Source of the DNA: a virus
Length of the DNA: 64,000 bases
Virus record (IMG/VR): IMGVR_UViG_3300028840_006156
Reading direction: 5' to 3' (one strand)
Positions 1 through 64,000 of this stretch are shown here, one piece after another. The position numbers were made by a program, and so were the translations under genes. Within the stretch, counting starts at the first letter, position 1. Every line of letters begins with the position of its first letter. Under the pieces are notes generated by a model that saw nothing but the letters and a program-made list of their open reading frames with translations, did no database searches and had not been told where the DNA came from.

Positions 1-701
1 ATGTCGTCGACCTCGACTTCACGCCCGAGTCCGTCGAGCCACGGGCCCTTGCTCTGCGGGCGCCACAGTCCCCGGCTCATGATGATCTGCGCATGGGCCT
101 GCTCGCAGCCGCTGCCGATCAGCGTCGCGTCTAGACCACGCACCGACTCGCATCCGGCCCAGGAGATGATCCCGGGTCCCGCGCCGAAGCTCGTGCCATG
201 TCGCTCGACGTAGCGCCAAGCCGCCTCGACGGCCGCCGAGTGCATGTGCTGCGCCTCCGCGCGGCGGACCACGTAGGTGTGGAGGCCCCGAGCTGCGCGC
301 GCGACCGCCTCGACGTCGAGGTCGCCGGACTGCTGCATCGCCTTGCGGTCCTCGAGCGTCCAGTCGAGTTGGACCTCGGTCACGCTCGCGGCCTTCGAGC
401 TGAGGTGATGCGGGAGCACGCCGATCACGTGCTTGCCGCGGACGTTGGCGGCGTTGTGTCCGTCGGCGAGTGCTTGCGCTTCGAGCACGTCTAGATCGCG
501 GGCGATCGTGCCGCCGCAGATCACATCGTAGACGTCACGGCGTAGGCTGATCTTGGCGGTCCGAGCATGGGCATGGGCGTGCTCGACCACGGGCGTCGAG
601 TCGTCGATGTAGCCCTCGCGGATCAGGTACTCGACGAGGGGAGCGTGGCGCGTGACGACGAGGTCGAAGCGCGCGGGGACGTAGGTGTTCTTGGTCTTCA
701 T
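1..701 (-). CDS. Csx16 (VVA1548-family)-like protein with a ~40 aa insertion and C-terminal extension; runs off the left edge
   Basis: Not in the ORF track (no stop in window). Manual translation from ATG 701: MKTKNTYVPARFDLVVTRHAPLVEYLIREGYIDDSTPVVEH...NVRGKHVIGVLPHHLSSKAASVTEVQLDW...LDVEAVARAARGLHTYVV, matching the Csx16 pattern (V)TRH...V-H...VIG-LP-HL. Confidence 0.75.
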   Translation of the reverse strand, partial: MKTKNTYVPARFDLVVTRHAPLVEYLIREGYIDDSTPVVEHAHAHARTAKISLRRDVYDVICGGTIARDLDVLEAQALADGHNAANVRGKHVIGVLPHHLSSKAASVTEVQLDWTLEDRKAMQQSGDLDVEAVARAARGLHTYVVRRAEAQHMHSAAVEAAWRYVERHGTSFGAGPGIISWAGCESVRGLDATLIGSGCEQAHAQIIMSRGLWRPQSKGPWLDGLGREVEVDD

Positions 702-817
702 TTTTTCGTGTTCTGGACGGCTCATCAGCGCCGGCATGTCCAAGCCGGCGGACGCCCGCAAGTGACAATGCCCTGGTCGCAGGACCATGTCTCCCAGACG
801 GGGGCGTTTCGCCGAGG

Positions 818-1051
818 TCAGCGGCGGTGCACAAGTTCGACCACGGGCCCGGGATCCCGGGCGAGCCTACGGCGCACGCGTCGACACTCACGGCGAAAAG
901 CCCTCTCGCTGCGGAGCAGCGCGAGCCGAGGAAATCGCGGGTGACCCATGGCCACCATGGTGCCAGACAGCGTGAGGCGGTAACCGCGGCGCCACAAACG
1001 GCGGCGGACGAAGTGAGCGACAGTTTTGACGCGAGTTGAGATGTTGTTCAT
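818..1051 (-). CDS. hypothetical Arg-rich protein (77 aa)
   Basis: ATG preceded by the same CCAGAACACGAA leader as the gene at 701. Confidence 0.5.
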   Translation of the reverse strand: MNNISTRVKTVAHFVRRRLWRRGYRLTLSGTMVAMGHPRFPRLALLRSERAFRRECRRVRRRLARDPGPVVELVHRR

Positions 1052-1146
1052 TGTTCGTGTTCTGGCCTGGTTGGTCAGGAGCGCAGGGCGGCCAGCTCCG
1101 CGCTCGGTTGTAGTGGTAGTTCAGCGGGGATCGATCCCCAGAAAGA

Positions 1147-1305
1147 TCAGGTCGTTGGGTACATCGACTCGGATCGGAGCCGATGGCGGACGTCTGCGAC
1201 CTCGTCGCTCGGAAACACGCGCACGGCCACTCCGTCGAGGGTCAGTCGCACGTGGTCACCGACGCGGCGCGCCCGTGCGATCGCGTCGTCGATCGACTCG
1301 CTCAC
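1147..1305 (-). CDS. hypothetical protein (52 aa, VSESIDDAIARARRVGDHVRLTLDG...)
   Basis: Manual translation; GTGA start/stop overlap with upstream ORF. Confidence 0.5.
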   Translation of the reverse strand: MSESIDDAIARARRVGDHVRLTLDGVAVRVFPSDEVADVRHRLRSESMYPTT

Positions 1306-1445
1306 AGCGGGCCCTCGCAGTCGTCCGCCCAGGGGCAGCGCTCAACCGCGACCGGCAGGATCATCGTGACGAAGACGCGCCACGACCAGGCCGCGGTCGC
1401 GATCAGGCCGGAGTCGACGAGGACGTGGGCGAGCCAGTCGATCAT
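1302..1445 (-). CDS. small hydrophobic protein (47 aa, MIDWLAHVLVDSGLIATAAWSW...)
   Basis: Manual translation; ATGA overlap with upstream ORF. Confidence 0.5.
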   Translation of the reverse strand: MIDWLAHVLVDSGLIATAAWSWRVFVTMILPVAVERCPWADDCEGPL

Positions 1446-1714
1446 CGCCGGTCCTCCCATCGAAAGGTCGCGTGCGAATGGTCGCCGCGGCCTTCGACGA
1501 TCTCGCCGGACATTGATGCTGATCCATGCAGCCCGAAGCCGCCGGGACCAGCAAGCAGAGGGTTCGGGTCAAACCCATCTCCGATGCACTCACGTCCCAG
1601 CCAATCCTCGTCCCAGCCAAGCGTCGATTTGAGCCGCATGTCCTCCAGCTCGCGGTCGAGTCGCCCTTGGGCGATGACCTCGATCAACAGTCGCCGATCA
1701 ATCTTCGTCGTCAT
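1442..1714 (-). CDS. hypothetical protein (MTTKIDRRLL...)
   Basis: First gene of a translationally coupled trio; phage-like codon use. Confidence 0.55.
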   Translation of the reverse strand: MTTKIDRRLLIEVIAQGRLDRELEDMRLKSTLGWDEDWLGRECIGDGFDPNPLLAGPGGFGLHGSASMSGEIVEGRGDHSHATFRWEDRR

Positions 1715-1746
1715 CGGTCCACCCAACCGCACCCCGCCGATCTTAT

Positions 1747-1762
1747 TTCGAGAAATCTCGAA
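1747..1762. promoter_or_regulatory. AT-rich palindrome, candidate operator
   Basis: TTCGAGA-AA-TCTCGAA perfect inverted repeat in the most AT-rich intergenic stretch. Confidence 0.45.
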
Positions 1763-1785
1763 AAAATCGCAACCAACCGTAATCG

Positions 1786-2235
1786 CTAGGCTTTTCGCCC
1801 TCGACGCATTGGATCCGGCCGGTTGAGCAGCGAAGCGCGAATCGCGGGGTCATCGCTCGAGAGTCCCTGCCGGAGCCGCTCGTAGGCCTTGGTGAACTCG
1901 CTGGCCACGCCGTAGGTCTGCCGCATCTGCTCGGCGACCTCGGCCTGCAGCGCCGCCTTTCCCGCGAGGAGCTGCTCGCGCGTGATCACCGGCTGGACCT
2001 CGGCGCGCTCCTCGACCTGGCCGTTGGCTTCGCCGATCTCCTCCACTCCGAGGTCCACGACGACGTGCCGGATCGTGTAGCCGCCCTCGGCCCACCCTTC
2101 GCCGTCCTCGCAGCCTCCATGGTGCCGGTGGCACTCGACGCAGACGGCGGCGTAGTCGTCCCACGGCGGCTCCCAGAGCACGAAGAGCTTCGTCTCGAAG
2201 CAGTGCTCGCAGAAGTAGTAGCCGACGCGCCTCAC
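1786..2235 (-). CDS. Cys/His-rich putative zinc-binding protein
   Basis: CEHC and CVECHRHH motifs; TAGCGT-N6-GTG upstream. Confidence 0.6.
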   Translation of the reverse strand: MRRVGYYFCEHCFETKLFVLWEPPWDDYAAVCVECHRHHGGCEDGEGWAEGGYTIRHVVVDLGVEEIGEANGQVEERAEVQPVITREQLLAGKAALQAEVAEQMRQTYGVASEFTKAYERLRQGLSSDDPAIRASLLNRPDPMRRGRKA

Positions 2236-2252
2236 GGATCGACGCTAGCACG

Positions 2253-3398
2253 CTACGGGGCCGGGTCGGTCGAGACCTGCACGACGTCTGCGCTCGTCAC
2301 GAGGTAGCTCGACGCGGAGGGCACGACGTCGCCGGCCGGCACGACGATCGCACCCTGCGGCACCGAGAGCCCGTCGATGTCCTGCCAGGCTCCGGTGATC
2401 TGGGCGAGGTAGAGCGTGGCGCCGACCTCGACCTCGCCGGTGATCCCAGCCGTCGGGTCGCCGATCACAGCGACCGCGGTCGACCGCGCCTGCTCGAGCA
2501 CGGTGGCCTCGTCGAAGTCCGGGTCGACCACGAGGTTGTAGGCCTCGATGAAGACCGTCTGCGGGTTGAGGGCTTCGACGATCACGGGGATCCCGGCGCA
2601 CCTGTACTCGCGGAGTACCTTTCGCACCTTGTTCGCGAGCGAGCTGTTCGTCGTGCCACCTCCCCCGAGGACCCGGACCCGGACCCGGCCGGTCTGCGCG
2701 TCGCCGTCGAGGAGCTCCTCGGCCTGGGCGGAGATGATCCCGGGCACAGCGGCGGCCGCCGCCTCGATCGCTCCGAGGGTCCCGCGTCGAGCTCGCTGGT
2801 ACGCGGTCTCGAGCTGCGCCTGGTAGTCCTCGGGCGACTGCTCGACGAGACCACCGCTTGCGGGCTCGTTGTTGTTGACCGCCAACGTCGTGTCTGGGAC
2901 CTGCCCGAGGATCGTCGAGATCGTCAACGCCGGGACGTTGCCGCCCGGACCAGCGGTCGTGGCGATCGCGTCCACGGTGTCGCCCGTCACGCCGAAGCCC
3001 AGCGGCAAGTCGACGGCGGTCTCGAAGGTCACGCCGCCGTTGGTCGAGACGAGGGTCCCCGCCGCGATCACGATCGACGATCCGCCCGGATCGCGCTTGA
3101 AAGTCAGCGGGACGATCGACGAGGTGGCTCCCTGTCGGATCTCGCCGCCGAGTTCGCTGGCGCCGTAGCGCTCGAGGGCCTCGATGCTGACCGACAGCGC
3201 CGTGCGCAGCCGGGTCTCGTTCAGCTCCCGCTGGGCATAGGTCGACGCTCGCTCGGACATCGCACCGACGGCCGCGAAGGCGATGTTCACCTGGCTACCA
3301 GGCGTCTCCATGATCTCGCGGGTCAGGCGAGTAGGCCGCGCGAGCCCCTCGCGTTTGGCGGCCTGGATGTAGTCCTCGGCGGTGGGCAGCGTGGCCAC
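2253..3398 (-). CDS. baseplate J-like wedge protein
   Basis: 381 aa; IAAGTLV...FET, AIATTAGPGGNV, GG..EQS.EDY, AAAAVPGI pattern; TACCCT-N6-GTG upstream. Confidence 0.9.
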   Translation of the reverse strand: MATLPTAEDYIQAAKREGLARPTRLTREIMETPGSQVNIAFAAVGAMSERASTYAQRELNETRLRTALSVSIEALERYGASELGGEIRQGATSSIVPLTFKRDPGGSSIVIAAGTLVSTNGGVTFETAVDLPLGFGVTGDTVDAIATTAGPGGNVPALTISTILGQVPDTTLAVNNNEPASGGLVEQSPEDYQAQLETAYQRARRGTLGAIEAAAAAVPGIISAQAEELLDGDAQTGRVRVRVLGGGGTTNSSLANKVRKVLREYRCAGIPVIVEALNPQTVFIEAYNLVVDPDFDEATVLEQARSTAVAVIGDPTAGITGEVEVGATLYLAQITGAWQDIDGLSVPQGAIVVPAGDVVPSASSYLVTSADVVQVSTDPAP

Positions 3399-3410
3399 GC
3401 GCCGAGGGTA

Positions 3411-3689
3411 TCACCGGAGCCTTGCGAGCCTTCGCTCGATCCGTTTGGCTGCGCGCGAGTGGTTGCGCGCGAGCGCGTAGTGGCCGTCGCTCGTGCACCT
3501 GACCCACTGAGCGCGCGCGGCACCCAGGCCAGCTTCCAGCGCTGCGATCTCCGCATGGTCTCCGCGCTTGAGCGCCCTCGCTCGACGGTACGCCCGAAGC
3601 CTCCGCCTGACCGCCAGACGCTTGTCGGGGTCGAGCACCGCGTCGGCGACCAGCGCAGCGGCGACCGAGCCGAGGACGAGCGCGATCAT
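3411..3689 (-). CDS. hypothetical protein with hydrophobic N-terminus
   Basis: ATGA-coupled to 3686-3802. Confidence 0.55.
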   Translation of the reverse strand: MIALVLGSVAAALVADAVLDPDKRLAVRRRLRAYRRARALKRGDHAEIAALEAGLGAARAQWVRCTSDGHYALARNHSRAAKRIERRLARLR

Positions 3690-3802
3690 GAGCCGAGAGC
3701 GTCCATGTACTCGCGCACCAGACCATCGATTCGACCCGCGCGATCGAGGTGCGGTCCTCGGCGAAGCTCGCGGCCGTTGAACTCGATCATGATGCGGATC
3801 AT
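3686..3802 (-). CDS. hypothetical protein (38 aa, MIRIMIEFNGRELRRG...)
   Basis: Manual translation; starts 7 nt after a GGGAAG-N17-GGTAG motif. Confidence 0.55.
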   Translation of the reverse strand: MIRIMIEFNGRELRRGPHLDRAGRIDGLVREYMDALGS

Positions 3803-3809
3803 GCCCGGT

Positions 3810-3837
3810 CTACCGCGAGCCCCACCGATCGCTTCCC
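3810..3837 (-). promoter_or_regulatory. GGGAAG-N17-GGTAG promoter motif
   Basis: 7 nt before ATG 3802. Confidence 0.8.
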
Positions 3838-3839
3838 GC

Positions 3840-4730
3840 TCACCGCGCCGGCAGGTCGAAGAGGAACGTTTGCAGACCCTCGGTCCGCGGCTGCACGCTG
3901 ATCACGAACCGGACCACGCCGCCGCCATTGGCCTCGACCTCGACGCGGGCTTCGACGGCCGCCTCGCGTACGTCGGGCTCGAACTGGATCTGCTCGCGCA
4001 CGCGCACGGCGATCTGCTGGACGTCGTATGGCCGCGCGACGCGCTTGGCGAAGCTGGTCAGGCCGTAGTTGGGTAGGTGCGAGAAGGCCCCGACCTCGGT
4101 CTGGATCCGCTGGAGGATTCGCGTCTTCAGTGACTCGGCGTTGTCCGCGAGGACGAGCTCGCCGGCCTCGTCGTAGCGCCAGATCCGCTCTCGCGCGACG
4201 GGCAGACCGGTGACCGGGTCGATCTCGAAGAAGGGGTTCGACCAGTCGCCGTAGGTGTCGACGGCCGCGATCCCGGTCCGGTTGCGCAGCGGACGGTCGC
4301 GCGCGGTCACGATGAAGATCGTCTGGCCGCCGAACTTCTGGCAGTTCGCGCCGAGGATCGGTCCGACGAGCTGGACCGCGTACTCGATCCCGGGCTCGAG
4401 GGTCGGCGCCGTCCAGACATGTAGCTGCGTAGGATCGTCCTCGTCTTGGAGGATGTCGTTGATCACCACGCCGCGGGTGGGCCTGCGCTTGCCGGGCTCG
4501 ACGTAGATCCCACCGTCGAGGGTAGGCACCGCTGGATCGATCGGGTCGACGCGCCAGTTCAGCGCGTTGCGGCTGTCGCGGTAGCCGATCGGGTCGCGCC
4601 ACTTCGGCGGGTCGGTGAAGAAGACCGTGATCTTGTTCTCTCCGACGCACAGGGCCGTGATGATCGAGAGCAGGCCCGGTCCGCCCCAGGGCGCGACGGT
4701 GCCGAAGGGCAGGATCCCGAAGCCGCTCAC
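3840..4730 (-). CDS. baseplate wedge gp25/gpW-like protein with N-terminal beta-rich (Ig-like) domain
   Basis: C-terminal ILQRIQTEVG.F..LPNYG...QIQFEPDVREA matches gp25/W family; adjacent to J. Confidence 0.75.
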   Translation of the reverse strand: MSGFGILPFGTVAPWGGPGLLSIITALCVGENKITVFFTDPPKWRDPIGYRDSRNALNWRVDPIDPAVPTLDGGIYVEPGKRRPTRGVVINDILQDEDDPTQLHVWTAPTLEPGIEYAVQLVGPILGANCQKFGGQTIFIVTARDRPLRNRTGIAAVDTYGDWSNPFFEIDPVTGLPVARERIWRYDEAGELVLADNAESLKTRILQRIQTEVGAFSHLPNYGLTSFAKRVARPYDVQQIAVRVREQIQFEPDVREAAVEARVEVEANGGGVVRFVISVQPRTEGLQTFLFDLPAR

Positions 4731-4748
4731 GCGTCGAGGGTACTACGC

Positions 4749-4775
4749 GGGAAGCGATCGGGTGGCGGTGGGTAC
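4749..4775 (+). promoter_or_regulatory. GGGAAG-N16-GGTAC promoter motif
   Basis: 8 nt before ATG 4784; back-to-back with TACCCT of gene 4730. Confidence 0.75.
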
Positions 4776-4783
4776 TTGTGGCG

Positions 4784-5203
4784 ATGAGTGAAGATCTCAG
4801 CGACAGGCTCCGCGCCGAGGTCGAGCGGCTCACCGCGGAGGCCGCCCGCCTACGGGAGCGGGTCGCCGAACTCGGGCGCATGCTGTGCATCAATGCGGCC
4901 GAGGATGCGCCCGCCGCGGAGCGCTCTTGTGCATTCATCGCTCGAGCGCGAGAGTTGGTCTGCTTGGAGTTGATCGGGCGACGCCCGTGTGTGCGGTGCG
5001 AGGAGATGTGTGACAGTCAAATGGAGCACATCGAGAGCAACGACTACAGGCCCTGGCCCATGTGCGCAGGCTGTGCTGAAGAGGTCGAAGGGTGGAACGA
5101 CGGCACCCCTACAGGGGCCAAGCCCGCGGAGCATCACGCTGACTGCACGCCCACGTCTCACTGCGGCGGCGAGGGCTGCCCTGGGAAGGCGTCTGACTGG
5201 TGA
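4784..5203 (+). CDS. coiled-coil plus Cys-rich hypothetical protein
   Basis: CVRC, CAGC and HHxxC motifs. Confidence 0.6.
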   Translation: MSEDLSDRLRAEVERLTAEAARLRERVAELGRMLCINAAEDAPAAERSCAFIARARELVCLELIGRRPCVRCEEMCDSQMEHIESNDYRPWPMCAGCAEEVEGWNDGTPTGAKPAEHHADCTPTSHCGGEGCPGKASDW

Positions 5204-5538
5204 TCGCGTCCAAGCTGATCCGGCTCGCCAAGACGAGGGTTCGCCGAGGCCTGACCATCGACTCACCGAGCTTCGTCAGCGAGTCCGCCCTCTATCTCGT
5301 GGGCGAGCCGGACGCCGTCGAGGGCCACGCTCGACTTCGCTCCGAGACCCGGTCCTATGCGGACGGCCTCCTGGTGGAGGTTGCCCAGGCCTTCGCCCTC
5401 CGGCGCGACCGAGCTCGACGAGAAGACGGCGAGGTCGAGTTGCGAGCGGCGTTGGTCGAGGCCAGGGCCGTGATCGACGCCTGGGTCGACGCGATCGATC
5501 ATCGGGCGGATCAGGGCACGCGGTCGACGAACTCGTAG
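5200..5538 (+). CDS. hypothetical protein
   Basis: GTGA overlap with upstream gene. Confidence 0.5.
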   Translation: MIASKLIRLAKTRVRRGLTIDSPSFVSESALYLVGEPDAVEGHARLRSETRSYADGLLVEVAQAFALRRDRARREDGEVELRAALVEARAVIDAWVDAIDHRADQGTRSTNS

Positions 5539-5939
5539 CTGAACCAGACGTGGGTCGCCGCGGTCGTGTTGTTGATCGCGATGACCTGCAGCCACGCCTC
5601 GAAGCCCTGCGGGAGGTCCTGGTCGATCGCCGCGAAACCGCCGGGCCAAGGGTTGCCGGCGTTGGCGACGCTGATCGCCTGCAGCCCGACGTACTCGAGC
5701 GCCGCCCCACCAAGCCCTGGTGCAGCGTAGACGAGCCGCGCGTCGAAGGTCAGGCCCGCGGTCATGTCGACCGGGTTCGAGCTCTCGGTGCCGCCGTCGT
5801 AGCCGATCCCGTACCACTGGACGAAACCCGTCGTCGGGCCCCGGATCGACTCGACGAGTCCGCCCGGAGCCGGACGGGTCTGCAGCGTCGACCACTCGGG
5901 GTCCGGGCCGTCGGCGATCAGGAAGCGGCGGTGCAGCAT
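5511..5939 (-). CDS. putative virion protein
   Basis: Beta-rich composition; TAGCCT-N6-ATG; baseplate context. Confidence 0.55.
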   Translation of the reverse strand: MLHRRFLIADGPDPEWSTLQTRPAPGGLVESIRGPTTGFVQWYGIGYDGGTESSNPVDMTAGLTFDARLVYAAPGLGGAALEYVGLQAISVANAGNPWPGGFAAIDQDLPQGFEAWLQVIAINNTTAATHVWFSYEFVDRVP

Positions 5940-5948
5940 GCCGCGAGG

Positions 5949-6494
5949 CTAGCACGCGCAGGCGCACGACCCGGCCGGGTGGGGGAGCAGGATCAGCGTG
6001 TAGCCGGCCTCGAGCACCGAGCACCCGGAGTTCGCCGCGGAAAAGGCCGGGGCGCCGCCGCAGACAGTTCCGAAGCCAGCGCCGCCCGGAGCGGTGCACA
6101 CGAAGCTGCTCGGCCCCAGCGAGACCGAGGCGAGCGACCACGGCCCAGCCACGACGGTCTTCGTCACGGTGCCGCCGTCGGTGAGCGTGAGCGCCCAGAA
6201 TCCGTAGCCGAGCCAGGTCGTGGTCGACTCGCCGGGCGGGACCGAGATCAGCACGACGCCCGTGGTCGCGCCGCCTGCAGGGCTCTGGTCGACATCGACC
6301 GCGAGCGAGTGCGCGACGATCGACGTGTTCGGGGATGCGTAGATCGACGCCGTCCCCGAGAAGCCCGTGAGCGAGAGCGGCCTTCCGGTGCGCGCGTCGA
6401 TCATCCGCAGCCGGACGTCGATCGAGTTGCCCCGCTGCGCTTGAAGCGTCAGCGGGACAGGACAGATCGTCTGCGCGATCGGGTCGAGGGCCAT
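5949..6494 (-). CDS. putative baseplate/fibre attachment protein (BppU-N-like) with Cys-rich tail
   Basis: QRGNSIDVRLRMIDARTGRPLSLTG pattern; TACCCT-N6-ATG. Confidence 0.55.
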   Translation of the reverse strand: MALDPIAQTICPVPLTLQAQRGNSIDVRLRMIDARTGRPLSLTGFSGTASIYASPNTSIVAHSLAVDVDQSPAGGATTGVVLISVPPGESTTTWLGYGFWALTLTDGGTVTKTVVAGPWSLASVSLGPSSFVCTAPGGAGFGTVCGGAPAFSAANSGCSVLEAGYTLILLPHPAGSCACAC

Positions 6495-6645
6495 ACGGTC
6501 AGGGTACTACGCGGCGCACGGCGGCGATCAGGGGGCAGTGGGTCGAGGTCTGGTCTCGGATGCCAACGTCGGCCCAGAATCCGCCGAACCTCACTCGACC
6601 GGTTAATTCGATCGTCTCGGAATCGATCACCCCGCGGTTGGGGAG

Positions 6646-6673
6646 ATACCCGCGAGTTCGCCGATCGCTTCCC
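6646..6673 (-). promoter_or_regulatory. GGGAAG-N17-GGTAT promoter motif with no adjacent start codon
   Basis: Exact spacing; followed by ~150 bp intergenic DNA. Confidence 0.6.
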
Positions 6674-6676
6674 CGC

Positions 6677-7435
6677 TCACGCGATCGTGATCACGGAGAG
6701 CAGGATCGGCTTGGACGTCGTGACCACGACCACCGCCCAGACGTCGGCCGAGGTCGTCCCGCTCGTGTCGAGGTCGACCGTCATCACGCAGATCGACGCG
6801 AGAGCGTTGGCGCCTGGGACATCGAGAAAGGACTCACTGTTGACGGTTGGCGGCGCCCCCACATTCCCACCCGAGGCGTCGACGAAGTCGTAGGCCACGA
6901 CCTCCGAGGACGTCGAAGGTAGACCGATCGCCGCCGTCGTGAATGTCTCCGACGCCGAGATCGCCAGTGTGTCAGTCGGCGCGGCGTTGAGCAGCTGCGG
7001 GGCCCCGAGTGAGCGGAGGATCGCCTCGACCTCCTTCGCCCAGTTCTTCGTGTTCGGCGATCCGGCGATGTCGTAGTTCGCCTCCTCGGCTCGCTGGTCG
7101 GCTGCCGGGTAGAGGAAGCCGTCGCCGTCGCGAACCCCGACGATCCTCGTGTCGATCTCGCCCTCGGCCCCGTCGTTGATCGCCAGCTGCACGCGGTAGG
7201 TTCCCGCGACGTCCGGCGTGAAGGTGAACTCCGCGGTGGTCGCCGTCGCGTTGGTCAGGATCGCGCTGCCGATCGGGACGTCGAGGACGGTCCAGCGCCA
7301 GCGTGTGACGCCGGTGTCGACGGCGTTGCGAAGGGTGACCGGGCTGGCGAGCAGGATGTCGTCTCGAGCGACGCCGGGCTGGCCCACTGGCGTGGGGTTG
7401 GCGAGTTGGTCGATCGTGATCAGCGCGCTGGCCAT
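6677..7435 (-). CDS. PKD/Ig-like domain virion protein
   Basis: RWRWTVLDVPIGS...FTFTPDVAGTYRVQLAINDG is a PKD-like signature; TGATG overlap fixes the start at 7435. Confidence 0.7.
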   Translation of the reverse strand: MASALITIDQLANPTPVGQPGVARDDILLASPVTLRNAVDTGVTRWRWTVLDVPIGSAILTNATATTAEFTFTPDVAGTYRVQLAINDGAEGEIDTRIVGVRDGDGFLYPAADQRAEEANYDIAGSPNTKNWAKEVEAILRSLGAPQLLNAAPTDTLAISASETFTTAAIGLPSTSSEVVAYDFVDASGGNVGAPPTVNSESFLDVPGANALASICVMTVDLDTSGTTSADVWAVVVVTTSKPILLSVITIA

Positions 7436-7857
7436 CAGACATTCGCCCAGTCCATGGCCCAAACTCGATCGAGCCAGGGCGCGAAAAAGACCTGGACCAT
7501 CTTCGTATCGATCACGGTGCTCGCTGCGTCGTTGACGCTGATCCGCTCACGCAGCTCGGTCACATCGCCAGACTCATGAACGATCGTGAGTGGGGCGCCG
7601 GCGCTCACGATCATGAAGACCGGGAACTGCGACAGGTTCGCCGCGTTGTCGACCTCGTAGTCGGGGTGCTCGCCGTCGGAGGTCACAAGGCGGACGCCCT
7701 TGATCACGGTGCCGCCGGCGACAATGCAGGCGTTGTGCTCGTAGGTCTTGATCTCAAGTACGCCCTCGCCGTCGACGGTCAAAGGGGCGATGTGCCCCTT
7801 GATGGTGAACACCACGGGGCCGATATTGTCAGCGCGCAGGACTTTGTAGCGACTCAT
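7435..7857 (-). CDS. putative tail fibre-associated protein
   Basis: ATGA-coupled start MSRYKV. Confidence 0.55.
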   Translation of the reverse strand: MSRYKVLRADNIGPVVFTIKGHIAPLTVDGEGVLEIKTYEHNACIVAGGTVIKGVRLVTSDGEHPDYEVDNAANLSQFPVFMIVSAGAPLTIVHESGDVTELRERISVNDAASTVIDTKMVQVFFAPWLDRVWAMDWANV

Positions 7858-8468
7858 CGCACGATCTCCTTGACCTCGATCAAAGACTTCGAATCGAAGG
7901 TGATCGTGCCACCGATCGCCGACCGAATCTCGATCGAGACAACATTTCCAGACACGCGTGACCGGAGGTGCAGTCGCCCGTTCGCGCCCAAAACGAACGG
8001 CGTGTCGGCGTGGAGATTTCCTCCGATCGGGTATTCGCAGGTGCCAGAGCTCGACAGGGCCACGCTCTTCACCGAGGCGGGAGGTCCGACCGAGCCAAAG
8101 ATCTCGACGGTGAACACGGCAGTCGACCCCTCGCGCACAGCGAACGACGTGACCTCGGTCCACGAGTGCTTGACTACCGCCAGCGTCGACGGGATCGCTG
8201 GATGTGCGGACGTCAAGATCGCGCCGGTGTCATGCGCGGCGACCGCCGCACCGATCGTCGTTGACTCTCCGACGGTCGGTGATCGATCGAACACGATCTT
8301 TATCTCGTTCCCTGAGCCCGGCTCGTTTGGCCACTCGCCAACTGAGCAGCTTTCGACGACGAGGTTCGACGCGGACGCGACCAGGACCGACTTGACGTCG
8401 GACTCGAGGTGACTGGCAAACGCATTGCCCGCTACGGTTGCCGTCAGGTCAAAAAACTCCGTACTCAT
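7854..8468 (-). CDS. putative tail fibre/receptor-binding accessory protein
   Basis: Beta-rich; coupled operon 8926-6677. Confidence 0.55.
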   Translation of the reverse strand: MSTEFFDLTATVAGNAFASHLESDVKSVLVASASNLVVESCSVGEWPNEPGSGNEIKIVFDRSPTVGESTTIGAAVAAHDTGAILTSAHPAIPSTLAVVKHSWTEVTSFAVREGSTAVFTVEIFGSVGPPASVKSVALSSSGTCEYPIGGNLHADTPFVLGANGRLHLRSRVSGNVVSIEIRSAIGGTITFDSKSLIEVKEIVR

Positions 8469-8926
8469 GCGACCCTCTCAAATGCCCAGTTTGCGCCAAG
8501 TGCTTGGGTCGTCCCCGGGCTGACGGGCTGACGGAACTGCAGATCGAGGGTGGCGACTCCTGGGGGCAGCGGGAGCGTAAAACTTCCGCTGAACGAGTAT
8601 CGTCCGTTTGCTACCCCGTAGTCGGTGAGCGGACCGGAGAGGACCAGCGCGCCTGGGTTGATCACGAGTTGGACCTCGATCTCCGACCCAGCGTTCACGA
8701 GCGGACCGCCGGCCAGCATGGTCACCGTGAAGGAGTAGACCCCTCCGGCCAACGAGCCAGTCGTCAGCACAAGATAGCTGGCATACGCACCGGTGGCGCT
8801 CGCTGGTGTCTGGCGGGTGATCGAGTGAAACTCGCGCCAGGTATTCACAGCGGCGACCGCCGCCGCCCCGCCGCCTGCGCTGACCGGGCACCCGCCCGCC
8901 GGCCTCGCTCCTGCTGGGATCGCCAT
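8465..8926 (-). CDS. putative virion protein (beta-sandwich, fibre tip-like)
   Basis: TAGACT-N6-ATG; Gly/Ala/Thr rich. Confidence 0.55.
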   Translation of the reverse strand: MAIPAGARPAGGCPVSAGGGAAAVAAVNTWREFHSITRQTPASATGAYASYLVLTTGSLAGGVYSFTVTMLAGGPLVNAGSEIEVQLVINPGALVLSGPLTDYGVANGRYSFSGSFTLPLPPGVATLDLQFRQPVSPGTTQALGANWAFERVA

Positions 8927-8981
8927 GCCAGGAGTCTACCAGCTTGCACGGCGCGCCCGCGCGCGAGACCATCGCCAGGCC

Positions 8982-9431
8982 ATGGCGATCAACCCCGACC
9001 AAACCGTCCAGCAGCACGACAACGTGCCCATGTCCGAGATCTTCGCGGCCACGGCCAAGATCGCTCGAGACCTGAGCGGCCTCGACTTGATCGGGGCCAA
9101 CGCCGACGTCGTCACCATGACCTACCGCGGCGCGCCGGCGACGCTGACCAACGTCGATGTGACGCTCGGCGGGGCGATCGATGTCGACGCCACCGTCACC
9201 GTCTCGATCGAGGGCACCAACCCGAGCGGACCCGCTCCGGCGTTCCCGGCCGGCGTCCTGACGATCCCTGCTGCGGGCTCCGCCGCAGGCAACACCTACA
9301 GCGCGGCGCCGGACACGGACAACGCGGTCGTCGACGGCAACCGGATCAGCTTCACCGTTGGCGGTGGCAACACCCTGGCCACCTTCGCCGACGTCTCGAT
9401 CGCCCTCGACTTCGCTCCGGTGGCGACATGA
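8982..9431 (+). CDS. putative capsid decoration/virion protein
   Basis: Ala/Thr/Gly/Val-rich jelly-roll-like composition; start MAINPDQ chosen. Confidence 0.5.
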   Translation: MAINPDQTVQQHDNVPMSEIFAATAKIARDLSGLDLIGANADVVTMTYRGAPATLTNVDVTLGGAIDVDATVTVSIEGTNPSGPAPAFPAGVLTIPAAGSAAGNTYSAAPDTDNAVVDGNRISFTVGGGNTLATFADVSIALDFAPVAT

Positions 9432-9547
9432 GCGGCGGCAAGAAGCGGCGCGCGCGCGAGGCCGCGGTCACCATTGAGACCGAGCCCGTCGAGCAGAAGA
9501 CGAAGCGCAAGACCCGGCGCAAGTCGAAGAAGGTCGAGGCCGAGTGA
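9428..9547 (+). CDS. small basic protein (39 aa)
   Basis: MSGGKKRRAREAAVTIETEPVEQKTKRKTRRKSKKVEAE; coupled on both sides. Confidence 0.55.
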   Translation: MSGGKKRRAREAAVTIETEPVEQKTKRKTRRKSKKVEAE

Positions 9548-9765
9548 TGCCGCTCAAGAAGGGCTACTCGGGCAAGACGATCGGCAAGAACATCAAGGCC
9601 GAGATGAAGGCTGGCAAGCCGAAGAAGCAGGCGACCGCGATCGCCCTGTCGACGGCTCGGACGGCTGCGAAGAAGGCCGGCAAGCCGAGCAAGGGGCCGA
9701 AGCCTCCTGCGAAGAAGAAGCCGCCGCGCAAAAACAAGCGGCGGCCGAAGACCCGCAAGCGCTAG
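9547..9765 (+). CDS. Lys-rich basic phage protein (MPLKKG...KQATAIALS family)
   Basis: Recognisable widespread phage motif; TGATG overlap. Confidence 0.7.
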   Translation: MPLKKGYSGKTIGKNIKAEMKAGKPKKQATAIALSTARTAAKKAGKPSKGPKPPAKKKPPRKNKRRPKTRKR

Positions 9766-9890
9766 AGTCGCTCCCCCGGCACAGTGACGTCGTCGACGAA
9801 GTAGGCTTCGCTCATGTTGCGCATGACCCCGAGAGTGGTCCGCTCGACAACGCGCTCAGACCTGCCGGTGATCTCGGTGTCATGCCCGAC

Positions 9891-9918
9891 CTACCGCCGC
9901 GGGGCCCGCCCGCTTCCC
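9891..9918 (-). promoter_or_regulatory. GGGAAG-N17-GGTAG promoter motif
   Basis: 7 nt before ATG 9883, which opens only a 23-codon ORF. Confidence 0.7.
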
Positions 9919-9919
9919 G

Positions 9920-10837
9920 CTACGGCGCCGGCTCGAAGTCGCCCGTCGCCGTGTGCTTCGAGCCCGGTCCCGCCGCGCCGCTGATCGCCGAGTAGACGTT
10001 CGTCGGCAACGGGGGCAGCGCCGGGTTGATCGCGCGAGCCACCGCGTCGATCCCGGCGTAGTTCGCCCAGAAGGTCGGGTCGATCGTGACGTTGCTCTGG
10101 TAGAGGTCGCGCGCGCGCACGAGCCCGTCCTCGAGCCCGACGTAGGGCGTCGCCGTCGGCGCCTGCGGACCCGGGGCGGTGTAGGGCGTCGGGGCGTAGG
10201 GCACCGCTGGCACGCCGGGGATCTCCTCGCCGCCGGGCGCAGCCTGTGACCCGATCGGCGAGCTCGCCGGCCCGACCCCGAGATGCGTCGTCCCGTCGAG
10301 ATGGATCGCCCCGGCCACCGCCTTGATATGCACGCCCGCGCCCGCCCACACGTTGACGTCCTGATCGTTGGTCTGGATCGCGAGCATGCGGCCGTTGACG
10401 AGGCGCGTGAAGTGCCAGGTGGACGCGGGGAACCGGTCGCCCTTGCGCTGAGCGTCGCCGGCCCCTGTCGAGACGCCGCCGACGCTCGAGGGCGTCGGGA
10501 AGTTCGCGTCGTTGAGCGCGCAGACGATCGTCCCCTGCTCGGGCTCGCCCTCGTCGAGCACGACCACGACCTGCTGACCCTCCTGGATCTGGAGGCCGTC
10601 GGGGCAGCGGCACACGATCCGGTCCTCGGCCTTGAGCGTGACCTCGACGAGGCACTCGCCCTGCTCCCAGCGCATCCACGCGGGCGTTCCCTCGGGCAGC
10701 GCGGTGAGTTGGTCCTCGTAGCCCACCGTGCCGATCGTCGTCTGGATCGGGATCCTCGGCGCGCTCACGCGGTTGGTGTTGGCGGGGTCACCGGAGATGA
10801 CCGGCGCGGGTCGGCGGAAGCTCGGGATCTGGACCAT
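9920..10837 (-). CDS. baseplate spike protein (gpV/gp5-like)
   Basis: OB-fold-like N-terminus (GQQVVVVLDEGEPEQGTIVCAL), beta-helix-like middle; TAGACT-N6-ATG. Confidence 0.75.
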   Translation of the reverse strand: MVQIPSFRRPAPVISGDPANTNRVSAPRIPIQTTIGTVGYEDQLTALPEGTPAWMRWEQGECLVEVTLKAEDRIVCRCPDGLQIQEGQQVVVVLDEGEPEQGTIVCALNDANFPTPSSVGGVSTGAGDAQRKGDRFPASTWHFTRLVNGRMLAIQTNDQDVNVWAGAGVHIKAVAGAIHLDGTTHLGVGPASSPIGSQAAPGGEEIPGVPAVPYAPTPYTAPGPQAPTATPYVGLEDGLVRARDLYQSNVTIDPTFWANYAGIDAVARAINPALPPLPTNVYSAISGAAGPGSKHTATGDFEPAP

Positions 10838-10850
10838 GGGTCGAGTCTAC

Positions 10851-10878
10851 GGGAAGCGAACAGCAGGCCGACGGGTAG
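10851..10878 (+). promoter_or_regulatory. GGGAAG-N17-GGTAG promoter motif
   Basis: 7 nt before ATG 10886. Confidence 0.8.
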
Positions 10879-10885
10879 ACCGAGC

Positions 10886-11443
10886 ATGGGCACCGAGTTC
10901 ATCATCGCGTCGAAGTCGAGCCGATCCTACGTCGACCTGCACAAGGGGCCGTGGGATTTCGTGGACTGGTCGCGGACCGGAGATGCGCTCCGGCTGGAGA
11001 TTGTTCGCGTGCTCGACGAATGGCTCACCTGGCCCCGGGTTGACTGTGAGGATGTTGCAGCACGAATCGTCGATGCAGTCGGTCAGCTGCCTTCAGACCG
11101 CGCGCTGGTCAGCGAGCACGCGGTCGAGTGGGAGGATGCCCGTATGCCGGACCCTGACCAGCGGGCGTATGAGGGTCTCCCGCCCGACCCCTATCGGTGC
11201 GTCGGGTCTCGATTTCGGGAAGCGCCCGCGGTGTCGGCGGGTAGTCCGGGCATGAAGATCCAAGTCACTCCGACCCATGACCAAGTCATCGCCGCGCTCG
11301 CCATTGTGTGGGGCTGTTCGCCCGAGGACATCACGAGCACCTCCGACGGCGTCTCGACGATCTACGAGATCAACACCGACGTGAAGGGCATCAACAAGGC
11401 CGAGCGCGCGATCGCCAAGCTGACGAAGGAGCAGGGCGAGTGA
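10886..11443 (+). CDS. hypothetical protein with an internal in-frame start at 11252
   Basis: Second promoter motif lies inside the ORF. Confidence 0.6.
   Translation: MGTEFIIASKSSRSYVDLHKGPWDFVDWSRTGDALRLEIVRVLDEWLTWPRVDCEDVAARIVDAVGQLPSDRALVSEHAVEWEDARMPDPDQRAYEGLPPDPYRCVGSRFREAPAVSAGSPGMKIQVTPTHDQVIAALAIVWGCSPEDITSTSDGVSTIYEINTDVKGINKAERAIAKLTKEQGE
11217..11244 (+). promoter_or_regulatory. intragenic GGGAAG-N17-GGTAG promoter motif
   Basis: 7 nt before in-frame ATG 11252 (MKIQVTP). Confidence 0.75.
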
Positions 11444-11745
11444 AACTCTACCCCGAGCTACTCCGCGCATGCGCGGCCTACCTCGCGCACGATCACGTCT
11501 ACGAGTGCACCACCGAGGACACGTTCAAGATGTTCGGAAAACTCGCTAGCCAACTCGACGTGTGGGGCGACGAGGGCGACGCGAGGGACCTAGTCACTGC
11601 GCACATTGACGCCATCCGTCGCTACGGCCGAGCGCGTCCCCACGGCGTCACCGCGAAGGGCGTCGAGGCGACCGCTCGCGCGATCCTGGACGCGACCCCG
11701 AGCATGCTCGCGTGGTGGTGCGAGAGGCTGGCGACCGATGGATGA
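11440..11745 (+). CDS. hypothetical protein
   Basis: GTGA overlap. Confidence 0.55.
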   Translation: MKLYPELLRACAAYLAHDHVYECTTEDTFKMFGKLASQLDVWGDEGDARDLVTAHIDAIRRYGRARPHGVTAKGVEATARAILDATPSMLAWWCERLATDG

Positions 11746-11953
11746 GGAGCGCGCTGGGTGGTACGCCGTCCTCGGGTGGGTCAACAAGTCCATCTTCGGT
11801 CCCGATGGCGGCGTCATGCTGACACCCCGGGGGAGCGGCGACGACGAGCAGGATTACGCGCGCGCTGCTGCCTGTCGGGCGTGGTCTGACCCGAAGTTCA
11901 TGGAGGGCACGGCGGGAGAGTTCGTGTTTGTCCACTGGGCCTACAACTGCTAG
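11738..11953 (+). CDS. hypothetical protein
   Basis: Overlaps upstream stop; MDEERAGWY. Confidence 0.5.
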   Translation: MDEERAGWYAVLGWVNKSIFGPDGGVMLTPRGSGDDEQDYARAAACRAWSDPKFMEGTAGEFVFVHWAYNC

Positions 11954-13833
11954 CTCGGCACGTCGATCCCGGTCCTCGTCTCGGTGACCTGGATCGACGC
12001 GCTGACGTCGAGGTAGTTGATCGCGTCGCCGGCGATCTGCCAGCCGCTGTTGATGTCCCACGCGAGGGTCAGCTTCTTCGTTCGAAACTCGCGCTGCAGG
12101 TACTCGGACCGCGACAGGGCGGCGTAGCGCAGCGCGTCCTCGACGGGCAGCCCGGCCTGGCGCGCTTGCTCGCTGCGCTGGAAGTCGGACCCCTCCGCGA
12201 GGATCAGCGCGGAGCTGACGATCCCCGTCGTCGGATCCTCGGCGGGAAGCTCGACGGCGATCGGGTCCTTCGGCCGCATGGCGAACACGTCGCCGACGAG
12301 ACCGGCTTCGAGGTTCTCGGGCAGCGCGGACAGGACCGGAGTGCGGATCTGGACCTCGAAGTCCCCGCGCGCGAGCTGCTCGTAGATCGACGCCGCCGCT
12401 CGAGTCAGGGCCGCGATGATCTCCTCGGGCGAGCCGCCGGCGACGCTGTCGAGGTTGAAGACCTTGATCTCGTCGCGGTCTCCATTCCCGGTCGGGGTCG
12501 GCCGGTTGTTCTTGCCGAGCGGCGGCCAGATCCCCGAGTAGCGCGTGCCGGTCGCGACGTCGAAGCCGTTTAGCTTGATCGTCGGAGTCGCGGTCCCCTT
12601 GAGGTTGCGGGCGAGGTTGAGCTCCTCGATATTGGCGCCGTAGACGAAGGTGCGCGTCGAGGTAGGCGGGGGCGTCGTGTCGCCGGCGGTCGTGCTCTCG
12701 CGGTAGTAGGTGCGCGGGTTGGTGATGACGAGCTCGCTCGCCACGAGTTGCTGTGCCGACTGCCGAGGAGTCCTGATCAGCGGGATGAAGCCGGCCGAGA
12801 TGACCAGGTCGGTGATGAAGTCCCAGTACGCGGTCTTCTGCCTGTTGCCCGGCGATCGCTTGCGGCCCTTCTTCGACACACCCCTCGAGTCCACCCATGC
12901 CTTCGGGCGGATCTCGTCGATCGTCGGGAGCGGGTCGATCCCGCCGTCGACGTTGCGGACCTCGTTGACGACGGAGATCCCACGGAAGCCCGGAAGGCCG
13001 AAGCGACGAGTGCGAGGCTTCAGCGTCGATCCTTGCGTCTTGAGCACGCGCGCGTCCTCACGCAGATATGCCGCCTGCGCTCGGGCGGCTGCGGCGGCTG
13101 CGTCGTCCCCCGATGCAGCGGCATCAGCAGCGACCGCGTCCTGGGCCCTGGCGTCCTTCAGGAGCCGCCTTCGGTCTCGGCCAAGCGCGCGCTTGCTCTC
13201 CTCCTCGAAACGAGCGTCAAGCGTCTCCGTGGCCGCGAGTGCGTCGCCGGTGAGCAGCAGCTGGATCGCCTCGTCGAGCCGCAAGAAGCCCGGCAGGTCC
13301 TCGAGCTGGTTGGGCGGGATCTCGGCGTCGAGTAGCTCGCCGGTCAGGTCGCGCGCGTCGAACATGACCTCCTGCGACGTGTCGTTGATCGTGATCGAGT
13401 GCTTGTCGACGAAGCCGCGGAACAGCTCCGTCGGCCCATGCTGGTTGACGTCAGGGAGGAGCAGGCCGTCAGCGCCGGGCACCTGTCCGGCTGCCCACTC
13501 CTCGGGCGTGTAGACGCCGCCGAAGACCTGCACCGCGATCGCCCTGATCAGTCGCGGGTCGAAGGGCAACTCCGCGAGTTGGAACGTCATCTTGGCCGTG
13601 TCCGCTTTGCGGTAGTTGTTCAGCTCGACCGTGCACTGCGTCGGCACAAGGTCGCGGCCGATCAGGACGAACTGCGCGGCCTGCTCGAGGATGTCGTCGT
13701 TGGTTCCTGACCCGAAGGACTCCGCGCCCGAGTTGGGGTTGGGCGCGGACGGCTGAGGGGGCGTGAACGCGTCGACGTTGTTCTCGAAGCGGATCTTGAG
13801 TCGGACCTTGCAGCCTACGTAGTACTCGGTCAC
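11950..13833 (-). CDS. baseplate hub protein (gpD/Mu gp44-like) with coiled-coil insertion
   Basis: VELNNYRKADTA.MT, FRGFVDKHSI, FDARDLTG.LLD pattern; position between LysM and spike genes. Confidence 0.75.
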   Translation of the reverse strand: MTEYYVGCKVRLKIRFENNVDAFTPPQPSAPNPNSGAESFGSGTNDDILEQAAQFVLIGRDLVPTQCTVELNNYRKADTAKMTFQLAELPFDPRLIRAIAVQVFGGVYTPEEWAAGQVPGADGLLLPDVNQHGPTELFRGFVDKHSITINDTSQEVMFDARDLTGELLDAEIPPNQLEDLPGFLRLDEAIQLLLTGDALAATETLDARFEEESKRALGRDRRRLLKDARAQDAVAADAAASGDDAAAAAARAQAAYLREDARVLKTQGSTLKPRTRRFGLPGFRGISVVNEVRNVDGGIDPLPTIDEIRPKAWVDSRGVSKKGRKRSPGNRQKTAYWDFITDLVISAGFIPLIRTPRQSAQQLVASELVITNPRTYYRESTTAGDTTPPPTSTRTFVYGANIEELNLARNLKGTATPTIKLNGFDVATGTRYSGIWPPLGKNNRPTPTGNGDRDEIKVFNLDSVAGGSPEEIIAALTRAAASIYEQLARGDFEVQIRTPVLSALPENLEAGLVGDVFAMRPKDPIAVELPAEDPTTGIVSSALILAEGSDFQRSEQARQAGLPVEDALRYAALSRSEYLQREFRTKKLTLAWDINSGWQIAGDAINYLDVSASIQVTETRTGIDVPS

Positions 13834-13842
13834 GCGGTCAGT

Positions 13843-14058
13843 CTAGTACGGGATCGGGCGCCCCATGCGATGGCCTTCGATCGCGTGGTAGTGCCTGCGG
13901 CCACCTCGGCGGTGCGGCGTGTGGTAGCGGCGACCGTTCTCGACCCGACCCGTGTCGACGATCGTGCGACTTCCGTCGGCGTTGATTCGAATCGCGCACA
14001 CCACCGTGGTCGCGGGCTCATCGCCGAAGTCGACGCCGACGAATATCCCATCGCCCAT
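13843..14058 (-). CDS. 71-aa protein resembling the first strands of the terminase RNase H-like nuclease domain
   Basis: IFVGVDFGDEPATTVVCAIRINADGSRTIVD vs TerL CFTGIDLGSGKAPGSDRTAMVTVKLRADGKRQVVD; TGATG coupling. Confidence 0.55.
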   Translation of the reverse strand: MGDGIFVGVDFGDEPATTVVCAIRINADGSRTIVDTGRVENGRRYHTPHRRGGRRHYHAIEGHRMGRPIPY

Positions 14059-14327
14059 CAGTTCACGCTCACGTTCCCCCACGCGGGCTCATCGAGCCGC
14101 AGCGGGATGATGATCGCGCCCGCGCATCGAACGGCCTTCGCGTGTTCGAGGGCGAGCGTGTAGGTGCTAAAAGCCGCCGTCGAGCCCGCGTCATCCTCGC
14201 TCTCGTGGACCGCCGCGACCACCACGACCATCTTCGGGTCCGCGTCGACGGCCGCCCAGAACGCCGCCTCGTTGGCCTCGGCGTCCTCCTCGTAGTTCGG
14301 GACGATGACCTGGATCGACTCAGCCAT
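14058..14327 (-). CDS. hypothetical acidic protein
   Basis: Coupled operon from motif at 15655. Confidence 0.55.
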   Translation of the reverse strand: MAESIQVIVPNYEEDAEANEAAFWAAVDADPKMVVVVAAVHESEDDAGSTAAFSTYTLALEHAKAVRCAGAIIIPLRLDEPAWGNVSVN

Positions 14328-14589
14328 CTGTCCACTCCTCGGGGTCTTCGGAGAACTCCTCGATCAATCGGCTCAGCTGTCGGTCGAGGAGCTTGATCCC
14401 CATAGCGAACTCCGCGAACTCGGTCTCTCCGACGTGGCCGAAGTGGTGCGTGTTGCCGTTGCCCTGCCCGAGGGCGACGAACAACAGGCCGCGGACACGA
14501 CCGGCCTCCGCTGCTTCGAGCAGTTCGCGAAGCTTCACGATCACGTCCTCGTCGGGATCGGCCGGTCGCAGCTCGGTAACTTCAGCCAC
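14320..14589 (-). CDS. hypothetical phage protein (LRELLEAAEAGRVRGL family)
   Basis: GTG start overlapping upstream stop. Confidence 0.6.
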   Translation of the reverse strand: MAEVTELRPADPDEDVIVKLRELLEAAEAGRVRGLLFVALGQGNGNTHHFGHVGETEFAEFAMGIKLLDRQLSRLIEEFSEDPEEWTDG

Positions 14590-15619
14590 GGATCGCCTCG
14601 TCGGGATGCTCGACCACGAAGACGAGGTAGGTCTTACTCGCGTCGATCGGCTTCTTGCTGACGATCGCGGGCTCGGGGATCTTGTAGGTGTCCGGTGGTG
14701 CGACGGTCTCGAACATGCGTGCGTCGACGACGTCGAGGCCGCTGCCCCACGCAAGACCGGCGACGTCCAGCTCGCGCCCGAGATCATCGCGGACCTTGAA
14801 CGTCGAGTACAGCGATGTCACGCCCTCCGGTTCGGGTTCGAGTCCCTCGGTCCAGATCCGAAGCTCGCCGATGTCCGCGTCACGCCAGCCAAGGCCATCC
14901 GGCGTGGCGCCCAGCTGCTCGGCGTCGGCGAGGAACTTGAGCACCTCGTCGGCCGCGTCTCGGGTGTCGTCGGGCAGAGTGAACTCGACGAGCAGGCGGT
15001 TGGCCGGGAGCGGCTGCATGTCGTCCGTCAACTCGACGTCATGCGCGTAGCCGGCGACCCCTTCGACGCGGTGAGCATCGCCGGTCGACCAGCCGCCCTC
15101 GCGCGCAACGATCGGAGCGATCCAGGCCGCGCCCATCTGCCGCGCGGCGGCCTCGGCCTTCGACTTCGTGACTCGCCAAGCGGTCGGTCGGCAGCCGTCC
15201 CAGACCGGCTCGCCGTCGATCATCTCGTGGCTGAGGATGCCCCAGCCGCCGACCATCGGAGGGCCTTCGTGTGCGCGGGCCTCCTCGTCGTCGATGTCGG
15301 CCTCGGTCATCTCGTCGACATCGGGCGGGACGATCGGGCAGCCCTCGCCATCCAGGTACACGTACCCATCCCCGTGCACGAGCGTCGGAGCCTCGCGCAA
15401 GACTTTCGCCGCGGCCTGGACGTCGGCGAGGGTGAACGGCCGAAGGTGCGCGAGTACGACATCGCACGTGGCGATCATCAGATCGCGGTTCGGCGGCGGG
15501 ACCTCTGACCATGGCTTCGCACTCGCCTTGCGAGTCTCGTATCCGTGGTCGGGCGCGAGGCGTTCGTAGGTCTCATGAAACAGCTGCGCGAGTTGCTCGG
15601 GCGTTTCGATCTTGCTCAT
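14582..15619 (-). CDS. multi-domain hypothetical protein
   Basis: N-terminal LAQLFHETYERLAP.HGYETR phage motif; starts 8 nt after motif. Confidence 0.65.
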   Translation of the reverse strand: MSKIETPEQLAQLFHETYERLAPDHGYETRKASAKPWSEVPPPNRDLMIATCDVVLAHLRPFTLADVQAAAKVLREAPTLVHGDGYVYLDGEGCPIVPPDVDEMTEADIDDEEARAHEGPPMVGGWGILSHEMIDGEPVWDGCRPTAWRVTKSKAEAAARQMGAAWIAPIVAREGGWSTGDAHRVEGVAGYAHDVELTDDMQPLPANRLLVEFTLPDDTRDAADEVLKFLADAEQLGATPDGLGWRDADIGELRIWTEGLEPEPEGVTSLYSTFKVRDDLGRELDVAGLAWGSGLDVVDARMFETVAPPDTYKIPEPAIVSKKPIDASKTYLVFVVEHPDEAIRG

Positions 15620-15627
15620 CGACCGGT

Positions 15628-15655
15628 CTACCCGCGAGCGCGCCGGGTGCTTCCC
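15628..15655 (-). promoter_or_regulatory. GGGAAG-N17-GGTAG promoter motif inside palindrome GCTTCCCGGGAAGC
   Basis: 8 nt before ATG 15619. Confidence 0.8.
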
Positions 15656-15667
15656 GGGAAGCGAGGT

Positions 15668-16828
15668 CTAGCTCAGCGCCGGCACGCGGATCACGGTTCC
15701 TCGCGGAACGGTCGGCGAGAAGAAGCCGTTGTACTCGCTGATCTCCGTCCACTGGCTCGGGTCGCCGTACTTCTCGCGCGCGATGTCTCGCAGCGACGTG
15801 AAGCTGTCCGCGAAGATCGTCGCCAGGATGTCCTCGGTCTGAAACAGCGCCGCGAGCCGCTGCTGGTCCCGCGCGAAGCTCGACAGTTCGATCAGCCGAT
15901 CGCGCAGCTGTTGCTGGACGAGGTTGGCGATCTGGACCGAGTCCGCGTCGCCGACCAGCGCGCGCTCGCCCGCGGCGCTCCGGTTGGTGTCGAACAGCGA
16001 GAGCAAGTCGAGGACCTGCGAGCGAACCTGCTCGAGCGCCCCGGTGATCGTGTTGATCAGGTCGAAGGGGGCCGTGGCGATCGAGACGATCTGCTGCAGC
16101 GCGTCGACGAGGCTCTCGACGGTCGAGCCCAGCTGAAGGATCGGCCCGATCACCTTCGTCGTGAACGCGTTGGGCTGCTTGAGCGCGGCGAGCTCGAGCA
16201 GGTTTTCGTTGATCGATGCGAGGATGTCGGCAAGGCCGTTGGCCGTCGTAAGGGCGTTGTACTTCGTCGCGCGCTTGACCGGCGAGAACTGCGTGAGGCC
16301 GGTCCAGGTGAACTCCATCTCCCACGCGATGTCGTTGATCCGGTCGAAGTCGGCCGAGTACCGCGTGATCCGGCCGTAGCGGACGTACTGGTCCCACGAG
16401 AACCGCAGCTGCTGCCCCTCGACCATCATCAACTCGACGGCCGCGTCGACGGTGCGCGCGAGCCGAGCCGGCTGCGTCCCTGGGAACACGTTGGACGACT
16501 GGAACACCGCGCCCGAGGCGATCGAGTTCTGCGACTGGGCGCCCGGGGAGACCTGCGGGTAGTTTACGAGCTCGACGCCGTTGTCCTCGTCGGCGCTGAG
16601 CAAAAACTTGTCGTGCCAGGCTCCGCGCAGCGTCGTCGGCTCGAGGCGGTTCCCGATCACCTGCTGGTTGGCGACGGGGTTGCCGGGCAGCCAGGTCGTG
16701 TTGACCTGCAAGATCCGCGAGAGCTGCAGCGGGCGAAACGGGAGCGCGCGGCCCTTGAAGAGGAGCACCCGGCGCGAGCCGGTCGTCTGCTCGAGCACGA
16801 CGGGGGACGCGAACTGCTGCTCAGCCAT
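15668..16828 (-). CDS. tail tube initiator/baseplate protein with C-terminal LysM (gpU+gpX-like)
   Basis: C-terminal SLRDIAREKYGDPSQWTEISEYNG...GTVIRVP is LysM-like; directly after tape measure. Confidence 0.8.
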   Translation of the reverse strand: MAEQQFASPVVLEQTTGSRRVLLFKGRALPFRPLQLSRILQVNTTWLPGNPVANQQVIGNRLEPTTLRGAWHDKFLLSADEDNGVELVNYPQVSPGAQSQNSIASGAVFQSSNVFPGTQPARLARTVDAAVELMMVEGQQLRFSWDQYVRYGRITRYSADFDRINDIAWEMEFTWTGLTQFSPVKRATKYNALTTANGLADILASINENLLELAALKQPNAFTTKVIGPILQLGSTVESLVDALQQIVSIATAPFDLINTITGALEQVRSQVLDLLSLFDTNRSAAGERALVGDADSVQIANLVQQQLRDRLIELSSFARDQQRLAALFQTEDILATIFADSFTSLRDIAREKYGDPSQWTEISEYNGFFSPTVPRGTVIRVPALS

Positions 16829-16830
16829 GC

Positions 16831-16858
16831 GGGAAGTGTACGCGGGGCTCGGCGGTAA
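16831..16858 (+). promoter_or_regulatory. GGGAAG-N17-GGTAA motif overlapping TACACT of gene 16828
   Basis: 8 nt before ATG 16867. Confidence 0.8.
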
Positions 16859-16866
16859 AACAGGCG

Positions 16867-17319
16867 ATGAGCATCGACTACAACGTCCACGTTGGGGCCT
16901 ACATTCGCGTCTGGACCACGGTCACCCGAACGGAGGTCGATCTGTGCGCTGACCACGAGCACGGTGGTGGTGCATTCTGCTCGGAGTGCGGACGCCCCTC
17001 GAAGCGCCGGATGAAGGCCGAGGAGACCCGGCCTGATGACGGGTACTACGAGGCTCACATGGACGAGCGGCTGTGCCCGTGGGACGTCGGCGACCTCTAC
17101 GACGAGGGCCGGCGGACCTACGTCATGGTCGAGAACGGCGTCGACACGACGGGTCTGCATATCGATCCGAAGTATGACGACAGCGCCGAGCAAGCGATGC
17201 CCGACGAGGCAACGTGCGAGGCGAACTTCAAGGAGCGCTACGCCAAGGAGATCGCGTGGCTCGTCGCGCACGACTGCGAGGTCGAGGTCCGCTTTGGCGT
17301 CCTCAGCTGGTCCTACTAG
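16867..17319 (+). CDS. zinc-ribbon hypothetical protein
   Basis: CADH...CSEC; antisense between TMP and LysM genes. Confidence 0.65.
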   Translation: MSIDYNVHVGAYIRVWTTVTRTEVDLCADHEHGGGAFCSECGRPSKRRMKAEETRPDDGYYEAHMDERLCPWDVGDLYDEGRRTYVMVENGVDTTGLHIDPKYDDSAEQAMPDEATCEANFKERYAKEIAWLVAHDCEVEVRFGVLSWSY

Positions 17320-19556
17320 GTCCCCTGCTCGATCGCGCCGTAGGCCTGGACGCGCCGGTCCGCGAGGCCGGCCGTCTTCTTGATGAACGCCGCGAACAGC
17401 CGGTCGGGGTCGGGGTCCGTCGTGTTGATCACGACCTCGACCTTGCCGATCTTCGTCCCGCCTGGAGCCCGCTTGTCCTTGTCCTTGTCCTTGCCCGCGA
17501 GCATGTCGGACAACGACTGCTGGAGGTCCTTCGCCTTCTTCTGGGCGGCAGCAAACTGCATCGGGGTGAGTTGCGCATCTCGCACTGCGTCAGCTGCCTT
17601 GTGGAACCTGTCCGCGGTCTTGAGGTTCGCGCTTGCTGCGCCGTAGGCCGAGTCGCGGATCCCGTCGATCGATGCGATCGCTCCGTCGAGTCCGTCGCCG
17701 ACCTTGGGGATCTTCGACATGACTCGAAGGCCGTCGCCGATCAGCTGGAGTAGCGCCGAGAAGGCGAGCCGGAACGCTCCGAAGGCCTCGATCCCGTAGG
17801 CCACGATGTCGATCATCCCGCCGAGGACCATCGACGCGAAGTCGACTGCGCCGGTGAGCATGTCGAGGCCGCTGACCATCACCGTCGCCGCGTCGGTGCC
17901 CCCGAACATGGCGACACCGACCAGGCGCAGTCGCTCGTAGAACGTGTAGAGCGACGTGATCAGCGGGAGCAGCGAGATCTTGCCCGACTCAATCGCACCG
18001 ACGAGCGACGCCTTGATCTCGTCCCACGATGTGGCGACGTAGGCCGCGAGGCCGCCGACGACCACGGCGACGCCGGAGAACGCGAGCGCGAGTCCGCCAG
18101 CGGCGACGCCGACGCCAGCGATCAGGGGGGCGAGCGTGGCGAACTTGAGGATCGTCTTGTCCATCCCTCGGAACAGCCGCAGGCCGCCCTTCCCCCCGCC
18201 GATCTTTCCGGTGATCCGTGACAGGCCTCGGCCGAGCATCCCGAGCCCGCCGCCGCCCTTCCGGCCACCCATGCCCCGACCGATCGCCATGTGTCGACGC
18301 CTGGCCATGGCGCCGAAGCCTTCACGTCCGCGCCTCATCCCTGCGCCGACGACCTGCGCAGCGGCCATGCCCTTGCCCGCGATGATCATGCCGTAGCCCG
18401 CGACGAGACGAGCGGTCGCCACGACGCTCGCTGCCTTGAGTGCAGCGCCCGCGAGCACGCCGGCCTCCTGGATCTTCGTCGCGATGTCGCGCCAGTGGGT
18501 GGCGACGTACCAGGCCCCGCGGTGTAGCCGGTCGAACAGCTTGTCGGCTGCCTTCGACAGCTGCTGACCCGCGAAGCTCGCGGCATTTTCCATCGTGTCC
18601 ATGCCGCCGCCGAAGGTGCTGATCCCGACCTTGCCGGTGGCACGGCTCATCGCGCGCTTGAGGCTGTCCATGAGCGGGGCAGCAAAGGCGCCGGCTAGCG
18701 TCATGCCCTCGGACTTCATCGTCGACGCGAGGCCACCGAAAGACTTGCCGAAGGCCGTTGCCGCCTCTTTCGAGACCCCATCGACCGCGACCTCGACGAT
18801 CTTGAGCGCCGTGTCGCCGCTTTGCTTCGCCAGCTTGTTGAACATCTGGGCGAAGTCAGCCTCGGTCTCCTTGCCGGTGACCTTCTTGAACGCTTCGCGG
18901 AGGTTGGGCTCGAGCTGCGAGAAAACAGCGACGTCAGCACCTGCGAGGCCACGTACGATCCGGCCGACGTCGGCGCCCATCTGCTTGTAGTCACCGCCGG
19001 TCGTGAACGCGAGCAGCGAGACCTTTTCCATCAGGTCGCGCTGGCGTTTCAGATCCTTGGTCACGCCGGTCACGCCGGGCGCCATCGCCGAGTAGGCCGT
19101 GGCGATGTCCTCGTAGGTTGCGGGCGACTTCTTGGCGATGTCGTAGAGCTCCGCCTGCATCCCCGCGGCGAGTTCGCTGGCCTTGGCGAACTCGGTCATC
19201 TGCCCGGTCATCACGGCCTGGGACTGACCGGCGACCCCGAACAGCTGGTACATCGTCGCCAGGCCGAGCCGGCCCTGCTCCATCTCGGAGTTGAAGCGGA
19301 CGCCCTCGCTAGCCGCCGCCGCGACGCCTCCGACGAGCGCACCGCCGGCCGCCATTGCGCCCATCCTCGCCCACTCGCGAGCAGTCTGGCCAAAGGTCCC
19401 CCGCACGCGCTCTCCCGCGGACACGAGCCGGCTCGACATCGACGCGTAGGACTTGCCGACGGTGTCCGCCGCGCGAGCCATGCCGATCGCCTCGCGCTGG
19501 AAGCTGCCCGCGGTCTTCAGGTTCGCGCGGACGTCGTAGGTGATCCCCTGCGGCAC
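17316..19556 (-). CDS. tail tape measure protein
   Basis: 746 aa Ala/Gly-rich helical protein; AKKSPATYEDIATAY TMP motif; follows chaperone genes. Confidence 0.9.
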   Translation of the reverse strand: MPQGITYDVRANLKTAGSFQREAIGMARAADTVGKSYASMSSRLVSAGERVRGTFGQTAREWARMGAMAAGGALVGGVAAAASEGVRFNSEMEQGRLGLATMYQLFGVAGQSQAVMTGQMTEFAKASELAAGMQAELYDIAKKSPATYEDIATAYSAMAPGVTGVTKDLKRQRDLMEKVSLLAFTTGGDYKQMGADVGRIVRGLAGADVAVFSQLEPNLREAFKKVTGKETEADFAQMFNKLAKQSGDTALKIVEVAVDGVSKEAATAFGKSFGGLASTMKSEGMTLAGAFAAPLMDSLKRAMSRATGKVGISTFGGGMDTMENAASFAGQQLSKAADKLFDRLHRGAWYVATHWRDIATKIQEAGVLAGAALKAASVVATARLVAGYGMIIAGKGMAAAQVVGAGMRRGREGFGAMARRRHMAIGRGMGGRKGGGGLGMLGRGLSRITGKIGGGKGGLRLFRGMDKTILKFATLAPLIAGVGVAAGGLALAFSGVAVVVGGLAAYVATSWDEIKASLVGAIESGKISLLPLITSLYTFYERLRLVGVAMFGGTDAATVMVSGLDMLTGAVDFASMVLGGMIDIVAYGIEAFGAFRLAFSALLQLIGDGLRVMSKIPKVGDGLDGAIASIDGIRDSAYGAASANLKTADRFHKAADAVRDAQLTPMQFAAAQKKAKDLQQSLSDMLAGKDKDKDKRAPGGTKIGKVEVVINTTDPDPDRLFAAFIKKTAGLADRRVQAYGAIEQGT

Positions 19557-19568
19557 CGCACGAGCGTA

Positions 19569-19844
19569 TCAGCCGGAGCCGTCCCCGTTCTCGGCTTCGA
19601 GGATCTTGCTGATCCCGTCGGCAAGCTCGACGAGGCGGACGAATGGCATGCGGTCGAGGTAGTCGGCCTGCTGGCCGCCGTAGCGCATCAGGTACGCGAC
19701 GACCTCCTTGTCCATGCGCCGGAGCGTCTTGGCGAGCTCGCCGCTGCGGACGTAGATCACGAAGCCCGCGGTCTCGAAGTCGGGTCGGACTCGTGCGCGG
19801 CTCAGCCTTCGACCCAAACTCGGCTGGCGCGCACGGCCTTTCCC
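19569..19844 (-). CDS. -1 frameshift extension of tail assembly chaperone (gpGT/T-like)
   Basis: Open -1 frame from the slippery site to TGA 19569 ends ...VVAYLMRYGGQQADYLDRMPFVRLVELADGISKILEAENGDGSG. Confidence 0.75.
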   Translation of the reverse strand, partial: GKGRARQPSLGRRLSRARVRPDFETAGFVIYVRSGELAKTLRRMDKEVVAYLMRYGGQQADYLDRMPFVRLVELADGISKILEAENGDGSG

Positions 19845-20602
19845 TCGGCGTCCGTCGGCTGGATCGACGCGACGAACGTCCGGTTGACCAGCATCTGCGC
19901 CTTCGGGCTCAGCCTCGACCACCACTCGCGCGGGTCCGAGTTGCCGCCGGCGGAGACGATGAACTGGACGCAGTCGTCGATCGATCCCGCGCGCGAAGAC
20001 AGGCGACGGACCTCGGCCGTCGTTGCGTCGCGCAGGGCGAAGGCGAGGTCCACGGGACCGCCCTTCCAGTGGCGCGAGTCCATGACCGACATGGGTAGCG
20101 AGCAGATGATCCGGTCGCCATCGCGTCGGCGCGTGGACTCCATCTCGATCACGTCGACGTCGGTGGGCAGCACGAGCGCGACGAACTCCTGCAGGATCGA
20201 CATCTGGACCTTGCCGGTCCGCGTGTGCCACCAGGTCGTCAGCTCGAGTCCGCCGCGATGACGTCCGCCGGCGGCGAGGTAAGGCAGCACGACCTCGGGT
20301 CCGGGCGAGCGAGCGAGCTGCTCGGCGAAGGTAAAAACCTCCTCGGCCTCGGGCTCGCGCAACCCGAACTTGAGGTCGGACTCGTCGCCCTTCCAGTGCG
20401 AGTTGTCCATCACATCTGGATGGAGGTCGAAGCCGAAGAACCCGCCGGACTTCAGGGCTGCAGGCGGCTTCTCTCCGGTCAGCGCGGGGGGTGGGATCGT
20501 CGCCTGCATCGGCGGCGGCTCGGTCTTCTTCGAGATCGTCACGCCCTCGGGCTTCGCCTGCGATACGCCAGGCGCCTCCATGAATCCGTCCCAGGTGGTC
20601 AT
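19802..20602 (-). CDS. tail assembly chaperone (gpG-like) with two tandem internal domains
   Basis: Between tube and TMP; TACCCT-N6-ATG at 20602; slippery heptamer near 3' end. Confidence 0.75.
   Translation of the reverse strand: MTTWDGFMEAPGVSQAKPEGVTISKKTEPPPMQATIPPPALTGEKPPAALKSGGFFGFDLHPDVMDNSHWKGDESDLKFGLREPEAEEVFTFAEQLARSPGPEVVLPYLAAGGRHRGGLELTTWWHTRTGKVQMSILQEFVALVLPTDVDVIEMESTRRRDGDRIICSLPMSVMDSRHWKGGPVDLAFALRDATTAEVRRLSSRAGSIDDCVQFIVSAGGNSDPREWWSRLSPKAQMLVNRTFVASIQPTDAEGKAVRASRVWVEG
19804..19954. repeat. 151-bp direct repeat, copy 1 (3' end of chaperone gene)
   Basis: 8 mismatches versus 21657-21807. Confidence 0.95.
19838..19844 (-). other. -1 programmed frameshift slippery site G GGA AAG
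   Basis: Same heptamer as lambda gpG/gpGT, in the Gly-Lys frame. Confidence 0.8.
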
Positions 20603-20647
20603 GCGGCGAGGGTAGCAACCGACGAGGTGCGCGGGTAGGGTTGGTGC

Positions 20648-21025
20648 ATGACCACCACCGATCCCGATCCCGACCGCATCATGGACGGGTTTTTTCGACA
20701 CAGCCGCTTACTCGCCATGAAGGGGCAGGAGTGCCAGGTCGACATGTTCGTCGGCGGTGAACGGCTCGACGGCCTGCAGTGCATGTCGCTGACCGAGGCG
20801 CGCGGCGTGGCGACCTCGGTCTGGAAAATCGTCGACGCGACCCAGCTGCCACGCGTCGAAGCGGGCGTCGACCTCGAACTGCGTACACGCTTCGCCGACC
20901 CGCGCGGCAACGTGCAGCCGTGCGTCTGGACGGGGCGAGTCGTCGGTCTCGGGCTCGCTGGGCGCTCGGACTTCGTCACGGTCACGATCGAGGGCGTACG
21001 TCGCGAGTGGGGCGAGTCCGAGTGA
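20648..21025 (+). CDS. tail-tube paralogue with internal deletion, N-terminally carrying the TMP C-terminal motif
   Basis: KGQEC.V and RSDFVT...EGV shared with tube; TTDPDPDR shared with TMP C-terminus. Confidence 0.7.
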   Translation: MTTTDPDPDRIMDGFFRHSRLLAMKGQECQVDMFVGGERLDGLQCMSLTEARGVATSVWKIVDATQLPRVEAGVDLELRTRFADPRGNVQPCVWTGRVVGLGLAGRSDFVTVTIEGVRREWGESE

Positions 21026-21384
21026 GCGTCCGAGCCCGCCTCGCCGACCCGATCCGCGACAGCGGCGACATCGAAGCCGAGGCCGCGGTCCTCGTCGCCG
21101 ACGGCAAGGTCTACGCCGGCGCAACGCCCGAGGACGCCTTCGAGCAATGGCTCGCGCTCACGAAGTGGCTGATCGAGAAGATGCAGCCGAGCGCGCTTTG
21201 GCAGGCGCTGATCATCGCGCAGCGCCACGCCGAGGTCGCGCGGGGTGACCACGGTCGAGCTCGCGCGGGCGCTCCGATCATGACGCCGACGACGGTGCTC
21301 GAGGTGGCGAAGGCGAAGCTCGGGGCGGACGTCTACGCGAAGCTCCGCGCCGCCTGTGTCGACTGGCTGCGCGGAGTAGACTGA
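21022..21384 (+). CDS. hypothetical protein
   Basis: GTGA overlap. Confidence 0.5.
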   Translation: MSVRARLADPIRDSGDIEAEAAVLVADGKVYAGATPEDAFEQWLALTKWLIEKMQPSALWQALIIAQRHAEVARGDHGRARAGAPIMTPTTVLEVAKAKLGADVYAKLRAACVDWLRGVD

Positions 21385-21389
21385 CCTCC

Positions 21390-21647
21390 ATGACCATCTC
21401 GATCACGCTCCCCGTCACCGCCGAGCAGGCCGCCGCGATCATCAAGGCCGGGCCCGGGACCGTCGTCCATCACCCGCACGCTCGCGGGCGCAGGGTCGGC
21501 GACTTGAAGGCCGCGCTCGGGCGCGCTGGGGTTCCGCACAGGCTCGTGCAGACGCTGGGCTACTCGACGACGGGCGACGCTCCGAAGGCGCCTGAGAAGC
21601 CAGCGAAGGCTCGCAGGGCGTCGAAGAAGGCGAAGCCCGAGGACTAG
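21390..21647 (+). CDS. hypothetical protein with Lys-rich tail
   Basis: TAGACT-N7-ATG upstream. Confidence 0.55.
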   Translation: MTISITLPVTAEQAAAIIKAGPGTVVHHPHARGRRVGDLKAALGRAGVPHRLVQTLGYSTTGDAPKAPEKPAKARRASKKAKPED

Positions 21648-22065
21648 GGTCCGAAGAGCCTTCGACCCAAACTCGGCTGGCGCGCACGGCTTTTCCCTCG
21701 GACTCCGTCGGCTGGATCGACGCGACGAACGTCCGGTTGACCAGCATCTGCGCCTTCGGGCTCAGGCGTGCCCACCACTCGCGCGGGTCCGAGTTGCCGC
21801 CCGCGGACTCCTCGGCGTGCTCTGTGACCATGGCCCGGTTGATGTAGCCGTGGCGTGGTGTCGCGTCCTCGACGATGACGAGGCGGCGCGCGCAGTAGTG
21901 ACCATCCGCCCCCAAGTAGGCCATCCGCCAAACCCCTGGCTCTGCGGTCAGTTCGCGCCACATCTTGGCGTGCGGAGTCCAGTGCTCCATCCCGTCGAAC
22001 TCGGCCTGCGTGACCTCGGTGATCGGGAGCTTCGTCTCGGGGTCGAATCGGCCTACGTGTCGCAC
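21442..22065 (-). CDS. chimeric protein: novel N-terminus fused to the chaperone C-terminal 50 aa; -1 frame stops at 21644
   Basis: GTG 7 nt after motif 22073-22100; contains repeat copy 2 with G GGA AAA. Confidence 0.6.
   Translation of the reverse strand: MRHVGRFDPETKLPITEVTQAEFDGMEHWTPHAKMWRELTAEPGVWRMAYLGADGHYCARRLVIVEDATPRHGYINRAMVTEHAEESAGGNSDPREWWARLSPKAQMLVNRTFVASIQPTESEGKAVRASRVWVEGSSDPSPRASPSSTPCEPSLASQAPSERRPSSSSPASARACAEPQRARARPSSRRPCARERAGDGRRSRARP
21657..21807. repeat. 151-bp direct repeat, copy 2
   Basis: About 95% identical to 19804-19954. Confidence 0.95.
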
Positions 22066-22072
22066 GCCCGAC

Positions 22073-22100
22073 CTACCGACCGCGCCCGCGGTCGCTTCCC
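22073..22100 (-). promoter_or_regulatory. GGGAAG-N17-GGTAG promoter motif
   Basis: 7 nt before GTG 22065. Confidence 0.8.
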
Positions 22101-22308
22101 GGTGAACGATCCGGCCGCGATCGTCACTACCCAAGCATGGACCACGAGATCGAGATCGCCGCCATCCTGCACGCCACTTGCCGCCCCACCGAGCCCCTGC
22201 CGCCCCGTCTTCTCGCCGCCGGCTACAAGCGCTGGACCGACCCGAGCGGGCGCGTCCGAGTGCTGACGTCCTGCCCGTCTCTCGGTGGACCCTGGCGACA
22301 CAGCCCGG

Positions 22309-22545
22309 TCAGCCGAGCTTCTTCGGGCCCCGCGTGCCGGGCTCGCGGACGTTGACGGCCGTGCTCGGGTAGCCGGTCGGCATCGTCCCCTGCGGATCGG
22401 GAAAGTCGCGCTGGTCGCCCTCGGTCAGGTTCACGGGCACCCACGCATCGACCTTGTTGATCGTCCAGTCGGGCCCGTCGACGATCTGCACGACGTGGTT
22501 CTGCGGGGGCGGGAACGGGTAGCGGTTGCGCTTCTGGTCCGTCAT
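22309..22545 (-). CDS. small Pro-rich putative tail protein
   Basis: TATCAT-N6-ATG; tail module. Confidence 0.55.
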   Translation of the reverse strand: MTDQKRNRYPFPPPQNHVVQIVDGPDWTINKVDAWVPVNLTEGDQRDFPDPQGTMPTGYPSTAVNVREPGTRGPKKLG

Positions 22546-22561
22546 GAGGGGATGATAGCGC

Positions 22562-22589
22562 GGGAAGCGATCGCGGGTTCTGGTGGTAG
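22562..22589 (+). promoter_or_regulatory. GGGAAG-N17-GGTAG promoter motif
   Basis: 7 nt before ATG 22597. Confidence 0.8.
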
Positions 22590-22596
22590 ACCGCGC

Positions 22597-22866
22597 ATGA
22601 AGATCGAGACCACGGGACGAGGCTTCCAGATCATCACATTCGAGGATCGGTACGGTCAGCCGTGCTCGCTGCAGGAGTCGTCGCTCGCCGACGGCGCGCA
22701 CGTTTGGCTGGGAGTCAGCAAGCGCACCGACTTGAACACCGGCGCCGAGTTGGCCGACAGCAAGAACTTCCGCATGCACCTCTCGCGCGATCATGTCCGT
22801 GAACTGCTGCCGCATCTCATCGCCTTCGCCGAGACCGGGGGCATCGCGATCACAGAAGGGGCGTGA
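22597..22866 (+). CDS. conserved phage protein (RGF..F.DRYG..CSLQESSLA...RMHL family)
   Basis: Recognisable phage family motif. Confidence 0.7.
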   Translation: MKIETTGRGFQIITFEDRYGQPCSLQESSLADGAHVWLGVSKRTDLNTGAELADSKNFRMHLSRDHVRELLPHLIAFAETGGIAITEGA

Positions 22867-22909
22867 CCGTACCCAACGGCCACGCCCCTCGGGGTCGATG
22901 CTCCCGCTC

Positions 22910-23353
22910 CTACAGGTCGACGTCCTTGACGTCGCTCACGACGCCCTCGAGACTCAACGTCACGAAGTCGCTTCGCGAGCTGATCGCGTTCTCCAGCGGG
23001 CCGAAGAAAATGTCTTGCAGCTGGATCTGTCGCGTCTGTCCGGTGGGCAGCGCCGCCGCGAAGGACAGGTCGAACTGGGCAGCTGAGCCCGCCCGACGCT
23101 TCGACCGGTCGATGATCTGCTGGCGCAGGATGTAGGGCTGTACGTCCTCGATCTGTAGCGTCGCCGAGAAGGTCGTGTTCCGGTAGATGTCGTCGTTTCG
23201 CGTCGCGACCTCCCCGAGCAGGTCCTCAGACAGCTGCTCGACGTTGTCGGTCACGGTCAGGTCGACGACGGCGTTGAACGCCGCGCTGATCGTGTTGTTC
23301 ACCAGGAAGCTGACGAAGCACTCCTGGCCCTTGAGACGTGGGTTTCCAGCCAT
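22910..23353 (-). CDS. tail tube protein
   Basis: 147 aa directly downstream of sheath; SD-like GAGGAG upstream. Confidence 0.8.
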   Translation of the reverse strand: MAGNPRLKGQECFVSFLVNNTISAAFNAVVDLTVTDNVEQLSEDLLGEVATRNDDIYRNTTFSATLQIEDVQPYILRQQIIDRSKRRAGSAAQFDLSFAAALPTGQTRQIQLQDIFFGPLENAISSRSDFVTLSLEGVVSDVKDVDL

Positions 23354-23377
23354 GGCGGTCTACTCCTCGAAGGCGGC

Positions 23378-25936
23378 TCAGGCCGCGGCGGCGGTCACCT
23401 GCGCGGAGGTGACGACGGTCTGGCCGACGGTGACGTCGAAGACGATCGCGTCGGCGGTGGCGAGCATGCGCACGGCAACCCGGGCGCGCAGAATGTTGGG
23501 GACGTCGGGGTCGCTCGTGTCCGTGACGTCGAAGGACTCGATCCGCTGGGCTTGCGGCTGGTCCAGCGACTGCAGGCCGGTCAAGAAGTTGATGATCTGG
23601 CCGAAGAAGTTGCGGCGCAGGTCCTGGGTGATCAGCTTCTTGCCGTAGGGGACCGCGAGGATGAACAGGCTGTCGTTGATGAAGTCCGCGAACCATCGAC
23701 GGTTGGCGGGCGTCTGCGAGGCCTGGGTGAGCGAGTCGACCGAGGTGACGTCGTCGACGAAGGCGGCGCCGGCGGTCCGGTCGAGGATCGGCGCGGTGAT
23801 CCCCTCGCGCTTGAACCGGATGTAGTCGTTCACGTCGAGCTTGGTGCTGCCCTCGCTGAGCGGGTCGTAGGCGGGCTCGAGGCCGGCGACGTTGAGGCGA
23901 CCGACGTTGGTCGAGCGCAGGTCCTGTCCGGAGCTCTGCTCGGGCGGGATGATCGAGCGGATCGCCGCGAGCCAGCTGTCGGCGCCGACGGGCACGACGC
24001 CGTCGTCCGTGAAGCCGACGCCACCGCTGGCGCCCTGCTCGGCGATCTCCTGGATCCGCGCCTGGAAGCCGGGGAAGGCGAACTGCTTGCGCTCCTCGCG
24101 GAGCGCCGCGTTCTCGGCGACGGCGTCGTCCACCGAGACTCCGAGCCGCGGCCGGACGATCGTCTTGCGGCCGGACAGGCCAGCGGCCGTGGCCTCGCGG
24201 GCGTTGATCTGCAGCTCGTTGTTGATCGCCGGCGACGTCCGGGCCGAGCAGATCGCGTTCGCTTCGCGGGCCGGCGGGGCGTCGACGTTGGTCTCCCGGA
24301 TCGCCGCGATGTAGCGCGAGTCCAACTGCGCGGACGTGAGGCGCGTGATCGACAGCGGGTTGGTCACCGCAAAGCCGCCGGGCAGGTCCGATAGGATCAC
24401 GGTGACGTCGTTGGGGCCCGAGGCGAGCGCGGCGTCCGTGTCGTCGAACGGTCGGACCTTGGCCTCGAAGGGGCCGCCGCCCGTGCCGGTCTGGACGTCG
24501 GACATCGTGATCCAGACCGTCGCCGTCGAGGTCGCGTCCTGGACCCGGGTGCCCGCTGGGATCGTCAAGTCTGGCCCGTTGGCCGCGTCGACCGTGGTCG
24601 TCGTGTCGAATCCGAGGGCTGCGAGCAGCGCGCCCGAGTCGCCCTTGATCGCGCCGGTGCCGGGCGTGAGCTCGTTGCAGGCGCGCAGGGTGCCGTCGCT
24701 GTTGACGGTCGAGCCGAGGTTGGCAGCGGCGTCGAGGATCGCGGCCGCCTCCTGGGCGGAGAAGCTCGACGCGTCGCCGACGTTCCCGGTACCGAAGACC
24801 TCGAGCGCGACGCCGGGGACCGTGTTGGCCACGGTGACCTCGGCTCCGCCGGCGAGCATCGTCAGCCCGGTCAGGATCTGGTTGTCCGCGCCGGTGACCG
24901 TGATCGCATCGATGCCCGATGCGGCGAAGATGAAACCCGGGACGCCGAGTTGCGAGAGTTGGGGCGGATCCGTGACCGCGTCGCTCAGGAGCTTGTCGCG
25001 CTTGAGCGTGACCGACCCGATCACGCCCGAGAAACTCGCGGTGTCGAAGTCGGTGGCGACGCCGTCGACGATCCGCGAGACGCGGGCCTGAGTGGCGATC
25101 CCGCTGTCGCCGGTGACGGTCAAGGTCCAGACGTCCTGGACCACCGCGGTGGGCAGACCGAGGTCCGAGAGCGCGGTCCCGCCGACGATCTTGATCCGGG
25201 CCTCGGACCCGGCGCGGACGGACCGGAGCTCGAGCTGCCCGCCGTTGTCGAACGCGATCGTCGCCGCGACCTTGGCGTTGATCCTGGCGATGACGTCGGC
25301 GAGCGTGATGTCCGTCGACGCGAACGTGATCGTCTGGGCGTCCGCGTCGCTCGCGTCGTCCCAGGCCACGATCAGCGTCTTGTTGGTCAGGGTGCCGAGC
25401 GGTAGCGGGTAGACGACGCCGGACGCGAGGATCGAGGCCTTCGTGGCGTTCAGCGTCGCCGTCGCCGTCGTGGCGCCGTTGTTCAGGTCGAACACGGCCT
25501 GGTCCCCGTTGGCCGCGGAGAACGGGCCCGAGCCGCCGTTTAGGCAGGCCAGCCGCGTGAGCTCGACGACGCCAGCGGAGCTGTCCACGCGGTGGATCAG
25601 CAGCCGGTTGAAGACCTTGTTGGCCGTCCAGACGAAGACGTTGCCGTTCCACGCCTCGCTGCCGCCGGACTGCTGGGCGACCGGGCCCACGTGGGGGCCG
25701 ACGCCGGTGATCGGCCAGCCCAAGCCGCCGAAGGTCTGCTCGCGCGAGGTCGGGTTCGTGACCTCGGTCGTGACGCCGATCGGCCCCTTCTCGGTCTCCC
25801 CGACGATCAGGATCGTCCCCGTGCCGGCCCCGAACAGGAGCTGCGGCGGAGCACGGTCGATGATGTTGGTGCTGGCGACGTTGAGAAACGTCGCGTTGCC
25901 GGGGTCATCGAGAAAGACGCGGCGGAAGGCGACCAT
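23378..25936 (-). CDS. contractile tail sheath protein
   Basis: LIVGETEKGP....VT N-terminus, VNDYIRFKREGI...DDVTS...RRWFADFI C-terminal sheath motifs. Confidence 0.9.
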   Translation of the reverse strand: MVAFRRVFLDDPGNATFLNVASTNIIDRAPPQLLFGAGTGTILIVGETEKGPIGVTTEVTNPTSREQTFGGLGWPITGVGPHVGPVAQQSGGSEAWNGNVFVWTANKVFNRLLIHRVDSSAGVVELTRLACLNGGSGPFSAANGDQAVFDLNNGATTATATLNATKASILASGVVYPLPLGTLTNKTLIVAWDDASDADAQTITFASTDITLADVIARINAKVAATIAFDNGGQLELRSVRAGSEARIKIVGGTALSDLGLPTAVVQDVWTLTVTGDSGIATQARVSRIVDGVATDFDTASFSGVIGSVTLKRDKLLSDAVTDPPQLSQLGVPGFIFAASGIDAITVTGADNQILTGLTMLAGGAEVTVANTVPGVALEVFGTGNVGDASSFSAQEAAAILDAAANLGSTVNSDGTLRACNELTPGTGAIKGDSGALLAALGFDTTTTVDAANGPDLTIPAGTRVQDATSTATVWITMSDVQTGTGGGPFEAKVRPFDDTDAALASGPNDVTVILSDLPGGFAVTNPLSITRLTSAQLDSRYIAAIRETNVDAPPAREANAICSARTSPAINNELQINAREATAAGLSGRKTIVRPRLGVSVDDAVAENAALREERKQFAFPGFQARIQEIAEQGASGGVGFTDDGVVPVGADSWLAAIRSIIPPEQSSGQDLRSTNVGRLNVAGLEPAYDPLSEGSTKLDVNDYIRFKREGITAPILDRTAGAAFVDDVTSVDSLTQASQTPANRRWFADFINDSLFILAVPYGKKLITQDLRRNFFGQIINFLTGLQSLDQPQAQRIESFDVTDTSDPDVPNILRARVAVRMLATADAIVFDVTVGQTVVTSAQVTAAAA

Positions 25937-25967
25937 GCCGCGAGGGTATCAGCCTCTCGGGCTGGCG

Positions 25968-26273
25968 TCACAGGGGCGACCTGAGCAGACCCAGGGCAGC
26001 TGCGCGCTCCAGCCCGAGGCGCTCACCGATCGTGCCCTCGATCATCGCGTGGCCGAGATCCTCGCACGCGTCGGAGACGGCATCCGCAAGTGCCACCGAT
26101 CCATCGTGGGCGGTAAGCCACGGGCTTACGCTAGCGACGCCGCGGCGCCATCCGCAAGACGCTACGACAGTGACGACGCCGTAGATGGACGAGGCCGGTG
26201 TGCACGTGACGGTCGCCGGCAACTCGCCGAGCACGCTCCGGGCTACCCGGCTAACGATCTGCTGGTCGTTCAC
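25968..26273 (-). CDS. hypothetical protein
   Basis: GTG 7 nt after motif 26281-26308. Confidence 0.6.
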   Translation of the reverse strand: MNDQQIVSRVARSVLGELPATVTCTPASSIYGVVTVVASCGWRRGVASVSPWLTAHDGSVALADAVSDACEDLGHAMIEGTIGERLGLERAAALGLLRSPL

Positions 26274-26280
26274 GCCCGGT

Positions 26281-26308
26281 CTACCGCGCGCCCCCGCGTC
26301 AGCTTCCC
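26281..26308 (-). promoter_or_regulatory. GGGAAG-N17-GGTAG promoter motif
   Basis: Exact spacing. Confidence 0.8.
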
Positions 26309-27159
26309 GCGACCGTAGCCTCGACGTCGAACTGGAAGCCGTCGACCACGCCGGGGATCGTCACGAGCTCGACCACGGGCGCCTCGGCGAGGATGCTGAC
26401 CTCGAGCACCCACTCGTTCACGCGCGCGCCCTCAGCGTTGTCCGGCCGCGTCGTGTCCTGCAGCTGGTAGCGGATCGACCGCGAGAAGTACTCCGGCACG
26501 ACCACGTGCCGGGCGCCGATGTCCTGCCGCGGCTCGCCCGCGAGCGCGTTGATGATCCGCGAGGCGAACCCCCTGCGCTGGTCCTTGTGCGCGAACCACA
26601 CGACGACCGCGAGCGGGATCTCCTGGACGCCCATGTAGCGCAGCACCGTCCCCTCCATGAACCGGTCCTGGGTCTCCTCGAGCAGCCGAGGCGTGAAGCC
26701 AGCGACGTCGAAAGGCGCGGGATCGGGTCCGGTGATCAGCGCCGTCTGAGCCGGCATCGACTCCTTCTGCTGGCCGTCGGGCCAGTCGAGGTGGATCTTC
26801 GTCAAGCGGTGCGGCTCGCGGCTCGTGCTGATCGTCTTCCCGAGCTCGGCGAGGATCTGTAGGTCGAAGCTGCGCCACCGCATCGCGTCGAGGATCCGGT
26901 AGAGGCCGAGCATGGCCGCGTCCTTCGGGGCCATGGTGACGACCGCGGCGCCGTCGGGCGGGAACGACTTGGTCTGCTGAGCGGGGAGGATCTCGCCGTA
27001 GCCCGAGATCCCGACGAGTGACCGGGTCCCGTCGGGGTTCGCGATGATCTCGACCGTGTACGCCTCTTCGGGCGGGACCCCTGCCGGGCGCGGTGGGACG
27101 CCGATCGTCGGGACGTCTGGGCGGATCGAGTCGGGGTCGAAGGTGCGCTTGATCTGCAC
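26299..27159 (-). CDS. putative tail completion/terminator protein
   Basis: Position upstream of sheath; TACGCT-N6-GTG. Confidence 0.6.
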   Translation of the reverse strand: MQIKRTFDPDSIRPDVPTIGVPPRPAGVPPEEAYTVEIIANPDGTRSLVGISGYGEILPAQQTKSFPPDGAAVVTMAPKDAAMLGLYRILDAMRWRSFDLQILAELGKTISTSREPHRLTKIHLDWPDGQQKESMPAQTALITGPDPAPFDVAGFTPRLLEETQDRFMEGTVLRYMGVQEIPLAVVVWFAHKDQRRGFASRIINALAGEPRQDIGARHVVVPEYFSRSIRYQLQDTTRPDNAEGARVNEWVLEVSILAEAPVVELVTIPGVVDGFQFDVEATVAGS

Positions 27160-27161
27160 CC

Positions 27162-27189
27162 GGGAAGCGTACACGGGCGGCGGCGGTAG
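27162..27189 (+). promoter_or_regulatory. GGGAAG-N17-GGTAG motif followed by a ~100-nt leader
   Basis: Overlaps TACGCT of gene 27159. Confidence 0.75.
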
Positions 27190-27196
27190 AGTTGGG

Positions 27197-27299
27197 CGAC
27201 ACCAAGCAACACAGACCCGGAGGTGAGCCATGCGACCGTAGACATGAACCCGGAGCCCCGCACGCAGCCGTAAGGCCGAGCGCCGGGGCTTTCGGGGTG
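27197..27299 (+). promoter_or_regulatory. structured 5' leader with two uORFs (MRP*, MNPEPRTQP*)
   Basis: GGAGGTG-N4-ATG at 27230; AGCCCCG (27254-60) pairs with CGGGGCT (27284-90); inner GCC-GTAA-GGC hairpin. Confidence 0.45.
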
Positions 27300-27749
27300 A
27301 TGGACCCCGAGACCAAGCGACTCCTCGAAGAAGCTCTACGGACGATGGTGGCGCCTCGTCCGGTGGCGCCCGTTGTCCGCGAGTTCACCGCGTTCGAGCG
27401 CGCCGTCGAAGAGGCCGGCCGGAAGTTCTACGAGCAAGCCAAGGACGGCCGGGGCTACCAGTTCGTGCGCGACGACGGCTCGAAGATCGGTCCGCCGTTC
27501 ATCGTGTCGAAGCCCACCCCGCCGATCTGCGAGCGCAGCGGAAACCCGAGCGGGACGGACACCTGGAGCCTCGGCCACCCGTGCCCGTGCAAGCCATGCA
27601 CGACCTACTGCGCGCTGCTCGACGACGGCGTGCCGTTCATCGTCAACGCGAGCGCGCTCCCGGGCACCTACCGCGAGCCGCTGACCTACGTCGGCCCCGT
27701 GCGCTCGGGCAGCCTGCGCGAGTTCGAGGACGAGGAGTCAGGACGATGA
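27300..27749 (+). CDS. hypothetical protein with Cys motif (CPCKPC)
   Basis: Start MDPETKRLL after GGGGTG. Confidence 0.6.
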   Translation: MDPETKRLLEEALRTMVAPRPVAPVVREFTAFERAVEEAGRKFYEQAKDGRGYQFVRDDGSKIGPPFIVSKPTPPICERSGNPSGTDTWSLGHPCPCKPCTTYCALLDDGVPFIVNASALPGTYREPLTYVGPVRSGSLREFEDEESGR

Positions 27750-28195
27750 GGCTCAAGGGCAAGTCCAAAGTGACGATCCTGCGCCCGGATGGCGTCGCCT
27801 GGACGCTGCCGGTCGAGGAGCTATCCATCTTCGAGTTGCCCGACTCGCGCGATCCCAACGGCCCTAGGCGCTTCGACAACATCTACGAGGGGGAATCCTT
27901 CTCGATGACGGTGCAACTCGAACCGACCGCGATGGACGTCCTGCGCGAGTTCATCGCGAAACAACAGCAGCGGCTAGACCCAAGGCCTGGGCTCGTGGTC
28001 TCGGTCCCTCGGTTCAGCCACTACGACGTAGCTCTCGCGCTGCGTATGCGGCAGCACGTGCCGGTCGGTGGCGACGTCGTGGACATGTACTCCGGGCCCG
28101 GTTCGTTGATGTGGGTCGAGTCGCCCGAGGACGATGGCGACGGGCTCATCCGCTACACGCTGCGGCGTGGCCAGGACCTCGTGAGGTCGGCGTGA
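27746..28195 (+). CDS. tail-tube paralogue (N-terminal half) with unrelated C-terminus
   Basis: RLKG, VEELS, RFDNIYEGESFSMTVQLE vs tube RLKG, VEQLS, RNDDIYRNTTFSATLQIE. Confidence 0.7.
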   Translation: MRLKGKSKVTILRPDGVAWTLPVEELSIFELPDSRDPNGPRRFDNIYEGESFSMTVQLEPTAMDVLREFIAKQQQRLDPRPGLVVSVPRFSHYDVALALRMRQHVPVGGDVVDMYSGPGSLMWVESPEDDGDGLIRYTLRRGQDLVRSA

Positions 28196-28296
28196 GCCAC
28201 CGGGTCTGGTTCGTTCTGACACTGCTCGTGGCTTCCGCGGTCGCAGCCCTCGCGTGCGTGCTGACCCTCGAAGTGATCGCCTACCTCACTTCTTGA
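28192..28296 (+). CDS. single-TM peptide (34 aa)
   Basis: VWFVLTLLVASAVAALACVLTLEVIAY; GTGA overlap. Confidence 0.5.
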   Translation: MSHRVWFVLTLLVASAVAALACVLTLEVIAYLTS

Positions 28297-28789
28297 CCCG
28301 CGCCGCCCGTTCAAACGCCCGCGACATCGCGGCGTCCATTTCGAAGGGGATCCGCTTCGCCATGAGCGGGACCGTTCGCCGGAGGATGAAGCGGCCCTTG
28401 AACCCGACGCGGCCGATCTTGCGCTGGACCGCGAGCGCGACCCGCTTGGCCTTCGAACCGCGAGCGATCTTCTTCAACTCGACCCAGCGGATCAGCGGCG
28501 CGAGCGGTGGCCGCTTGCCGGGCTTGCGGCCGACCTCGACGAAGATCGCGTGCTTCGCCGAGTTGGTCACCGCGGCGCCGTCAGGGAGCTTGACCACCAT
28601 CCACCCACGCGCGTAGGTGCCCGAGGCTCGAGGGCGGGGCCGCGTCTGCGCCGTCGTCTTGCGGACCATGGTCACGCCGTAGCGGGCGGTCCGGCGAAGG
28701 GCTGTCACCGTGGCCTTGTCCATCTCGCGGGAGAGCTTGCGCAGGGCGGGGCCGAGTTGCTTCGGGGAGGAGAGGCGGACGGTGGTCAT
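28286..28789 (-). CDS. neck/tail completion protein (HK97 gp10-like)
   Basis: ASGTYARGW...NSAKHAIFVEVGRKPG...KG.FIL pattern. Confidence 0.8.
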   Translation of the reverse strand: MTTVRLSSPKQLGPALRKLSREMDKATVTALRRTARYGVTMVRKTTAQTRPRPRASGTYARGWMVVKLPDGAAVTNSAKHAIFVEVGRKPGKRPPLAPLIRWVELKKIARGSKAKRVALAVQRKIGRVGFKGRFILRRTVPLMAKRIPFEMDAAMSRAFERAARVKK

Positions 28790-28791
28790 GC

Positions 28792-28819
28792 GGGAAGTCT
28801 ACGCGGGTGCGGGCGGTAG
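28792..28819 (+). promoter_or_regulatory. GGGAAG-N17-GGTAG motif overlapping TAGACT of gene 28789
   Basis: 7 nt before ATG 28827. Confidence 0.8.
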
Positions 28820-28826
28820 AGCAGGC

Positions 28827-29159
28827 ATGTGGCTGCCCGAGTACATCGAGAACACCCGCGCCTCGATCGAGGCGATCCCCGAGCCCTTCATGAAGCAGGC
28901 GGCCGCCGCGAAGACGTGGGGAGCGACCTACGAACCCGTCGCAACACCCACGGGCGTGCGCATGTGGATGCGGCTTCTCGGGACGTTCTCGTGCGACTAC
29001 GGTCCGACGCACGACCGCTCGCTCGACGACTTGAGGTTGGAGATCGACGCCCTCGAAATCGTCGCCCACCCGCAGGCCGAGGCGCTTCAGCGCTGGATCT
29101 CCGACTACGGCAACAGCAGCGCGACGCCCTCGACCGAGTCCCCGTCGACCACAGTCTGA
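28827..29159 (+). CDS. hypothetical protein
   Basis: Leaderless start after motif. Confidence 0.6.
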   Translation: MWLPEYIENTRASIEAIPEPFMKQAAAAKTWGATYEPVATPTGVRMWMRLLGTFSCDYGPTHDRSLDDLRLEIDALEIVAHPQAEALQRWISDYGNSSATPSTESPSTTV

Positions 29160-29785
29160 TCTTGCTGCGCCTCGCTGCGGTGGCCGAACTGCGAGACGAG
29201 CCGGACCTGCCACTCGTTCCGGTCCATCCGCAGCGTCGGCGCGCCCGCAAGCACGAAGCGGTAGGTCCTCGGCGCTCGGTCACCCGGGCAGCTGGCGATC
29301 TGCTGGACCTCGTAGAAGAACTCGCGCGCGGGCGTGTCGTCGCCCCACGGCTCGCCGTTGCGGAAGCCTCGAAGCGTCCACTCGTCGAGCGTCGTCGAGA
29401 CCTCGCGCAGGCTGATCACGCCGGCCGGTACCTGGCCGGGCGCCTCGACGACGAGGTCGACGTTGTCCATTCCGCGGACCTCGACCGGCATTAGCTCGAG
29501 CGATCCGCCGGGCGCCTGCTCGGACCACAGGCCGGTGTCCTCGTCGCGAACCTGCCAGACCAGGCGAACGCGGTACGGCCGGTAGCCGAGCGCGTGCTGG
29601 ACCTTCCGCGCCGTGTCGACGGCCGCCTGCTGGGCGTAGGCTGGCGTGCACGCGAGTAGGCCGATCGGTGGCGGCGTGTTCTGGGGCGCCGTCGGCTCGC
29701 CTGGTCCTCGCGGCCCGCAGCCCGGGAGGCCGGGGGCAGCGACGCAGGAGCACGGGGCGCGGGAGCAAGATCCGCATACGGCCAT
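29105..29785 (-). CDS. head closure/head-tail joining protein with Cys-rich N-terminus
   Basis: Neck module position; TACGCT-N7-ATG. Confidence 0.55.
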   Translation of the reverse strand: MAVCGSCSRAPCSCVAAPGLPGCGPRGPGEPTAPQNTPPPIGLLACTPAYAQQAAVDTARKVQHALGYRPYRVRLVWQVRDEDTGLWSEQAPGGSLELMPVEVRGMDNVDLVVEAPGQVPAGVISLREVSTTLDEWTLRGFRNGEPWGDDTPAREFFYEVQQIASCPGDRAPRTYRFVLAGAPTLRMDRNEWQVRLVSQFGHRSEAQQDQTVVDGDSVEGVALLLP

Positions 29786-29788
29786 GGC

Positions 29789-29816
29789 GGGAAGCGTACC
29801 GCGGGCGCGCGGGTAG
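29789..29816 (+). promoter_or_regulatory. GGGAAG-N17-GGTAG motif overlapping TACGCT of gene 29785
   Basis: 7 nt before ATG 29824. Confidence 0.8.
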
Positions 29817-29823
29817 AGTAGGC

Positions 29824-30381
29824 ATGGCCCTCTTCCGCCGCGTCTACGCCCGAGACATCGTCATCAACCGCCTGCTCATCCCCGCGATCCGAGCCGAGGT
29901 CGAGTCGTTGACCGAGGAGCCCCGGCGCGAGCTGGTCGAGTTCGCGTGGGGCACTTCGCCATGGCTCGCCGACGAGTACGGCTCCGAGTGGCTCGGCCGC
30001 GCCTGCTGGGACTGGCTCGACCAGGCCGTCGTGCTGGGCGTCGTTGAGTGCGAGGCCACGGCGTTGCGTGGCGGGACACCGGACGACGACCTTCTCGCCC
30101 GCGCCGCGATCGCTACCCTCGACCCGCCCCACCCGGTGCTCAAGCTCAAGGACACCGTCGGCGCGATGGAGATCCTCGAAGCCCTGATGGATCTCAGCTG
30201 CTCGCCGAAGGTTCGCGCGGATCGGGCGGACTGCGTCGACGCGGTGCTCGATCAGATGGACGAGTCCGACGCAATCGAGGTAGCGGCGGCGATCGCCATG
30301 CGAGGCTTCCCGCTGCCTCGGTTCCGATTCGAGTGGCCAGAGATCGACCTCTCTACCCGCCTCGCCTGGGCCGCGGCCTGA
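29824..30381 (+). CDS. hypothetical protein
   Basis: Leaderless start after motif. Confidence 0.6.
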   Translation: MALFRRVYARDIVINRLLIPAIRAEVESLTEEPRRELVEFAWGTSPWLADEYGSEWLGRACWDWLDQAVVLGVVECEATALRGGTPDDDLLARAAIATLDPPHPVLKLKDTVGAMEILEALMDLSCSPKVRADRADCVDAVLDQMDESDAIEVAAAIAMRGFPLPRFRFEWPEIDLSTRLAWAAA

Positions 30382-30382
30382 C

Positions 30383-30706
30383 CTACTTCGGCTTCTTGAC
30401 CCGGCCGCCCTTGGACCAGAGCACCTTGTCCGCCCAGTATGCCGGGCTCGACTTGCCGCGGGCTATGTTCTTCGCGTGGCGCGCCTTGAAGCCCTTCCGC
30501 GCGCCGGGGCTGTAGTTGTGTGGGGCGCCCTGCTCGCCGAAGCGGATCGTCTTCGGCTTGCCGTCGACCATGGTCACGACGACGCCCTTCTTCTTCGGGT
30601 GGCTTGGTGTCATCTTAGGCTTGTCGAGCCCAGCCACGCCGGCCTTTTTCACCGCGCGCTGGACGACCTCGCGCTTCTTCGTCGCGGCTGACTTCGGCTT
30701 CGCCAT
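30383..30706 (-). CDS. basic virion-associated protein (DUF5824-like)
   Basis: KTIRFGEQG...RKGFKARHAKNI...SPAYWADKVLW motif. Confidence 0.7.
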   Translation of the reverse strand: MAKPKSAATKKREVVQRAVKKAGVAGLDKPKMTPSHPKKKGVVVTMVDGKPKTIRFGEQGAPHNYSPGARKGFKARHAKNIARGKSSPAYWADKVLWSKGGRVKKPK

Positions 30707-31110
30707 CAGCGCATGTCGCCTTCGATGACCGACCCGTACCGTTCCTGCTCACTCGCGCTCACCGGGTTGATCTGTCCGGCGATCTGGTCCGCGAGCTTGA
30801 GTTGGTAGCGGCGGTACTCCTCCTGGAGCGTGAACAGGCCGGCCTCGAAGTCGAACTTGGTCGACCCCACCGAGGCTACCCACGGAGCCGATCCCCGCAG
30901 CTGGTCGAGCTGCTTCTCGATGCAGTCGAGCCGGTCGATCGTCGCGATCACGTCCGGCTCGGAGATCGGAAGAATGTTGGCGATGTTCTGGTCGATCCGG
31001 AACTTCGCCATCGTGACAGACGGATCGCCGAGCGACAGCGTCGTCGGGGTCGTCAGCTGCGTGTACTGCAGGTGGTAGTAGATCCGCTGTTTCTGCCGCT
31101 CGGTGAGCAT
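30706..31110 (-). CDS. head-tail adaptor
   Basis: Helical 134 aa, first neck-module gene. Confidence 0.55.
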   Translation of the reverse strand: MLTERQKQRIYYHLQYTQLTTPTTLSLGDPSVTMAKFRIDQNIANILPISEPDVIATIDRLDCIEKQLDQLRGSAPWVASVGSTKFDFEAGLFTLQEEYRRYQLKLADQIAGQINPVSASEQERYGSVIEGDMR

Positions 31111-31127
31111 CGATCACCCCGCTATGG

Positions 31128-31526
31128 TCAGGCCGCAACGACCTGGATCACGCCGCCCTCGACGTGCGAGACGAAGCGCTGGACGGACGCGAACCGGGTC
31201 TGGGCCTCGATGACCTCTCCCGGCCGCATGCCGAGATGAGGCGCGGCCGCGATGACCCTGAACTTCGCCGCGCTGTTGTCGCGCATCATCAGCCGGACGT
31301 CGTCGGGCTTGAGCGGCTGCGGGGTCGAGAGCATGGCCGCGGGGATCACCTTGGCCAGGCCCCGGAGGGCCTCCTCGATCCGTCGCTGCCCGGCCTTGAT
31401 CTCCTCGAGCATGGCGGACGCGTCGCCGCGAGCCGCCAGCTGCTCAATCATCTTGGCCTGCTCGGCGGCGCCCTTCTCGAGCACCGCGACACGGTCACCG
31501 ACCTTGGTGGTCTTGGTCGTGGCCAT
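31128..31526 (-). CDS. putative virion/packaging accessory protein
   Basis: Coiled coil plus small beta domain in head operon. Confidence 0.5.
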   Translation of the reverse strand: MATTKTTKVGDRVAVLEKGAAEQAKMIEQLAARGDASAMLEEIKAGQRRIEEALRGLAKVIPAAMLSTPQPLKPDDVRLMMRDNSAAKFRVIAAAPHLGMRPGEVIEAQTRFASVQRFVSHVEGGVIQVVAA

Positions 31527-31530
31527 TGGG

Positions 31531-31773
31531 TCACTCCCCGTCGACGTAGGTCAGCGGGACCATGGTGACGGCCTGGCCGCCCTGGACCGGATTGGCGAGC
31601 GGGGTCGTCGCCCCCTGGCTGTAGGTGACCTCGCTGGGGCCACCGGGGTAGCTGACCAGGCCGGGCGGGGTGAGTTCGCCGAGGCCGGGCTTGAGGTCCG
31701 GGAAGCTTCCCTCGACGCCACTGCCCTCGATCGAGCGGACGCCGGGCTTCATGTAGCTGGGCTTCTTCTGCAT
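31531..31773 (-). CDS. small Gly/Pro-rich putative virion protein
   Basis: TAGGCT-N6-ATG. Confidence 0.55.
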   Translation of the reverse strand: MQKKPSYMKPGVRSIEGSGVEGSFPDLKPGLGELTPPGLVSYPGGPSEVTYSQGATTPLANPVQGGQAVTMVPLTYVDGE

Positions 31774-31790
31774 GCCCCGAGCCTACCAGA

Positions 31791-31874
31791 CGAAAAGACG
31801 GCGGGCCCGCAGATCCACACAGACCGTCACTGGCCCCCGCGGTGACCACCACCGAAGGGCAGGCCCGCCGTCTT
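31791..31874 (-). ncRNA. candidate ~85-nt stem-closed small RNA
   Basis: 13-bp perfect stem (31795-31807/31862-31874), inner GTCAC/GTGAC hairpin, TAGCCT just upstream, U-tract after stem. Confidence 0.4.
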
Positions 31875-31888
31875 GCGGAGGCTACACG

Positions 31889-31914
31889 AAAAAGGGCGGG
31901 GTCAACCCCCGCCC
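31889..31914 (-). terminator. intrinsic terminator
   Basis: GGGCGGGG/CCCCGCCC stem followed by TTTTT on the minus strand. Confidence 0.7.
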
Positions 31915-31976
31915 GAGAAAGCGCGCACCCGTCCGAGACGAGGCGATCCTTCGCCGGGCGCGAGCGTAGCACGCAC

Positions 31977-32004
31977 GGGAAGCGGATCGGCCCGTCGCGG
32001 GTAG
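31977..32004 (+). promoter_or_regulatory. GGGAAG-N17-GGTAG promoter motif
   Basis: 7 nt before GTG 32012. Confidence 0.8.
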
Positions 32005-32011
32005 GGCTTGC

Positions 32012-32398
32012 GTGACCATCGAACCGAAACCCATGGACCCCGACCGGCTCGCGCGGCTGATCGCCGAGGTCGAGGACGAGATCTACGTCGAGCCTGCGCT
32101 CGTCTTCGAGTTGCTCGCTGACCGGGCCTGGCACCGCGCGCGCGTCGAGGTGACCGACGAGGACATCGCCAACTCCGATGTCGACGAAGCGGACCCGCGG
32201 TTCTACGCGTGGATGACCCGCCAACATCAGCTGCCGGATCTCGCCGATGGGCGATGGTCGGGCGACCCTGGTCATCCAAGCTCGATCATCCTCGACTACC
32301 TCGACGCGGAGACAGCCAACGCGGCAGCTCGCGGTGTTGGAAAGCCGCCCCTCGACGTTCTTGACGAGATCGCCGCGACGGAGGTTCCCAATGGTTGA
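32012..32398 (+). CDS. acidic hypothetical protein
   Basis: Leaderless start after motif. Confidence 0.6.
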   Translation: MTIEPKPMDPDRLARLIAEVEDEIYVEPALVFELLADRAWHRARVEVTDEDIANSDVDEADPRFYAWMTRQHQLPDLADGRWSGDPGHPSSIILDYLDAETANAAARGVGKPPLDVLDEIAATEVPNG

Positions 32399-33122
32399 GC
32401 GACCGATCCTGTTCAGCGGCCCTCTCGTGCGGGCGATCCTCGACGGTCGCAAGACCGAGACGCGGCGGCTCGTCACGAAGGGTACGAGCCGCATGGTCAA
32501 GGCGACGCGCGACGCGTGGGGCGAACTCGACTGGTCGGCCGCGGCGATCAACTTCGCACCGGGGTCCTACGTGGGCCGGGATGGAGGCCGGATCGGGGCT
32601 CATCGTGGCCTGCTCGTGGCCCACGAAGACACGAGCGTCCACGGTGTCGCGTGCCGCATCGAGCCCGGCGACGTGCTCTGGGTCCGCGAGCGGATCTGGC
32701 AGTCGAGGCGCTGCGGCTACATGGCCGAGTGGGGGGAGTGGGAGGCCGGCGCGTGGACGCGCTCGGTGGTTCGCTACCACGCCACCGAGGGCGCGCCCGA
32801 GTCCACCGATCTGCCCGGCCGCGAGTTCTTGTCGAGCCGCCCATCGATCCACATGCCGAAGTGGGTCAGCCGGATCCGCCTGCGGGTCACCGATGTCCGC
32901 GCCGAGGGGCTTCACGAGATCGACGAGGCCGGGGCGCGAGCCGAAGGGATCGCGGCCCCGATAGGGACGGCCGTGCTTTCGTCCGGTGATGAGGTTTCCG
33001 TACACGCGACCGCGCGCACCCACTTCGCCACGCTCTGGGACGAGATCAACGGCAAGCGCGAGGGCGCCCGCTGGGACGACAACCCCTGGGTGTGGGTCTA
33101 CAAGTTCGAGGTCGAGCGATGA
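32391..33122 (+). CDS. ASCH/PUA-like domain phage protein
   Basis: ERPILFSGPLVRAILDGRKTETRR...PSIHMPKWVSRIRLRVTDVRAE.LHEI...NPWVWVY.F. Confidence 0.85.
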   Translation: MVERPILFSGPLVRAILDGRKTETRRLVTKGTSRMVKATRDAWGELDWSAAAINFAPGSYVGRDGGRIGAHRGLLVAHEDTSVHGVACRIEPGDVLWVRERIWQSRRCGYMAEWGEWEAGAWTRSVVRYHATEGAPESTDLPGREFLSSRPSIHMPKWVSRIRLRVTDVRAEGLHEIDEAGARAEGIAAPIGTAVLSSGDEVSVHATARTHFATLWDEINGKREGARWDDNPWVWVYKFEVER

Positions 33123-33337
33123 CGGCCGCGAAGAAGAAGCCCGACAGCGTCCGCGTCCAGATCGCCAAGATCCAGGACCAGGTCCGGCGCGAGGCGAAGC
33201 CCACCGTGCCCACCGTCGCGGCGCTCAAGGAGCTTCGAGACCTCGGGTCGATCGAGGAACTGCGAGAGTCGGAGTTCCACTGCGAGAGCCTCGACGAGTA
33301 CCTCAAGCTGGCGATCAAGCGGAGGCGACTCGCGTGA
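33119..33337 (+). CDS. hypothetical protein
   Basis: ATGA overlap. Confidence 0.55.
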   Translation: MTAAKKKPDSVRVQIAKIQDQVRREAKPTVPTVAALKELRDLGSIEELRESEFHCESLDEYLKLAIKRRRLA

Positions 33338-33339
33338 TC

Positions 33340-33367
33340 GGGAAGCGCCCGCCATCCCAGTAGGTAC
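33340..33367 (+). promoter_or_regulatory. GGGAAG-N17-GGTAC promoter motif
   Basis: 7 nt before ATG 33375. Confidence 0.8.
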
Positions 33368-33374
33368 AGACGAC

Positions 33375-33707
33375 ATGGAGTACACGTTGAAGAAGCCGTG
33401 TCCGAAGTGCCCGTTTCGCACCGATGTCCCGAGCTACCTCAAGCGCGGTCGGGCCGAGGGCATCGTCGACGAAATCACCCGCGATCGTAGTGGCGGATTC
33501 ATCTGCCACGAGACGGCCGAGTCGCTCGGGCATGACTGCGGCGAAAAACACTGCGCGGGAGCGTTGGTCGTCCTCGAACACGAAGGGCGACCGCACCAGA
33601 TGATGCGGATCGCCGAGCGTCTGGGCATGTACGATCGCAACGCCCTCGACATGACTTCGCCCGTCTTCGAAACCCTCGAAGCCTTCGTCGAGCATCACGA
33701 CGCATGA
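33375..33707 (+). CDS. Cys-rich phage protein (KPC..CPFR...F.CH...CAG family)
   Basis: Conserved Cys/His pattern. Confidence 0.7.
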   Translation: MEYTLKKPCPKCPFRTDVPSYLKRGRAEGIVDEITRDRSGGFICHETAESLGHDCGEKHCAGALVVLEHEGRPHQMMRIAERLGMYDRNALDMTSPVFETLEAFVEHHDA

Positions 33708-35338
33708 AGCCGCGCGACTACCAGGCCGACGCGATCCGCGAGTGCTCGCGCGCGCTGAAGAGGCACCGGTCGGCGTTGGTCGCTATTCCGACAGGCGGGG
33801 GCAAAGGCGCCGTGATCGGCATGATCGTCGACATCGCCGCGCGCCAGGGTAGGCGCATCCTCGTGTTCGTTCACCGCCGCGAGATCGTCGACCAGCTCGC
33901 GGACCACATCCGCCGGTGGGCTGGGACCGAGCCCGCGATCGAACAGGCTGAGCGCCAGCAAGCGACCGACGAGAGCCGAGTCGTCGTTGGATCGTTGCAG
34001 TCGTTGTTGCCACGACTCGACCGATTCGAACCGTCACGATTCGACCTCGTGATCTATGACGAATGTCATCACGCCTGCGCTGTCACACCACGTCAGCTAC
34101 TCGCCCACTTCGCACCGGCCAAAGTACTTGGCTTCACCGCGACCCCCAACCGTGGCGACGAGAAGGCCCTCGGCCAGATCTTCGACACCGTCGCCTACGA
34201 CATGACCCTCGCCGACGCGATCAAGCTCGGCTGGCTCGTGCCGATCAAGACGCGCGCGATCGAGTGCCCGAGCCTCGACCTATCGAAGGTCCGCAAGCGC
34301 GGCGGAAAGCTCGTCGACGGGGACCTCGGCGCGGTGATGTCCGAGGTCGCGGTGCTGCGCGAGGCGATCGTCCCGGCTGTCGAGATCGCCGGCGAGCGAC
34401 AGGCGATCGTGTTCTGCGTGACGATCGCCCACATGCACTGCGTCGCCGAGACGATCAACGAGGTCGCGGCGGAGCGGTCGCTCGAGCTGCCGATCGCCAT
34501 GGTCGACGGCAAGACGCCGAAGACCGCGCGGCGCGAGATCATGCAGGGCTTCCGCGATGGCCGGATCCGCTGGCTGCTCAACGTCGGCGTTGCCACCGAG
34601 GGCTTCGACGCGCCGTCGGCTGAGGTCGTCCTGTTCTTGCGGCCGACGCTGTCGCGCGCGCTGTTCTTGCAGATGGGCGGCCGAGCCACTCGACCGCTCC
34701 CCGGCGTCGTCGACGGTCCCGAGACGCCAGAGGATCGCCGAGCTGCGATCGCGGCGTCTGCCAAGCCCTCGTGCCTGTGGCTGGACTTCACCGACAACTC
34801 GAAGAAGCACGACCTCGCGTCGCCGATCGACTTGCTCGGCGGCGACTACAGCCTGCCCGAGCAGAAGGAGGCCGAGCGCCTGCTGGCCACAGGGCAAGCC
34901 GACGACCTCCTCGCGGCGCTCGAGTCCGCCCGCGCAGCCCACGAAGCGAAGCTCGCTGCCGCCCGAGCTCGCGCTGGCGATCCCTTCGCCCTGTTCGGGA
35001 TCGCGTCGAGCAAGGATCGGTGGAGCCGACCGGCGACGAAGAAGCAGACCGCGGCCCTCGGCCCCATGCCTCGGCGGCTCGACTTCCGCGAGGCCAACGC
35101 CGTGCTCGAGGAGATGGCGCGGCGCAAGGTCTCGGGCCTGGCCATGTACGAGCAGCTCGCCCTGCTCGCGCGGCTGCATCACCCGGTCGAGCAGCTGCCG
35201 ACGATGACGCGCGCGGTCGCGGCGAAGCTCGTGGCCGCCGTCGCCATGCGTGGCTGGTTCGCGGACTGCGGCTGGGTCAGGCTCTACGACCTGGCCGGCG
35301 TCGTGCATCCGGGAAGCGTCCTCGCGTCTCGGCGGTAG
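33704..35338 (+). CDS. superfamily 2 DEAD/DEAH-box helicase
   Basis: PTGGGKG, DECHH, GFTATP, VATEGFDAP, QMGGRATR motifs. Confidence 0.95.
   Translation: MKPRDYQADAIRECSRALKRHRSALVAIPTGGGKGAVIGMIVDIAARQGRRILVFVHRREIVDQLADHIRRWAGTEPAIEQAERQQATDESRVVVGSLQSLLPRLDRFEPSRFDLVIYDECHHACAVTPRQLLAHFAPAKVLGFTATPNRGDEKALGQIFDTVAYDMTLADAIKLGWLVPIKTRAIECPSLDLSKVRKRGGKLVDGDLGAVMSEVAVLREAIVPAVEIAGERQAIVFCVTIAHMHCVAETINEVAAERSLELPIAMVDGKTPKTARREIMQGFRDGRIRWLLNVGVATEGFDAPSAEVVLFLRPTLSRALFLQMGGRATRPLPGVVDGPETPEDRRAAIAASAKPSCLWLDFTDNSKKHDLASPIDLLGGDYSLPEQKEAERLLATGQADDLLAALESARAAHEAKLAAARARAGDPFALFGIASSKDRWSRPATKKQTAALGPMPRRLDFREANAVLEEMARRKVSGLAMYEQLALLARLHHPVEQLPTMTRAVAAKLVAAVAMRGWFADCGWVRLYDLAGVVHPGSVLASRR
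35311..35338 (+). promoter_or_regulatory. GGGAAG-N17-GGTAG motif encoded in helicase 3' end (TAG is its stop)
   Basis: 7 nt before ATG 35346. Confidence 0.8.
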
Positions 35339-35345
35339 ACCGAGC

Positions 35346-35996
35346 ATGAAGCACACGATCGGGATCACTGACCTCGTCGAGGTCGAGCTTACGCCATGGG
35401 GTCGATACGCTGTCGGTGCAACGCACGACAGGGCCAGCGCTCGGGCCACGGGTGAAGACCTCCCCGAGAGGATCACGCGGGCGGACGTGACCGTAACCAT
35501 GCCTCTGTGGGAGGCAGTCCGCATGCTTGGACCATTCATCGAATCGAGCCTGAAGTTGCCCATGCGAGCGGTCACGGTCACCGTGGCCGAGTCCGAGCGC
35601 GCGAAGGGCCTCGTCGCTCAGCTGCACGAGGAGCGGGAGTGGCGAGTCGCCCAGGGCAAGCTCGCCGACGAGCGACTGATCCTGATCAAGCAGCTCGCCA
35701 AGGCTGTCGGGCTCGGGTCCACCGAGTACTGCGCGCCCGAGGAGTTGGCGCGGCGCGTGATCGAGTACATCGAGGCTGAGGTCCCGCGCGTGCCCAACGA
35801 CGATGGCCTGTGGTTCTACGGCTCGCGCGTCGTCGAGGTCATCGGTGGACCGCACTCGATGCGGGTCAAGCACCGCAACGGCCGCGAGACTCCGGTCTGC
35901 AAAATGCGCGACGAATGGGGCGGACCTGCGCGCCGCGATCCGCGGGTCGAGGGGCCCATGTGCGCGGGCGTCGAGGACGAGGACATGCCGTTCTGA
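35346..35996 (+). CDS. hypothetical protein
   Basis: Leaderless start after motif. Confidence 0.6.
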   Translation: MKHTIGITDLVEVELTPWGRYAVGATHDRASARATGEDLPERITRADVTVTMPLWEAVRMLGPFIESSLKLPMRAVTVTVAESERAKGLVAQLHEEREWRVAQGKLADERLILIKQLAKAVGLGSTEYCAPEELARRVIEYIEAEVPRVPNDDGLWFYGSRVVEVIGGPHSMRVKHRNGRETPVCKMRDEWGGPARRDPRVEGPMCAGVEDEDMPF

Positions 35997-36589
35997 TGAC
36001 CGCCACAGACCACCACCGCGACCTCGTCGCCCTGGCCATCAACGTGATCGAGTCGTCGACCGCTGATGCGTGGCGCCACCACGGATTCGGACTCCTATCG
36101 CTCTACGTGACACCCGCTCACCGGATCAACATGTGGTCCGAGGATCTACGGCAGATCCAGCCACACGAGGGCGCCTGGCACACGCGCGGGTCGACCATTC
36201 ACTCGACGGTGCTCGCGGGCTCTGTCTGCAACTCGCGGATCGTCCGGTCGCATCGCGGTACGATGCTCGACGCTTGGGTCGTCCACGACGGCGACCTGAT
36301 CCCGAGCGATCGCTACCCTGTCATAGCCAACGTCCGCGAGCCGGCGTCGTTCGGACCGCGGTCTGGCTACCTCACCCAGCGAGGATGCGGACACTGTACC
36401 GAGCCCGGTGTTCGCGGCGCAGTCACCTCGGTCTTGATCATGGGGGTGGGCGAGAAGCCGGCGGAGATCTGGGTGCCGACAGGGACCGAGCCGAAGCGAG
36501 CATTCGACAATAGGTGCAGTGACGAAGTGATCAACCGAGTTCGCGCGAACTCGCTCGTTCTTCTGCGCGAGCAGTCTGATGCGGGCTGA
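35996..36589 (+). CDS. cupin/double-stranded beta-helix-like protein, metal site possibly degenerate
   Basis: HGFGLLSL...HRINMW...HTR...STVLAG resembles phage cupins that normally have HDH. Confidence 0.5.
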   Translation: MTATDHHRDLVALAINVIESSTADAWRHHGFGLLSLYVTPAHRINMWSEDLRQIQPHEGAWHTRGSTIHSTVLAGSVCNSRIVRSHRGTMLDAWVVHDGDLIPSDRYPVIANVREPASFGPRSGYLTQRGCGHCTEPGVRGAVTSVLIMGVGEKPAEIWVPTGTEPKRAFDNRCSDEVINRVRANSLVLLREQSDAG

Positions 36590-36881
36590 CCGGACCCTCT
36601 GCATCGCCGCCGCGTCCGACACGGTCACGGCGGCGCACTTCAAGGGCCGTCACCGCGAGGGCAAGCCGGTCGACCTGTTCGGCCGGCGCTGGACGATCAC
36701 GAAGCTGCGCGAGGTCGAGGGCCTCGTGCTCGTCGAGTTGCAGGCGAGCGAGCGCGAGGGGCCGATCATGTGCTCGAAGTGCGGGTCGTTCGAGTGGGAC
36801 ACGCCCGGTGGCCCGGGGATCTACGAGTGCCAGGGCTGTCCGCACCGGGGCCCCGGGCTCGATGGCGGCGTGCTGTTCTAG
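36579..36881 (+). CDS. zinc-ribbon protein
   Basis: CSKC...CQGC. Confidence 0.6.
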   Translation: MRADRTLCIAAASDTVTAAHFKGRHREGKPVDLFGRRWTITKLREVEGLVLVELQASEREGPIMCSKCGSFEWDTPGGPGIYECQGCPHRGPGLDGGVLF

Positions 36882-36908
36882 GGAAGCGATCGGCGCGGCC
36901 GTAGGTAG
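36881..36908 (+). promoter_or_regulatory. GGGAAG-N17-GGTAG promoter motif
   Basis: 9 nt before ATG 36918. Confidence 0.8.
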
Positions 36909-36917
36909 AGATCGCCG

Positions 36918-37229
36918 ATGACCAAGAAGCCTGACCCCGCAACCGTCGCCTACGACTCGAAGAAGGGCGCCGAGCGCAGCGCTCGGATCGAAGCCCGGAT
37001 CGAGACCCTCGGCACCTACAAGGGATGGGCCGCCAACGCCGAGGCGAGCGCGCTCCGATGGGCGCTCGCGCGGCTCGAGTTCGTCGAGGCGAAGCTCGCG
37101 TCCGAGCCTCGGATCTCGCAGGCGCGCGCGGCCGCGATCATCGAAGCGTGGCTGGTCGACGGTGCCCGCAATCACGACGGTCGGCCAGTCCTCGACGGGC
37201 TCGACCTCGACGGACTGGGGATCGGGTGA
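36918..37229 (+). CDS. hypothetical protein
   Basis: Start after motif. Confidence 0.6.
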   Translation: MTKKPDPATVAYDSKKGAERSARIEARIETLGTYKGWAANAEASALRWALARLEFVEAKLASEPRISQARAAAIIEAWLVDGARNHDGRPVLDGLDLDGLGIG

Positions 37230-37411
37230 TTGGCGCGACCCTCGTCTCGGCAATGGACCAGGCGAGGGCTCGGATCGCTCGGCGGGGATGACCGTCGGTG
37301 GACTAGATCTCCGCCACGCTCCTGGGGTAGAACGAGAAAAGCCAAGGCGGTGAGACGCCAAGGCTCGTGGGGTCAGCCGGCTCCATGGACTTCAAACAAG
37401 GAGGGCCCGAC

Positions 37412-37678
37412 GTGGCCGAAGATACCACGCCCGACGAGGGCGACAAGACCGAAGGCGAGCGTTGCGACGTCTGCCTGCGGATCCGCATCACGAGCGAGGA
37501 ACTCAAGCCCCATGAGGGCAAGACGATCACGGAGATCGAGGCCGTGATCGGAAAACGCTGCTGGTCGCCCGGATCGGGCCCCTGCGTCAGTCTCGGCTGG
37601 GCGCGCGTCCGCAAGCTCGAGAACTTGATCCGCTCCGCGATTGACGACCGATCGAGGCCGGGGCCACACGATGGGTGA
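37412..37678 (+). CDS. Cys-containing hypothetical protein
   Basis: AAGGAGG SD before GTG. Confidence 0.55.
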   Translation: MAEDTTPDEGDKTEGERCDVCLRIRITSEELKPHEGKTITEIEAVIGKRCWSPGSGPCVSLGWARVRKLENLIRSAIDDRSRPGPHDG

Positions 37679-38795
37679 GTGGTCAGCGCCAGTCGATCGC
37701 TGGGTCAGGAGGGCCAAGGGCGTCGACGGCAAGATGCTCGGCGCACCGGCGAGGCTCCTCCTCGACGACCTCTGGTCGAAGGCCGACGCCCCGAGCAAGC
37801 GCGACCCCGAGGCCCATGTCTTCGTCTACGGCGAGTGGATCACCGTCGGTGAGATCGCCCGTGACTTCGAGTGCGCCGATCGCACGATCCGCACGCAGTT
37901 CGCGCAGATATTCAATGCTGGACTCGCCAAGAAGGGTCGCGGGGTCAACAACCACGGCCGCGAGGTCGACGGGATCTGGCTCGCCAACGTGCCCTCGGCC
38001 GGATGGTTTGATCCGCCGACCCGGATCAAATCGTCCGATCAAACCATCCACGATCGCGGATCAAACCATCCGGCTGCCCGGATCAAATCGTCCGGGGACG
38101 CGGATCAAACCATCCACGAAAACGGATCATTTAATCCGCACGATCGGCAAAAAACGTCCGCCAACCCGGATCAAATGATCCGCGCCTATAAGGAAGACCC
38201 AATTAACCCAATTGGACCCGATCAGACCCGATCGCGCGAGGCCGGGCAGGCCGGCCTGTTCGGTGACGAGCCAGTGGTGGAGGAGACTGCACCTGGTGAG
38301 TCCGTCACCCCTGCGAAGATCCGGGCCTGGTGGGACGAGGTCTTCGTGCCGCTGCGCGCCGAGACACTCGACCGATACCGGACGGGATCTGCGCAGCCGA
38401 TCGCATGCTCGAAATCCAGGATGGCGGCGCTGCGCAAGCGCATCGCCGAGACCTGCCCTGGGGTGCCGTGGACAGATCCGACCCCCGGTGTCGACGGCGT
38501 CCGCGAGCAGCTGACCCACGTCGTGCGCAACGCAGCGGCTAGGGTCCACGAGCATCGTGGAGGAGAGACCTCGTGGGGGTGGAACTCGCTCGACGCGATC
38601 CAGCCGAAGCACTGGACGGCCGAGAAGAACTTCACCCGGTACTACGAGGCACCACCTGCCGACGACAGCGACGGGAAGCCTCCGCCCGATGTCGAGGTAA
38701 TCGGCGGCGTGGTCCAATACCCTCGAGCCGACGCGACGAACTACGGCACCGGCACCGCCTACGGCGACCCACGGAGGCGACGCCGCGATGACTGA
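37671..38795 (+). CDS. replication initiator (lambda O-like, N-terminal HTH)
   Basis: wHTH-like GEIARDFECADRTIRTQFAQ; internal iterons; directly upstream of DnaB. Confidence 0.75.
   Translation: MGEWSAPVDRWVRRAKGVDGKMLGAPARLLLDDLWSKADAPSKRDPEAHVFVYGEWITVGEIARDFECADRTIRTQFAQIFNAGLAKKGRGVNNHGREVDGIWLANVPSAGWFDPPTRIKSSDQTIHDRGSNHPAARIKSSGDADQTIHENGSFNPHDRQKTSANPDQMIRAYKEDPINPIGPDQTRSREAGQAGLFGDEPVVEETAPGESVTPAKIRAWWDEVFVPLRAETLDRYRTGSAQPIACSKSRMAALRKRIAETCPGVPWTDPTPGVDGVREQLTHVVRNAAARVHEHRGGETSWGWNSLDAIQPKHWTAEKNFTRYYEAPPADDSDGKPPPDVEVIGGVVQYPRADATNYGTGTAYGDPRRRRRDD
38001..38181. repeat. iteron-like repeats, candidate replication origin
   Basis: About 8 copies of (G)GATCAAA(C/T)..(A/G)TCC, one inverted (38001-14), followed by an AT-rich patch. 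Confidence 0.75.
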
Positions 38796-40299
38796 CCACG
38801 GCCTGCCCCACAACCCGGCGGCCGAGCTCGCCTGCGTCGCGGCGATCTACGCCCGAGGAGTCCCGGGCCTCGACCAGGTCGTCGCCGAGGTCCGAGACGC
38901 CGACGCGTTTCTCAACCCGAGGAACCAGGCGCTCTTCGCAGCGATGCTCGCCTGCGCTGACGCCGGCGAGCCGATCGCCGATGACCAGATCGTGAGCGAG
39001 CTTCGTCGCCTCGGTGACTTCGACCGTCTCGGCGGGGCGTCGGTCTTCGAGTACCTGCGATCCGGGATCACCACGAGGACCACCGACGCTGCGAAGGCCG
39101 TGCGCCGGGACTACATGCGCCGGCAGCTGTTCACCCAGCTGCGCGAGGTGAGCGAACGGCCGCTGCACGACGACGACGTCGCCGCCTCGATCAACGCAGC
39201 TCGACAGGTCCTCGACCGGCTCGAGCAGGACCAGGCCCGCAAGCGGGTTTCGATCCGCGACGCGGTGGCCGAGACGCGTGAGGAGCTCTACGCCGACCCC
39301 AGCGAGTTGACTGGCCACGTCCCGCTCGGCTTCGCGTCGATCGACGAGTACGCCGGAGCCCCCGAGCCCGGCGACCTGGTGATACTCGGCGCCGAGTCAG
39401 GCACCGGCAAGACGGCCGCGCTGCTCAGCTGGATCCGCAACGGCGTCCTGGACTGGCACGAGAACCTCGGCCGCTACCGACCGAGGGCCATGCCGATCCC
39501 GGCGCTCATGTTCAGCGGCGAGATGCTTCTGCCCAAGCTGGTCCGCCGCTGGCTCTCGGACATGGCTGGGATCGACGGACGGGATCTTCGTGGCCGGCTC
39601 GACCCCGAGTGGCTGGAGGCGAAGCGCGGTCGGGTCACGCACCGGGAGATCGTCGACCGCGAGCTCGACATCCTCGCCGCCTGCGCGATCGAACTCGCGG
39701 ACCCGCGGGCGTCGACGTCGATCGACGGGATCGCGGCAGAGGCTCGAGCTTGGCGCACCGCGATGGTCTCGAAGTACGGGGCCAAGTCGCCGGGGCTGAT
39801 CGGCGTCGACTTCCTGCAGCTCGTCGACCCGCCGTCGGGCCTCGCTCGGAACATCCGCAGCGACGAGCGCGAGGAGGCGAAGGCGAAGGCACTCAAGCGC
39901 CTCGCCATGGGCACAGGAACCGTCGTCACCGCGCTCTCGCAGCTGACCGTTCCGAAGGGCGCCGAGGGTGAGCGTCCTCGGGTCTCGTGGATCCGCGGGT
40001 CGAAGGGGATCCGCAACGCGGCGGACCGGATCTACCTGCTCCATCGGCCGTGGATCCACGACCCCAACGTCAGCGACCGCGAGGCCGAGTACCAGCACCT
40101 GCGGGGACTCGCCAATGAGGGCCGGCTCGGCGATCAGGGCAAGCGCTTTCGCGGGCTCGAGCACGCTCGGCACTACGCCGAGGTCGGGATCGCCAAGGGT
40201 CGAGACGGCGCGGCGTTCCGCTGGCTGCCGCTGGACTTCGCGCCCGAGTACACGCGCTTCCTCGACTGGTCGGGAAGCGAACACCAGGCCAACGGGTAG
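38788..40299 (+). CDS. dnaB: DnaB-like replicative helicase
   Basis: PHN..AE, GAESGTGKT Walker A, FSGEM, VDFLQL, ALSQL, IAKGRDG. Confidence 0.92.
   Translation: MTDHGLPHNPAAELACVAAIYARGVPGLDQVVAEVRDADAFLNPRNQALFAAMLACADAGEPIADDQIVSELRRLGDFDRLGGASVFEYLRSGITTRTTDAAKAVRRDYMRRQLFTQLREVSERPLHDDDVAASINAARQVLDRLEQDQARKRVSIRDAVAETREELYADPSELTGHVPLGFASIDEYAGAPEPGDLVILGAESGTGKTAALLSWIRNGVLDWHENLGRYRPRAMPIPALMFSGEMLLPKLVRRWLSDMAGIDGRDLRGRLDPEWLEAKRGRVTHREIVDRELDILAACAIELADPRASTSIDGIAAEARAWRTAMVSKYGAKSPGLIGVDFLQLVDPPSGLARNIRSDEREEAKAKALKRLAMGTGTVVTALSQLTVPKGAEGERPRVSWIRGSKGIRNAADRIYLLHRPWIHDPNVSDREAEYQHLRGLANEGRLGDQGKRFRGLEHARHYAEVGIAKGRDGAAFRWLPLDFAPEYTRFLDWSGSEHQANG
40272..40299 (+). promoter_or_regulatory. 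GGGAAG-N17-GGTAG motif encoded in DnaB 3' end (TAG is its stop)
   Basis: 7 nt before ATG 40307. Confidence 0.8.
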
Positions 40300-40306
40300 G
40301 ACCGAC

Positions 40307-40495
40307 ATGAGCGAGAAAATCAGCACCGTCACGATCGCGCGCCAGGCCGAGGGCATGGCCAAGGCTATGGGCCTTGACCCGACCGAGGCGGCGGTCCGAC
40401 TCACCGCCGAGAACATCCGGCGCGGCGTTTCCGTCGAGTCCACGACCCGGCCGGTCCCCGCGGGAAAGCTTCGCGATCCGGAGTTCGACCAGTGA
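40307..40495 (+). CDS. hypothetical protein
   Basis: Leaderless start after motif. Confidence 0.55.
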   Translation: MSEKISTVTIARQAEGMAKAMGLDPTEAAVRLTAENIRRGVSVESTTRPVPAGKLRDPEFDQ

Positions 40496-40839
40496 CCGAC
40501 CCGCCCGTCTCCGACGCCGACCTCGGGCCGAACCTCGAAGCCGAACTCGCCCGGCTGTCGCCGGCGCAGCGCCAACGCTACGACGCGTGGATCTGCGCGT
40601 ACAAAATCGAGTGGGACCGCGAGTGTCTGCGGCGAGCTGCTCAAGCCGATCGCATCCTGGCGCTCCGGTCGGACCTCGCAGCGTCTAAACAGGATTTTCG
40701 CGACAAACTCCGAGAGGGCGCCGAGGGCTTCGTAGTGCTGGCCCTCGTCGCGATCGGAATCGCCGGGACCGGCGGTGTCTGCATCGGGATCCTACTCGCG
40801 CTTGTCCGCGCAGGCTGGCGCGCAGGGGCAACGTTGTGA
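40492..40839 (+). CDS. membrane-anchored hypothetical protein
   Basis: C-terminal hydrophobic segment. Confidence 0.55.
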   Translation: MTDPPVSDADLGPNLEAELARLSPAQRQRYDAWICAYKIEWDRECLRRAAQADRILALRSDLAASKQDFRDKLREGAEGFVVLALVAIGIAGTGGVCIGILLALVRAGWRAGATL

Positions 40840-41102
40840 GCGTCCACGAGCAGCAGACCCTCGGCCTGCCCGTCGTCCAGCGCGAGGCCCTCGCCGCGAT
40901 CATGCGCGGCGGTCCGCTGACGAAGCGCGAGTCGACGCGGCTCCGCCACCGGACCGGCTACGCGCAGATCACATTCCGCGGCAAGCCGATCGCCAACGCG
41001 GTGATCCGCGAGTTGGCCGCGAGGGCTCGCGCCGCTGAGTTGCCGACGTTCACGCGCCGACCGGCCCCGCTCGCGGCGCTTTCGATCGGGGCAGCACGGT
41101 GA
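40836..41102 (+). CDS. hypothetical protein
   Basis: GTGA coupling. Confidence 0.5.
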   Translation: MSVHEQQTLGLPVVQREALAAIMRGGPLTKRESTRLRHRTGYAQITFRGKPIANAVIRELAARARAAELPTFTRRPAPLAALSIGAAR

Positions 41103-41389
41103 GCGCCTCCGGCACGCCGGCGAAGTGTGAGTGCGGGACCGAGGGCCCGTCACGAGGACCGAAGGCGATCGCCCGCGGATGGACATGCGACCGACGGAGC
41201 GCGGGCGGATCGACGTGGACCTGCTCGGCTTGCTCGACCGCGCGTCGTGCCGAGCGAGCACGGCTGCGCGCCGAGGAGCGGGCGCTCCGCGAACTCGACC
41301 GGCAGTCGGACGACGAGATCCGCGAAGCACTCCCGCCCGAGTTGCGCGCCTCGCTCGGACTCCTGCTCGGGTTTAGGTTGCGCCGATGA
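41099..41389 (+). CDS. zinc-finger hypothetical protein
   Basis: CEC...WTC...CSAC. Confidence 0.5.
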   Translation: MSASGTPAKCECGTEGPSRGPKAIARGWTCDRRSAGGSTWTCSACSTARRAERARLRAEERALRELDRQSDDEIREALPPELRASLGLLLGFRLRR

Positions 41390-41913
41390 CGCGGTGTCGC
41401 CCAGAGACCCGAGCCCGCGCGGTGCTTGCGCTGCTCGATCCATGGCTTGATCGTGTCGATCGCGGGCTCGGGTTCGGCGACGTGGACCTCGCACGCACGA
41501 GGAGCCGCCTGGGTTCGCTCGTGCACCGAGTTCGGGCCGTCGCAGTGCGAGGGGAGCACCCCGATCTGGTCGGGCTCACAATCGATTCTCGTGCGTCGTC
41601 TCGACATGCCGCGATCGACGCGCTCTTGAGCTTCGCGCGAAGCTCGCACGCTCCTGGGATCTCGCCGGCTGAGGTCGAGGCGAAGACATCCGAGCTGACG
41701 TCCGCCGAGGACGCCGCGTTCGAGGACGGATCGCTGTTCGTTCAGCGGCTCCTCGAACAGATTCGACGCGCCCCGGCCCGGGCGGTCGCGGGCCGCTTCG
41801 ACCTCGACGAGCCTGTCGACCTCGGGCCCAACCCCGCCAACGTCGTCAGGATGCCCGGCGTAACCTCCGACCAGGCGCGAGCGATGACCGACCGCGTCAT
41901 GGGGGCCTCGTGA
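41386..41913 (+). CDS. hypothetical protein
   Basis: ATGA coupling. Confidence 0.5.
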   Translation: MTRCRPETRARAVLALLDPWLDRVDRGLGFGDVDLARTRSRLGSLVHRVRAVAVRGEHPDLVGLTIDSRASSRHAAIDALLSFARSSHAPGISPAEVEAKTSELTSAEDAAFEDGSLFVQRLLEQIRRAPARAVAGRFDLDEPVDLGPNPANVVRMPGVTSDQARAMTDRVMGAS

Positions 41914-41970
41914 CCCGCCGACGGCCCCGCTTGCAACGCGAGCGCTGGGGCGCAACCCTACGGGTGCGCG

Positions 41971-42231
41971 ATGCCGATCAGGATCACAGTGCCGGAGGTT
42001 GCAACCGTGCGCGCGGGCTGGCGCCGCTGCGCAAGGCGAAGGGCAAAGGACGTCGCCGAGCTGGCCCGGCAGCTGGGGGTGACTCGCCAGTACCTCAGCC
42101 GGATCCTCAACGGCCAGACGCAGACCATGCCGGCGTGGATCTATATGGCGCTCTGCGCAAAACTCGAGATCGATCCACTCAAACACCTGACCACCAAGGA
42201 GCCACCATGGCTGCAACGATCACCCAACTGA
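41971..42231 (+). CDS. XRE/Cro-like HTH transcriptional regulator
   Basis: VAELARQLGVTRQYLSRILNG. Confidence 0.8.
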   Translation: MPIRITVPEVATVRAGWRRCARRRAKDVAELARQLGVTRQYLSRILNGQTQTMPAWIYMALCAKLEIDPLKHLTTKEPPWLQRSPN

Positions 42232-42875
42232 ACCCCAACAAGATGACCGCCTCCGAACAAACCCAGACCTACGCCCGCTGCTATGTCGTGCTCTACACGA
42301 TCGAGGACATGCGGGAGAAGCTCGTCGCCGAACGCGGCCGGCGACTCAACGACTTCAAGGAGCGGCTGTCCGCCGCGACCAAGGCGTACCGCGAGCCCCT
42401 GCGCGACGAGGACAACCGGACGGCCTCGCAGAAGGTGCGCGCTCAGCTGTTCCTCGACTGCATGGATGGCGTCGCTGAGCGCGACGCCATCAACAGCGAG
42501 AAGAAAGAGGAACTCGGCGAGATCGACGGCAAGATCAAGAAGCTCGACGAGGTCAAGGCCGAGGCCCGGGCCGCGCGCAAGGGCGACGGGAACCAGACCA
42601 AGATGTTCGACGACGAGGCCGAAGGCGCGATCCCCCACATGTCGTGGGCGACGCCAGGGTCGCGGACGGTCCTCTACTCCGCGCTGCTGACGATCGAGAA
42701 GCTCGGCGACGCGCTGGACCCGAGCCAGGCCGACCTGCTCGCAGACCTGGCCTCGGCGCAGACGGGGGAGATGGACTTCGGCCTCGAGCCCTCCGAGGCG
42801 ATCGAGCAGGACGTCGACGACGAGATCGATGAAGACGAAGACGACGAGGCCGAGGAGACCGACCCCGAGTTCTAG
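42207..42875 (+). CDS. acidic coiled-coil protein
   Basis: AAGGAG SD; followed by terminator. Confidence 0.65.
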   Translation: MAATITQLNPNKMTASEQTQTYARCYVVLYTIEDMREKLVAERGRRLNDFKERLSAATKAYREPLRDEDNRTASQKVRAQLFLDCMDGVAERDAINSEKKEELGEIDGKIKKLDEVKAEARAARKGDGNQTKMFDDEAEGAIPHMSWATPGSRTVLYSALLTIEKLGDALDPSQADLLADLASAQTGEMDFGLEPSEAIEQDVDDEIDEDEDDEAEETDPEF

Positions 42876-42895
42876 CGATCGGTGTGCTGCTCGCG

Positions 42896-42927
42896 GGCGT
42901 GGCGGCTTCGGTCGTCGCGCCTTTTTT
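42896..42927 (+). terminator. intrinsic terminator
   Basis: GGCGTGGCGGC-TTCG-GTCGTCGCGCC then TTTTTT. Confidence 0.8.
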
Positions 42928-42928
42928 C

Positions 42929-42956
42929 GGGAAGCGGACACCGGGGTCGCGGGTAG
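42929..42956 (+). promoter_or_regulatory. GGGAAG-N17-GGTAG promoter motif
   Basis: Directly after terminator; 7 nt before ATG 42964. Confidence 0.8.
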
Positions 42957-42963
42957 TTCGATC

Positions 42964-43098
42964 ATGGACATCGACCTCGACGGGCTCTTTCTCGCACTAC
43001 TGGCCATGGTGACCCTGATCGTGATGGTCGTGGTCGCAGGGACCGTCGCACATGGCCTCGGCTATCTGCCCGCTGATGGGTCACACCGTGGTGACTGA
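42964..43098 (+). CDS. single-TM peptide (44 aa)
   Basis: GLFLALLAMVTLIVMVVVAGTV. Confidence 0.55.
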   Translation: MDIDLDGLFLALLAMVTLIVMVVVAGTVAHGLGYLPADGSHRGD

Positions 43099-44020
43099 CC
43101 TCGAACCCGGCGAGGCCGGGTTCGTCGACTGGGGCGAGGCGCGCTACCACGCCGACCGCGACCACGTCTCGAACTCGTGGCTCTCGGTCCTGATCAAGGA
43201 GGGCCCGGCGATCTACCGGGCGAAGCGCGACGGACTGATCGACAGCGACGAGTCCGACTCGATGCGCTTCGGCACGCTCGTGCACCTAGCCCTGATCGAA
43301 CCCGACGAGTGGCGCCGGCGTCTGTTCGAACCCGAGCCCGTCCGACCGGCCAACGCCAACGGCCGTGGCAAGAAGGGCACGCCTGAGAAAGACTCCTACC
43401 TCCGATGGAAGCGCGACGTGGACGAGTGGGCGACCGAGCTCGAGCAGGCTCCGGGCGCGATCGTGCTGACCGAGCGCGAGCGCGAGCGCGTCGAGGCTTG
43501 CGCCGAGTCGGTGCGTCAGCACGCGGCAGACGAGCCGGGCGAGCTTGGCGCGAGCGACCTCCTCGCGGCCACGACCGCGACCGAGCAGACGATCCTGCGC
43601 CGCGACGAGGAGACCGGGATCCTGTTGCGCCACCGGCTCGACCTGCTCGCGGACATGGGTGTCCGCGTGATCGCGGATCTGAAGACGACGCAGGACCCGA
43701 GCCCCGACGCCTTCGCCCGGTCTGTGGCGCGCTTCGGCTACCACCGGCAGGCGGCCATGTACGTCGACGCGCTGCAGGCGGTCGAGCCCGACGCCGAGAT
43801 CCACTTCGTGATCATCGCGGTGCGGTCGCGCTTCCCCTTCGAGGTGGCGACGCACGTGATCGAAGCAGACGAACTCAGGCAAGGCCGTCGCGAGTACCGG
43901 CGAGCCCTGCAAGACCTCGCGCGCAGGCGCGAGCAGAACGACTGGCGCGCGGCCTGGCAGCGCGGCCTCAACCGGCTCACGCTCCCGCGCTGGGCCTTCG
44001 ACAAGGACGACGACCAATGA
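43088..44020 (+). CDS. RecE/exonuclease VIII-like PD-(D/E)XK nuclease (DUF3799-like)
   Basis: YHAD..VSNS.L, MRFGTLVH, RHRLD...IADLKTT, GYHRQAAMY. Confidence 0.9.
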   Translation: MVTDLEPGEAGFVDWGEARYHADRDHVSNSWLSVLIKEGPAIYRAKRDGLIDSDESDSMRFGTLVHLALIEPDEWRRRLFEPEPVRPANANGRGKKGTPEKDSYLRWKRDVDEWATELEQAPGAIVLTERERERVEACAESVRQHAADEPGELGASDLLAATTATEQTILRRDEETGILLRHRLDLLADMGVRVIADLKTTQDPSPDAFARSVARFGYHRQAAMYVDALQAVEPDAEIHFVIIAVRSRFPFEVATHVIEADELRQGRREYRRALQDLARRREQNDWRAAWQRGLNRLTLPRWAFDKDDDQ

Positions 44021-44769
44021 GCACCGAAATCGCACAACAGCAACCACAACTCACCAACGCCTTCGCCGCCGAGAGCAAGGCCAAGTTCGAACTCGCCCAA
44101 CGGCAGGCCAAGGCGTTTGCCTCGAGCACGCTCGTCCCCGGCGAGTACCGGGGCAACCTCGCCAACGTCCTGATCGCCACCGAGCTCGCCGAGCGGATCG
44201 GCTGCTCGATCTTCGCGATCATGCAGAACGTCGACATCATCCACGGACGTCCGTCGATGCGGTCGAAGTTCCTGATCGCCACGGTAAACGCGTGCGGTCG
44301 CTTCACCCCGCTGCGCTTCCGCTGGGAGGGCGAGAAGGGAACTGAGTCCTTCGGGTGCCGCGCGGTGGCGACGGACCGCGAATCCGGCGAGGAGTGCGTC
44401 GGCGCGCTGATCGACTGGCGCATGGTCAACGCCGAGGGCTGGTCGAAGAAGAAGGGGTCCAAGTGGATGACCATGCCCGAGCAGATGTTCATGTACCGCG
44501 CGGCGGCGTTCTGGCAGCGGATCTACGCGCCCGAGTTGAGCCTCGGCATGGGCACAGTCGACGAGGCGCAGGACATTACCGGCGGCTACATCGACGTCGA
44601 GCAACCGCGAGGGACCAGCCAACTCGCCGCCAGGGTCACGCAGCTGCAGGCCGAGCCGGAGCCCGAGGTCGAGCCGGACCACGACGCGCCGCCTCCCCGC
44701 GAGCCTACGCCCGAGCCGATCCCGGTCGAGCACGATCCGGCGACCGGCGAGGTCTACGGCGGGAAGTGA
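44017..44769 (+). CDS. recT: RecT/Redbeta-like single-strand annealing protein
   Basis: QNVDIIHGRPSM, WMTMPEQMFMYRAAAFWQRIYAPE; paired with exonuclease. Confidence 0.8.
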   Translation: MSTEIAQQQPQLTNAFAAESKAKFELAQRQAKAFASSTLVPGEYRGNLANVLIATELAERIGCSIFAIMQNVDIIHGRPSMRSKFLIATVNACGRFTPLRFRWEGEKGTESFGCRAVATDRESGEECVGALIDWRMVNAEGWSKKKGSKWMTMPEQMFMYRAAAFWQRIYAPELSLGMGTVDEAQDITGGYIDVEQPRGTSQLAARVTQLQAEPEPEVEPDHDAPPPREPTPEPIPVEHDPATGEVYGGK

Positions 44770-44788
44770 TCCTGGGCCCGGTGGGTAG
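44761..44788 (+). promoter_or_regulatory. GGGAAG-N17-GGTAG promoter motif
   Basis: 7 nt before ATG 44796. Confidence 0.8.
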
Positions 44789-44795
44789 ACCGGGC

Positions 44796-45125
44796 ATGCG
44801 AGACGCGATCATCACCTACGTCGCCGCGTTCGTCTCATCGAGCGCGGCGTTTCGCTTCGGCTACGCCGTCCCTGACGCTCAGGCCATGCTCGCCGGGGCG
44901 GCGTCTTCGTTGCTTGCTGTCGCCCTCATCGCGCTCGTCGCGTGGGCGTGGAGCCGGTCGAGGTCGACGCGAGCGGCATGGCACGAGTCGCGCGCCCGAG
45001 CTCTGTCCGAACGACAGTCGACGATGTCCGGCCTGTGGCCGCTGAGCTTCGTCGTGTGGCTCGTGTTTGCGCTGGTCGAGTGGGGGCATGTCCTGCGCGC
45101 GGAGTCGATCGGAGGTGCGCTGTGA
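44796..45125 (+). CDS. multi-TM membrane protein
   Basis: Three hydrophobic segments. Confidence 0.55.
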   Translation: MRDAIITYVAAFVSSSAAFRFGYAVPDAQAMLAGAASSLLAVALIALVAWAWSRSRSTRAAWHESRARALSERQSTMSGLWPLSFVVWLVFALVEWGHVLRAESIGGAL

Positions 45126-46225
45126 CCTTCGGGCCCGGCGTGGATGTGACCCAGTCCGGGGCGCTCGTTGTGCGCTTCTTCTACCGCGGCGACGACAGCA
45201 GGCTCATGCGGGTCGTCGTGGCCGTCGACAACGACGTGGCTGTCGAGGAGCACATGGGCCTGGACGCTCTTGGCGGGATCCGATGGCGGCCGGTCGATCT
45301 CGACGATGACGAGGACATGCCGAGCGCCTGGGTCGGCATGGTGGCGGCTGCGATCGCGTGGGCCTACCGGGAGCGGATCCCCTCGCGGCCGAGCGTCGAG
45401 CAGATCATGGACGCCGGCCGATCCGAGGGATTCCGCGAGTGCGCGCACCGCCTCGCAGCCGTACTCGACGACGAGCCTCGATGGCACATCGTGTTCGGCG
45501 AGGTCGTGAAGTTGCGGATCGGGCAACTCCATCGCCAGGGGATGAGCGACGAGGACATCGCCGCCGCCGTGGGCTGGCCTCTGAGCAACGTCGAAACCGT
45601 GCTCGCGGGGACGCGGTGCGAGACCGTGTCGAGCGTAGACGTCGAGACCCTTCGCGAACTCGCCGAGGACTGGGCTGGTCAAGGGCAGGCGTCGTGGGAG
45701 TCGGATTACGAGCGCGGCGAGACCGTGGCCTGGAGGCTCGCGGCTGAACGGATCACAGAGGTCCTCGACGCCAAGCCCAACATGGCCGATCCGACCGCTG
45801 ACATGGAGGCCAGCGCCGACGAGATGGGCGAGCCTCCGCAGGTGCCAGGCCGCCCAGGGTGGCCGGGAGACGTTGGGGGAGTAGTCGGGCCGAAGCCTGG
45901 CACCGATGACGTCGTGGTCGAGATTGCGACCGAAGACGACGGCTTCGTGTTCGTCACCGTGATGACTCCCGAGGACGACGAGTGGGGCAACGGGTCCGAG
46001 GACCCGGACGCCCGAGTGGCTATCGTCGCGCTCGATGACCTGCGCCATGTTCTCGGGGGACTCCGTACCCAAGCAACGGGGCTACGCGGTCAGGTCGAGG
46101 CCGTTCGCAGGGCCATCGAGACCCGACTGATCAACGCCAACGAACACAAGAACACCGACCGCGCTGGGGCCTTCATCGAGATCGACGCGCTGCTCCGAAC
46201 TGCGCTGGACGGTGACCCCACATGA
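45122..46225 (+). CDS. acidic multi-domain protein with central HTH
   Basis: QGMSDEDIAAAVGWPLSNVETVL. Confidence 0.55.
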   Translation: MTFGPGVDVTQSGALVVRFFYRGDDSRLMRVVVAVDNDVAVEEHMGLDALGGIRWRPVDLDDDEDMPSAWVGMVAAAIAWAYRERIPSRPSVEQIMDAGRSEGFRECAHRLAAVLDDEPRWHIVFGEVVKLRIGQLHRQGMSDEDIAAAVGWPLSNVETVLAGTRCETVSSVDVETLRELAEDWAGQGQASWESDYERGETVAWRLAAERITEVLDAKPNMADPTADMEASADEMGEPPQVPGRPGWPGDVGGVVGPKPGTDDVVVEIATEDDGFVFVTVMTPEDDEWGNGSEDPDARVAIVALDDLRHVLGGLRTQATGLRGQVEAVRRAIETRLINANEHKNTDRAGAFIEIDALLRTALDGDPT

Positions 46226-46758
46226 GCACGATCGCGATCGACCCCGGCAAGACGACGGGCATCGCCCTCTACCTCGGCGGACCCTCGAGCCCGATCGTCG
46301 CGTCGTGGGTCGACCCGACCTCGGTGGAGATCCTCGCGTTCCTACGCTGGGCGAAAGGCGCCGGGTTCACGACCGTCGTGATCGAAGATCAGCACCTACC
46401 GCGACCGAGGGTCGTGCGTGGCTCGATCAAGTGGCGGCTGAACTGGCCCAACCTCCAGACCCTGATCCGAGGCGCCGCGCGCTGGATGACCTGCGCAGAG
46501 ATCGTCGGCATGCGCGTCGAGTTCATCAAGCCGGCCGAGTGGCAGGGGCCGATGCTCGGCAAGTCGAGCGACCTCTCGACGAAGCAGCTGTGCTCGAAGG
46601 TGGTCGCCGAGACCTGGGTGACCGTCCGGCGCTGGCACCCCGCGAAGGGCGAGGCCGTCGGGGACGCGCAACTCGTGAAGGTCGACCGGCTCAACGAGCA
46701 CATCCGCGACGCGATCATGATGGGGCGCTGGTGGATGCTCTACGGGGGTGCACGATGA
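46222..46758 (+). CDS. RuvC-like Holliday junction resolvase
   Basis: IAIDPGKTTGIA, VVIED, NEHIRDAIMMG catalytic pattern. Confidence 0.85.
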   Translation: MSTIAIDPGKTTGIALYLGGPSSPIVASWVDPTSVEILAFLRWAKGAGFTTVVIEDQHLPRPRVVRGSIKWRLNWPNLQTLIRGAARWMTCAEIVGMRVEFIKPAEWQGPMLGKSSDLSTKQLCSKVVAETWVTVRRWHPAKGEAVGDAQLVKVDRLNEHIRDAIMMGRWWMLYGGAR

Positions 46759-46843
46759 GGCGCGCGATGGAGTTTGCCCGCGCAGCGCTCTGGGTAGCTC
46801 TCGTGTTCGTAGCGTGCGCCGTGCCGGACCTGGAGTCGAAACG

Positions 46844-47056
46844 ATGAAGCTCAAGCCCGGGACCAAGCTCGTGCTCGAGATCAGCCCGTGCGACTACGGC
46901 CTCAAGCTCGAGCAGCTCCTCGCCGTCGGTCGTTCGACCCGCAAGCGCAAGGGCAAGCCGATCCTCGTGCGGTCCGAGGAGGAACTTTGGATCGAGCTCG
47001 AACAGCTTGCGCAGCGCAAGCTCGCGCGCCTCGGACTGGAGAAGTCGAAGCCATGA
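46844..47056 (+). CDS. small basic protein, possible antitoxin
   Basis: ATGA-coupled upstream of ParE-like gene. Confidence 0.45.
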   Translation: MKLKPGTKLVLEISPCDYGLKLEQLLAVGRSTRKRKGKPILVRSEEELWIELEQLAQRKLARLGLEKSKP

Positions 47057-47313
47057 AGTCATTCGAGAAGTCATTGAAGCGCAAGCCGCGGGACGTCGTG
47101 AACCGGGCGCGGAAGATCGTCGAGAGAATCCGCGACGGCGCCAAGGCCCACGAGGTCGGGGCGAAGCGGATGAACCACGCCCGGGATCGGCTCTCAGTCG
47201 CGATCGGACGCTCGTGGCGCCTGGTCCTGCGCGAGGTCGATGGCGTGCTCGAACCCCTCGCGCTCATGAGCCACGAGACCTACAACGGGACCAAGCCGGC
47301 GTCGAAGCGATGA
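47053..47313 (+). CDS. ParE/RelE-superfamily toxin-like protein
   Basis: RLSVAIGRSWRLV...LMSHETYN motif. Confidence 0.6.
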   Translation: MKSFEKSLKRKPRDVVNRARKIVERIRDGAKAHEVGAKRMNHARDRLSVAIGRSWRLVLREVDGVLEPLALMSHETYNGTKPASKR

Positions 47314-48011
47314 CGCCCGACCCACCGTCGGACTGACGCCCGCGCGAGACCCAGTGCCCACGCCCGCCGCTCCTCCGTCGACTGTCGACGGCCAAGATCC
47401 CGCTCGGTGACGGGGGCCCAGCAGCTGTGGCCGTAGCCGCTGAGCCGCTCGCAGAACCGGCGACGCTTCGCCGCGGGCAACGTGAAGGAGCAGTCGCCCG
47501 AGCGGCACTCGACGAACCCGCCGTAGACTGCCTGGACCTCGACGAGGTTGCGAGCGCCGTAGCGGGTCACCGCCCGCCACACGATCTCGTGGGCGATCGC
47601 GGTCGAGACCTCGGGCGTGCACAAGGCGGGCTCGAGGTCGCTGCCGTCCCACTTGTTGCCGTGCCAGCGAAGCGAGAGGCCGTAGGCGCCCAGGCCATCC
47701 TCGACGCCGCGCACGTCCTCGCCGCGGGTGTGCCGGACGCTCGCCTCGCCGCAGAAGCTCTCGCGGCAGATCACGAGCCGATGGAAGGCGCGGATGATCG
47801 GCGCGACGCGCAGGTCGGACAGGGCGACGTCGACGCGCTCCTGGGTCCGGCGCTTCTGGTCCCGAGACCACGCCACGCGCTCGCTACGGTCGTTGCAGTA
47901 GTCTCCGGGGACCAAGCCGCCGATGACGCCGGCGGACGCTGGACGGGCCCACAGAAGCGCGAGGACAGTGAGGATGGCGAGGGTGATGCGGAGCATGATC
48001 CGGTCGTCCAT
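47280..48011 (-). CDS. signal-peptide lysozyme-fold (transglycosylase-like) protein, candidate endolysin
   Basis: N-terminal MLRITLAILTVLALLWARPASA; VICRES and GAYGL resemble SLT catalytic motifs; Cys-rich. Confidence 0.55.
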   Translation of the reverse strand: MDDRIMLRITLAILTVLALLWARPASAGVIGGLVPGDYCNDRSERVAWSRDQKRRTQERVDVALSDLRVAPIIRAFHRLVICRESFCGEASVRHTRGEDVRGVEDGLGAYGLSLRWHGNKWDGSDLEPALCTPEVSTAIAHEIVWRAVTRYGARNLVEVQAVYGGFVECRSGDCSFTLPAAKRRRFCERLSGYGHSCWAPVTERDLGRRQSTEERRAWALGLARASVRRWVGRHRFDAGLVPL

Positions 48012-48031
48012 GGGTCGGGCAGCGTAGCACC

Positions 48032-48059
48032 GGGAAGCGGGCAGTTGCGTGCGGGGTAG
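48032..48059 (+). promoter_or_regulatory. GGGAAG-N17-GGTAG promoter motif
   Basis: 8 nt before ATG 48068. Confidence 0.8.
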
Positions 48060-48067
48060 GGACTGGC

Positions 48068-48313
48068 ATGCCCGAGCTGAAGCCCCACACCGTGTCGCTG
48101 ACGATCGCGCGATGCAAAGACTGCCCGAACCTGCACGTAGGGCGGCTGTACTCCCTCGACGGCTTTGACCGGGGGTGCGACTGGACCTGCACCGCGGCGA
48201 ACAACCGCGCGGTCGCGTCGTTCGTCGAGTGGCCGCGAGATGAACCCAAGACGATCCCGAGGTGGTGCCCGCTGCGCTCGAAGCCGAGCGAGGAGACCAG
48301 CGATGACCGATGA
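48068..48313 (+). CDS. Cys-rich phage protein (C..CP...IP.WCPL family)
   Basis: CKDCP...C..C...IPRWCPL. Confidence 0.65.
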   Translation: MPELKPHTVSLTIARCKDCPNLHVGRLYSLDGFDRGCDWTCTAANNRAVASFVEWPRDEPKTIPRWCPLRSKPSEETSDDR

Positions 48314-48698
48314 CCTGCCCACGATCCGCCTCGCCTGTGAGGGCGATGAGCACGCCCACCGCGCCGCGTGCATCCTGGAGGCCGTCGGCTACACGGTCGT
48401 CCGCGACATCGCGGGCCTCGATACGATCGCCGACCGGGCGCGGGCCATCGGCGAGAAGTTCAAGCTGACCACGCGCGAGCAGGACGTCTTCGACGGCGTG
48501 ATCCGGGGCCGGTCCAACGAGCAGATCGCCCGCGAACTCGACATCAGCCGCGCGACGGTGAAGTGGCACATGCACAACGTGCTTTCCAAGACCAACACCG
48601 GGACGCGCGAGCAAATGCTACGGCTCGCCCTGTTGGGAACCGCCGGCGAGACGGTCGATCCCGATCCTGCCCAGGATTGGCCGTCGAAATGCTACTGA
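48303..48698 (+). CDS. LuxR-family HTH regulator
   Basis: LTTREQDV...GRSNEQIARELDISRATVKWHMHNVLSK. Confidence 0.9.
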   Translation: MTDDLPTIRLACEGDEHAHRAACILEAVGYTVVRDIAGLDTIADRARAIGEKFKLTTREQDVFDGVIRGRSNEQIARELDISRATVKWHMHNVLSKTNTGTREQMLRLALLGTAGETVDPDPAQDWPSKCY

Positions 48699-49138
48699 TT
48701 GACCGAGCCCGAGCGCTCCTCGCACTGCGATCGATCGCCGACTCCGAGATGACCGACGAGCGTGGCGACATCGAGCACGCGCTACACGAGGTCTGCCACG
48801 CGGTGGTGTTGGGGATCGCCGCGCCGGGCCCAGATGACCTGTCGTTCGTCGTCGGACGGAAAATCCAAGCGATGCAGACCCGCAGCCATGCTCGCGCGGA
48901 CTGGCAGGAGATTATGGTAGTCGCCGCGGAGCTTCGCGCGACCGAGCTCCTCGGCGGCTTGCCGGGCGGAGGCCGGCACCTGACGATCTCCGACGTGCTC
49001 GGTGGCAACACCAACTCGATCCCGCGAGAAGAGGCCGAGGCGCACGTCCAGCGGCTGCTCGGGTGCGAGACGACGTACCGACGAGCGCGGGCGGCGTTGT
49101 GTTGGGCGATAGCGAGCGCACCCGAGCAGGTGCGGTAG
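48689..49138 (+). CDS. HExxH zincin-like metallopeptidase
   Basis: HALHEVCHAVV and downstream QEIMVVAAE. Confidence 0.55.
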   Translation: MLLIDRARALLALRSIADSEMTDERGDIEHALHEVCHAVVLGIAAPGPDDLSFVVGRKIQAMQTRSHARADWQEIMVVAAELRATELLGGLPGGGRHLTISDVLGGNTNSIPREEAEAHVQRLLGCETTYRRARAALCWAIASAPEQVR

Positions 49139-49147
49139 ACTCGGAGC

Positions 49148-49705
49148 GTGAAGGCCGAGACCACGCTCTTCCCCTACGGCGGCGCCGAGGGTCTCCCCGT
49201 GCTTCGCCTCGACGCTGAGGGTCAACCCTGGTCCGACGAGGCCGCCGCGCTGGCCCTCGCGCGAGCTCGGCCGCCGGGCCTGTTCGCCGCGTGGATCACG
49301 GGCGTCGCTGACTGGCACGCGCGCGACTTCATGACCTGGGTGACGCGCACGCCGGACCTCGGCCTGCCGCTGATCTCGCTGCGCGACCTCGACGCCCAGC
49401 GTTGGATCGGCGGCGTCGCCAACGTCCTCGACGCGAGCGCGGCGATGCAGTGCTCCGGGCCCGACGAGCTCGCCGACTTCCTCGCCGCGCGCGCTCACTC
49501 GGTGCCCGAGATCGAGGACCTGGTCGTGCGTGTCGGACCGGACACCCGAGCTCCGAGCGCGAGTGTGCTCGAGGTCCTCGCCGAGTTCTGTCAGCCGCAG
49601 GACCAGGGCTACGTCTACGCGCCGCGCGACCACAAGCACTGGGCGCTGCTCGAGCGCGTCGTCGCCATGACGTCGAGCATGTGGGCGCTGCGGGGGTCGG
49701 GCTAG
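49148..49705 (+). CDS. hypothetical protein
   Basis: GGTAG-N8-GTG upstream with degenerate -35. Confidence 0.55.
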   Translation: MKAETTLFPYGGAEGLPVLRLDAEGQPWSDEAAALALARARPPGLFAAWITGVADWHARDFMTWVTRTPDLGLPLISLRDLDAQRWIGGVANVLDASAAMQCSGPDELADFLAARAHSVPEIEDLVVRVGPDTRAPSASVLEVLAEFCQPQDQGYVYAPRDHKHWALLERVVAMTSSMWALRGSG

Positions 49706-50076
49706 ACCATCCCGGAAGGTCGCACGCCGGTGATGCCCTCCCGGTAGTCCGCAGCCTCTCCCGCGACTTCGCCGAGGATGATCCCCGCGACCCCGTCGGC
49801 CGGGTTGTAGCTCGCTTGGATCGAAAACGCCGGCCAGTCGAGGCCGTAGCTCGTGACCCACTCCGCGAGACGATCGGCCTCGGCCGCGAGCTCCGAAGGG
49901 CGGCACCCGACGAAGACCATGCGAAATGGGACCGCGCACTCCATGCCGGCTGCATGGTTCGACCCGTCGCCGCTGTCCATCGTGTGAAAGCCCGCGGTGC
50001 GCATGGCGACCACAAGATCGCGGATTCCGGGTGAGAGGTCTTGGATTTGCTCGGGTGTGAGAGGTGGCGTCTGCAT
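49702..50076 (-). CDS. hypothetical protein (PGIRDLV.A...GF.T.DSGDG family)
   Basis: Distant paralogue of 52683-52928. Confidence 0.6.
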   Translation of the reverse strand: MQTPPLTPEQIQDLSPGIRDLVVAMRTAGFHTMDSGDGSNHAAGMECAVPFRMVFVGCRPSELAAEADRLAEWVTSYGLDWPAFSIQASYNPADGVAGIILGEVAGEAADYREGITGVRPSGMV

Positions 50077-50120
50077 GCGAGCACACTACCGCAACCGCGC
50101 AGGTGCGGTACGATCCAGCC

Positions 50121-50801
50121 GTGACCCGCAAGCCGCCGCGCCCGTCCGACGAGGACCACGCCCGCGCGCTGTCGCTCTACCGCGCCAACGCGAGCGTCGA
50201 GTCGATCGTCGAGCGGACCGGCCTCAGCGAGGAGCAGGTCGACCGAGCGATCTACGAGGGTTGGCCGCCGAGCCGAGGCAAGAACCCCCGCGGACCGCTC
50301 CGAGCCTTCGAGCACGAGATCCAGGACCGGCTGCACCGGCTGGAGCTCGCGCGACTCGACTGGGCGCAGGCTGTCGTCGAAGCCGCAGCCGTCCACGCCA
50401 AGGACTGGGCGGCGGCCGTCAAGAAGGGCGCCGCGATCAAGCAGGCGATCCTCAGCGCGTGGGGGGCGAAGGTCCAGAACGCGATGCAGGACGCGAGCGT
50501 CGCCGGCAAGATCGACGCGTCGAAGATCGACCTCGCCGACTTCGCGATCCCGATCGACCTGGTCCGAAGCCTTCGCGCGCTGTCCGTGGCCATGGACCCG
50601 GCGCAGCAGGCGAAGATCGCAGACGTCTACCGGTTCCTCCGCGGCGTCGATGACGACGAGGACGGCGTCGGCGAGTTGGAACGCGTCCAGGCGGCCCTCG
50701 GCGAGATGACCGACGAGCAGCTCGAGCACTACGTCGAGACCGGCGAGCGGCCGAGCCCCGAGCAGAAGGTCATCGACTTTCCGCAGCAGGGGTCAGGCTA
50801 G
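50121..50801 (+). CDS. terminase small subunit
   Basis: N-terminal HTH; upstream of TerL; TACGAT-N6-GTG. Confidence 0.7.
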   Translation: MTRKPPRPSDEDHARALSLYRANASVESIVERTGLSEEQVDRAIYEGWPPSRGKNPRGPLRAFEHEIQDRLHRLELARLDWAQAVVEAAAVHAKDWAAAVKKGAAIKQAILSAWGAKVQNAMQDASVAGKIDASKIDLADFAIPIDLVRSLRALSVAMDPAQQAKIADVYRFLRGVDDDEDGVGELERVQAALGEMTDEQLEHYVETGERPSPEQKVIDFPQQGSG

Positions 50802-51067
50802 GTCTTCGGGTCGCGGACGTACTTCGTGACGGTGACCTGTTTGGCGATCACGGGATAGGCCGCGGTCGCGTAGCTGTGCATCTCGTTGGAGTTCCACTCC
50901 AGCGCCCAGAGCGACCCGTCATCGCGCCGGACGATCGCGCGCTCGCAGGCGTAGGACCTGCGGGTCCCTGTCGTCTCCTGATCGATGCACGCGTCGCCGT
51001 AGCTGAGTTGCTCCAACTCGGCGATCAACTCGTCAGGGTGCTCTGTATCGTTCTCGTCGAACTCCAT
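50798..51067 (-). CDS. acidic hypothetical protein
   Basis: ATG 7 nt after motif 51075-51102; sits between terS and terL. Confidence 0.6.
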   Translation of the reverse strand: MEFDENDTEHPDELIAELEQLSYGDACIDQETTGTRRSYACERAIVRRDDGSLWALEWNSNEMHSYATAAYPVIAKQVTVTKYVRDPKT

Positions 51068-51074
51068 GTCCGAC

Positions 51075-51102
51075 ATACCGCCCGCAACCCCGATCGCTTC
51101 CC
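51075..51102 (-). promoter_or_regulatory. GGGAAG-N17-GGTAT promoter motif
   Basis: Exact spacing. Confidence 0.75.
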
Positions 51103-51135
51103 GACGCACCCGCGCGGGTGCGCTACGATCGCGGC

Positions 51136-52686
51136 ATGTTCGCCCCGGCCAAGCGCAAGAAGGCAAAGCGCCGCCGACGGATCCCGGCGAAGGCGACGAG
51201 GCGCTGGCACGTCGAGTTGGAGGAGGCCCGGCGCGACCCGATCGTCTTCATCGAGTACGTGTTCGGGATCAAGCTCGATGACGTCCAGAAGTCCTGGGTC
51301 CGCTTCTGGATGCGCCACCGGAAGACGGTCCTGCACGGGTCGATCGGGCTGGGCAAGTCGCTGCTCATGCGCGGCATGGCGTTGTGGTTCATGGGCCGTG
51401 ATCCCGGCGTCCAGATCATCTGGCTGTCGGCGACGCAGCGCCAGCCGAAGAAGCACCTGAGCCTGATCGCCACCCTGATCGAGTCCGACGGCGCCCGGTC
51501 TCGACTTCATCACGTGTTCCCGCGGCTCAAGCCCGGCAACACCTGGCGGTCGACCGAGCTCACCGTGGCGCGCGAGGTCGACCCGCTCGAGGCCGACTAC
51601 ACGGTCTCGGTCTACGGCGCCTACTCGGACTCGCTGCTCGGCTCGCGCGCCACGATCCTGATCGTCGACGACCTGTGCAACTTCTCGAACACGCTCACCG
51701 AGGACGGCCGATCGAAGATGATCGAGTGGCTGGCGACGGTCCTCTCGCGCCTGACCACGCCCGACTACCGGATGATGGTGATCGGGAACTTCTGGCACAA
51801 GCAGGACGCGACGATGGACCTGCATCGCGCGAAGGGGTTCGAGTACATGAAGACCCCGGCGTTCGTCCGCGACGAGGCCGGCGAGATGATCCCGACGGCG
51901 CCGGCGGCCATGCCGGTCCCGACGATCATCGAGAAGATCAAGGAGCTCGGACCGCGCCGCGCGAAGCAGATGCTCGAGTGCGAGGCGGCGGACACGAACC
52001 TCGGCCGGTTCAAGGACATCTACTTCGCGCGCGCCCTCGAGCTTGGCCGCAGGCTGCCCTTCAGGCCCAAGCGCGAGTACGAGCCCTGCTTCACCGGGAT
52101 CGACCTCGGGTCGGGCAAGGCGCCCGGGTCGGACCGGACGGCGATGGTCACGGTCAAGCTCCGCGCCGACGGCAAGCGCCAGGTCGTCGACGTCCGGTCT
52201 GGGTGCTGGGGCAGCGACGAGATCAAGCGGAACCTCCGCGAGGTGAAGCGCCGCTACAACACGACGATCGCCGTCGAGAACAACGGGATCCAGAAGCTCG
52301 TGATCGACTTCTTGCGCGAGGCTACGGTGATCCCGCTCAAGGACCACAACACCAACGCGGTCAACAAGCGGGACATGGCCTACGGCGTCGAGGGCCTGGC
52401 CACTGAGATGTCCGAGGGCCTGTGGGTGTTCCCATGCGGCGACGCGGCCACCTTCGACCCTCGGTCCGGCATGACCGAAGACGAGGACAGCGAGCCCCAC
52501 GAGGAGCTACAGGCGATGATCGGCGAGGCGCTGACCTTCGACCCGACCAAGCCCCGCGAGCATACGGGCGACCGGCTCATGGCCTGGTGGATCTGCGTCA
52601 GCGTCATGTGGAAGTCGGCGCTGTTCGAGCTCGACGAGATGGAACTCGACCTCGACGCGCCGACCCACAACATCTTTGACCGCTAG
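51136..52686 (+). CDS. terL: terminase large subunit
   Basis: GSIGLGKS Walker A, ILIVDD Walker B, GIDLG...SDRTA and VENNG nuclease motifs. Confidence 0.92.
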   Translation: MFAPAKRKKAKRRRRIPAKATRRWHVELEEARRDPIVFIEYVFGIKLDDVQKSWVRFWMRHRKTVLHGSIGLGKSLLMRGMALWFMGRDPGVQIIWLSATQRQPKKHLSLIATLIESDGARSRLHHVFPRLKPGNTWRSTELTVAREVDPLEADYTVSVYGAYSDSLLGSRATILIVDDLCNFSNTLTEDGRSKMIEWLATVLSRLTTPDYRMMVIGNFWHKQDATMDLHRAKGFEYMKTPAFVRDEAGEMIPTAPAAMPVPTIIEKIKELGPRRAKQMLECEAADTNLGRFKDIYFARALELGRRLPFRPKREYEPCFTGIDLGSGKAPGSDRTAMVTVKLRADGKRQVVDVRSGCWGSDEIKRNLREVKRRYNTTIAVENNGIQKLVIDFLREATVIPLKDHNTNAVNKRDMAYGVEGLATEMSEGLWVFPCGDAATFDPRSGMTEDEDSEPHEELQAMIGEALTFDPTKPREHTGDRLMAWWICVSVMWKSALFELDEMELDLDAPTHNIFDR

Positions 52687-52928
52687 GTGTTCGAGCTCGC
52701 GTACGGCAGGCTGGCGTGAGCACCGATCGCCCCGGCGCGAGTCGTCACGAGGAGCCATCGTCCGTCAGCCATGGACACGCCGCCCGCGTTGCGACCGTGA
52801 CCGCAGCATGAGTCCCTGGTGCGGATCCCGGCGGCGTTCAGGGCGATCACGATGTCAGCGATGCACTCGTCGACCTCGACCGGCTTGCCGTCGATCTCAA
52901 CCGTGCGTGTTGTCCCGTGCTCGCACAT
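52683..52928 (-). CDS. phage protein of the VDECIADIV.ALN..GI.T..SCCGHG family
   Basis: Recognisable motif; TGATG coupling. Confidence 0.65.
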   Translation of the reverse strand: MCEHGTTRTVEIDGKPVEVDECIADIVIALNAAGIRTRDSCCGHGRNAGGVSMADGRWLLVTTRAGAIGAHASLPYASSNT

Positions 52929-53755
52929 CAGGCGGAGCTGCCGATCGTCAAAGTCCGGTCCACGCGGATCCGGTGGTAGGCCGGGTCGCCGCCGCAACTT
53001 GGCGTCAGCCTGGTCACGATCACGTGCGACGGCTTCCTCGACAGGAGCTCAACGACCTCGTGCCACTCGAGGTCCCTGCGCGTGCGTTGGTTGTCGCCGC
53101 TCGCCCATGTCTTCTCGAAGAGAAGGCGCTGCTCGCCGTCGATCACGAAGCCCTCGATCAACTCGCCGTGGACAAGGCAGTCCTTGCCGATCAACGAGTC
53201 TGGGCACCACGACTCTGCGGGCTCGGCCTTCACGGACGCCCACTCGTCGGCGTGCTTGTCGAGCCCGAGGACCCAGCCAGATCGGTACTTCGACCTGGTC
53301 AGCGAGAGCAAGTCGCCGCGAGCGCCGTCGGGCCGAAGCGCGCGCGCTGGGAGTACGATCCGGCCGTCGTTGCACCACAGGATCTCGCTCGCGCCGTTGT
53401 GGCAGTGGATCGCCTGCACGCTAGCCATGCCGTCCTCGTGGACGGTCTCGGTCCGGTGCTCGCCGAGCCAGCGGACCGTGGCCCGCCCGTCCTCGCGCTC
53501 CCAACCGTAGGCCACGAGGCCGGTCCCGCTGACGCCGGTCGGGTCCTCGTGGCGCCAGATGACGAAGCGCCGGCTCGGCGCGTCTGGCTCGAGGACTGCC
53601 CCGGTCACGGTGTCGCGCTGCGGGTAGAACTTTGTCTCGCCGCCGTCCTTGAAGTAGAGGATCCAGGCGCGGTCGCTCGGCTCGATCCAACCGGCCCAGC
53701 CGTCGACGTTCGCAGGGTTCTTGTATCGCTCGATCTTGATCTTCGTGGGGGCCAT
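52928..53755 (-). CDS. three-domain accessory protein
   Basis: Central RRFVIWRHEDPTGVSGTGLVAYG...DG...RW...HCHNG phage domain; GAGGAGG SD. Confidence 0.65.
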   Translation of the reverse strand: MAPTKIKIERYKNPANVDGWAGWIEPSDRAWILYFKDGGETKFYPQRDTVTGAVLEPDAPSRRFVIWRHEDPTGVSGTGLVAYGWEREDGRATVRWLGEHRTETVHEDGMASVQAIHCHNGASEILWCNDGRIVLPARALRPDGARGDLLSLTRSKYRSGWVLGLDKHADEWASVKAEPAESWCPDSLIGKDCLVHGELIEGFVIDGEQRLLFEKTWASGDNQRTRRDLEWHEVVELLSRKPSHVIVTRLTPSCGGDPAYHRIRVDRTLTIGSSA

Positions 53756-53870
53756 CTGCCTCCTCGCTTTCCGCGGCCATCCGCCGCACTTCAATGGTGA
53801 CCTGCTCGGGCGAAACGATCACCTGCCAGACCGTGACGACGGTCACGACCTCCCGTGATAGCCTCGCCCC

Positions 53871-55925
53871 GTGCCCGAGGAGCAGACGAACACCAGCCTG
53901 AACCGGCTGCGCGTGCTTCACCTCGAAGACACGCCCCGCGCGAAGCTCCTCAAGCAGCGGTGGCTCTACTACACCTGCCAGCAAAACGACGGCATGGCCG
54001 TCGACTTCGACGGGTACGAGCACACGCCGGGCTTGAGCTACCTCGGCCAGCGCATGCGCGGGGTCGGATTCGTCCCGGCCAACAACGCGTCGATCCCCTT
54101 CGGCCAGAAGCGGCCGATCTGCCACAGCCTCAGCGTCGGGCATATCGTCGACACCTACACGGCGCTGCTGCTCGGCGAGGGCCGCCAGCCGGCTGTCCGC
54201 GTCGTCGGTGACCCGGCCTCGACCGAGTTGCTCGGCGCCCTGCTCAAGTACTGCGGGGCCTGGTCCGCCTTCGCCGAGGCTCGCAAGATCGGCGGAGCGA
54301 CGGGGGCGTCCGCGGTCCTCCCGGAGATCTGCAAAGGCAAGATGTCCCTGCGTGCGCTCCGGCCGGAGAACCTCTACGTCGAGTGGTCCGACGAGGCCGA
54401 CTGGATCCCGACGCTCGTGATCGAGCAGAAGCGGGTCCGGGTCGAGAAGCTCGACGAGGCCACCGGCCGCGTCGCCACCGTCGAGGTCTGGCGCACTCGA
54501 GCATGGGACGAGACCTATGCCTACGCCATCCACGACAAGGTCATTCAGTCCGACGACGGCAAGGCCGAGACCGAGGGCGTCGAGACCCCAGACGACCGGA
54601 TCGAGCTCAGCGAGCAACCCACGCCCCACGGCGCGGGCCGCTGCCCGGTCGTCTGGATCCAGAACACGACCGACAGCGACAACCCGGTCGGCGAGCCCGA
54701 CTGCGAGGCCGTCTTCGAGGCCGTCGACCAACTCGACCGGTCCCAGTCGATGCTCGTCCGAGGGTCGCGCGCCAACACGGACCCGACGCTGCTGGTGAAG
54801 GACAAGCCGATGATGCTTCGGCGCTGGCCGAACAACCGCAAGGGCTACGGGGCGAAGCTCGAGGTCAGCGAGGTCGGCGACGCGAAGCTCCTCGAGATCT
54901 CGGGCAACTCGATCAAGACGGCGTGGGAGACCGTCGTCGCGATCGGTCGGCAGATCGAGCGACGCACCGGCGTGATCCAGCCAGACCCCGAGAACTCGGG
55001 TGCCTACCAGTCCGGCGTCGCGCTGCAGCTGCTGTGGAACACGCAGCACTCGCGCGCGGCGGAGCGACGCACCCCGCTCGGGGTCGGCCTCAAGCAGGCG
55101 TTCGCGGTCATGCTCACCCAGCTTCGCCTGTTCGGCCTGCGCGAGATCGGGTCCAACGGCGAGGGCGTCGAGGTGCCGCCGCGCGAGGTCCGGGCCGAGG
55201 AGAGCGACGACATGACGCTCGAGCCTCACGAGATCGGGCCCGGTGGCGCGCTCGTCCTCGACTGGCCGGGCTTCCACCAGGCGACGCCACAGGACCTCCA
55301 GACGACCGCGACAGCCCTGAGCACCGCGACGGGCGGCCTGCCGTCGATGAGCCAGGAGACCGCGGTCGCCCACATGACCAAGCTCGCCCAGACCGACACG
55401 GACGTCGCCGAGGAGATGGACCGGATCAGCGGCGAGCGCGACGCCAAGGAGGCCGGCTTCTTCGAGGCCATGCGGCCGGACGTCGACACGGATGCGGAGC
55501 TCGCGGATCTCGAAGGCCAGGCAGGCGAGGCCCCTCAGACCGAAGGCACGGAACAAGTGCAGCACGAAGCCATGAACGGGATCCAGGTGAAGACCTTCGG
55601 CGATGTCCTCGCCCGAGTCGGCAAGGATCTGACTCCCGAGGCCGCCCGCCTCACGATCAACGAGGGATTCCCGAACACGCGCGAGCCCGCGCGAGCCGCC
55701 GAACTCGAGCGCGCGATCGATGCCCAACTCGAAGAGGCTGCGCAAGACGAAAAGAAGGGCGAGACGATCTCCAGCGGTCAGCGGTTCGACGCCCTGGGCC
55801 GACCGATCACGCGCGGAAGCTCGAAGTCAAAGGACGTGCCCGAGTCACGCGAGCGCGAGGAGACCGGCGAGCAAGGCGAGGGCGAGCCCGAGCAGGACCT
55901 CGACGACGAGCAGCTGGATCCGTAG
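53871..55925 (+). CDS. portal protein with acidic C-terminal extension
   Basis: SPP1 gp6-like features (CPVVWIQN...GEPDCE, SGVALQLLW); follows TerL; TAGCCT-N6-GTG. Confidence 0.88.
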   Translation: MPEEQTNTSLNRLRVLHLEDTPRAKLLKQRWLYYTCQQNDGMAVDFDGYEHTPGLSYLGQRMRGVGFVPANNASIPFGQKRPICHSLSVGHIVDTYTALLLGEGRQPAVRVVGDPASTELLGALLKYCGAWSAFAEARKIGGATGASAVLPEICKGKMSLRALRPENLYVEWSDEADWIPTLVIEQKRVRVEKLDEATGRVATVEVWRTRAWDETYAYAIHDKVIQSDDGKAETEGVETPDDRIELSEQPTPHGAGRCPVVWIQNTTDSDNPVGEPDCEAVFEAVDQLDRSQSMLVRGSRANTDPTLLVKDKPMMLRRWPNNRKGYGAKLEVSEVGDAKLLEISGNSIKTAWETVVAIGRQIERRTGVIQPDPENSGAYQSGVALQLLWNTQHSRAAERRTPLGVGLKQAFAVMLTQLRLFGLREIGSNGEGVEVPPREVRAEESDDMTLEPHEIGPGGALVLDWPGFHQATPQDLQTTATALSTATGGLPSMSQETAVAHMTKLAQTDTDVAEEMDRISGERDAKEAGFFEAMRPDVDTDAELADLEGQAGEAPQTEGTEQVQHEAMNGIQVKTFGDVLARVGKDLTPEAARLTINEGFPNTREPARAAELERAIDAQLEEAAQDEKKGETISSGQRFDALGRPITRGSSKSKDVPESREREETGEQGEGEPEQDLDDEQLDP

Positions 55926-56049
55926 GCTGCGCGTCCGCGACTCGGTGACCGCGAGAGCGGCGATGACGGACGCTTCGATCATGCCGCGTGAGCTCATGAC
56001 GCCTCGCAGTCCTCGCGGAAGTTGTCGAGCGACTGCGCGAGCGACTTGA

Positions 56050-56214
56050 TCGCCACGATCCACTCCCGGGGCCCCATGGGCTTGTTGGCCGTGGTCGATC
56101 TGGCAGTGGTCCGGCGGGGGCGAGTACGCCTACGCGTGGCCGGGGCTGCCGTCGCCGATCGACCGCAACCGCTACCGCGGGTCGGTGGCCGAGTTCGCCG
56201 GGCTGCTGGGCTAG
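56050..56214 (+). pseudogene. C-terminal remnant of a GH25 muramidase
   Basis: Manual translation PWACWPWSIWQWSGGGEYAYAWPGLPSPIDRNRYRGSVAEFAGLLG*, no in-frame ATG; upstream stop at 56047. Confidence 0.65.
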
Positions 56215-57026
56215 ACCGGGACGATGTCGCAGCGAAAGCCGGCCGCGTGCTCGTGTCCGCCACCGCCAAACTCGCGGGCGATCTCAGAGACGTCGGGCCC
56301 ATCGTCGCGAGACCGGAGCGAGCAGTAGAAGTCACCGGCCTCGCCATCCCACGACCATCCAAGGACCGGCAGGTGTGGCTCGCGCTTCTTCAGAACCTCA
56401 GCAGTCTCACTGACGAACTCGACCGGGACGTTGACTGCCCACACGCGATGGCCGCCCAGGCTGACGACCTTGGCGCGGGTGGCAAACTTACTCGCGCAAA
56501 GCTGCGTGAACCGAAGGACGGCCTGACCCTCGGCGGCAAGTTCGAGGACTGGTCGAGACGCCAAGTACTGCCAGCACTCAAACATCATCGGCATCGCGGT
56601 CATGGCCGCGTGCACCGCCTTCGTGTGCTCCAGCTTGAACCGCCACAGATCGCGGTCCTCGACGTGGCTGACGATCGGCGGCCGGGGCTGCCCAGGGTAG
56701 ATCGTGTCCCACGTGAGGCCCGCGCCCGATCGATCCATGTCGAATACGGCGAAGTCTAGGCCAGCAAGATCTTCCGCAGCGGTCTTGTGATGGTCGAGTA
56801 CGAGCAGCGAAGCCGCCGACTCGTTCATGGCGATGAGCACGTCTCGCGGGTAGCTGAAGTCGCAGATCAGAACGCGCGCTCCGTCCACGTCGGGCGGCAC
56901 GTCTCCGTACTTCGCGGGGACAAACCGCGCGTCCGGGCTGTCCATCTTGGCTACCCACGCGGCCGTGAACCCGTCGTAGCAGTTGGCGTGATAGATGACG
57001 ACGTCGAAGGCGCGCGGGATCTCCAT
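56211..57026 (-). CDS. DHH/DHHA1 phosphoesterase (NrnB-like)
   Basis: YHANCYDG, ICDFS, LDHH, EDRDLW, YCSLRS, GGGGHEHAAG. Confidence 0.9.
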   Translation of the reverse strand: MEIPRAFDVVIYHANCYDGFTAAWVAKMDSPDARFVPAKYGDVPPDVDGARVLICDFSYPRDVLIAMNESAASLLVLDHHKTAAEDLAGLDFAVFDMDRSGAGLTWDTIYPGQPRPPIVSHVEDRDLWRFKLEHTKAVHAAMTAMPMMFECWQYLASRPVLELAAEGQAVLRFTQLCASKFATRAKVVSLGGHRVWAVNVPVEFVSETAEVLKKREPHLPVLGWSWDGEAGDFYCSLRSRDDGPDVSEIAREFGGGGHEHAAGFRCDIVPV

Positions 57027-57034
57027 GCCCACGA

Positions 57035-57062
57035 CTACCGCCGAGCCCCGCGTACACTTCCC
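57035..57062 (-). promoter_or_regulatory. GGGAAG-N17-GGTAG motif overlapping TACACT of gene 57065
   Basis: 28-bp inverted copy of 16830-16857. Confidence 0.8.
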
Positions 57063-57064
57063 GG

Positions 57065-57949
57065 GTGACCGCCGACCTCGCCGCCGACTTGGCGATCGCC
57101 CAGCGAGCCCGCTACGACAAGCTGTGGGCGACACTCGAGCGACGCGAGCGAAAGCTCGTCGACGAGGCGCTCGCGGAGATCGAGCAGAATCTCAAGCGCG
57201 CGCGGCCGGGCAGCTGGTCAGCGGCCTCATCTGCGTCGACCCTGGTCCAGCTCGCGCAGGCGGTGCGTGGGCTGTCGAGCGCCCAGCTGACCCTGCTTCG
57301 GCGCGCCCTCCCGGGCGTCGCCAAGAAGGCGCAGGCCGACGCAGCTGCGTGGCTCCGCGAGCTCGACGCGAGCTTCCTCGGTGCAGCCCGGCCGCTTCGC
57401 TTCGACTCGCTCGAGTGGCTGCGGGGCTACAGCCGTCCGCTGCTCCGGTCTCGCCTCCGCGTCTATGAGCAGTCCTTCGCCCGCTACGGGGCCAAGACGG
57501 TGAGCGCGATCGAGGACGCGATCGCCAAGAACATGATCATCGGCACGCCGTGGGCCGAGGCGCGCGAGGAGGTCTACGACCTCGTGCGCGAGCAGGTCGG
57601 CGGCAAGCAGTGGATGGTGGACCGGATCGTCAGGACCGAGGTCAGCGCGGTGCACAACGCCACGACGATGGCCGCGCTACTCGAAGAAGACGCGGCCGAC
57701 GACCCGATGCTGAAGAAGCTCGTCGCGACCTTCGACCCGGTGACCGGCCAGGACTCGCGGCTTCTTCACGGCCAGACCCGGCGGCTCGACGAGTTGTTCA
57801 CCGACGTCACGACCGGCCGCAAGTTCGACGCGCCGCCCAACCGGCCCAACGACCGCGAGATCGTCGTCGGCTGGCGGCGCAGCTGGGGCGATGACCGGGG
57901 GTTCGACCGGGACACGGCCGAGGAGCACGAAGCCGCGTCGAGTGGCTAG
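57065..57949 (+). CDS. minor head morphogenesis protein (Mu gpF/SPP1 gp7-like)
   Basis: DRIVRTEVSAVHN...KKLVATFD..T...HGQ...PPNRPNDR. Confidence 0.85.
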   Translation: MTADLAADLAIAQRARYDKLWATLERRERKLVDEALAEIEQNLKRARPGSWSAASSASTLVQLAQAVRGLSSAQLTLLRRALPGVAKKAQADAAAWLRELDASFLGAARPLRFDSLEWLRGYSRPLLRSRLRVYEQSFARYGAKTVSAIEDAIAKNMIIGTPWAEAREEVYDLVREQVGGKQWMVDRIVRTEVSAVHNATTMAALLEEDAADDPMLKKLVATFDPVTGQDSRLLHGQTRRLDELFTDVTTGRKFDAPPNRPNDREIVVGWRRSWGDDRGFDRDTAEEHEAASSG

Positions 57950-58113
57950 GGCTCGCAGTCGCAGACGGTGACCGCGTCGCGCGCAAAGCAAAGCGGGCGA
58001 TCGGCGATGACCACGTACGCTGCCACGAGCGCGGCGACCAGCGCGATCCCGAGGCATGCACCCGTGGCGATATGTACGCGCCTCGCCATCCTGAGCATCT
58101 CGTCGGAGATCAT
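57946..58113 (-). CDS. single-TM protein with Cys-rich C-terminus
   Basis: TM then CFARDAVTVCDCEP. Confidence 0.55.
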   Translation of the reverse strand: MISDEMLRMARRVHIATGACLGIALVAALVAAYVVIADRPLCFARDAVTVCDCEP

Positions 58114-58322
58114 TCGCCCGCTCCAAGCTCGCGGATCGAGTCCCCGTCCGCGCACCAGCACGCGCCCTCGTCGAGGTAGCAGTCGCGCTCGAACTCGGCG
58201 GCCGCGGCCTGGCAGACGTCGTTGGCGCGCGCGTTGATGTTGAACACGGCGAAGAACGCCGCCAGCGCGAAGCCCAAGCCGAAGCCGACACCAAACACGA
58301 GCCAGCCCTCTCCGTTGCTCAC
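58110..58322 (-). CDS. single-TM protein with Cys-rich C-terminus
   Basis: TM then CQ...CY...CWC. Confidence 0.55.
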   Translation of the reverse strand: MSNGEGWLVFGVGFGLGFALAAFFAVFNINARANDVCQAAAAEFERDCYLDEGACWCADGDSIRELGAGE

Positions 58323-59281
58323 GACGACCGCTTCCGATAGACGCCCGCGTAGGGCCCTCGAGCCACGACGATCGTCCCGAGGTGACCAAAGTGGCGCACG
58401 AACTCGCGCACGGTGATCGGGTGATCGGCCGGCTTCCTCGGCGGCGTCCCGAACTCCTTGATCCACGAGTGGGCGAAGCGCTCCGAGACCTCGCGCTCGT
58501 CCTGCTCGTCGCCGAGGTCGCTGAGCACCCACCGGCCGTCGGCGGTCTGGTCGAGGAACGACTGGCCGAGGGCAACCGGGAGCACGGGCCCGCCGTAGTC
58601 GCGCGGGTCAGCCCAGAAGGCGATCATGGTGTCGAAGGGCGCGCCCTGCCACGGCGTAACGTCGTCCTCGTGGCAGCTCGCCAGCGACTTGAGCTCGGGG
58701 CCGACGGCCCAGTTCTCGCCGATGCAGCGAAACGGAGGAGGCAACTCCTCCTCGTCGGCCGCGTAGAACCACGCTCGGAGGTAGCGCTCGCGCGCCGCCT
58801 CGCGCTTGCCTTCGGGCAGGTCGAGGAACTCGGACTCAGGCAGTTGGCGGATCGGGATCGGCCGCCAAAAGACGAAGCGCTTGTCCGCGATCAGCCACGC
58901 GTCGGCGCTGCCGAAGATGTACTCGTGCGCCCAGGAACTCCCGCGGAAGGGCGTGACCGAGATCCCCGGCATGCCCCGGCCGCGACCGAGTTCGTGCGCC
59001 CGACGAGTGAACGCCTTGATCTTCGTGCCGTAGGGGTGATTCGAGAACCAGCAGTCGGCGACTGAGGCGTCGACTGTGAGGCCGTCACCGCCGTCGGGCG
59101 TGCCGTCGCAGGTGAAGTCCGCGCGCACGAGGCCAGCGTTGATCGCCGCGGCGTTGGTGGCGAGGTCGATCAGGGTCCGGCCGGACCCCTTCGGCACGAG
59201 CAGGCGCCGCATGGGTCGCGTGATCTCGGTCGGGGTCAGGTAGTGCTCGTTGTTCGAGCTGAGGCAGGCTTGGATCTTCAT
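58319..59281 (-). CDS. phage N6-adenine DNA methyltransferase-like protein
   Basis: SNNEHYLTP, DLA, DGL...WFSNHPY (NPPY variant), KRFVF. Confidence 0.75.
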   Translation of the reverse strand: MKIQACLSSNNEHYLTPTEITRPMRRLLVPKGSGRTLIDLATNAAAINAGLVRADFTCDGTPDGGDGLTVDASVADCWFSNHPYGTKIKAFTRRAHELGRGRGMPGISVTPFRGSSWAHEYIFGSADAWLIADKRFVFWRPIPIRQLPESEFLDLPEGKREAARERYLRAWFYAADEEELPPPFRCIGENWAVGPELKSLASCHEDDVTPWQGAPFDTMIAFWADPRDYGGPVLPVALGQSFLDQTADGRWVLSDLGDEQDEREVSERFAHSWIKEFGTPPRKPADHPITVREFVRHFGHLGTIVVARGPYAGVYRKRSS

Positions 59282-59718
59282 GGCGCCTTGGCCTCCAACG
59301 CGAGCACGTGAAGCAGTCCGACGTCCTCGATCGGCCAGTGCTCGCTCAGGTCCTCGCGCTCCCAGGGGTCGAACCCGTTGGCGTATGACCAGCCCCATCC
59401 GAGCTCGTGGTCGTATGTCACTCCGTCGGGGGCCTCGCGCCCCCACGCCTTCCGCACCAGTCCGAGCAGCGAGCCGTTGGCCTCGTCGCTGCCCCAGCCG
59501 AAGACGGTGAGCGCGAGTTCGAGGCGCGAGCCGTCGAGGCCGAGCCGGTCGATCGCTGCGCGGGCGCGTGCGTGCAGCGGGTCGACATCCTCGGGTGGCT
59601 TCAAGAGGTCGATGGCCGCCTGTAGTGCGTCGGCGACGTCCGGATCTGGATGCGGGCCGAACATCGCGTCAGCGTGCGCGCATCGCAAGGCGGTTAGGTC
59701 GGGTGGCCTGATGGTCAT
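59278..59718 (-). CDS. hypothetical protein
   Basis: ATG 7 nt after motif. Confidence 0.6.
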   Translation of the reverse strand: MTIRPPDLTALRCAHADAMFGPHPDPDVADALQAAIDLLKPPEDVDPLHARARAAIDRLGLDGSRLELALTVFGWGSDEANGSLLGLVRKAWGREAPDGVTYDHELGWGWSYANGFDPWEREDLSEHWPIEDVGLLHVLALEAKAP

Positions 59719-59725
59719 GCCCGGA

Positions 59726-59781
59726 CTACCGCGCACCCGTCCGGGTGCTTCCCGGGAAGCGATCCCGCCCGCGGCGGGTAG
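59726..59781. promoter_or_regulatory. divergent pair of GGGAAG-N17-GGTAG motifs sharing palindrome GCTTCCCGGGAAGC
   Basis: Minus 59726-59753 to ATG 59718; plus 59754-59781 to ATG 59789. Confidence 0.85.
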
Positions 59782-59788
59782 GTCGAGC

Positions 59789-60070
59789 ATGGCGAAGAAA
59801 CAGTCCCGAAGGTCGATCAGTGTGAGGGGGTCGACGTACGCTCGACTCAAGGCGCTCGCCGAGAAGCGCAACGCCCTGATCGAGAACCAGCCCGACGACG
59901 CACCGCGTCCCGAGAACTACGACAGGTGGTCGTGCTCGAACATCGTCGAGCAGCTGATCGTCGAGGCGTGCGAGGTAGGTGGTGTGGTCGCGGTCGAGGC
60001 GCCACAGAAGGTCTACCCGCGGCGCTCGGTCGAGGAGTGCGCGGGGCACGGCGGGCACTTCACCTTTTGA
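59789..60070 (+). CDS. ribbon-helix-helix-like DNA-binding protein
   Basis: RRSISVRGSTYARLKALA...SNIVEQLI. Confidence 0.6.
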   Translation: MAKKQSRRSISVRGSTYARLKALAEKRNALIENQPDDAPRPENYDRWSCSNIVEQLIVEACEVGGVVAVEAPQKVYPRRSVEECAGHGGHFTF

Positions 60071-60077
60071 GGTCGAC

Positions 60078-60374
60078 ATGGCGAAGCGAAAGCGACCGAT
60101 CACATACAAGCACGCCGATCTGATCGACGCCGACCTCGACGGGTGCCTCAGGCTCGCGCGGATGGCTTGGGGGCAGCTGTCCGTGGCGATGAGGCGAGCG
60201 CTCAGCGAGGCAAGGTGCACGACGCCGACTGACGCACGGGTGTCGTCGATGACGCGCTCGGGCACCGTTCGGGCTCTCCAGCGACGAGGCCTGCTCGAGC
60301 ACGAGGGGCTCCATCTGACCCGGCTCGGCCTGCTCGTCAGCGAAGCAGGTCTGGCTCCGAGGGTCGAGGCATGA
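60078..60374 (+). CDS. hypothetical protein, winged-helix-like C-terminus
   Basis: TVRALQRRGLL...LTRLG. Confidence 0.5.
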   Translation: MAKRKRPITYKHADLIDADLDGCLRLARMAWGQLSVAMRRALSEARCTTPTDARVSSMTRSGTVRALQRRGLLEHEGLHLTRLGLLVSEAGLAPRVEA

Positions 60375-60625
60375 AGCGCCGAAACCGAGCCGCATCGAGG
60401 GAGCGCAGGCGTGATCGGATCGCTCAGGAGCAGGCCGACGCCGAGGTCCGCGAGGAGTGGCTCAACTCGGTCGTCGGCAGCCCCGACCTGCTGGCGATCG
60501 TCGCCGGCGACACGATCGAGGGGAAGGCCTACCGCCAGCGGATCCTGCTCGACGACCAGGTGCCAGACGGCGTCACGCACACGATGCTCAAGGCCGCCGC
60601 GAAGCGGGCGCTGGGGCGGTCGTGA
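60371..60625 (+). CDS. hypothetical protein
   Basis: ATGA coupling. Confidence 0.5.
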   Translation: MKRRNRAASRERRRDRIAQEQADAEVREEWLNSVVGSPDLLAIVAGDTIEGKAYRQRILLDDQVPDGVTHTMLKAAAKRALGRS

Positions 60626-60665
60626 GCTTTTCGAAGTGGTCGAGGCCGACTGATACCCTGACCGC

Positions 60666-62567
60666 GTGGCCGAGCAGTCCCCGACCCTCGATGACCTCCT
60701 GCGCGAGATCCAGCTGACGACGCCGGACGAGTACTGGCGGAAGTTCTTCGAGGATCCCGAAGGCGGGATCGCCACCTACCGCGGCGCCGCGCGGGCGCTG
60801 CTCGAGTACGCCAAGGTCGCAGGGCGAAGTGCGTCGCGGCAGTTCTTCTTGCGGCCGCCGGGATTCGAGCCGGCCGGGCCGGGAGTCCGGGCGTCGCAGC
60901 TCGTGACCTTCGGCAGGGCTTCCGGCGAGGACTCTGGCCTGTTCCTCGAAGCCGGAACCGTCTTCACCGAGGGGCCTCGCCAGCGCTTCTACAAGACCGT
61001 CGAGGACATCCAGTGGGTGCCCTTCGATCCCAACCCGACGCGCACGGTCGAGCTGCAGTCCACCGTGATCGGCGAGCCAGGCAACCTGGACTACCTTGCC
61101 GACGACGACGGCAACCTGACGCTGCCCGAAGATCCGACGCTGCCCGGGATCGACGTGGTCGACCTGCAAGATCGGTCGCAAGGCCGTAGCGACATCAAAG
61201 CCGTGCTGACCCTCGGGCCCGCGACGCTCACCGACAACGGCCTCGCTCCGACCTTCTCGCCGAGCGACCCCGGCCTCTACCTGCGGATCAACCAGGCTGG
61301 CGACGCCGCGAACATCGGCCGCGTCCTGCGGATCATCGGGTACGGCGTGAGCACGGTCGAGGATCCGCCTGGGTCCGGCCGGTTTACGCGCTTCGTGATC
61401 CTCGACGACGGTCCGCAGCCGAACCTGGTCGAGTCCGCCCAGGCCGATGACGGCGGCGTCTTCACCGACTACACCGCGACGGCTCGCGCCGCTTCGCCTT
61501 CGGGGATCGCCTTGCTTCCGGTCGCCCCGGTGGTCAACGACGCGTTCTACTTCGGCGGACCGGAGCCGTTCTCGCAGATCGACATCGACGTCCAGCAAAA
61601 GCGGGTGGGTGACCTGGACCTGACCTGGGAGTACTGGGACGGGGTCGCGTGGGTGGCCTTCTTGGCGGTCGAGCTCGTCGACGGGACCGAGGCCTTCTCG
61701 ATCGAAGGCGTGCGTCCGGTGACGATCACGCCGCCCGCGGGCTGGGCATCGACCACAGTCAACGGGGTCCCGGCGTTCTACGTCCGCGCGCGCGTCTCCG
61801 CCTTCGTCTCGCAGTCGCAGCAGCCCCTCGCCGGCCGTCTGCTGATCTACTACGGGGATCCGCTGCAGCCCGACCCGCTGGACCCAAACGGCGACGGCCA
61901 GATCAGCTGGACGATCCTCGACGCCAAAGACCTCGGGGTCGTGATCGAGTCGATGACCGCACCGGCTGGAGGCCGCGACGACGACCTCGGCCTGAAGCTG
62001 CGCGAGCGCGGGATCCAGCGGATGCCCGGAGAGTCCGAGGACCAGCTGCGCCGGCGCGCGTCGAGGTTCGACGACGTGGTCTCGCCCGAGCTGCTCGAGC
62101 GTAAGATCCTGCGGATCCTCGAGCCCTACGGCCTGACCGCCGAGATCTGCGACGTCGGCTACGACGGGCCTGGCGCGCCGAACTTCTCCGGCCTGTTCTG
62201 GGACGTCGACCCACAGTTCGCGCCTGGTGTTGTCGGGGCGTGGGACCTCTACGGGCCTGGCGACGCGTTCCCGGTCAATGACAGCTTCCTTCCGTTGTCG
62301 ATCAACGAGGCTCGGTGGCACTTCTTCGTGTGCGTCCCGCCGCCAACCCTCGGCGAGTTCGGGGCCGCATGGGACGATGGGCCGCCGGCCTACTTCGAGG
62401 CGAGCTTCGGGACGTTCCTCGGCAGCGCGTGGGACTTCGCGTTCGTCGACGGCTACGCGGCGCTGTCCTCGGCGCTGTACATGGAGGTCTACGACTGCCT
62501 CAAGTCCGCCAAGGGCGGCGGGATCGGCTACACGCTGATCCAGAAGGACCTCGTGGGCTGCCCTTAG
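60666..62567 (+). CDS. second baseplate wedge protein (J/I-like) with inserted WEYWDG beta-sandwich domain
   Basis: LEAGTVF...GEPGNL and GG.D...GESEDQLRRRA; DAFYFG...LTWEYWDG.AW...DGT...FYVRAR; TACCCT-N6-GTG. Confidence 0.7.
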   Translation: MAEQSPTLDDLLREIQLTTPDEYWRKFFEDPEGGIATYRGAARALLEYAKVAGRSASRQFFLRPPGFEPAGPGVRASQLVTFGRASGEDSGLFLEAGTVFTEGPRQRFYKTVEDIQWVPFDPNPTRTVELQSTVIGEPGNLDYLADDDGNLTLPEDPTLPGIDVVDLQDRSQGRSDIKAVLTLGPATLTDNGLAPTFSPSDPGLYLRINQAGDAANIGRVLRIIGYGVSTVEDPPGSGRFTRFVILDDGPQPNLVESAQADDGGVFTDYTATARAASPSGIALLPVAPVVNDAFYFGGPEPFSQIDIDVQQKRVGDLDLTWEYWDGVAWVAFLAVELVDGTEAFSIEGVRPVTITPPAGWASTTVNGVPAFYVRARVSAFVSQSQQPLAGRLLIYYGDPLQPDPLDPNGDGQISWTILDAKDLGVVIESMTAPAGGRDDDLGLKLRERGIQRMPGESEDQLRRRASRFDDVVSPELLERKILRILEPYGLTAEICDVGYDGPGAPNFSGLFWDVDPQFAPGVVGAWDLYGPGDAFPVNDSFLPLSINEARWHFFVCVPPPTLGEFGAAWDDGPPAYFEASFGTFLGSAWDFAFVDGYAALSSALYMEVYDCLKSAKGGGIGYTLIQKDLVGCP

Positions 62568-63343
62568 AACAGCGGCAGCGTCCCGGTTGAGTTCGCGCGC
62601 GTCGGCGTCGCCGATATCCGGTCGAGCGCATCCTCGAAGGTCGCACGGTCCGCCTCCGACCCGAGCCCGTCGAGGCCGAGCTCGCGCGCGGCCATGAGCG
62701 TCGTCGCGCTCCCGGCGTAGGGGTCGACGACACGCGGCCGAGGAGGCCAACCCGGGACGCGCGAGGAGTCCTTCGGGATCGCGTAGTCTCGGACGATCTC
62801 CCGCATGATCCCGAGCGGCTTGCCGCCCGTCCTCGGCGACCGCGGATCGTTGGGGCTGCGGATGTAGGCTCCCGAAAGCGTCCCCCACCTCTGGAACTGA
62901 GCCGTTCGCGGGCGCGCGACCACGAGCCACCACGACCACGACGAAGGGCCGTCCCCCGACAGGCGGCAGCGCGACCCGACGTCGACGATCGGGATCGGCG
63001 GGAACACGAGGCGCCCCGCGTCGCTCAGGTGGTCGGACCAGACCGGCGCGAGGTTGTGGTCGGTGATCGACGCGACCCAGCCGAGCGTGCGCTCAGACCA
63101 GCTGGCGACGAACGCCTCGACGTCTGCCTCGTCAAGGAACTCGTAGCTGATCTGATCGGTGTAGCCCGGCCGATGTCGGTAGCGAGGGTCTCGGGGCTTG
63201 TCGCCGCGCGAGCGAGCTGCGCGGCCGTCGTTGCCGTAGCCGTCGTGCGTCTCCTTGCCGAAGGGCCCGTCGAAGATCAGCGCGTCGGCGGTCTCTCCGT
63301 CGAGGGTCTCCTGCCACCTTCCGTGGCGTAGCTCAATGCTCAC
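62564..63343 (-). CDS. beta-class N6/N4 DNA methyltransferase-like protein
   Basis: DALIFDGPF (DPPY variant), KPLGIM, VVDPYAGSATT. Confidence 0.85.
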   Translation of the reverse strand: MSIELRHGRWQETLDGETADALIFDGPFGKETHDGYGNDGRAARSRGDKPRDPRYRHRPGYTDQISYEFLDEADVEAFVASWSERTLGWVASITDHNLAPVWSDHLSDAGRLVFPPIPIVDVGSRCRLSGDGPSSWSWWLVVARPRTAQFQRWGTLSGAYIRSPNDPRSPRTGGKPLGIMREIVRDYAIPKDSSRVPGWPPRPRVVDPYAGSATTLMAARELGLDGLGSEADRATFEDALDRISATPTRANSTGTLPLF

Positions 63344-63885
63344 GCGACCGCTTCGAGCAAGGGGCGAGCGTGGGCGAGCTTCTTGCGCAGGGCGATCCGT
63401 GACCTCGACGTGCGGCCGTGGATCGTGTTGCGGGTCGTGCCCTGGACCTCGGCGATGTCGGCGTGGCGCTGGCCCTTCATCGCGCGGAGGGTCGCGTCGC
63501 GCCAGGTCTCCGGGAGATCGTCGATCGCCTCGCGCACGGTCGAGTCGATCAACTCGCGGGCGCGCGCGTCGTCGATACGGCCCTCGAGCTTCTCGAAGTC
63601 GGTGACCTCGGACTTGGCCCAGCGATGCTCGACGGCGACGCGACGCGACCGACGCCCAACGTCGTTGAGGTGAGCGTTGCGCATGATCGTGAAGGCCCAA
63701 GCCGACGGTGTCGCGCGCTCGGGGTCGTAACGGTCGATCGCCTTCCAGATCCGCAGCTGCGTGTCGGCGACGAGGTCCTCGGCGTCGGCGACGTTGCCGG
63801 TGAGCTTGATCGCGATGCGCCGCATCGATGGCGCGAGAGGGGCGAAGTACTTGGTGAAGATCTGCGTGGTGGTCATGTCGGTCAT
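63340..63885 (-). CDS. ECF-type sigma-70 family sigma factor
   Basis: Region 2 DAEDLVADT..RIWKAIDRYD....SAWAFTIMRN; region 4 LPETWRD...HADIAEVQGTTRNTIHGRTSR. Confidence 0.92.
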   Translation of the reverse strand: MTDMTTTQIFTKYFAPLAPSMRRIAIKLTGNVADAEDLVADTQLRIWKAIDRYDPERATPSAWAFTIMRNAHLNDVGRRSRRVAVEHRWAKSEVTDFEKLEGRIDDARARELIDSTVREAIDDLPETWRDATLRAMKGQRHADIAEVQGTTRNTIHGRTSRSRIALRKKLAHARPLLEAVA

Positions 63886-63919
63886 CCTACGGGTTTGGTG
63901 TGGTCTTGGGGAGATCTCT

Positions 63920-64000
63920 TCAGGCGGTCAGCGAGGCGATCCGCAGCTTCACGTGGCCGACGATCGAGGCGATCTTTCCGACGCGATGCACGCGCTTGGT
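63920..64000 (-). CDS. 3' end of an ORF entering from outside the window
   Basis: ...TKRVHRVGKIASIVGHVKLRIASLTA*. Confidence 0.45.
   Translation of the reverse strand, partial: TKRVHRVGKIASIVGHVKLRIASLTA

Follow-up and report, generated by a model that had tools for sequence, protein, structure and literature searches.

What does a phage gain from a gene of the Csx16 family, and what do an insert and an additional domain contribute to its product? This question was raised by an open reading frame at the very edge of a 64,000-nt stretch of viral DNA (hereafter the window), whose product had been proposed, from the sequence, to be an anti-CRISPR enzyme of unusual architecture. To our knowledge, few viral inhibitors of type III CRISPR have been described, and AcrIII-1 is the sole viral ring nuclease to have been examined in detail. 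The experiments that established Csx16 itself as a cA4-specific ring nuclease date only from 2025 (Hoikkala et al. 2025, PMC12409355), and its occurrence in phages was noted merely as a count (2 of 28,114 phage genomes, PMC12409355). The gene, its relatives and its upstream region were analysed by profile searches, structure prediction and RNA comparison, and the features found are listed in Table 1.

Phage setting and extent of the gene

The window is a phage genome with 66-70% G+C. Besides the structural and packaging genes given in Table 1, it encodes a DnaB-type helicase, a superfamily 2 helicase and an exonuclease, and this set of terminase, portal, baseplate and replication genes bears out the phage origin that the preliminary description had assigned to the locus. 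That description had also reported neither cas genes nor a CRISPR array; in agreement with it, TRF found no array in the window and no cas gene was recognised among the about 30 window ORFs scanned. ARAGORN detected no tRNA in the window. The phage was found in one sediment and one seawater metagenome. It has no close relative among the cultured phages of INPHARED, where positions 1-6000 of the window had no megablast match, the protein had no tblastn match and the terminase had no match at E 1e-10.

Table 1. Features of the Csx16-fusion locus and of the surrounding phage genome (positions in the window)
Feature	Position	Strand	Remarks
Csx16-fusion CDS	1..701	minus	start at ATG 701; window edge removes the last 28 nt, stop included
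Csx16 core, part 1 (aa 11-42)	576..671	minus	strand 1 with invariant T17-R18-H19, helix 1, strand 2 ending at invariant H41
Insert (aa 43-86, 44 aa)	444..575	minus	predicted three strands and a helix; splits the H41...R88 loop
Csx16 core, part 2 (aa 87-146)	264..443	minus	invariant R88, G94-x-L96-P97, HHL helix, invariant S106-x-T108-E109, R119, Y143
C-terminal domain (aa 147-242)	1..263	minus	predicted long helix on five-strand antiparallel sheet; conserved GPWLDGL motif; last 9 aa beyond the window
Type II hammerhead ribozyme	712-814	minus	full match to Rfam RF02276 (model 1-66 of 66) with 42.2 bits; gathering score 37
Possible 77-aa Arg-rich ORF	818..1051	minus	stop abuts the ribozyme; coding status uncertain
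Promoter- or operator-like element	1110..1138	minus	palindrome GGGGATCGATCCCC, 12-13 nt, then CCACTAC; single occurrence in the window
Baseplate J	2253-3398		
gp25-like wedge (weak)	3840-4730		
Large terminase	51118-52686		
Portal	53871-55925		

In the ORF listing, the frame is open on the minus strand from position 788 down to the window start; the strand had been left unstated before. Its in-window part from the chosen start comprises 233 stop-free codons (701..3), and the translation begins with MKTKN. As had been supposed, the ORF is truncated by the window edge. The stored product P0002 is identical over all 233 in-window residues and then continues for 9 residues and a stop, and the near-identical Logan metagenome contig L001, which reaches 10 kb past the window start and carries the gene at 10061-10789, supplies the same missing codons. 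The extension of the contig that had been called for is thus at hand, and the full Csx16-fusion protein has 242 aa.

P0002 and some of its homologues are stored as gene calls with longer N-termini. In a 23-sequence alignment (A1), however, homologue conservation starts at MK(T/F/I)xN, and the upstream extension is filled by a ribozyme (see below); for these reasons ATG 701 was taken as the start. The longer database gene calls translate through the ribozyme, and the A-L-M-S motif that they display is the translated GCN-CUG-AUG-AGN core of that RNA.

On contig L001, a gene for a 577-aa protein starts 27 nt downstream of the Csx16-fusion gene and is followed by a ParB-methyltransferase fusion. 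The Atlas puts the 577-aa product among viral proteins near receptor-binding and tail-fibre families, which places the Csx16 gene between a baseplate gene and a probable tail-fibre gene. A tape-measure docking tag shared by the Csx16-fusion protein was also considered as a candidate, and it was dropped when BLASTP against all window ORFs returned no shared segment.

Csx16 core, insert and C-terminal domain

The Csx16 likeness stated in the preliminary description was confirmed by two profiles. Pfam PF09652 (Cas_VVA1548, Csx16), the HMM proposed there for the check, matched the protein in two stretches with 33.9 bits (E 3.7e-8), above Pfam's own gathering score of 25. A profile built from 23 single-domain viral Csx16 proteins gave 87 bits (E 7e-27), again in two pieces, with profile positions 4-37 on aa 12-45 and 34-95 on aa 82-148. 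By these matches the protein is assigned to the Csx16 family. Relatives that have no insert match PF09652 from end to end (e.g. P0012 over profile positions 2-90 of 91), and the JGI annotation of another of them, P0004, names the family TIGR02620. A Pfam scan at E up to 10 returned PF09652 alone, with no DUF1874 sequence match, and an NCBIfam scan returned no family even at E up to 10, where a split domain may drop below the HMMER filters. PHROGs had no match to the protein. The PF09652 score of only 33.9 bits indicates a clade that is divergent from canonical Csx16.

The core retains all polar residues (His, Arg, acidic and Ser/Thr) that are invariant in the family and presumed to bind and cut cA4. 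Seventeen columns of alignment A1 are invariant, including the positions so marked in Table 1 (T17-R18-H19, H41, R88, G94, L96-P97, S106, T108-E109, R119 and Y143). The VTRH motif is found in all or nearly all of 40 homologues (39 viral ones from IMG/VR and one from a MAG), and most of them keep the other motifs as well. The 39 IMG/VR contigs were collected with a pattern scan; their Csx16-like proteins are mostly single-domain proteins of 95-150 aa, and a few are longer with other extensions. With 39 viral contigs, phage-borne Csx16 is not rare in metagenomes. A scan of 185,579 species genomes revealed one Csx16-like locus, in a Patescibacteria MAG, and no prophage copy able to name a host.

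The preliminary description had noted Csx16 motifs split by an insert of about 40 aa and followed by an extra C-terminal domain. Both parts were recovered, and their combination is rare. In alignment A1 the insert is 44 aa long, lies between the invariant H41 and the invariant R88, and is present in 8 of the 23 proteins, namely that of the window and seven relatives. Its structural matches are generic pieces of three strands plus a helix and nothing else. Since it interrupts the loop bearing H41 and R88, the insert may alter or abolish catalysis; that it forms a lid or a specificity lobe is a guess. The C-terminal domain of about 95 aa is common to 12 of the 23 aligned proteins. A profile search with this domain matched 11 proteins among 1.84 billion representatives, nine of which carry the Csx16 core (five newly scanned with Pfam and four already in A1). 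The other two are P0026, in which the domain stands alone on a contig where Csx16 is absent, and P0027, a 127-aa call on a 687-nt contig.

A search of 5.8 billion proteins yielded 24 matches to the Csx16-fusion protein. Among the insert-bearing relatives, the core is 69-88% identical (78-88% over its larger second part), while the insert is about 30% and the C-terminal domain 15-43% identical. Such a pattern of conserved core and diverged additions fits a constrained active core, and the insert and C-terminal domain behave in these alignments as fast-evolving accessory parts. The insert-less P0004 shows 70% identity in the C-terminal domain and has a less similar core (62-69%). The C-terminal domain exists in two diverged versions, each of which is found both with and without the insert, so the parts have been reshuffled among phages around a core that is strongly constrained. 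Ten contigs of relatives were listed and the DNA of nine was readable; all are phage-like. They carry many small unannotated ORFs together with genes for baseplate J, portal, RecT/YqaJ, RusA, DNA polymerase and methyltransferases, and one of them, L003, additionally encodes a Tad2-like anti-Thoeris protein. No cas genes were called near the Csx16 gene in the ten contigs.

An AF2 model based on alignment A1 had a mean pLDDT of 86, with values of about 97 over core and insert and of 97-98 in the block of the insert. Searched as a whole against the PDB with Foldseek, the model matched nothing at E 0.001 or better, and no solved relative of Csx16 turned up when the PDB sequences were searched with a profile. 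In a Foldseek-independent search, core residues 3..146 matched AFV3-109, a homologue of DUF1874/Crn2 (PDB 2j6c; Z 4.8, rmsd 3.2, 81 residues), and the Crn2 domain of the Marinitoga Csx1-Crn2 protein with cA4 (PDB 8y7g, 8y7g_B; Z 4.2, rmsd 3.1, 82 residues), both of them weak matches with Z under 5, which the tool places inside the range of common arrangements. A Z of 4.8 was likewise published for Csx16 against 2J6B (Hoikkala et al., PMC12409355), and in the model the weak DUF1874 likeness of the core is thus to the same partner family and at the same level as that of genuine Csx16. The structural match that the preliminary description had named as a check is therefore present, as a weak resemblance of the core to the AcrIII-1/Crn2 fold (2j6c, Z 4.8). 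An Atlas search led to a 227-aa cluster that is 100% PF09652, with TM 0.48-0.50.

Folded alone, the C-terminal domain had a pLDDT of 88.6. Its model matched nothing at E 0.1 or better in the PDB and BFVD with Foldseek; VIA-align gave a best Z of 4.2 and no convincing match; against the Atlas the TM stayed under 0.5, and the Atlas feature search gave no usable match. A second VIA search, with the whole model, returned merely frataxin-, XisI- and cystatin-like helix-on-sheet matches with Z up to 4.0. The absence of a fold match for the domain does not prove a new fold.

The protein was also predicted to pair with itself. The homodimer test scored 0.78, against 0.00 for the best of three controls. 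Among 30 proteins whose structures were solved as same-chain pairs, 20 attained this mark, as did 1 among 23 with single-chain structures. Contacts agreed between runs to at least 76%, and the partner pLDDT was at least 81. The predicted interface comprises residues 91, 95, 97-99, 105-107, 109 and 141-167, in which strand 141-148 pairs with its twin and is joined by the P97-H98-H99 helix, S106/E109 and the first helix of the C-terminal domain (150-167). The insert lies outside it. A CARF-like, two-fold symmetric homodimer is most likely from this model, which also suggests that the C-terminal domain helps to hold the dimer together; to call the domain a dimer clamp is a guess.

Hammerhead ribozyme and upstream element

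Just upstream of the gene lies a type II hammerhead ribozyme, which the preliminary description did not mention. It ends 11 nt ahead of ATG 701 and is the sole match at the Rfam gathering score in the 64-kb window. Its catalytic core is complete (CUGAUGA, GAAA and the GUC cleavage triplet), with three stems and a loop I-tail pseudoknot, and the loop of stem III holds a 40-nt insertion. In type II hammerheads the loop I-tail pseudoknot is required for fast cleavage (Perreault et al. 2011, PMC3088659).

The same arrangement recurs in relatives. Contigs L003 (39.9 bits) and L004 (38.2 bits) have a ribozyme 9 and 11 nt before the homologous gene, respectively, in each case the only such match in about 20 kb, and L051 has one just upstream of the homologous gene with 34.3 bits, slightly below the threshold. 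The leaders of the window, L003 and L004 have GGCGAAAC...GUC...CUGAUGAG in common. Across an alignment of the four ribozymes, 98.6% of cells can pair; both partners have changed at three pairs, two of them in stem I and one in the pseudoknot, and at no pair has a single partner changed. As four sequences are few, this covariation gives modest support beyond the Rfam scores. A type II hammerhead is thus strictly paired with the Csx16-fusion gene in four phage contigs. Hammerheads preceding phage Csx16 genes in general were ruled out, since none of the 39 IMG/VR Csx16 genes has the core motifs (CTGATGA with GAAAC upstream) in the 150 nt before it, which makes the link specific to the fusion clade.

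The predicted cut falls after GUC (C at 751), so that the 3' product would begin at 750 with a 49-nt leader to the ATG. This leader retains the stem I hairpin, whose loop pairs with positions 715-718, 14-17 nt ahead of the AUG. The ribozyme probably cleaves itself, and this cleavage may affect expression.

Upstream of the ribozyme lie a possible small ORF and a promoter- or operator-like element (Table 1). The start of the 77-aa ORF bears the leader motif CCAGAACACGAAcAAUG, as does that of the Csx16 gene; gene callers picked the opposite strand at this place. The palindromic element precedes a hairpin leader whose loop can pair with its tail. Contig L004 has the same element ahead of its cassette, and in L002 and L052 the element immediately precedes the Csx16-fusion gene. 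In the latter two, the leaders are without a catalytic core, and the hairpin loop UGGCC can pair with GGCCA right before the AUG. Both routes would yield a message starting at the foot of a hairpin-pseudoknot of one kind, by transcription start in L002 and L052 and by the ribozyme cut in the window. GGGAAG-N16-17-GGTA, the promoter motif of the phage itself, occurs at 27 sites in the window against 0.06 expected, with zero sites in 1-3800. From these sequences, the Csx16 gene appears to be part of a self-contained unit that moves horizontally and carries its own control.

A further-reaching reading, doubtful as a whole, would make this unit a mobile counter-defence cassette of high-GC phages, consisting of the palindromic promoter or operator element, a variable small ORF, a type II hammerhead whose cut gives the message a fixed 5' end with a hairpin-pseudoknot, and a Csx16 core that gains a property through a lid-like insert and a dimer-clamping domain. 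If this were true, the property absent from plain Csx16 could be a wider cOA range, a much higher turnover rate or the ability to bind a type III effector directly.

Proposed function and comparison with known systems

Taken together, these features suggest a metal-independent ring nuclease that acts as a dimer on cA4 and with which the phage blunts signalling in type III CRISPR, a reading to which we give a probability of about 0.6. In this scheme, the phage-borne, metal-independent Csx16-family ring nuclease would bind cA4, the product of the host type III CRISPR Cas10, in a pocket formed by T17, R18, H19, H41, R88, H98/H99, S106, T108, E109 and R119, and would cut it to linear products, so that cA4-dependent effectors stay off, in the manner of AcrIII-1, the viral anti-CRISPR. 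The long helix of the C-terminal domain would contribute to the dimer interface. The gene would be expressed from a cassette lodged between the baseplate and the probable tail-fibre gene, with its own upstream element, small ORF and ribozyme, and the ribozyme would cut the transcript 49 nt ahead of the start codon to give a separate message beginning with the hairpin-pseudoknot. The conserved His, Arg and acidic residues of Csx16 were judged compatible with catalysis (PMC8284326). The dimer, the binding and cleavage of cA4 and the anti-CRISPR role are all inferred here. Counting against the ring nuclease reading is the place of the gene in a region of tail genes, for late expression, if it occurs, would be an unusual timing for an anti-CRISPR.

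Csx15, which had been predicted to be a ring nuclease alongside Csx16, was found to act mainly by binding cA4, which it does well, and to be very slow as a nuclease (PMC13148439), and this case means that family likeness to Csx16 does not guarantee fast turnover. It is the precedent for a protein that binds cOA and acts mainly as a sponge or sensor, with the insert and C-terminal domain serving sequestration or relaying the signal to a phage process. Such a role, which we consider unlikely, would accommodate an insert that divides the conserved H41...R88 loop and a C-terminal domain that is an autonomous module, present without Csx16 in P0026. It sits poorly with the retention of all family-invariant polar residues in a core under strong constraint; moreover, sponging has been argued to be a poor answer to the large amounts of cOA made in type III immunity, and Csx15 was not seen in phages (PMC13148439). 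Similarly unlikely is a ring nuclease or phosphodiesterase for another signal (cA3, cA6 or a further cyclic oligonucleotide, such as one from CBASS), the specificity of which would be retuned by the insert and the target of which would be a defence other than cA4-type type III CRISPR. The position of the insert in a loop with two invariant residues and the divergence of the clade from canonical Csx16 (33.9 bits only) would suit this enzyme, as would the ability of the related Csx20 to cleave cA3 at high concentration (PMC12409355), whereas the tested Csx16 remained cA4-specific even at tenfold higher protein (PMC12409355) and the insert-less relatives have the same core motifs.

As a third alternative, a Csx16-like fold may have been recruited outside defence signalling, for example for RNA end processing or, as the place between baseplate and tail-fibre genes would suggest, for virion or tail assembly. 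The gene does lie inside a tail module, no cas genes were seen in the window, and the C-terminal domain is without a known fold match. The gene neighbourhoods in L002, L003 and L005 are quite different, however, so that the Csx16 gene is not bound to a tail-gene context; the element upstream of it is its own and foreign to the phage's promoter set, and the gene product shares no sequence with other window ORFs. Recruitment of this kind is the least probable of the alternatives considered, and the cA4 ring nuclease remains the preferred reading.

The protein resembles cellular Csx16 (PF09652/TIGR02620) in its HMM match, in the polar motifs kept, in a CARF-derived alpha/beta core of about 95 residues with five strands and flanking helices, in the predicted dimer and in the same weak likeness to DUF1874 proteins. 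It differs in being encoded by a phage and not beside cas10, in a window with no array or cas genes seen, in having its core split by a 44-aa folded insert, in its fusion to a domain of about 95 aa that is found almost solely in this small clade, and in the hammerhead ribozyme that precedes the gene. The single-domain Csx16 proteins of phages (39 IMG/VR contigs of uncultured phages, and the 2 phage genomes of PMC12409355) have the same core, motifs and phage setting without cas genes, but most are without an insert at this site and without this C-terminal domain, and the hammerhead core motifs precede none of the 39 IMG/VR genes.

Among viral proteins, the closest analogue is AcrIII-1/Crn2 (DUF1874), a viral ring nuclease anti-CRISPR (Athukoralage et al. 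2020, cited in PMC12409355). Like it, the Csx16-fusion protein is a small viral protein, proposed to destroy cA4 and thereby to blunt type III CRISPR, with a weakly similar fold; unlike the single-domain AcrIII-1, it has additional parts, and it gives no DUF1874 sequence match. By analogy it may act as AcrIII-1 does, without being a member of the DUF1874 family.

For the ribozyme, the nearest counterpart is found in a prophage region of Agrobacterium tumefaciens, where hammerheads flank the anti-restriction gene ardA (Perreault et al. 2011, PMC3088659). Both cases place an RNA of self-cleaving type beside a phage counter-defence gene in a polycistronic transcript, and both ribozymes are of type II with a loop I-tail pseudoknot. 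The ribozyme described here is single and lies upstream only, its gene belongs to a ring-nuclease family, and its stem III carries the 40-nt insertion. It is one of the few bacterial or phage hammerheads tied to one defined gene, which makes a role in expression directly testable. The viral ring nuclease as a kind was known already, and Csx16 had been counted in phages. New are the architecture, in which the catalytic loop takes up an insert and a rare C-terminal domain seems to clamp the predicted dimer, and the tight link of the Csx16-fusion gene both to a hammerhead ribozyme and to an upstream element that is conserved. These proteins form a natural series on one core, in which the 44-aa insert of the catalytic loop is present or absent and the C-terminal domain comes in two versions, and they offer a clean test of what such additions do to a ring nuclease.

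Upstream elements of the proposed Csx16-fusion cassette

The type II hammerhead ribozyme of the proposed cassette (listed with the other features in the table below) was the sole Rfam match at gathering score across the window, and an equivalent hammerhead position is kept in L003, L004 and L051, three phage-like contigs of relatives. As predicted from the sequence, ribozyme cleavage would yield a 3' product beginning at window position 750, with a 49-nt leader. The palindromic element, which consists of GGGGATCGATCCCC followed by CCACTAC, occurs as one copy per locus and heads the Csx16-fusion cassette every time, in the window as well as in the relatives L002, L004 and L052. The hairpin loop of the leader (UGGCC) is able to pair with the GGCCA located immediately 5' of the AUG. 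The palindromic element may serve the cassette as a promoter or operator of its own, with a leader resembling the 3' product of the ribozyme. The motif GGGAAG-N16-17-GGTA occurs 27 times in the whole window, versus 0.06 occurrences expected; none of these sites lies in window 1-3800. The Csx16 cassette is therefore outside that regulon.

Coordinates of the cassette features, neighbouring genes and Csx16-related proteins
Feature	Location	Strand	Remarks
Type II hammerhead ribozyme	window 712-814	minus	directly upstream of Csx16-fusion gene
Possible 77-aa ORF, highly Arg-rich	window 818-1051	minus	between upstream element and ribozyme
Non-catalytic hairpin leader	window 1052-1109	minus	after palindromic element
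Palindromic element	window 1110-1138	minus	
Same element and leader in relatives	L002 9914-10000; L004 9567-9652; L052 1764-1858		
Conserved ~575-aa gene	L001 10816-12549 (outside window); L004 10823-12538; L051 1607-3352		immediately downstream of Csx16 gene in three phages
Tad2-like protein	L003 18995-19216		~8 kb from Csx16 gene
P0026	L049 8001-8891		296 aa
Csx16 homologues	L038 932-1273; L046 2982-3506; L039 8126-8803; L040 5691-6368		

Small ORF, gene calls and neighbouring genes

The leader motif found before the ATG of the Csx16 gene also precedes that of the 77-aa ORF, in place of which gene callers picked an ORF of 70 aa in the opposite orientation. Related phages carry small ORFs at the same place, without sequence kinship. 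In the Csx16-fusion family, public gene calls frequently begin too far 5' and run through ribozyme or leader sequence as if it were coding (P0002, the stored product of the window's gene, and the database products P0003, P0006 and P0028); the A-L-M-S peptide of P0002 and P0003 is the CUGAUGAG ribozyme core translated as codons.

The ~575-aa downstream gene gave no match to Pfam and PHROG families; in the Atlas it is surrounded by viral proteins and lies close to families for receptor binding and tail fibres. The Tad2-like protein is a putative member of an anti-Thoeris sponge family, and the contig bearing it also carries P0004, the closest insert-less relative.

Additions to the Csx16 core

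P0026, encoded on a phage-like contig, has the C-terminal domain and lacks the Csx16 core, and this domain is therefore an autonomous module. Other viral Csx16 homologues have different additions: in the one on L038, helix 1 is followed by a repeat-like insert of ~20 aa, and in that on L046 a Cys-rich insert of ~40 aa precedes strand 2. Those of two low-GC phage contigs, L039 and L040, have a C-terminal extension of ~130 aa, which is unrelated. Several sites of the Csx16 core seem to tolerate insertions and fusions.

Follow-up and report, generated by a model that had tools for sequence, protein, structure and literature searches.

Coliphage phiEco32 encodes gp36, a distant sigma-70-family factor that joins the host core RNA polymerase and reads a repeated phage consensus, while early genes are transcribed via the host primary sigma (PMC12276001). 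Similarly, the phage analysed here, a high-GC uncultured metagenomic phage of about 84 kb (83 kb in the reconstruction), encodes a sigma factor, and a phage-specific consensus, GGGAAG-N17-GGTA (hereafter class 1), precedes many of its genes. This is the combination expected of promoter sets of the phiEco32, SPO1, and T4-late kind, in which the consensus also depends on the sigma, a dependence that is here predicted from sequence. The two systems also differ. In phiEco32 the consensus consists of one AATGTA element with its centre at -11.5, whereas the present one is bipartite, ECF-like, and abuts the start codon. The former serves middle and late (virion) genes, while class 1 is found before replication and accessory genes, with the identifiable virion genes on host-type promoters. 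Finally, gp36 needs the co-factor gp79, and no gp79-like factor is known in this phage. No close sequence relationship to the phiEco32 system was detectable.

The form of the motif resembles that of bacterial ECF promoters. The consensus of SigH/SigR is GGAAT-N18-20-GTT (PMC11588781). Actinobacterial SigH/SigR/SigE promoters (GGAAT/C-N18-20-GTT) share their layout, GGAA.-N18-GT., with the GGAAG-N18-GTA of the phage, whose sigma probably has two domains as well. Here, however, the fifth -35 base is G instead of T/C and the -10 reads GTA instead of GTT, both invariantly; the phage recognition helix is NTI(H/D)GRTSRSR instead of GTV(M/R)SR.HRGR, and there is neither an anti-sigma nor autoregulation. 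Promoters of the Bacillus subtilis sigma-W type have a TGAAAC -35 and a CGTA -10, and the most conserved ECF promoter positions are AAC in the -35 and CGT in the -10 (PMC5758882). Class 1 shares with the sigma-W type a bipartite layout with GTA ending the -10, but its cores are AAG (in 32/32 sites of the phage) and GGT(A) (in all sites), in place of the AAC and CGT expected of ECF-type promoters.

The leaderless sigma-A promoters of Actinobacteria and Deinococcus, with TANNNT about 6-7 nt before the start, are alike in that the start codon doubles as the predicted transcription start and no Shine-Dalgarno is present. A second promoter class of this phage (class 2) and the promoter of its sigma gene have exactly this form, whereas the -10 of class 1 is GGTA, displaced by 2 nt, and a -35 is required. 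We propose that GGGAAG-N17-GGTA probably represents the -35 and -10 elements of a phage-specific promoter class, read by the host core RNA polymerase with the phage's own ECF-type sigma, whose gene would itself lie on a host sigma-A promoter, making a two-step cascade.

Count and geometry of the class-1 motif

The window, a 64-kb stretch of the phage genome, contains 27 copies of GGGAAG-N16/17-GGTA (Table 1). The expectation from 100 dinucleotide-preserving shuffles is 0.06, and 0/100 shuffles reached 27. A preliminary description had listed 26 sites, and all 17 plus-strand and 9 minus-strand coordinates were recovered; 38673 (+) is an addition to that list. The whole phage carries 32 class-1 sites. 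The spacer measures 17 nt in 26 of the 27 window sites (16 nt only at 4749) and in 31 of the 32 phage sites (16 nt in one), which fits the fixed two-element spacing of about 16-18 bp expected of ECF-type promoters. The sigma-W consensus spacer is one base shorter than that of class 1.

The motif is always co-oriented with the downstream frame. An ATG or GTG had previously been noted close behind the -10 in 24 sites; we find one 8-10 nt after GGTA in 25/27, at exactly 8 nt in 18 sites, 9 nt in six, and 10 nt in one, with 6673 (-) and 27162 (+) lacking an adjacent start codon. The chance of at least 18 of 27 sites sharing one fixed offset is p ~2e-22. The GT of GGTA falls at -11/-10 relative to the start codon, a C directly precedes the start in 21/25 sites, +1 is a purine, and at the start-abutting sites a Shine-Dalgarno has no space between GGTA and the start. 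Only short frames follow two of the 25 start-coupled sites, 9918 (23 codons) and 38673 (28 codons).

The two elements hardly vary, whereas no two spacers are alike. The 83-kb reconstruction holds 57 GGGAAG hexamers, 31 of them followed by an exact GGTA at N17, and near-variants never recur. Conversely, GGTA-N7-[CG]RTG occurs 24 times, in 20 cases with an exact GGGAAG 17 nt upstream. A position-weight scan found no degenerate extra sites, and the reversed sequence gave nothing above 8 bits. The extended consensus is C-GGGAAG-CG-WW-C ... (C/G)GGTAG-N6-C-ATG. The base preceding GGTA is G in 16 of the 32 sites (GGGTA) and C in 12. A SigF/SigB-type promoter was considered as a candidate and fits poorly, given that GGGTA is present in only these 16/32 sites and that the -35 is GGGAAG. 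The -35 element of SigF-type promoters is GTTT.

The earlier reading of these sites as promoters with leaderless geometry agrees with the bipartite motif, the fixed 17-nt spacer, co-orientation, the position of the start, the C at -1, and the purine at +1. Transcription would begin at, or within one base of, the A/G of a start codon 8 nt after GGTA. A start at this position would make the class-1 mRNAs leaderless, a term used for leaders of up to 5 nt, and they would be translated without a Shine-Dalgarno.

Table 1. Class-1 sites and sigma-related features in the window. G1 is a diverged relative of the phage.
Feature	Position	Strand	Context
Class-1 promoter (predicted)	3800..3837	-	GGTA-N8-ATG; opens 38-codon ORF (3686-3802)
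Class-1 promoter (predicted)	4749..4786	+	Sole 16-nt spacer; ATG 9 nt after GGTA; 139-aa ORFan
Class-1 motif	6647..6673	-	No adjacent start; would give leadered transcript towards 5949-6494
Class-1 promoter (predicted)	9881..9918	-	ATG at 8 nt, only 23 codons; transcript would be antisense to + strand genes 8982-9765
Class-1 promoter (predicted)	10851..10888	+	185-aa ORF 10886-11443
Class-1 promoter (predicted)	11217..11254	+	Inside ORF 10886-11443; in-frame 63-aa product 11252-11443; G1 orthologous site 17016
Class-1 promoter (predicted)	15617..15655	-	345-aa ORFan and two coupled genes (14058-15619)
Class-1 promoter (predicted)	16831..16869	+	150-aa ORFan; -35 overlaps TACACT -10/discriminator of divergent gene 15668-16828
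Class-1 promoter (predicted)	22063..22100	-	GTG start; 207-aa ORF
Class-1 promoter (predicted)	22562..22599	+	89-aa ORFan; back to back with TATCAT class-2 promoter
Class-1 promoter (predicted)	26271..26308	-	GTG start; 101-aa ORF
Class-1 motif	27162..27188	+	No adjacent start; ~100-nt leader before 27297-27749; leader fold not significant (z -1.55)
Class-1 promoter (predicted)	28792..28829	+	110-aa ORFan; overlaps divergent TAGACT class-2 promoter
Class-1 promoter (predicted)	29789..29826	+	185-aa ORFan; overlaps divergent TACGCT promoter
Class-1 promoter (predicted)	31977..32014	+	GTG start; first of three coupled genes 32012-33337
Class-1 promoter (predicted)	33340..33377	+	DUF6283 gene and SNF2/ResIII helicase (33375-35338)
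Class-1 promoter (predicted)	35311..35348	+	216-aa gene; G1 orthologous site 41022
Class-1 promoter (predicted)	36881..36920	+	ATG at 10 nt; heads operon ending in DnaB; G1 orthologous site 41996
Class-1 site	38673..38711	+	Inside gene 37671-38795; GTG 38709 in frame with its end, 28 codons, overlaps dnaB start 38788; flank match poor (<14 bits), possibly weak or chance
Class-1 promoter (predicted)	40272..40309	+	62-aa ORFan; inside 3' end of dnaB
Class-1 promoter (predicted)	42929..42966	+	44-aa ORF, then PD-(D/E)XK nuclease 43052-44020 and 44017-44769
Class-1 promoter (predicted)	44761..44798	+	109-aa ORF and downstream genes
Class-1 promoter (predicted)	48032..48070	+	81-aa ORF
Class-1 promoter (predicted)	51065..51102	-	89-aa ORFan; divergent from terminase large subunit
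Class-1 promoter (predicted)	57024..57062	-	DHH phosphoesterase (56211-57026); overlaps TACACT class-2 promoter of 57065-57949
Class-1 promoter (predicted)	59716..59753	-	146-aa ORF and two coupled genes; conserved inverted repeat in spacer
Class-1 promoter (predicted)	59754..59791	+	Back to back with 59753 (-) site; pair arrangement kept in G1 (63953/63954); 93-aa product with ribbon-helix-helix look, judged by eye
Phage ECF-type sigma gene	63340..63876	-	178-aa form; 181-aa form starts at 63885
TAGGAT-N7-ATG	63874..63889	-	Predicted host sigma-A-type leaderless promoter of sigma gene; kept in four relatives

The phage sigma factor and its relatives

Judged by its sequence, the protein encoded at 63340-63876 is a sigma factor of the ECF type (group 4 of the sigma-70 family), an orphan without an anti-sigma. 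The sigma already assigned to 63340-63885 was confirmed by matches to PF04542/Sigma70_r2 (residues 18-82, 4.4e-18) and to TIGR02937 (residues 16-170, 74.7 bits against a cut-off of 42.9). The r4_2 model PF08281 scored 20.5 bits, under its cut-off of 25.7; the full-length alignment to SigH and SigE includes the HTH region. The protein is small (178 aa) and matches r2 and r4 models only, with no match for regions 1.1 and 3. Its closest solved relatives are SigH and SigE of Mycobacterium tuberculosis. It could not be placed in a described ECF subgroup, as all NCBIfam subfamily/equivalog models, including SigH and SigE, scored far under their cut-offs. Among 1.84 billion representatives only the protein itself scored below 1e-30, with the next best at 1e-16.

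No anti-sigma, a common though not universal partner of ECF sigmas, was found at either neighbour gene: downstream, the overlapping gene 62564-63343 resembles a DNA methylase (weak match to PF01555), and the upstream gene encodes a UvrD-like helicase. Autoregulation, which is typical of ECF sigmas, is not apparent either, with no class-1 site found upstream of the sigma gene. The gene's own TAG(G/A)(A/G)T-N7-ATG is kept in 4/4 relatives while the flanks diverged, and a sigma gene with its own conserved host-type promoter counts towards a link between motif and phage sigma.

Further indications came from two other phages. The relative G1 is diverged: 58 of 110 proteins are common to it and this phage, with identities of about 55%, and its sigma is 38% identical. 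Motif and sigma co-occur there: G1 has 24 strict class-1 sites, or 29 when GGAAG is accepted, and a start codon follows each of them at 7-11 nt. At six orthologous promoters the -35, the -10, and the ATG are kept and the spacers diverged. The recognition helix is NTI(H/D)GRTSRSR in both phages, against GTVMSRLHRGR in SigH, and the differences fall on residues that reportedly read -35 positions 2 and 5 (PMC11588781). Position 170 is H in this phage and D in G1, despite identical -35 elements. Meanwhile, G2, an unrelated phage, encodes a sigma with a SigH-like helix (GTVMSRIYRGR). It displays six GGAAT-N16/17-GGTA sites where 0.5 would be expected, each with a start codon behind it; the GGGAAG family was not found in G2. 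The co-occurrence in G1 and the co-variation in G2, the latter covering two independent lineages only, indirectly support the link to the phage sigma.

The G2 sites may simply be read by host SigH. A host alternative sigma of the ECF SigH/SigE/SigR or SigF/SigB type could read class 1, leaving the phage sigma with another role. GGAAG-N18-GTA is only two bases off the SigH/SigR consensus, and GGGTA, reported as the SigF -10 in mycobacteria (PMC6448022), occurs in half of the sites. We consider this explanation unlikely. Both deviating positions are invariant, with no GGAAT, GGAAC, or GGAAA version of the -35 and no GGTT or GGTC version of the -10 in this phage; GGGAAG has no counterpart to the SigF-type -35; the phage sigma helix differs from SigH at specificity positions; and a stress sigma held by an anti-sigma would be a risky dependence for a phage. 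In addition, none of 301 sampled Actinomycetota genomes, a sample that may miss the host's lineage or even phylum, showed the motif enriched relative to the reversed pattern used as control. Scanning 185,579 species returned only 24 single matches and no multi-hit bacterial contigs. In metagenomes, only about 15 short contigs carrying the pattern were similar at the DNA level to this phage or G1, and some 34 further matches were single and unrelated. Lack of enrichment in the sampled bacterial genomes counts towards the phage-sigma link.

Under the favoured reading by the phage sigma, host sigma-A would transcribe the sigma gene from TAGGAT-N7-ATG, and the resulting sigma with host core RNA polymerase would read the class-1 promoters of about 30 transcription units. 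The motif with its geometry and conservation, its co-occurrence with the sigma, and the division into two classes are seen in the sequences; activity as promoters, the site where transcripts begin, and dependence on the sigma are inferred from them, and the middle timing given in the preliminary description may or may not hold.

Two predicted promoter classes and the genes behind them

The genome is partitioned between two promoter classes. Identifiable virion genes carry class 2 (TANNNT-N6-start) instead of class 1. It is a TG-extended -10 (TGnTANNNT-N6-start) without a -35, a form read by sigmas with domain 3. Class-1 GGTA sits 2 nt nearer the start codon than TANNNT does, and a phage sigma that probably has domains 2 and 4 only fits the strict need of class 1 for a -35.

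Another possibility is that GGGAAG(CG..C) is an operator, or is bound by a phage-encoded activator or sigma-appropriation protein that redirects host sigma-A, in the manner of the T4 MotA box. The conserved -35 block of about 12 nt (C-GGGAAG-CG-WW-C) is longer than a typical domain-4 footprint and often followed by GATC/CGATCG; HTH proteins, RHH-like proteins, and methylases are among the products of the phage; and five divergent class-2 promoters are overlapped by a class-1 -35, whose occupancy could repress them. We regard such a factor as improbable, given that the -10 part reads GGTAG (T at -10), unlike TANNNT, and lies nearer the start, and that a sigma contacting DNA through two domains would call for just such a constant 17-nt spacer and unvarying second element. 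Scans of about 60 products against Pfam or PHROGs found nothing resembling MotA or AsiA, in a phage whose proteins are mostly ORFans.

Class-1 sites head about 30 predicted transcription units, mostly small, fast-evolving genes together with replication/recombination operons. Many are single small genes specific to the lineage, and several of these lie antisense as insertions between virion genes. The preliminary description held that class 1 never precedes virion genes. This stands for baseplate J, the tape measure, the terminase large subunit, the portal, and conserved large ORFs of the structural block, but most class-1 genes are ORFans, so some may have a virion role.

Conservation also separates the classes: 5/19 class-1 genes are conserved in G1, against 26/29 class-2 genes (Fisher p = 1e-5). 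Together with the many single-gene insertions between core genes, this would suit repeats that multiplied by duplication and serve chiefly as borders of mobile gene cassettes or as recombination hot spots, with promoter function secondary or absent. This seems very improbable to us, since conservation is limited to the two short elements and the start codon, orientation and start distance are strict, and the unrelated spacers and flanks argue against recent duplication. A cassette role is compatible with promoter function anyway.

Based on these findings, we postulate that this phage is a new example of a known strategy, with comparison across phages pointing to its own sigma as the reader of a start-abutting promoter set. 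The conserved virion and packaging genes would use the host-type extended -10 promoters; if host sigma-A reads these as well as the sigma gene, the cascade alone leaves late virion timing unexplained. More tentatively, the genome may be split in an unusual manner between two sigmas: conserved genes for the virion, for packaging, and for the sigma would lie behind leaderless promoters of host sigma-A, and the flexible, rapidly replaced genes and the replication operons behind those of a new ECF clade confined to phages, in which the helix that reads the -35 is altered (NTIHGR..R.R). If so, the 38-bp promoter plus ATG would act as a transferable cassette giving immediate expression to newly acquired genes, and the two holoenzymes would compete at class-1 -35 elements that overlap divergent class-2 promoters, timing virion gene expression.

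The GGGAAG-GGTA motif and its start codons

The window contains 27 copies of the motif GGGAAG-N16/17-GGTA (class 1), where 0.06 would be expected, and an 83,253-bp reconstruction, built from the window and one additional locus, contains 32. Every coordinate of the 26 sites listed in the preliminary description was correct, and one extra site was found at 38673. Both halves of the motif are tightly defined: exactly GGTA at N17 stands behind 31 of the 57 GGGAAG hexamers, with no recurrent near-variants, and exactly GGGAAG lies upstream of 20 of the 24 occurrences of GGTA-N7-[CG]RTG. A weight-matrix scan added no weaker sites, and reversed sequence yielded nothing. No two spacers are alike. Conservation extends into the blocks C-GGGAAG-CG-WW-C and (C/G)GGTAG. 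Dyad counting recovered the motif; maximal-order Markov k-mer enrichment did not pick it out.

The coupling to start codons proposed earlier was confirmed. ATG or GTG follows GGTA by 8-10 nt at 25 of the 27 sites, by exactly 8 nt at 18 (P ~2e-22), and the preceding base is C in 21 of these 25. Each site points toward its downstream frame, and these frames have high third-position G+C, as real genes do. There is no space for a Shine-Dalgarno site between the -10 element and the start codon. Counted from the start codon's first base as +1, GGTA has its GT at -11/-10, position -1 is a pyrimidine and position +1 a purine, as expected if the start codon is also the transcription start. Judged from the sequence, class-1 motifs are very probably promoters of leaderless mRNAs. 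The leader downstream of 27162 gave a fold no better than shuffles.

Two genes (185 and 63 aa) are nested in frame, each with its own class-1 promoter, and a class-1 site inside another gene precedes an in-frame 28-codon tail that overlaps the dnaB start. GATC, often as CGATCG, directly follows GGGAAG in 8 of 32 sites, and likewise in G1, a diverged relative phage of 81.6 kb. Since GATC adjoins the -35 element and the phage carries two or three genes resembling N6/N4 methylases, methylation might influence the activity of these promoters. The long conserved -35 block and the frequent GATC leave room for an additional DNA-binding factor or methylation effects.

Positions of features in the window, unless another sequence is named
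Feature	Position	Remark
Class-1 site bearing GATC	3826-3837	example
Class-1 site bearing GATC	4749-4760	example
Class-1 site bearing GATC	22562-22573	example
Class-1 site bearing GATC	36881-36892	example
Class-2 promoter	3396-3410	example
Class-2 promoter	19554-19568	example
Class-2 promoter	53859-53873	example
Class-2 promoter	60654-60668	example
Interlocked class-2/class-1 pair	16826-16840/16831	divergent
Interlocked class-2/class-1 pair	27157-27171/27162	divergent
Interlocked class-2/class-1 pair	28787-28801/28792	divergent
Interlocked class-2/class-1 pair	29786-29800/29789	divergent
Interlocked class-2/class-1 pair	57053-57067/57062	divergent
Back-to-back class-1 pair	59716-59791	G1 counterpart 63927-63980
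Plus-strand product of that pair	59789-60070	
Nested genes	10886-11443, 11252-11443	in frame
28-codon tail	38673-38795	internal class-1 site plus tail, inside gene 37671-38795
Hammerhead ribozyme	712-814 (-)	directly 5' of first gene, 3-701 (-)
Gene of 275-aa product	52928-53755 (-)	
Sigma gene	63340-63876 (-)	
Palindrome	63890-63925	homologous places in G1 and locus L097
A-rich block region	locus L001 7675-7790	reconstruction ~66087-66202, just past window end
CGCCAT arrays	L019 1-166; last ~140 nt (L023)	contig ends of G2

The phage sigma factor as probable reader of class 1

The window has a G+C content of 68% and encodes a portal, baseplate-J, tape-measure and terminase large subunit proteins, DnaB, an SNF2-type helicase, a PD-(D/E)XK nuclease and a small sigma factor. 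It makes up 64 kb of an ~84-kb phage genome, which was assembled independently twice, from sediment and seawater metagenomes (contigs of 84,096 and 84,078 bp). No near DNA match to the window was found among GenBank phages, where portal matches reach only 26% (Ralstonia and Komagataeibacter phages) and those of the sigma only 23-35% (gut and Bacteroides phage sequences). A portal search of IMG/VR found no relative.

We scanned IMG/VR, JGI metagenomes and one genome per prokaryote species (185,579) with a strict 17-base version of the motif. In IMG/VR it matched G1 six times and a second phage, G2 (IMGVR_UViG_3300027987_000368), once. In the JGI metagenomes 49 contigs matched, about 15 of them short and DNA-similar to the phage or G1, the rest unrelated singles. 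The prokaryote species gave 24 single matches and zero clusters, and tblastx of these 24 loci returned low-complexity noise only. Across 301 Actinomycetota genomes, sampled evenly, the motif was in no excess relative to a reversed-pattern control. The host lineage may lie outside this sample, which includes the unpublished G008, G055, G095 and G127; the null result is independent of these four. Searching the Atlas with DnaB for a host gave viral clusters only. Only the promoter style and the nearest relatives of the sigma hint at an actinobacterial host.

G1 has 58 of 110 predicted proteins in common with the phage, typically at 50-65% identity, and G2 has four, being otherwise unrelated. G1 carries 24 strict class-1 sites, or 29 with GGAAG allowed, and a start codon lies 7-11 nt behind all of them. 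Six orthologous phage/G1 promoters retain all of -35, -10 and ATG, while their spacers have diverged.

The sigma had been described as an ECF factor, and its protein indeed passes the ECF superfamily model, though no subfamily model, and has only domain 2 and a probable domain 4. It is an orphan: among 1.84 billion representative proteins only the sigma itself fell below 1e-30, and 5.8 billion proteins yielded one 100%-identical copy and otherwise matches of 25-30% identity. Its nearest solved relatives are SigH and SigE of M. tuberculosis. The G1 homologue is 38% identical and occupies the same locus, between a UvrD-like helicase and a methylase-like gene. No anti-sigma gene adjoins the sigma gene.

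SigH/SigR promoters have the form GGAAT-N18-20-GTT (PMC11588781). Class 1 follows this layout, with deviations at base five of the -35 and base three of the -10. In the phage and G1 sigmas the recognition helix is NTI(H/D)GRTSRSR, versus GTVMSRLHRGR in SigH; the arginine that reportedly recognises the first G is retained, whereas the positions that reportedly recognise -35 bases two and five are altered. The sigma of G2 has a SigH-like helix, GTVMSRIYRGR, and its genome displays six GGAAT-N16/17-GGTA sites (0.5 expected), with a start codon behind all (0.1 expected). The GGGAAG family is absent from G2, as GGAAT sites are from the phage and G1. Thus, the -35 element tracks the phage sigma helix across two lineages. 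The phage sigma probably reads the class-1 promoters. The co-occurrence of motif and sigma in G1, together with this co-variation in G2, lends indirect support to the original proposal that the phage sigma drives class 1. A T7-like RNA polymerase was rejected as the reader: Pfam showed no RNA polymerase domain among those large ORFs that were scanned, and two elements set 17 nt apart are the layout of a sigma-70-family holoenzyme.

The G2 contig has CGCCAT hexamer arrays at both ends, which may be the basis of the 'direct terminal repeat' call in its record. The G2 dyad count used sequence without the contig ends, because the terminal (CGCCAT)n arrays swamp the signal.

Genes behind the two predicted promoter classes

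Class 1 heads helicase, DnaB and nuclease operons and many single small ORFans. Independently of class 1, we found 28 occurrences of TANNNT-N6-ATG/GTG (class 2; 5 expected), often TG-extended. These lie ahead of baseplate J, tape measure, terminase, portal and further large, conserved structural-block ORFs, suggesting a separate host-type leaderless promoter for almost every core gene. Leaderless promoters of the housekeeping sigma-A described in mycobacteria and Deinococcus take this TANNNT-N6-start form (PMC6448022, PMC4007540), and class 2 serves as an internal control for the leaderless reading of class 1. In line with the preliminary description, no identifiable virion gene lies behind class 1; most class-1 genes have no recognisable function. 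Only 5 of 19 class-1 genes are conserved between the phage and G1, compared with 26 of 29 class-2 genes (p = 1e-5), which places class 1 in front of the genome's flexible part.

At five sites the class-1 -35 coincides, on the opposite strand, with the -10/discriminator of a class-2 promoter that diverges from it. There, GGGAAG(T/C)(G/C)TAC read as its reverse complement provides the opposite gene's TANNNT hexamer and discriminator, and the intergenic gaps are only 37-38 bp. Because virion genes and the sigma gene both have host-type promoters, another factor must delay virion expression, if it is late, and promoter overlap is one candidate. The 'middle' timing label for class 1 is a guess.

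A back-to-back class-1 pair, also present in G1, has a perfect inverted repeat, GCACCCG..CGGGTGC, in the spacer of its minus-strand promoter, and this too is kept in G1. The plus-strand product resembles, by eye, a ribbon-helix-helix DNA-binding protein, which makes the repeat a candidate operator. Elsewhere, a type II hammerhead ribozyme (Rfam RF02276) scored 42.2 bits against a gathering score of 37, and a 275-aa product encoded between terminase and portal has a precomputed match to PF26761 (Acb5).

Expression of the sigma gene and significance

The sigma gene has no class-1 site. Its predicted promoter is TAGGAT-N7-ATG in the phage, G1 and one metagenomic relative, and TAGAGT-N7-ATG in a fourth, with diverged flanks. 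Two further homologues with an NTIHGR helix, P0018 and P0020, lie on contigs of 0.9 and 3.3 kb, which are too short for a class-1 search, and the comparison covered only their sigma promoter. As TAGGAT-N7-ATG is a host-type leaderless form, the simplest cascade is one in which host sigma-A would transcribe the phage sigma gene and the phage sigma would then drive class 1. Three of the four relatives also have a palindrome, GAGATCTC, which precedes the TAGGAT hexamer by a variable 3-21 nt and may be an operator for control of the sigma gene. Upstream of the helicase-sigma operon, a consensus promoter scan was empty and neither promoter class was found. An A-rich block upstream of the UvrD-like helicase preceding sigma, GAAAAAAGAT ... 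GGCGGAATA ... CCCGGTTG, is conserved with G1, and the true start of this helicase is probably ~36 nt downstream of the called ATG.

Among published systems phiEco32 comes closest; its sigma gp36 reads a phage-specific element ahead of middle and late genes (PMC12276001). Unlike that element, the present promoter is bipartite, ECF-like, almost invariant and fused to the start codon. It serves a different gene set, and its sigma gene is itself predicted to be leaderless and host-read. Our literature searches found no directly matching case of a leaderless ECF-type phage promoter set.

If confirmed, these findings would provide a compact orthogonal sigma-promoter pair from an uncultured high-GC phage lineage. 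The promoter, essentially invariant at 10 defined bases and fusing transcription and translation starts, would be a minimal expression part for leaderless-translating organisms. The pair would also be a clean natural case in which changes in an ECF domain-4 helix retarget the -35 from GGAAT to GGGAAG. The class-1 signature would be a simple marker by which this phage group's transcription units and true start codons could be found. For the biology of these phages, the findings would mean a sigma devoted to replication and accessory genes rather than late genes, a promoter of its own for nearly every gene and, as a possible timing device, divergent promoters of two sigma classes that overlap.

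Follow-up and report, generated by a model that had tools for sequence, protein, structure and literature searches.

Introduction

Does a phage keep, among its tail genes, partial copies of its own late proteins, and do such copies act together? The question is raised by an uncultured myovirus (84 kb, 68% GC; contigs from sediment and seawater metagenomes), of which we analysed a stretch of 64,000 nucleotides, here called the window, whose minus strand encodes the tail module. A preliminary description proposed that four small open reading frames (ORFs), here A to D, imitate tail and packaging proteins of the phage and form one system of pre-emptive decoys or assembly blockers. Host STAND sensors are documented for the tail tube (Avs16, which binds a conserved inter-ring beta-hairpin of the tube), the tail assembly chaperone (Avs17), the tape measure protein (TMP; Avs18) and also the terminase (PMC13581612), and DSR2 is described as sensing the tail tube (PMC10981675). 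All four ORFs are present as described; independent gene callers run on public contigs call A, B and D, and C is left uncalled on the full-length contig. The ORFs and the genes that they resemble are:

13843..14058, minus strand: D, 71 aa, aa 2-36 weakly like the first beta-hairpin of the terminase (TerL) nuclease, tail His/Arg-rich
17316..19556, minus strand: TMP, 746 aa, C-terminal motif INTTDPDPDRLFAAFI encoded at ~17382-17432
19569..20602, minus strand: G/GT-type tail assembly chaperone (chap1 19802-20602, chap2 19569-19760)
20648..21025, plus strand: A, mini tail-tube paralogue, 125 aa
21442..22065, minus strand: C, chimeric ORF, GTG start 7 nt downstream of its promoter motif
22910..23353, minus strand: tail tube protein, 147 aa, the protein that A and B resemble
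27746..28195, plus strand: B, 149 aa, N-terminal ~80 aa like the N-half of the tube, C-half unrelated
51118..52686, plus strand: large terminase, nuclease first hairpin matched by D at ~52078-52194

The loci were compared with those of the relatives L003, L004 and L005, and also with L006 and L008; the orthologues of A are P0179 and P0180.

Results

We find that A is the one ORF of the four with orthologues. As a single sequence it matches a 112-sequence tube profile at P 9e-4 (12 negative controls, P 0.03-0.74), and hhalign of its three-member family against the tube family gives P 1e-6 and a probability of 91% over 99 collinear columns. The top matches of its AF2 model (pLDDT 77) are solved tail tubes and Hcp, with Z up to 9.2, in keeping with the proposed likeness, and in the Atlas it reaches TM 0.56-0.63 to tube clusters. 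On these alignments and this model A is a genuine truncated tail-tube homologue, and the similarity is strong. The protein consists of a copy of the TMP C-terminal motif (aa 1-12, MTTTDPDPDRIM), a variable linker (aa 13-23) and a truncated tube-fold domain (aa 24-125), which is some 40 residues short of tube length and lacks most of the central motif that is the most conserved in the tube family. Amino acid identity to the tube is about 30%, with synonymous sites saturated.

Two other phages carry intact, syntenic orthologues of A at the corresponding position. Identity to P0179 is 71%, as against 63% for TMP, 54% for the chaperone and 63% for the neighbouring A2 in the same phage pair; identity to P0180 is 63%, as against 45% for A2. 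A is thus better conserved than neighbouring essential tail genes, and by this comparison it is a real gene under purifying selection, which refutes its dismissal as functionless debris. The TMP C-terminal motif is conserved in the TMP of a distant relative and in P0179, the orthologue of A. The peptide TTDPDPDR is the same in A and TMP, encoded with five synonymous and no non-synonymous codon differences, which points to selection on the peptide. In P0179 the 12-aa motif of A is identical and the neighbouring linker has diverged; the peptide is absent entirely from P0180, and hence is not essential to the A family. Two cassette partners follow A:

21022-21384, plus strand: A2, 120 aa, kept in all relatives
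21390-21647, plus strand: A3, 85 aa, kept in L004

The slot of A is occupied in L003 and L004 by unrelated genes that are not tube-like. The tube-chaperone junction is an accessory slot whose cargo varies between relatives.

In all-versus-all BLASTP of 370 ORFs, the match of C alone stands above noise. Its first ~90 residues have their homologue in L003, in a gene of 102 aa, and are followed by a 50-aa copy of the chaperone C-terminus (E 2e-27). The source (19804-19954) and the copy (21657-21807) form a direct repeat of 151 nt with 95% identity, and the chaperone's slippery heptamer, in phase as G GGA AAG at 19838-19844 where the -1 frame enters chap2, was carried along as the variant GGGAAAA (21691-21697). 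The likeness to the chaperone is certain, and at the sequence level C is a recent chimera of a conserved small gene and the 3' end of the G/GT chaperone. Its stop is lost, frame 0 continues antisense into A3 and the read-through tail has bad codon usage; C looks like a by-product of recent recombination.

B resembles the tube moderately, as judged from its sequence. It shares RLKG, VEELS, RRFDNIYEG and a helix with the tube N-half, including R-x-D-x-I-F/Y-x-G, the most conserved central motif of the tube family. The match to the family (P 6e-6, probability 85%) spans 40 columns only, BLAST of aa 1-70 against relatives' tubes gives E 0.004-0.016, and the structure model is poor (pLDDT 44.5). 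Codon usage of A and B is gene-like (GC3 0.86-0.87; score 0.29-0.41 per codon). B is translationally coupled, by an ATGA overlap, to the upstream gene:

27162..27749, plus strand: block holding a promoter motif, then a ~100-nt leader with mini-ORFs, then the Cys-rich B0 (start ~27297/27300)

Conservation of B0 is limited to its final ~25 aa, which recur in a 61-aa ORF of L004; B is missing at that locus.

For D the proposed mimicry is marginal. The alignment to the TerL nuclease (P 7.8e-5; controls, P 0.77-0.82) covers 35 columns, 35 aa of a ~200-aa domain, and includes the invariant G321 and D323 and with them the first catalytic Asp; the match is not robust, since thousands of gene pairs were implicitly inspected and it would fail correction for multiple testing. 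D also codes weakly (codon score 0.12 per codon). A lineage-specific cassette ends with D, which overlaps the upstream gene by TGATG and has its TAG stop inside the TAGACT -10 of the next gene:

14058-14327, minus strand: p89b
14320-14589, minus strand: p89a
14582-15619, minus strand: p345

As a whole block this cassette is missing in L004 and L005; only p89a is matched, weakly and over a short length, in L003, L004 and L005. The observed likeness to the phage's own proteins holds for the most part: for C, A and, less firmly, B, with D weak.

The reported division of promoters is also seen, with one restriction. GGGAAG-N17-GGTAR occurs 23 times against 0.11 expected, and the class is common to A-D (degenerate for A) and the replication genes; TANNNT-N6-start stands at the sheath, TMP, chaperone and 627-aa genes. 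The GGGAAG class is not exclusive to accessory genes and lies also upstream of the sheath region (26281-26308, minus) and of baseplate genes (3810-3837, minus). The promoter features, with the candidate reader of this class, are:

15628-15655, minus strand: motif of the p345-p89a-p89b-D cassette
20610..20638, plus strand: degenerate promoter of A, GGGTAG-N18-GGTAG-N9-ATG
22073-22100, minus strand: motif of C, GGGAAG-N17-GGTAG
27162-27189, plus strand: motif of the B0-B operon
63340..63885, minus strand: phage RNA polymerase sigma factor, 181 aa, which may read GGGAAG-N17-GGTAR

The -35 of the A promoter is the reverse complement of the TACCCT -10 of the chaperone gene, and the arrangement is kept in L006 and L008.

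As reported, A-D are accessory: all lie within promoter-bounded cassettes and are missing or replaced in L003, L004 and L005, and neither 5.8 billion proteins nor the relatives' loci yielded an orthologue of B, C or D. A single four-part system is not supported. The ORFs belong to separate transcription units, their ages are very unequal (C, 95% nucleotide identity; A, ~30% amino acid identity) and orthologues exist for A only, so that a coordinated system is not demonstrable. Temperate functions, integrase and repressor were not seen in the 64-kb window, which leaves a prophage-style defence without support and weakens a reading as superinfection blockers.

Discussion

The account that we favour, tentatively and at a little short of an even chance, is that A-D arose independently as partial self-duplications of late genes, differ in age and came to lie in variable accessory slots of the tail module, which are bounded by promoters and turn over fast; selection would have kept A as a mimic of the tube and the TMP end. 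From its sequence and model, A is a good candidate for an interferer with, or protector of, tail assembly. Its transcription probably depends on the phage sigma factor and coincides with that of the replication genes, ahead of tail building, and the protein should be unable to polymerise like the tube. A may occupy the surfaces on which the TMP C-terminus and the first tube subunits normally dock, or be mistaken for that terminus or those subunits, and would then modulate or block tail assembly in the manner of Tab, or serve as a decoy; as a decoy it could titrate factors aimed at the TMP end or the tube. As A resembles in its motifs the TMP and tube of the very phage that encodes it, blocking would carry a danger of self-poisoning, and no antidote partner was identified. 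B may act as A does or be a young gene whose function is not settled; C and probably D would be by-products of the ectopic recombination that seeds such genes. Against this account, small tube-fold domains are also ordinary building blocks of baseplate and hub.

An unlikely alternative makes A, and perhaps B, a minor structural protein of the tail of the ordinary kind, such as a tube initiator, cap, hub domain or fibre anchor, whose gene happens to lie on the other strand. The tube fold is known to recur in initiators, terminators, and hub and Dit domains; A is strongly conserved, its nearest Atlas feature neighbours include the baseplate-hub and Dit-type mini domains GpP-like_1st, XkdQ/YqbQ and Dit, and its PDB matches include baseplate tube-like chains. 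However, L003 and L004 keep the same sheath-tube-chaperone-TMP-baseplate gene order yet have unrelated genes in the slot of A and lack B, the promoters of A and B are of the replication type rather than the virion-gene TANNNT-N6, both proteins miss a large part of the tube domain, and the remaining opposite-strand cassette genes with a clear identity in the window (DHH phosphoesterase, methyltransferase, sigma factor) are non-structural.

Genome turnover alone, with A-D as young or decaying ORFs, functionless debris left where late genes and cassette slots recombined illegitimately, is improbable for the set. It suits C, clearly a recent junction product, the weak coding statistics and marginal match of D, and the lack of orthologues of B, C and D, and the 23 near-identical 28-nt promoter motifs could serve as recombination substrates; it runs counter to the conservation of A across three phages, the gene-like codon usage of A and B, the B0-B coupling and the synonymous-only differences in the shared motifs.

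Very doubtful is a set of coordinated pre-emptive decoys, in which early A and B (tube), C (chaperone) and D (terminase) occupy DSR2 and Avs sensors without triggering them: sensors for tube, chaperone, TMP and terminase are known (PMC13581612), replication genes use the promoter class too, B retains the central motif and the genes in these slots turn over as arms-race loci typically do, but a fragment that binds a pattern-recognition sensor is expected to activate rather than silence it, our literature search turned up no decoy made from a copy of the sensed protein, A lacks most of what would be the Avs16 target if the central motif is the hairpin, D is a marginal fragment, C without its stop looks non-functional and conservation is limited to A. 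Decoys or blockers as an interpretation of the whole set are only partly plausible.

Several known systems share features with the favoured account. Tube-fold paralogues include T4 gp48/gp54 initiators, terminators, hub/Dit domain 1, T5 p140 and Hcp, and tube gene duplication is the classical origin of tail adaptor proteins. They have the tube/Hcp beta-sandwich in common with A, which is detectably homologous to its own phage's tube; they are core, syntenic, late-expressed virion parts, whereas A and B are truncated and restricted to a lineage, lie antisense to the tail operon under a replication-type promoter and are replaced in relatives by unrelated genes. Morons, like the A-D cassettes, place one to four small genes with their own promoter between late genes, in fixed slots with variable cargo, but classical morons carry foreign cargo and here part of it stems from structural genes of the phage itself. 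Ccm of SaPIbov5, homologous to a capsid protein, hijacks assembly for a satellite; such hijackers, as proposed for A, are diverged copies of a structural protein that interfere with or redirect assembly, but they are satellite-encoded and target helper capsids, whereas A is phage-encoded and tail-related. DSAD1 is a phage-encoded anti-defence protein against the tube-sensing DSR2, not described as a tube copy in the abstracts on it (PMC10981675 and others); A or B would likewise be a phage accessory protein keeping a host sensor from responding to the tube, with the difference that DSAD1 acts against DSR2 and sensor binding by A or B is purely hypothetical.

A precedent is Tab of Pseudomonas phage JBD26, which blocks tail assembly; its small gene lies among late genes on the opposite strand and has a promoter of its own, sensitivity to it maps to the TMP C-terminus, and an anti-Tab exists (PMC10884400); Tai systems likewise block tail assembly (PMC11364771). 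Tab is prophage-expressed, recognises TMP and is not reported as a copy of a tail protein, whereas A is a tube-fold fragment with a TMP-end mimic, in a window with neither an identified antidote partner nor lysogeny functions. By description, both are small genes opposite the late operon, with their own promoter, amid structural genes, both are accessory and variable among relatives, and Tab acts via the TMP C-terminus, the very segment copied by the N-terminus of A.

Results

The window is 68% GC along its entire length, and codon-position statistics combined with a self-trained codon model show that the minus strand between position 1 and about 31.8 kb encodes a contractile-tail module. The full 84-kb contig (L001) was found 100% identical in two metagenomes, one from sediment and one from seawater, and a search for sequencing runs turned up only DNA metagenomes. 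Among 50,697 deposited phages there was no match to 16 kb of sequence (megablast) or to the tape measure protein (TMP) and sheath (tblastn), and a scan of IMG/VR with the sheath confirmed no close relative.

Main genes of the window and the four small ORFs resembling the phage's own proteins
28286-28789, minus-strand tail module: Neck1/gp10-like tail completion protein
minus-strand tail module: putative sheath, 852 aa
22910-23353, minus: tail tube, 147 aa
minus-strand tail module: TMP, 746 aa, weak TMP_3 match
minus-strand tail module: gp25-like gene and baseplate J genes
from 32 kb, plus: replication genes, then large terminase TerL (phrog_38, E 1.6e-40), portal and MuF
63340-63885, minus: phage sigma factor, 181 aa, phrog_1740
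20648-21025, plus: A, resembling tube and TMP
27746-28195, plus: B, resembling tube
22065 to 21442, minus: C, resembling the tail assembly chaperone
13843-14058, minus: D, resembling TerL

The late genes are broken up by small cassettes, which frequently lie on the opposite strand. Where a cassette gene has an identifiable product, that product is non-structural (DHH phosphoesterase, DNA methyltransferase, sigma factor). No integrase or repressor was seen among the window ORFs scanned. The DHH phosphoesterase (56211-57032, minus; phrog_4771, E 5.6e-81) is encoded between portal and MuF, against their direction and behind its own GGGAAG promoter, and may be an anti-defence enzyme that degrades nucleotide signals. 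An 89-aa gene adjoining the tube on the opposite strand (22597-22866, plus) matches phrog_3849 (E 4.5e-22) and is among the few cassette genes having relatives in known phages.

The tube, the reference for A and B, has an Atlas feature score of 0.97 and TM-scores of 0.72–0.89 to several tube families. Exhaustive HMMER searching gave 185 homologues, which were then aligned; a word-indexed homologue search returned the tube itself only. Between tube and TMP lie chap1 and chap2, a lambda-type G/GT tail assembly chaperone. An in-phase G GGA AAG heptamer is found at 19838-19844, 35 nt ahead of the chap1 stop, and the -1 frame continues directly into chap2. Chap1 (19802-20602, minus) contains an internal tandem duplication of a unit of ~100 aa, as does that of the related contig L006; its counterpart in the related contigs L003 and L004 is a single-unit protein of 173–175 aa.

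Plain BLAST aligns A with the tube over only 16 aa and with the TMP over only 23 aa, both at noise level, yet collinear at both ends (KGQEC..., ...RSDFVT.T.EGV). In hhalign, A alone matches the tube profile with P 9e-4, and the A family (n = 3) matches 112 tube sequences with 91% probability over 99 columns (P 1e-6; A 21-120 on tube 4-141), against P 0.03–0.74 for 12 negative-control proteins. AF2 models residues 23-125 with confidence (pLDDT 77, pTM 0.69) and residues 1-22 as disordered. Foldseek ranks pyocin tube and lambda gpV best, and VIA-align gives Z 9.2 (rmsd 3.0, 101 aa) to the tube of cyanophage A-1(L), its top 50 being mostly tubes, Hcp and hub domains. The structural similarity to tube expected by the preliminary description was thus found, and A is predicted by the model to have the tube/Hcp beta-sandwich fold. 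A is about 40 residues shorter than the tube and has lost most of the best-conserved central motif (LxEGYLGETxxRxDxIFxG). A complex prediction of the tube with A(21-125) scored 0.00, which speaks neither for nor against an interaction, and the shared Cys, Ser and Phe of A and its own tube may co-vary, at too few sites for a claim.

Ahead of this domain, the N-terminal peptide MTTTDPDPDRIM of A copies INTTDPDPDRLF at the TMP C-terminus, and across the eight shared residues the two differ at 5 synonymous and 0 non-synonymous sites. The motif is kept in the TMP of L004 (INTTDPSVDRLM). A combined search found two orthologues of A, P0179 (128 aa, 71%) and P0180 (105 aa, 62–63%), both in the same synteny: TMP, chap2 and chap1 on one strand and, divergent from chap1, A followed by its cassette partner A2 and a third gene. 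The TMP-like peptide is identical in P0179 despite a diverged linker after it, and wholly absent from P0180. A is a new, small family of three members, and scans of IMG/VR and JGI metagenomes confirmed nothing further of it.

Comparison with neighbouring genes showed A to be the better conserved (71% and 63% in the two orthologues). In L006/L007, from ENA ERZ925372, identity is 71% for A, 63% for TMP, 54% for the chaperone and 63% for A2; in L008, from JGI 3300035185 and carrying the A without the peptide, it is 63% for A and 45% for A2. In the more distant L003 and L004 the cassette retains A2, and in L004 also the second partner A3, and the slot adjoining the chaperone is filled by unrelated, non-tube-like genes. 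These positional counterparts were considered as diverged orthologues of A and rejected. Since A outdoes its neighbours in conservation and yet is replaced in L003 and L004, we regard it as a selected but dispensable, lineage-restricted gene.

B has gene-like codon usage and is coupled through an ATGA overlap to the preceding ORF, B0. Its residues 39-78 match the tube profile with 85% probability and P 6e-6, over 40 columns only, and the match includes RRFDNIYEG, corresponding to R-x-D-x-I-F-x-G of the tube family, so the central motif is retained. The first 70 residues of B also match the tubes of L003 and L004; its C-half is unrelated. From these two sets of matches B is probably tube-derived. 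Its structure models are poor (AF2 single-sequence pLDDT 44.5) and unusable for fold. No orthologue of B was found among 5.8 billion proteins, and the corresponding position in L004 is occupied only by a 61-aa ORF that matches the end of B0. A complete tube domain, with central motif and both halves, is needed for building stacked rings. Neither A nor B has one, A being without most of the central motif and B having an unrelated C-half, and we do not class them as tube proteins proper. They also fail as core tail genes, lying on the opposite strand with their own promoters.

A 151-nt direct repeat (19804-19954 and 21657-21807, 95% identity) brings the final 50 codons of chap1 into C, including the slippery heptamer as the variant GGGAAAA. 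The stop codon, at which the copy ends exactly, is lost. Frame 0 goes on antisense through A3 for another 72 codons, whose scores are strongly negative, and the -1 frame ends after about 16 codons (aligned sequence, by eye). The first ~90 residues of C are homologous to a 102-aa ORF of L003 behind the same promoter motif. The earlier term 'chaperone chimera' is accurate in joining these two parts. Because C holds only the last 50 aa of chap1 and the -1 frame soon stops, it is a fragment and not a chaperone; it has the look of a junction formed recently, not of an evolved protein, and gene callers skipped it on L001. An independent assembly of the same phage, the Logan contig L002, breaks within repeat copy 2 (window 21736), which is consistent with the repeat being real and hard for assemblers.

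D is the final ORF of a same-strand cassette (p345-p89a-p89b-D) missing from L004 and L005. Residues 2-36 align with TerL 315-353, covering the first nuclease hairpin with its invariant Gly and Asp (P 7.8e-5; control comparisons, P 0.77–0.82). The match is short, the ORF is weakly coding and, at 71 aa, D is not the complete nuclease domain of ~200 aa, having only the first Asp of the catalytic acidic residues. Motifs of the hhGhDhG type are common in RNase H-like and ASKHA folds. Taken on this alignment, true homology of D to the TerL nuclease is a real but lesser possibility. We also considered D as the broken N-terminus of an in-frame 627-aa gene and rejected this, because the L005 homologue of that gene has its own ATG and nothing D-like upstream. 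A hypervariable slot (window 13843-16828, L005 8679-12995) separates the 627-aa gene from that of a 386-aa protein of the baseplate region. It holds p345-p89a-p89b-D here; in L005 it is taken up by five small ORFs plus a 512-aa N6/N4 methyltransferase, not all on one strand.

Two promoter classes, one for accessory and one for virion genes, had been proposed. The window has 23 copies of GGGAAG-N17-GGTAR, all of the same spacing, where 0.11 would be expected (window 3810-59781); they stand ahead of replication genes and of cassettes. TANNNT-N6-start is found at the genes for sheath, TMP, chaperone and the 627-aa protein, and the tube gene, downstream of the sheath gene, carries a GGAG ribosome-binding site. 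Both classes are real. The GGGAAG class is not strictly accessory, since it also occurs ahead of the sheath region and of baseplate genes. Its likely reader is the phrog_1740 sigma factor.

GGGAAG motifs at the small ORFs
22073-22100, minus: motif of C
27162-27189, plus: motif of B0-B
15628-15655, minus: motif of p345-p89a-p89b-D

In most copies checked the start codon follows 7–9 nt downstream, a spacing compatible with leaderless transcripts. The B0-B operon differs: its leader of ~100 nt contains mini-ORFs at ATG 27230 (MRP-stop, behind GGAGG) and ATG 27244 (9 codons) and a possible hairpin (27190-27299, plus) ahead of the B0 start at 27300, and may be regulatory. A has a degenerate promoter, GGGTAG-N18-GGTAG-N9-ATG, whose -35 is the reverse complement of the chaperone gene's TACCCT -10, an arrangement kept in two other phages. 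A further GGGAAG promoter (26281-26308, minus) is followed by 345 nt holding only a poorly coding 101-aa ORF (25968-26273) before the TACCCT-N6-ATG of the sheath; this stretch (25937-26308, minus) could be an unexplained leader RNA or small gene.

None of A–D has a family in Pfam (also at E up to 10) or PHROGs, or a match in PADLOC v2 (2023), which is older than the tail assembly blocker Tab of phage JBD26 and the Tai systems. In plain all-vs-all BLASTP the matches of A, B and D are not separable from noise. Because the gene pairs were picked after looking over roughly a hundred genes, we corrected roughly for the several thousand pairs compared implicitly, after which A and C are significant, B is borderline and D is not. 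The claim that these ORFs are pieces of the phage's own proteins is partly confirmed: firm for A and C, moderate for B and weak for D.

Discussion

Tube, chaperone, TMP and terminase are now known as targets of bacterial immune sensors and prophage-encoded blockers. Phage answers to these are, to our knowledge, mostly unknown. The preliminary description read A–D as one coordinated system of decoys or assembly blockers. Their accessory status and the selection on A stand; a single system is not supported, because the four differ in age, conservation and transcription unit. Their common thread would instead be origin, with late-gene fragments copied into variable slots bounded by promoters. As a route to new phage genes, the locus would offer C as a fresh example and A as an old and retained one.

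Both the fold and the TMP-end peptide of A are under selection, most of the central tube motif is gone, and the promoter is of the replication-gene class. These four observations suggest that A may engage tail-assembly interfaces without being a tube subunit. We tentatively propose, as a reading that is unlikely in its full form, that the A family is a self-mimic: a non-polymerising mini tube with a TMP docking peptide, matched by selection to its own tube and TMP, which would cap or poison tail initiation of co-infecting relatives, or sequester Tab-like blockers, Avs16/18-like sensors and other such host or prophage factors that detect the tube and the end of the TMP. In this reading B would be another, more recent member and would present the complementary tube half. 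A role of A as a decoy for host sensors is conceivable, given that sensors of the tube hairpin, chaperone and TMP exist (PMC13581612), but a sensor-binding fragment might equally trigger the sensor. A minor structural tail protein is possible in that mini tube-fold domains are common as baseplate parts (Atlas), although its lack of conservation in relatives speaks against this. If the self-mimic reading is true, a conserved accessory protein made of a truncated copy of the phage's own tube and the TMP end motif would be a compact, testable case of self-mimicry in virion assembly or counter-defence, and A is in any case a neat, testable candidate in an uncultured phage.

Several known kinds of gene resemble what we describe. 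Like moron-type accessory cassettes, the cassettes described here have their own promoters, lie between conserved late genes and hold cargo that varies among relatives, and A further resembles both tube paralogues and tail-assembly modulators. The closest precedent for A is Tab, which is encoded among late genes but on the opposite strand, has its own promoter and blocks tail assembly with a specificity that maps to the TMP C-terminus (PMC10884400); the Tai systems are similar (PMC11364771). A is like Tab and Tai in form: a small accessory gene that lies within the late operon, runs against it and has a promoter of its own (PMC10884400).
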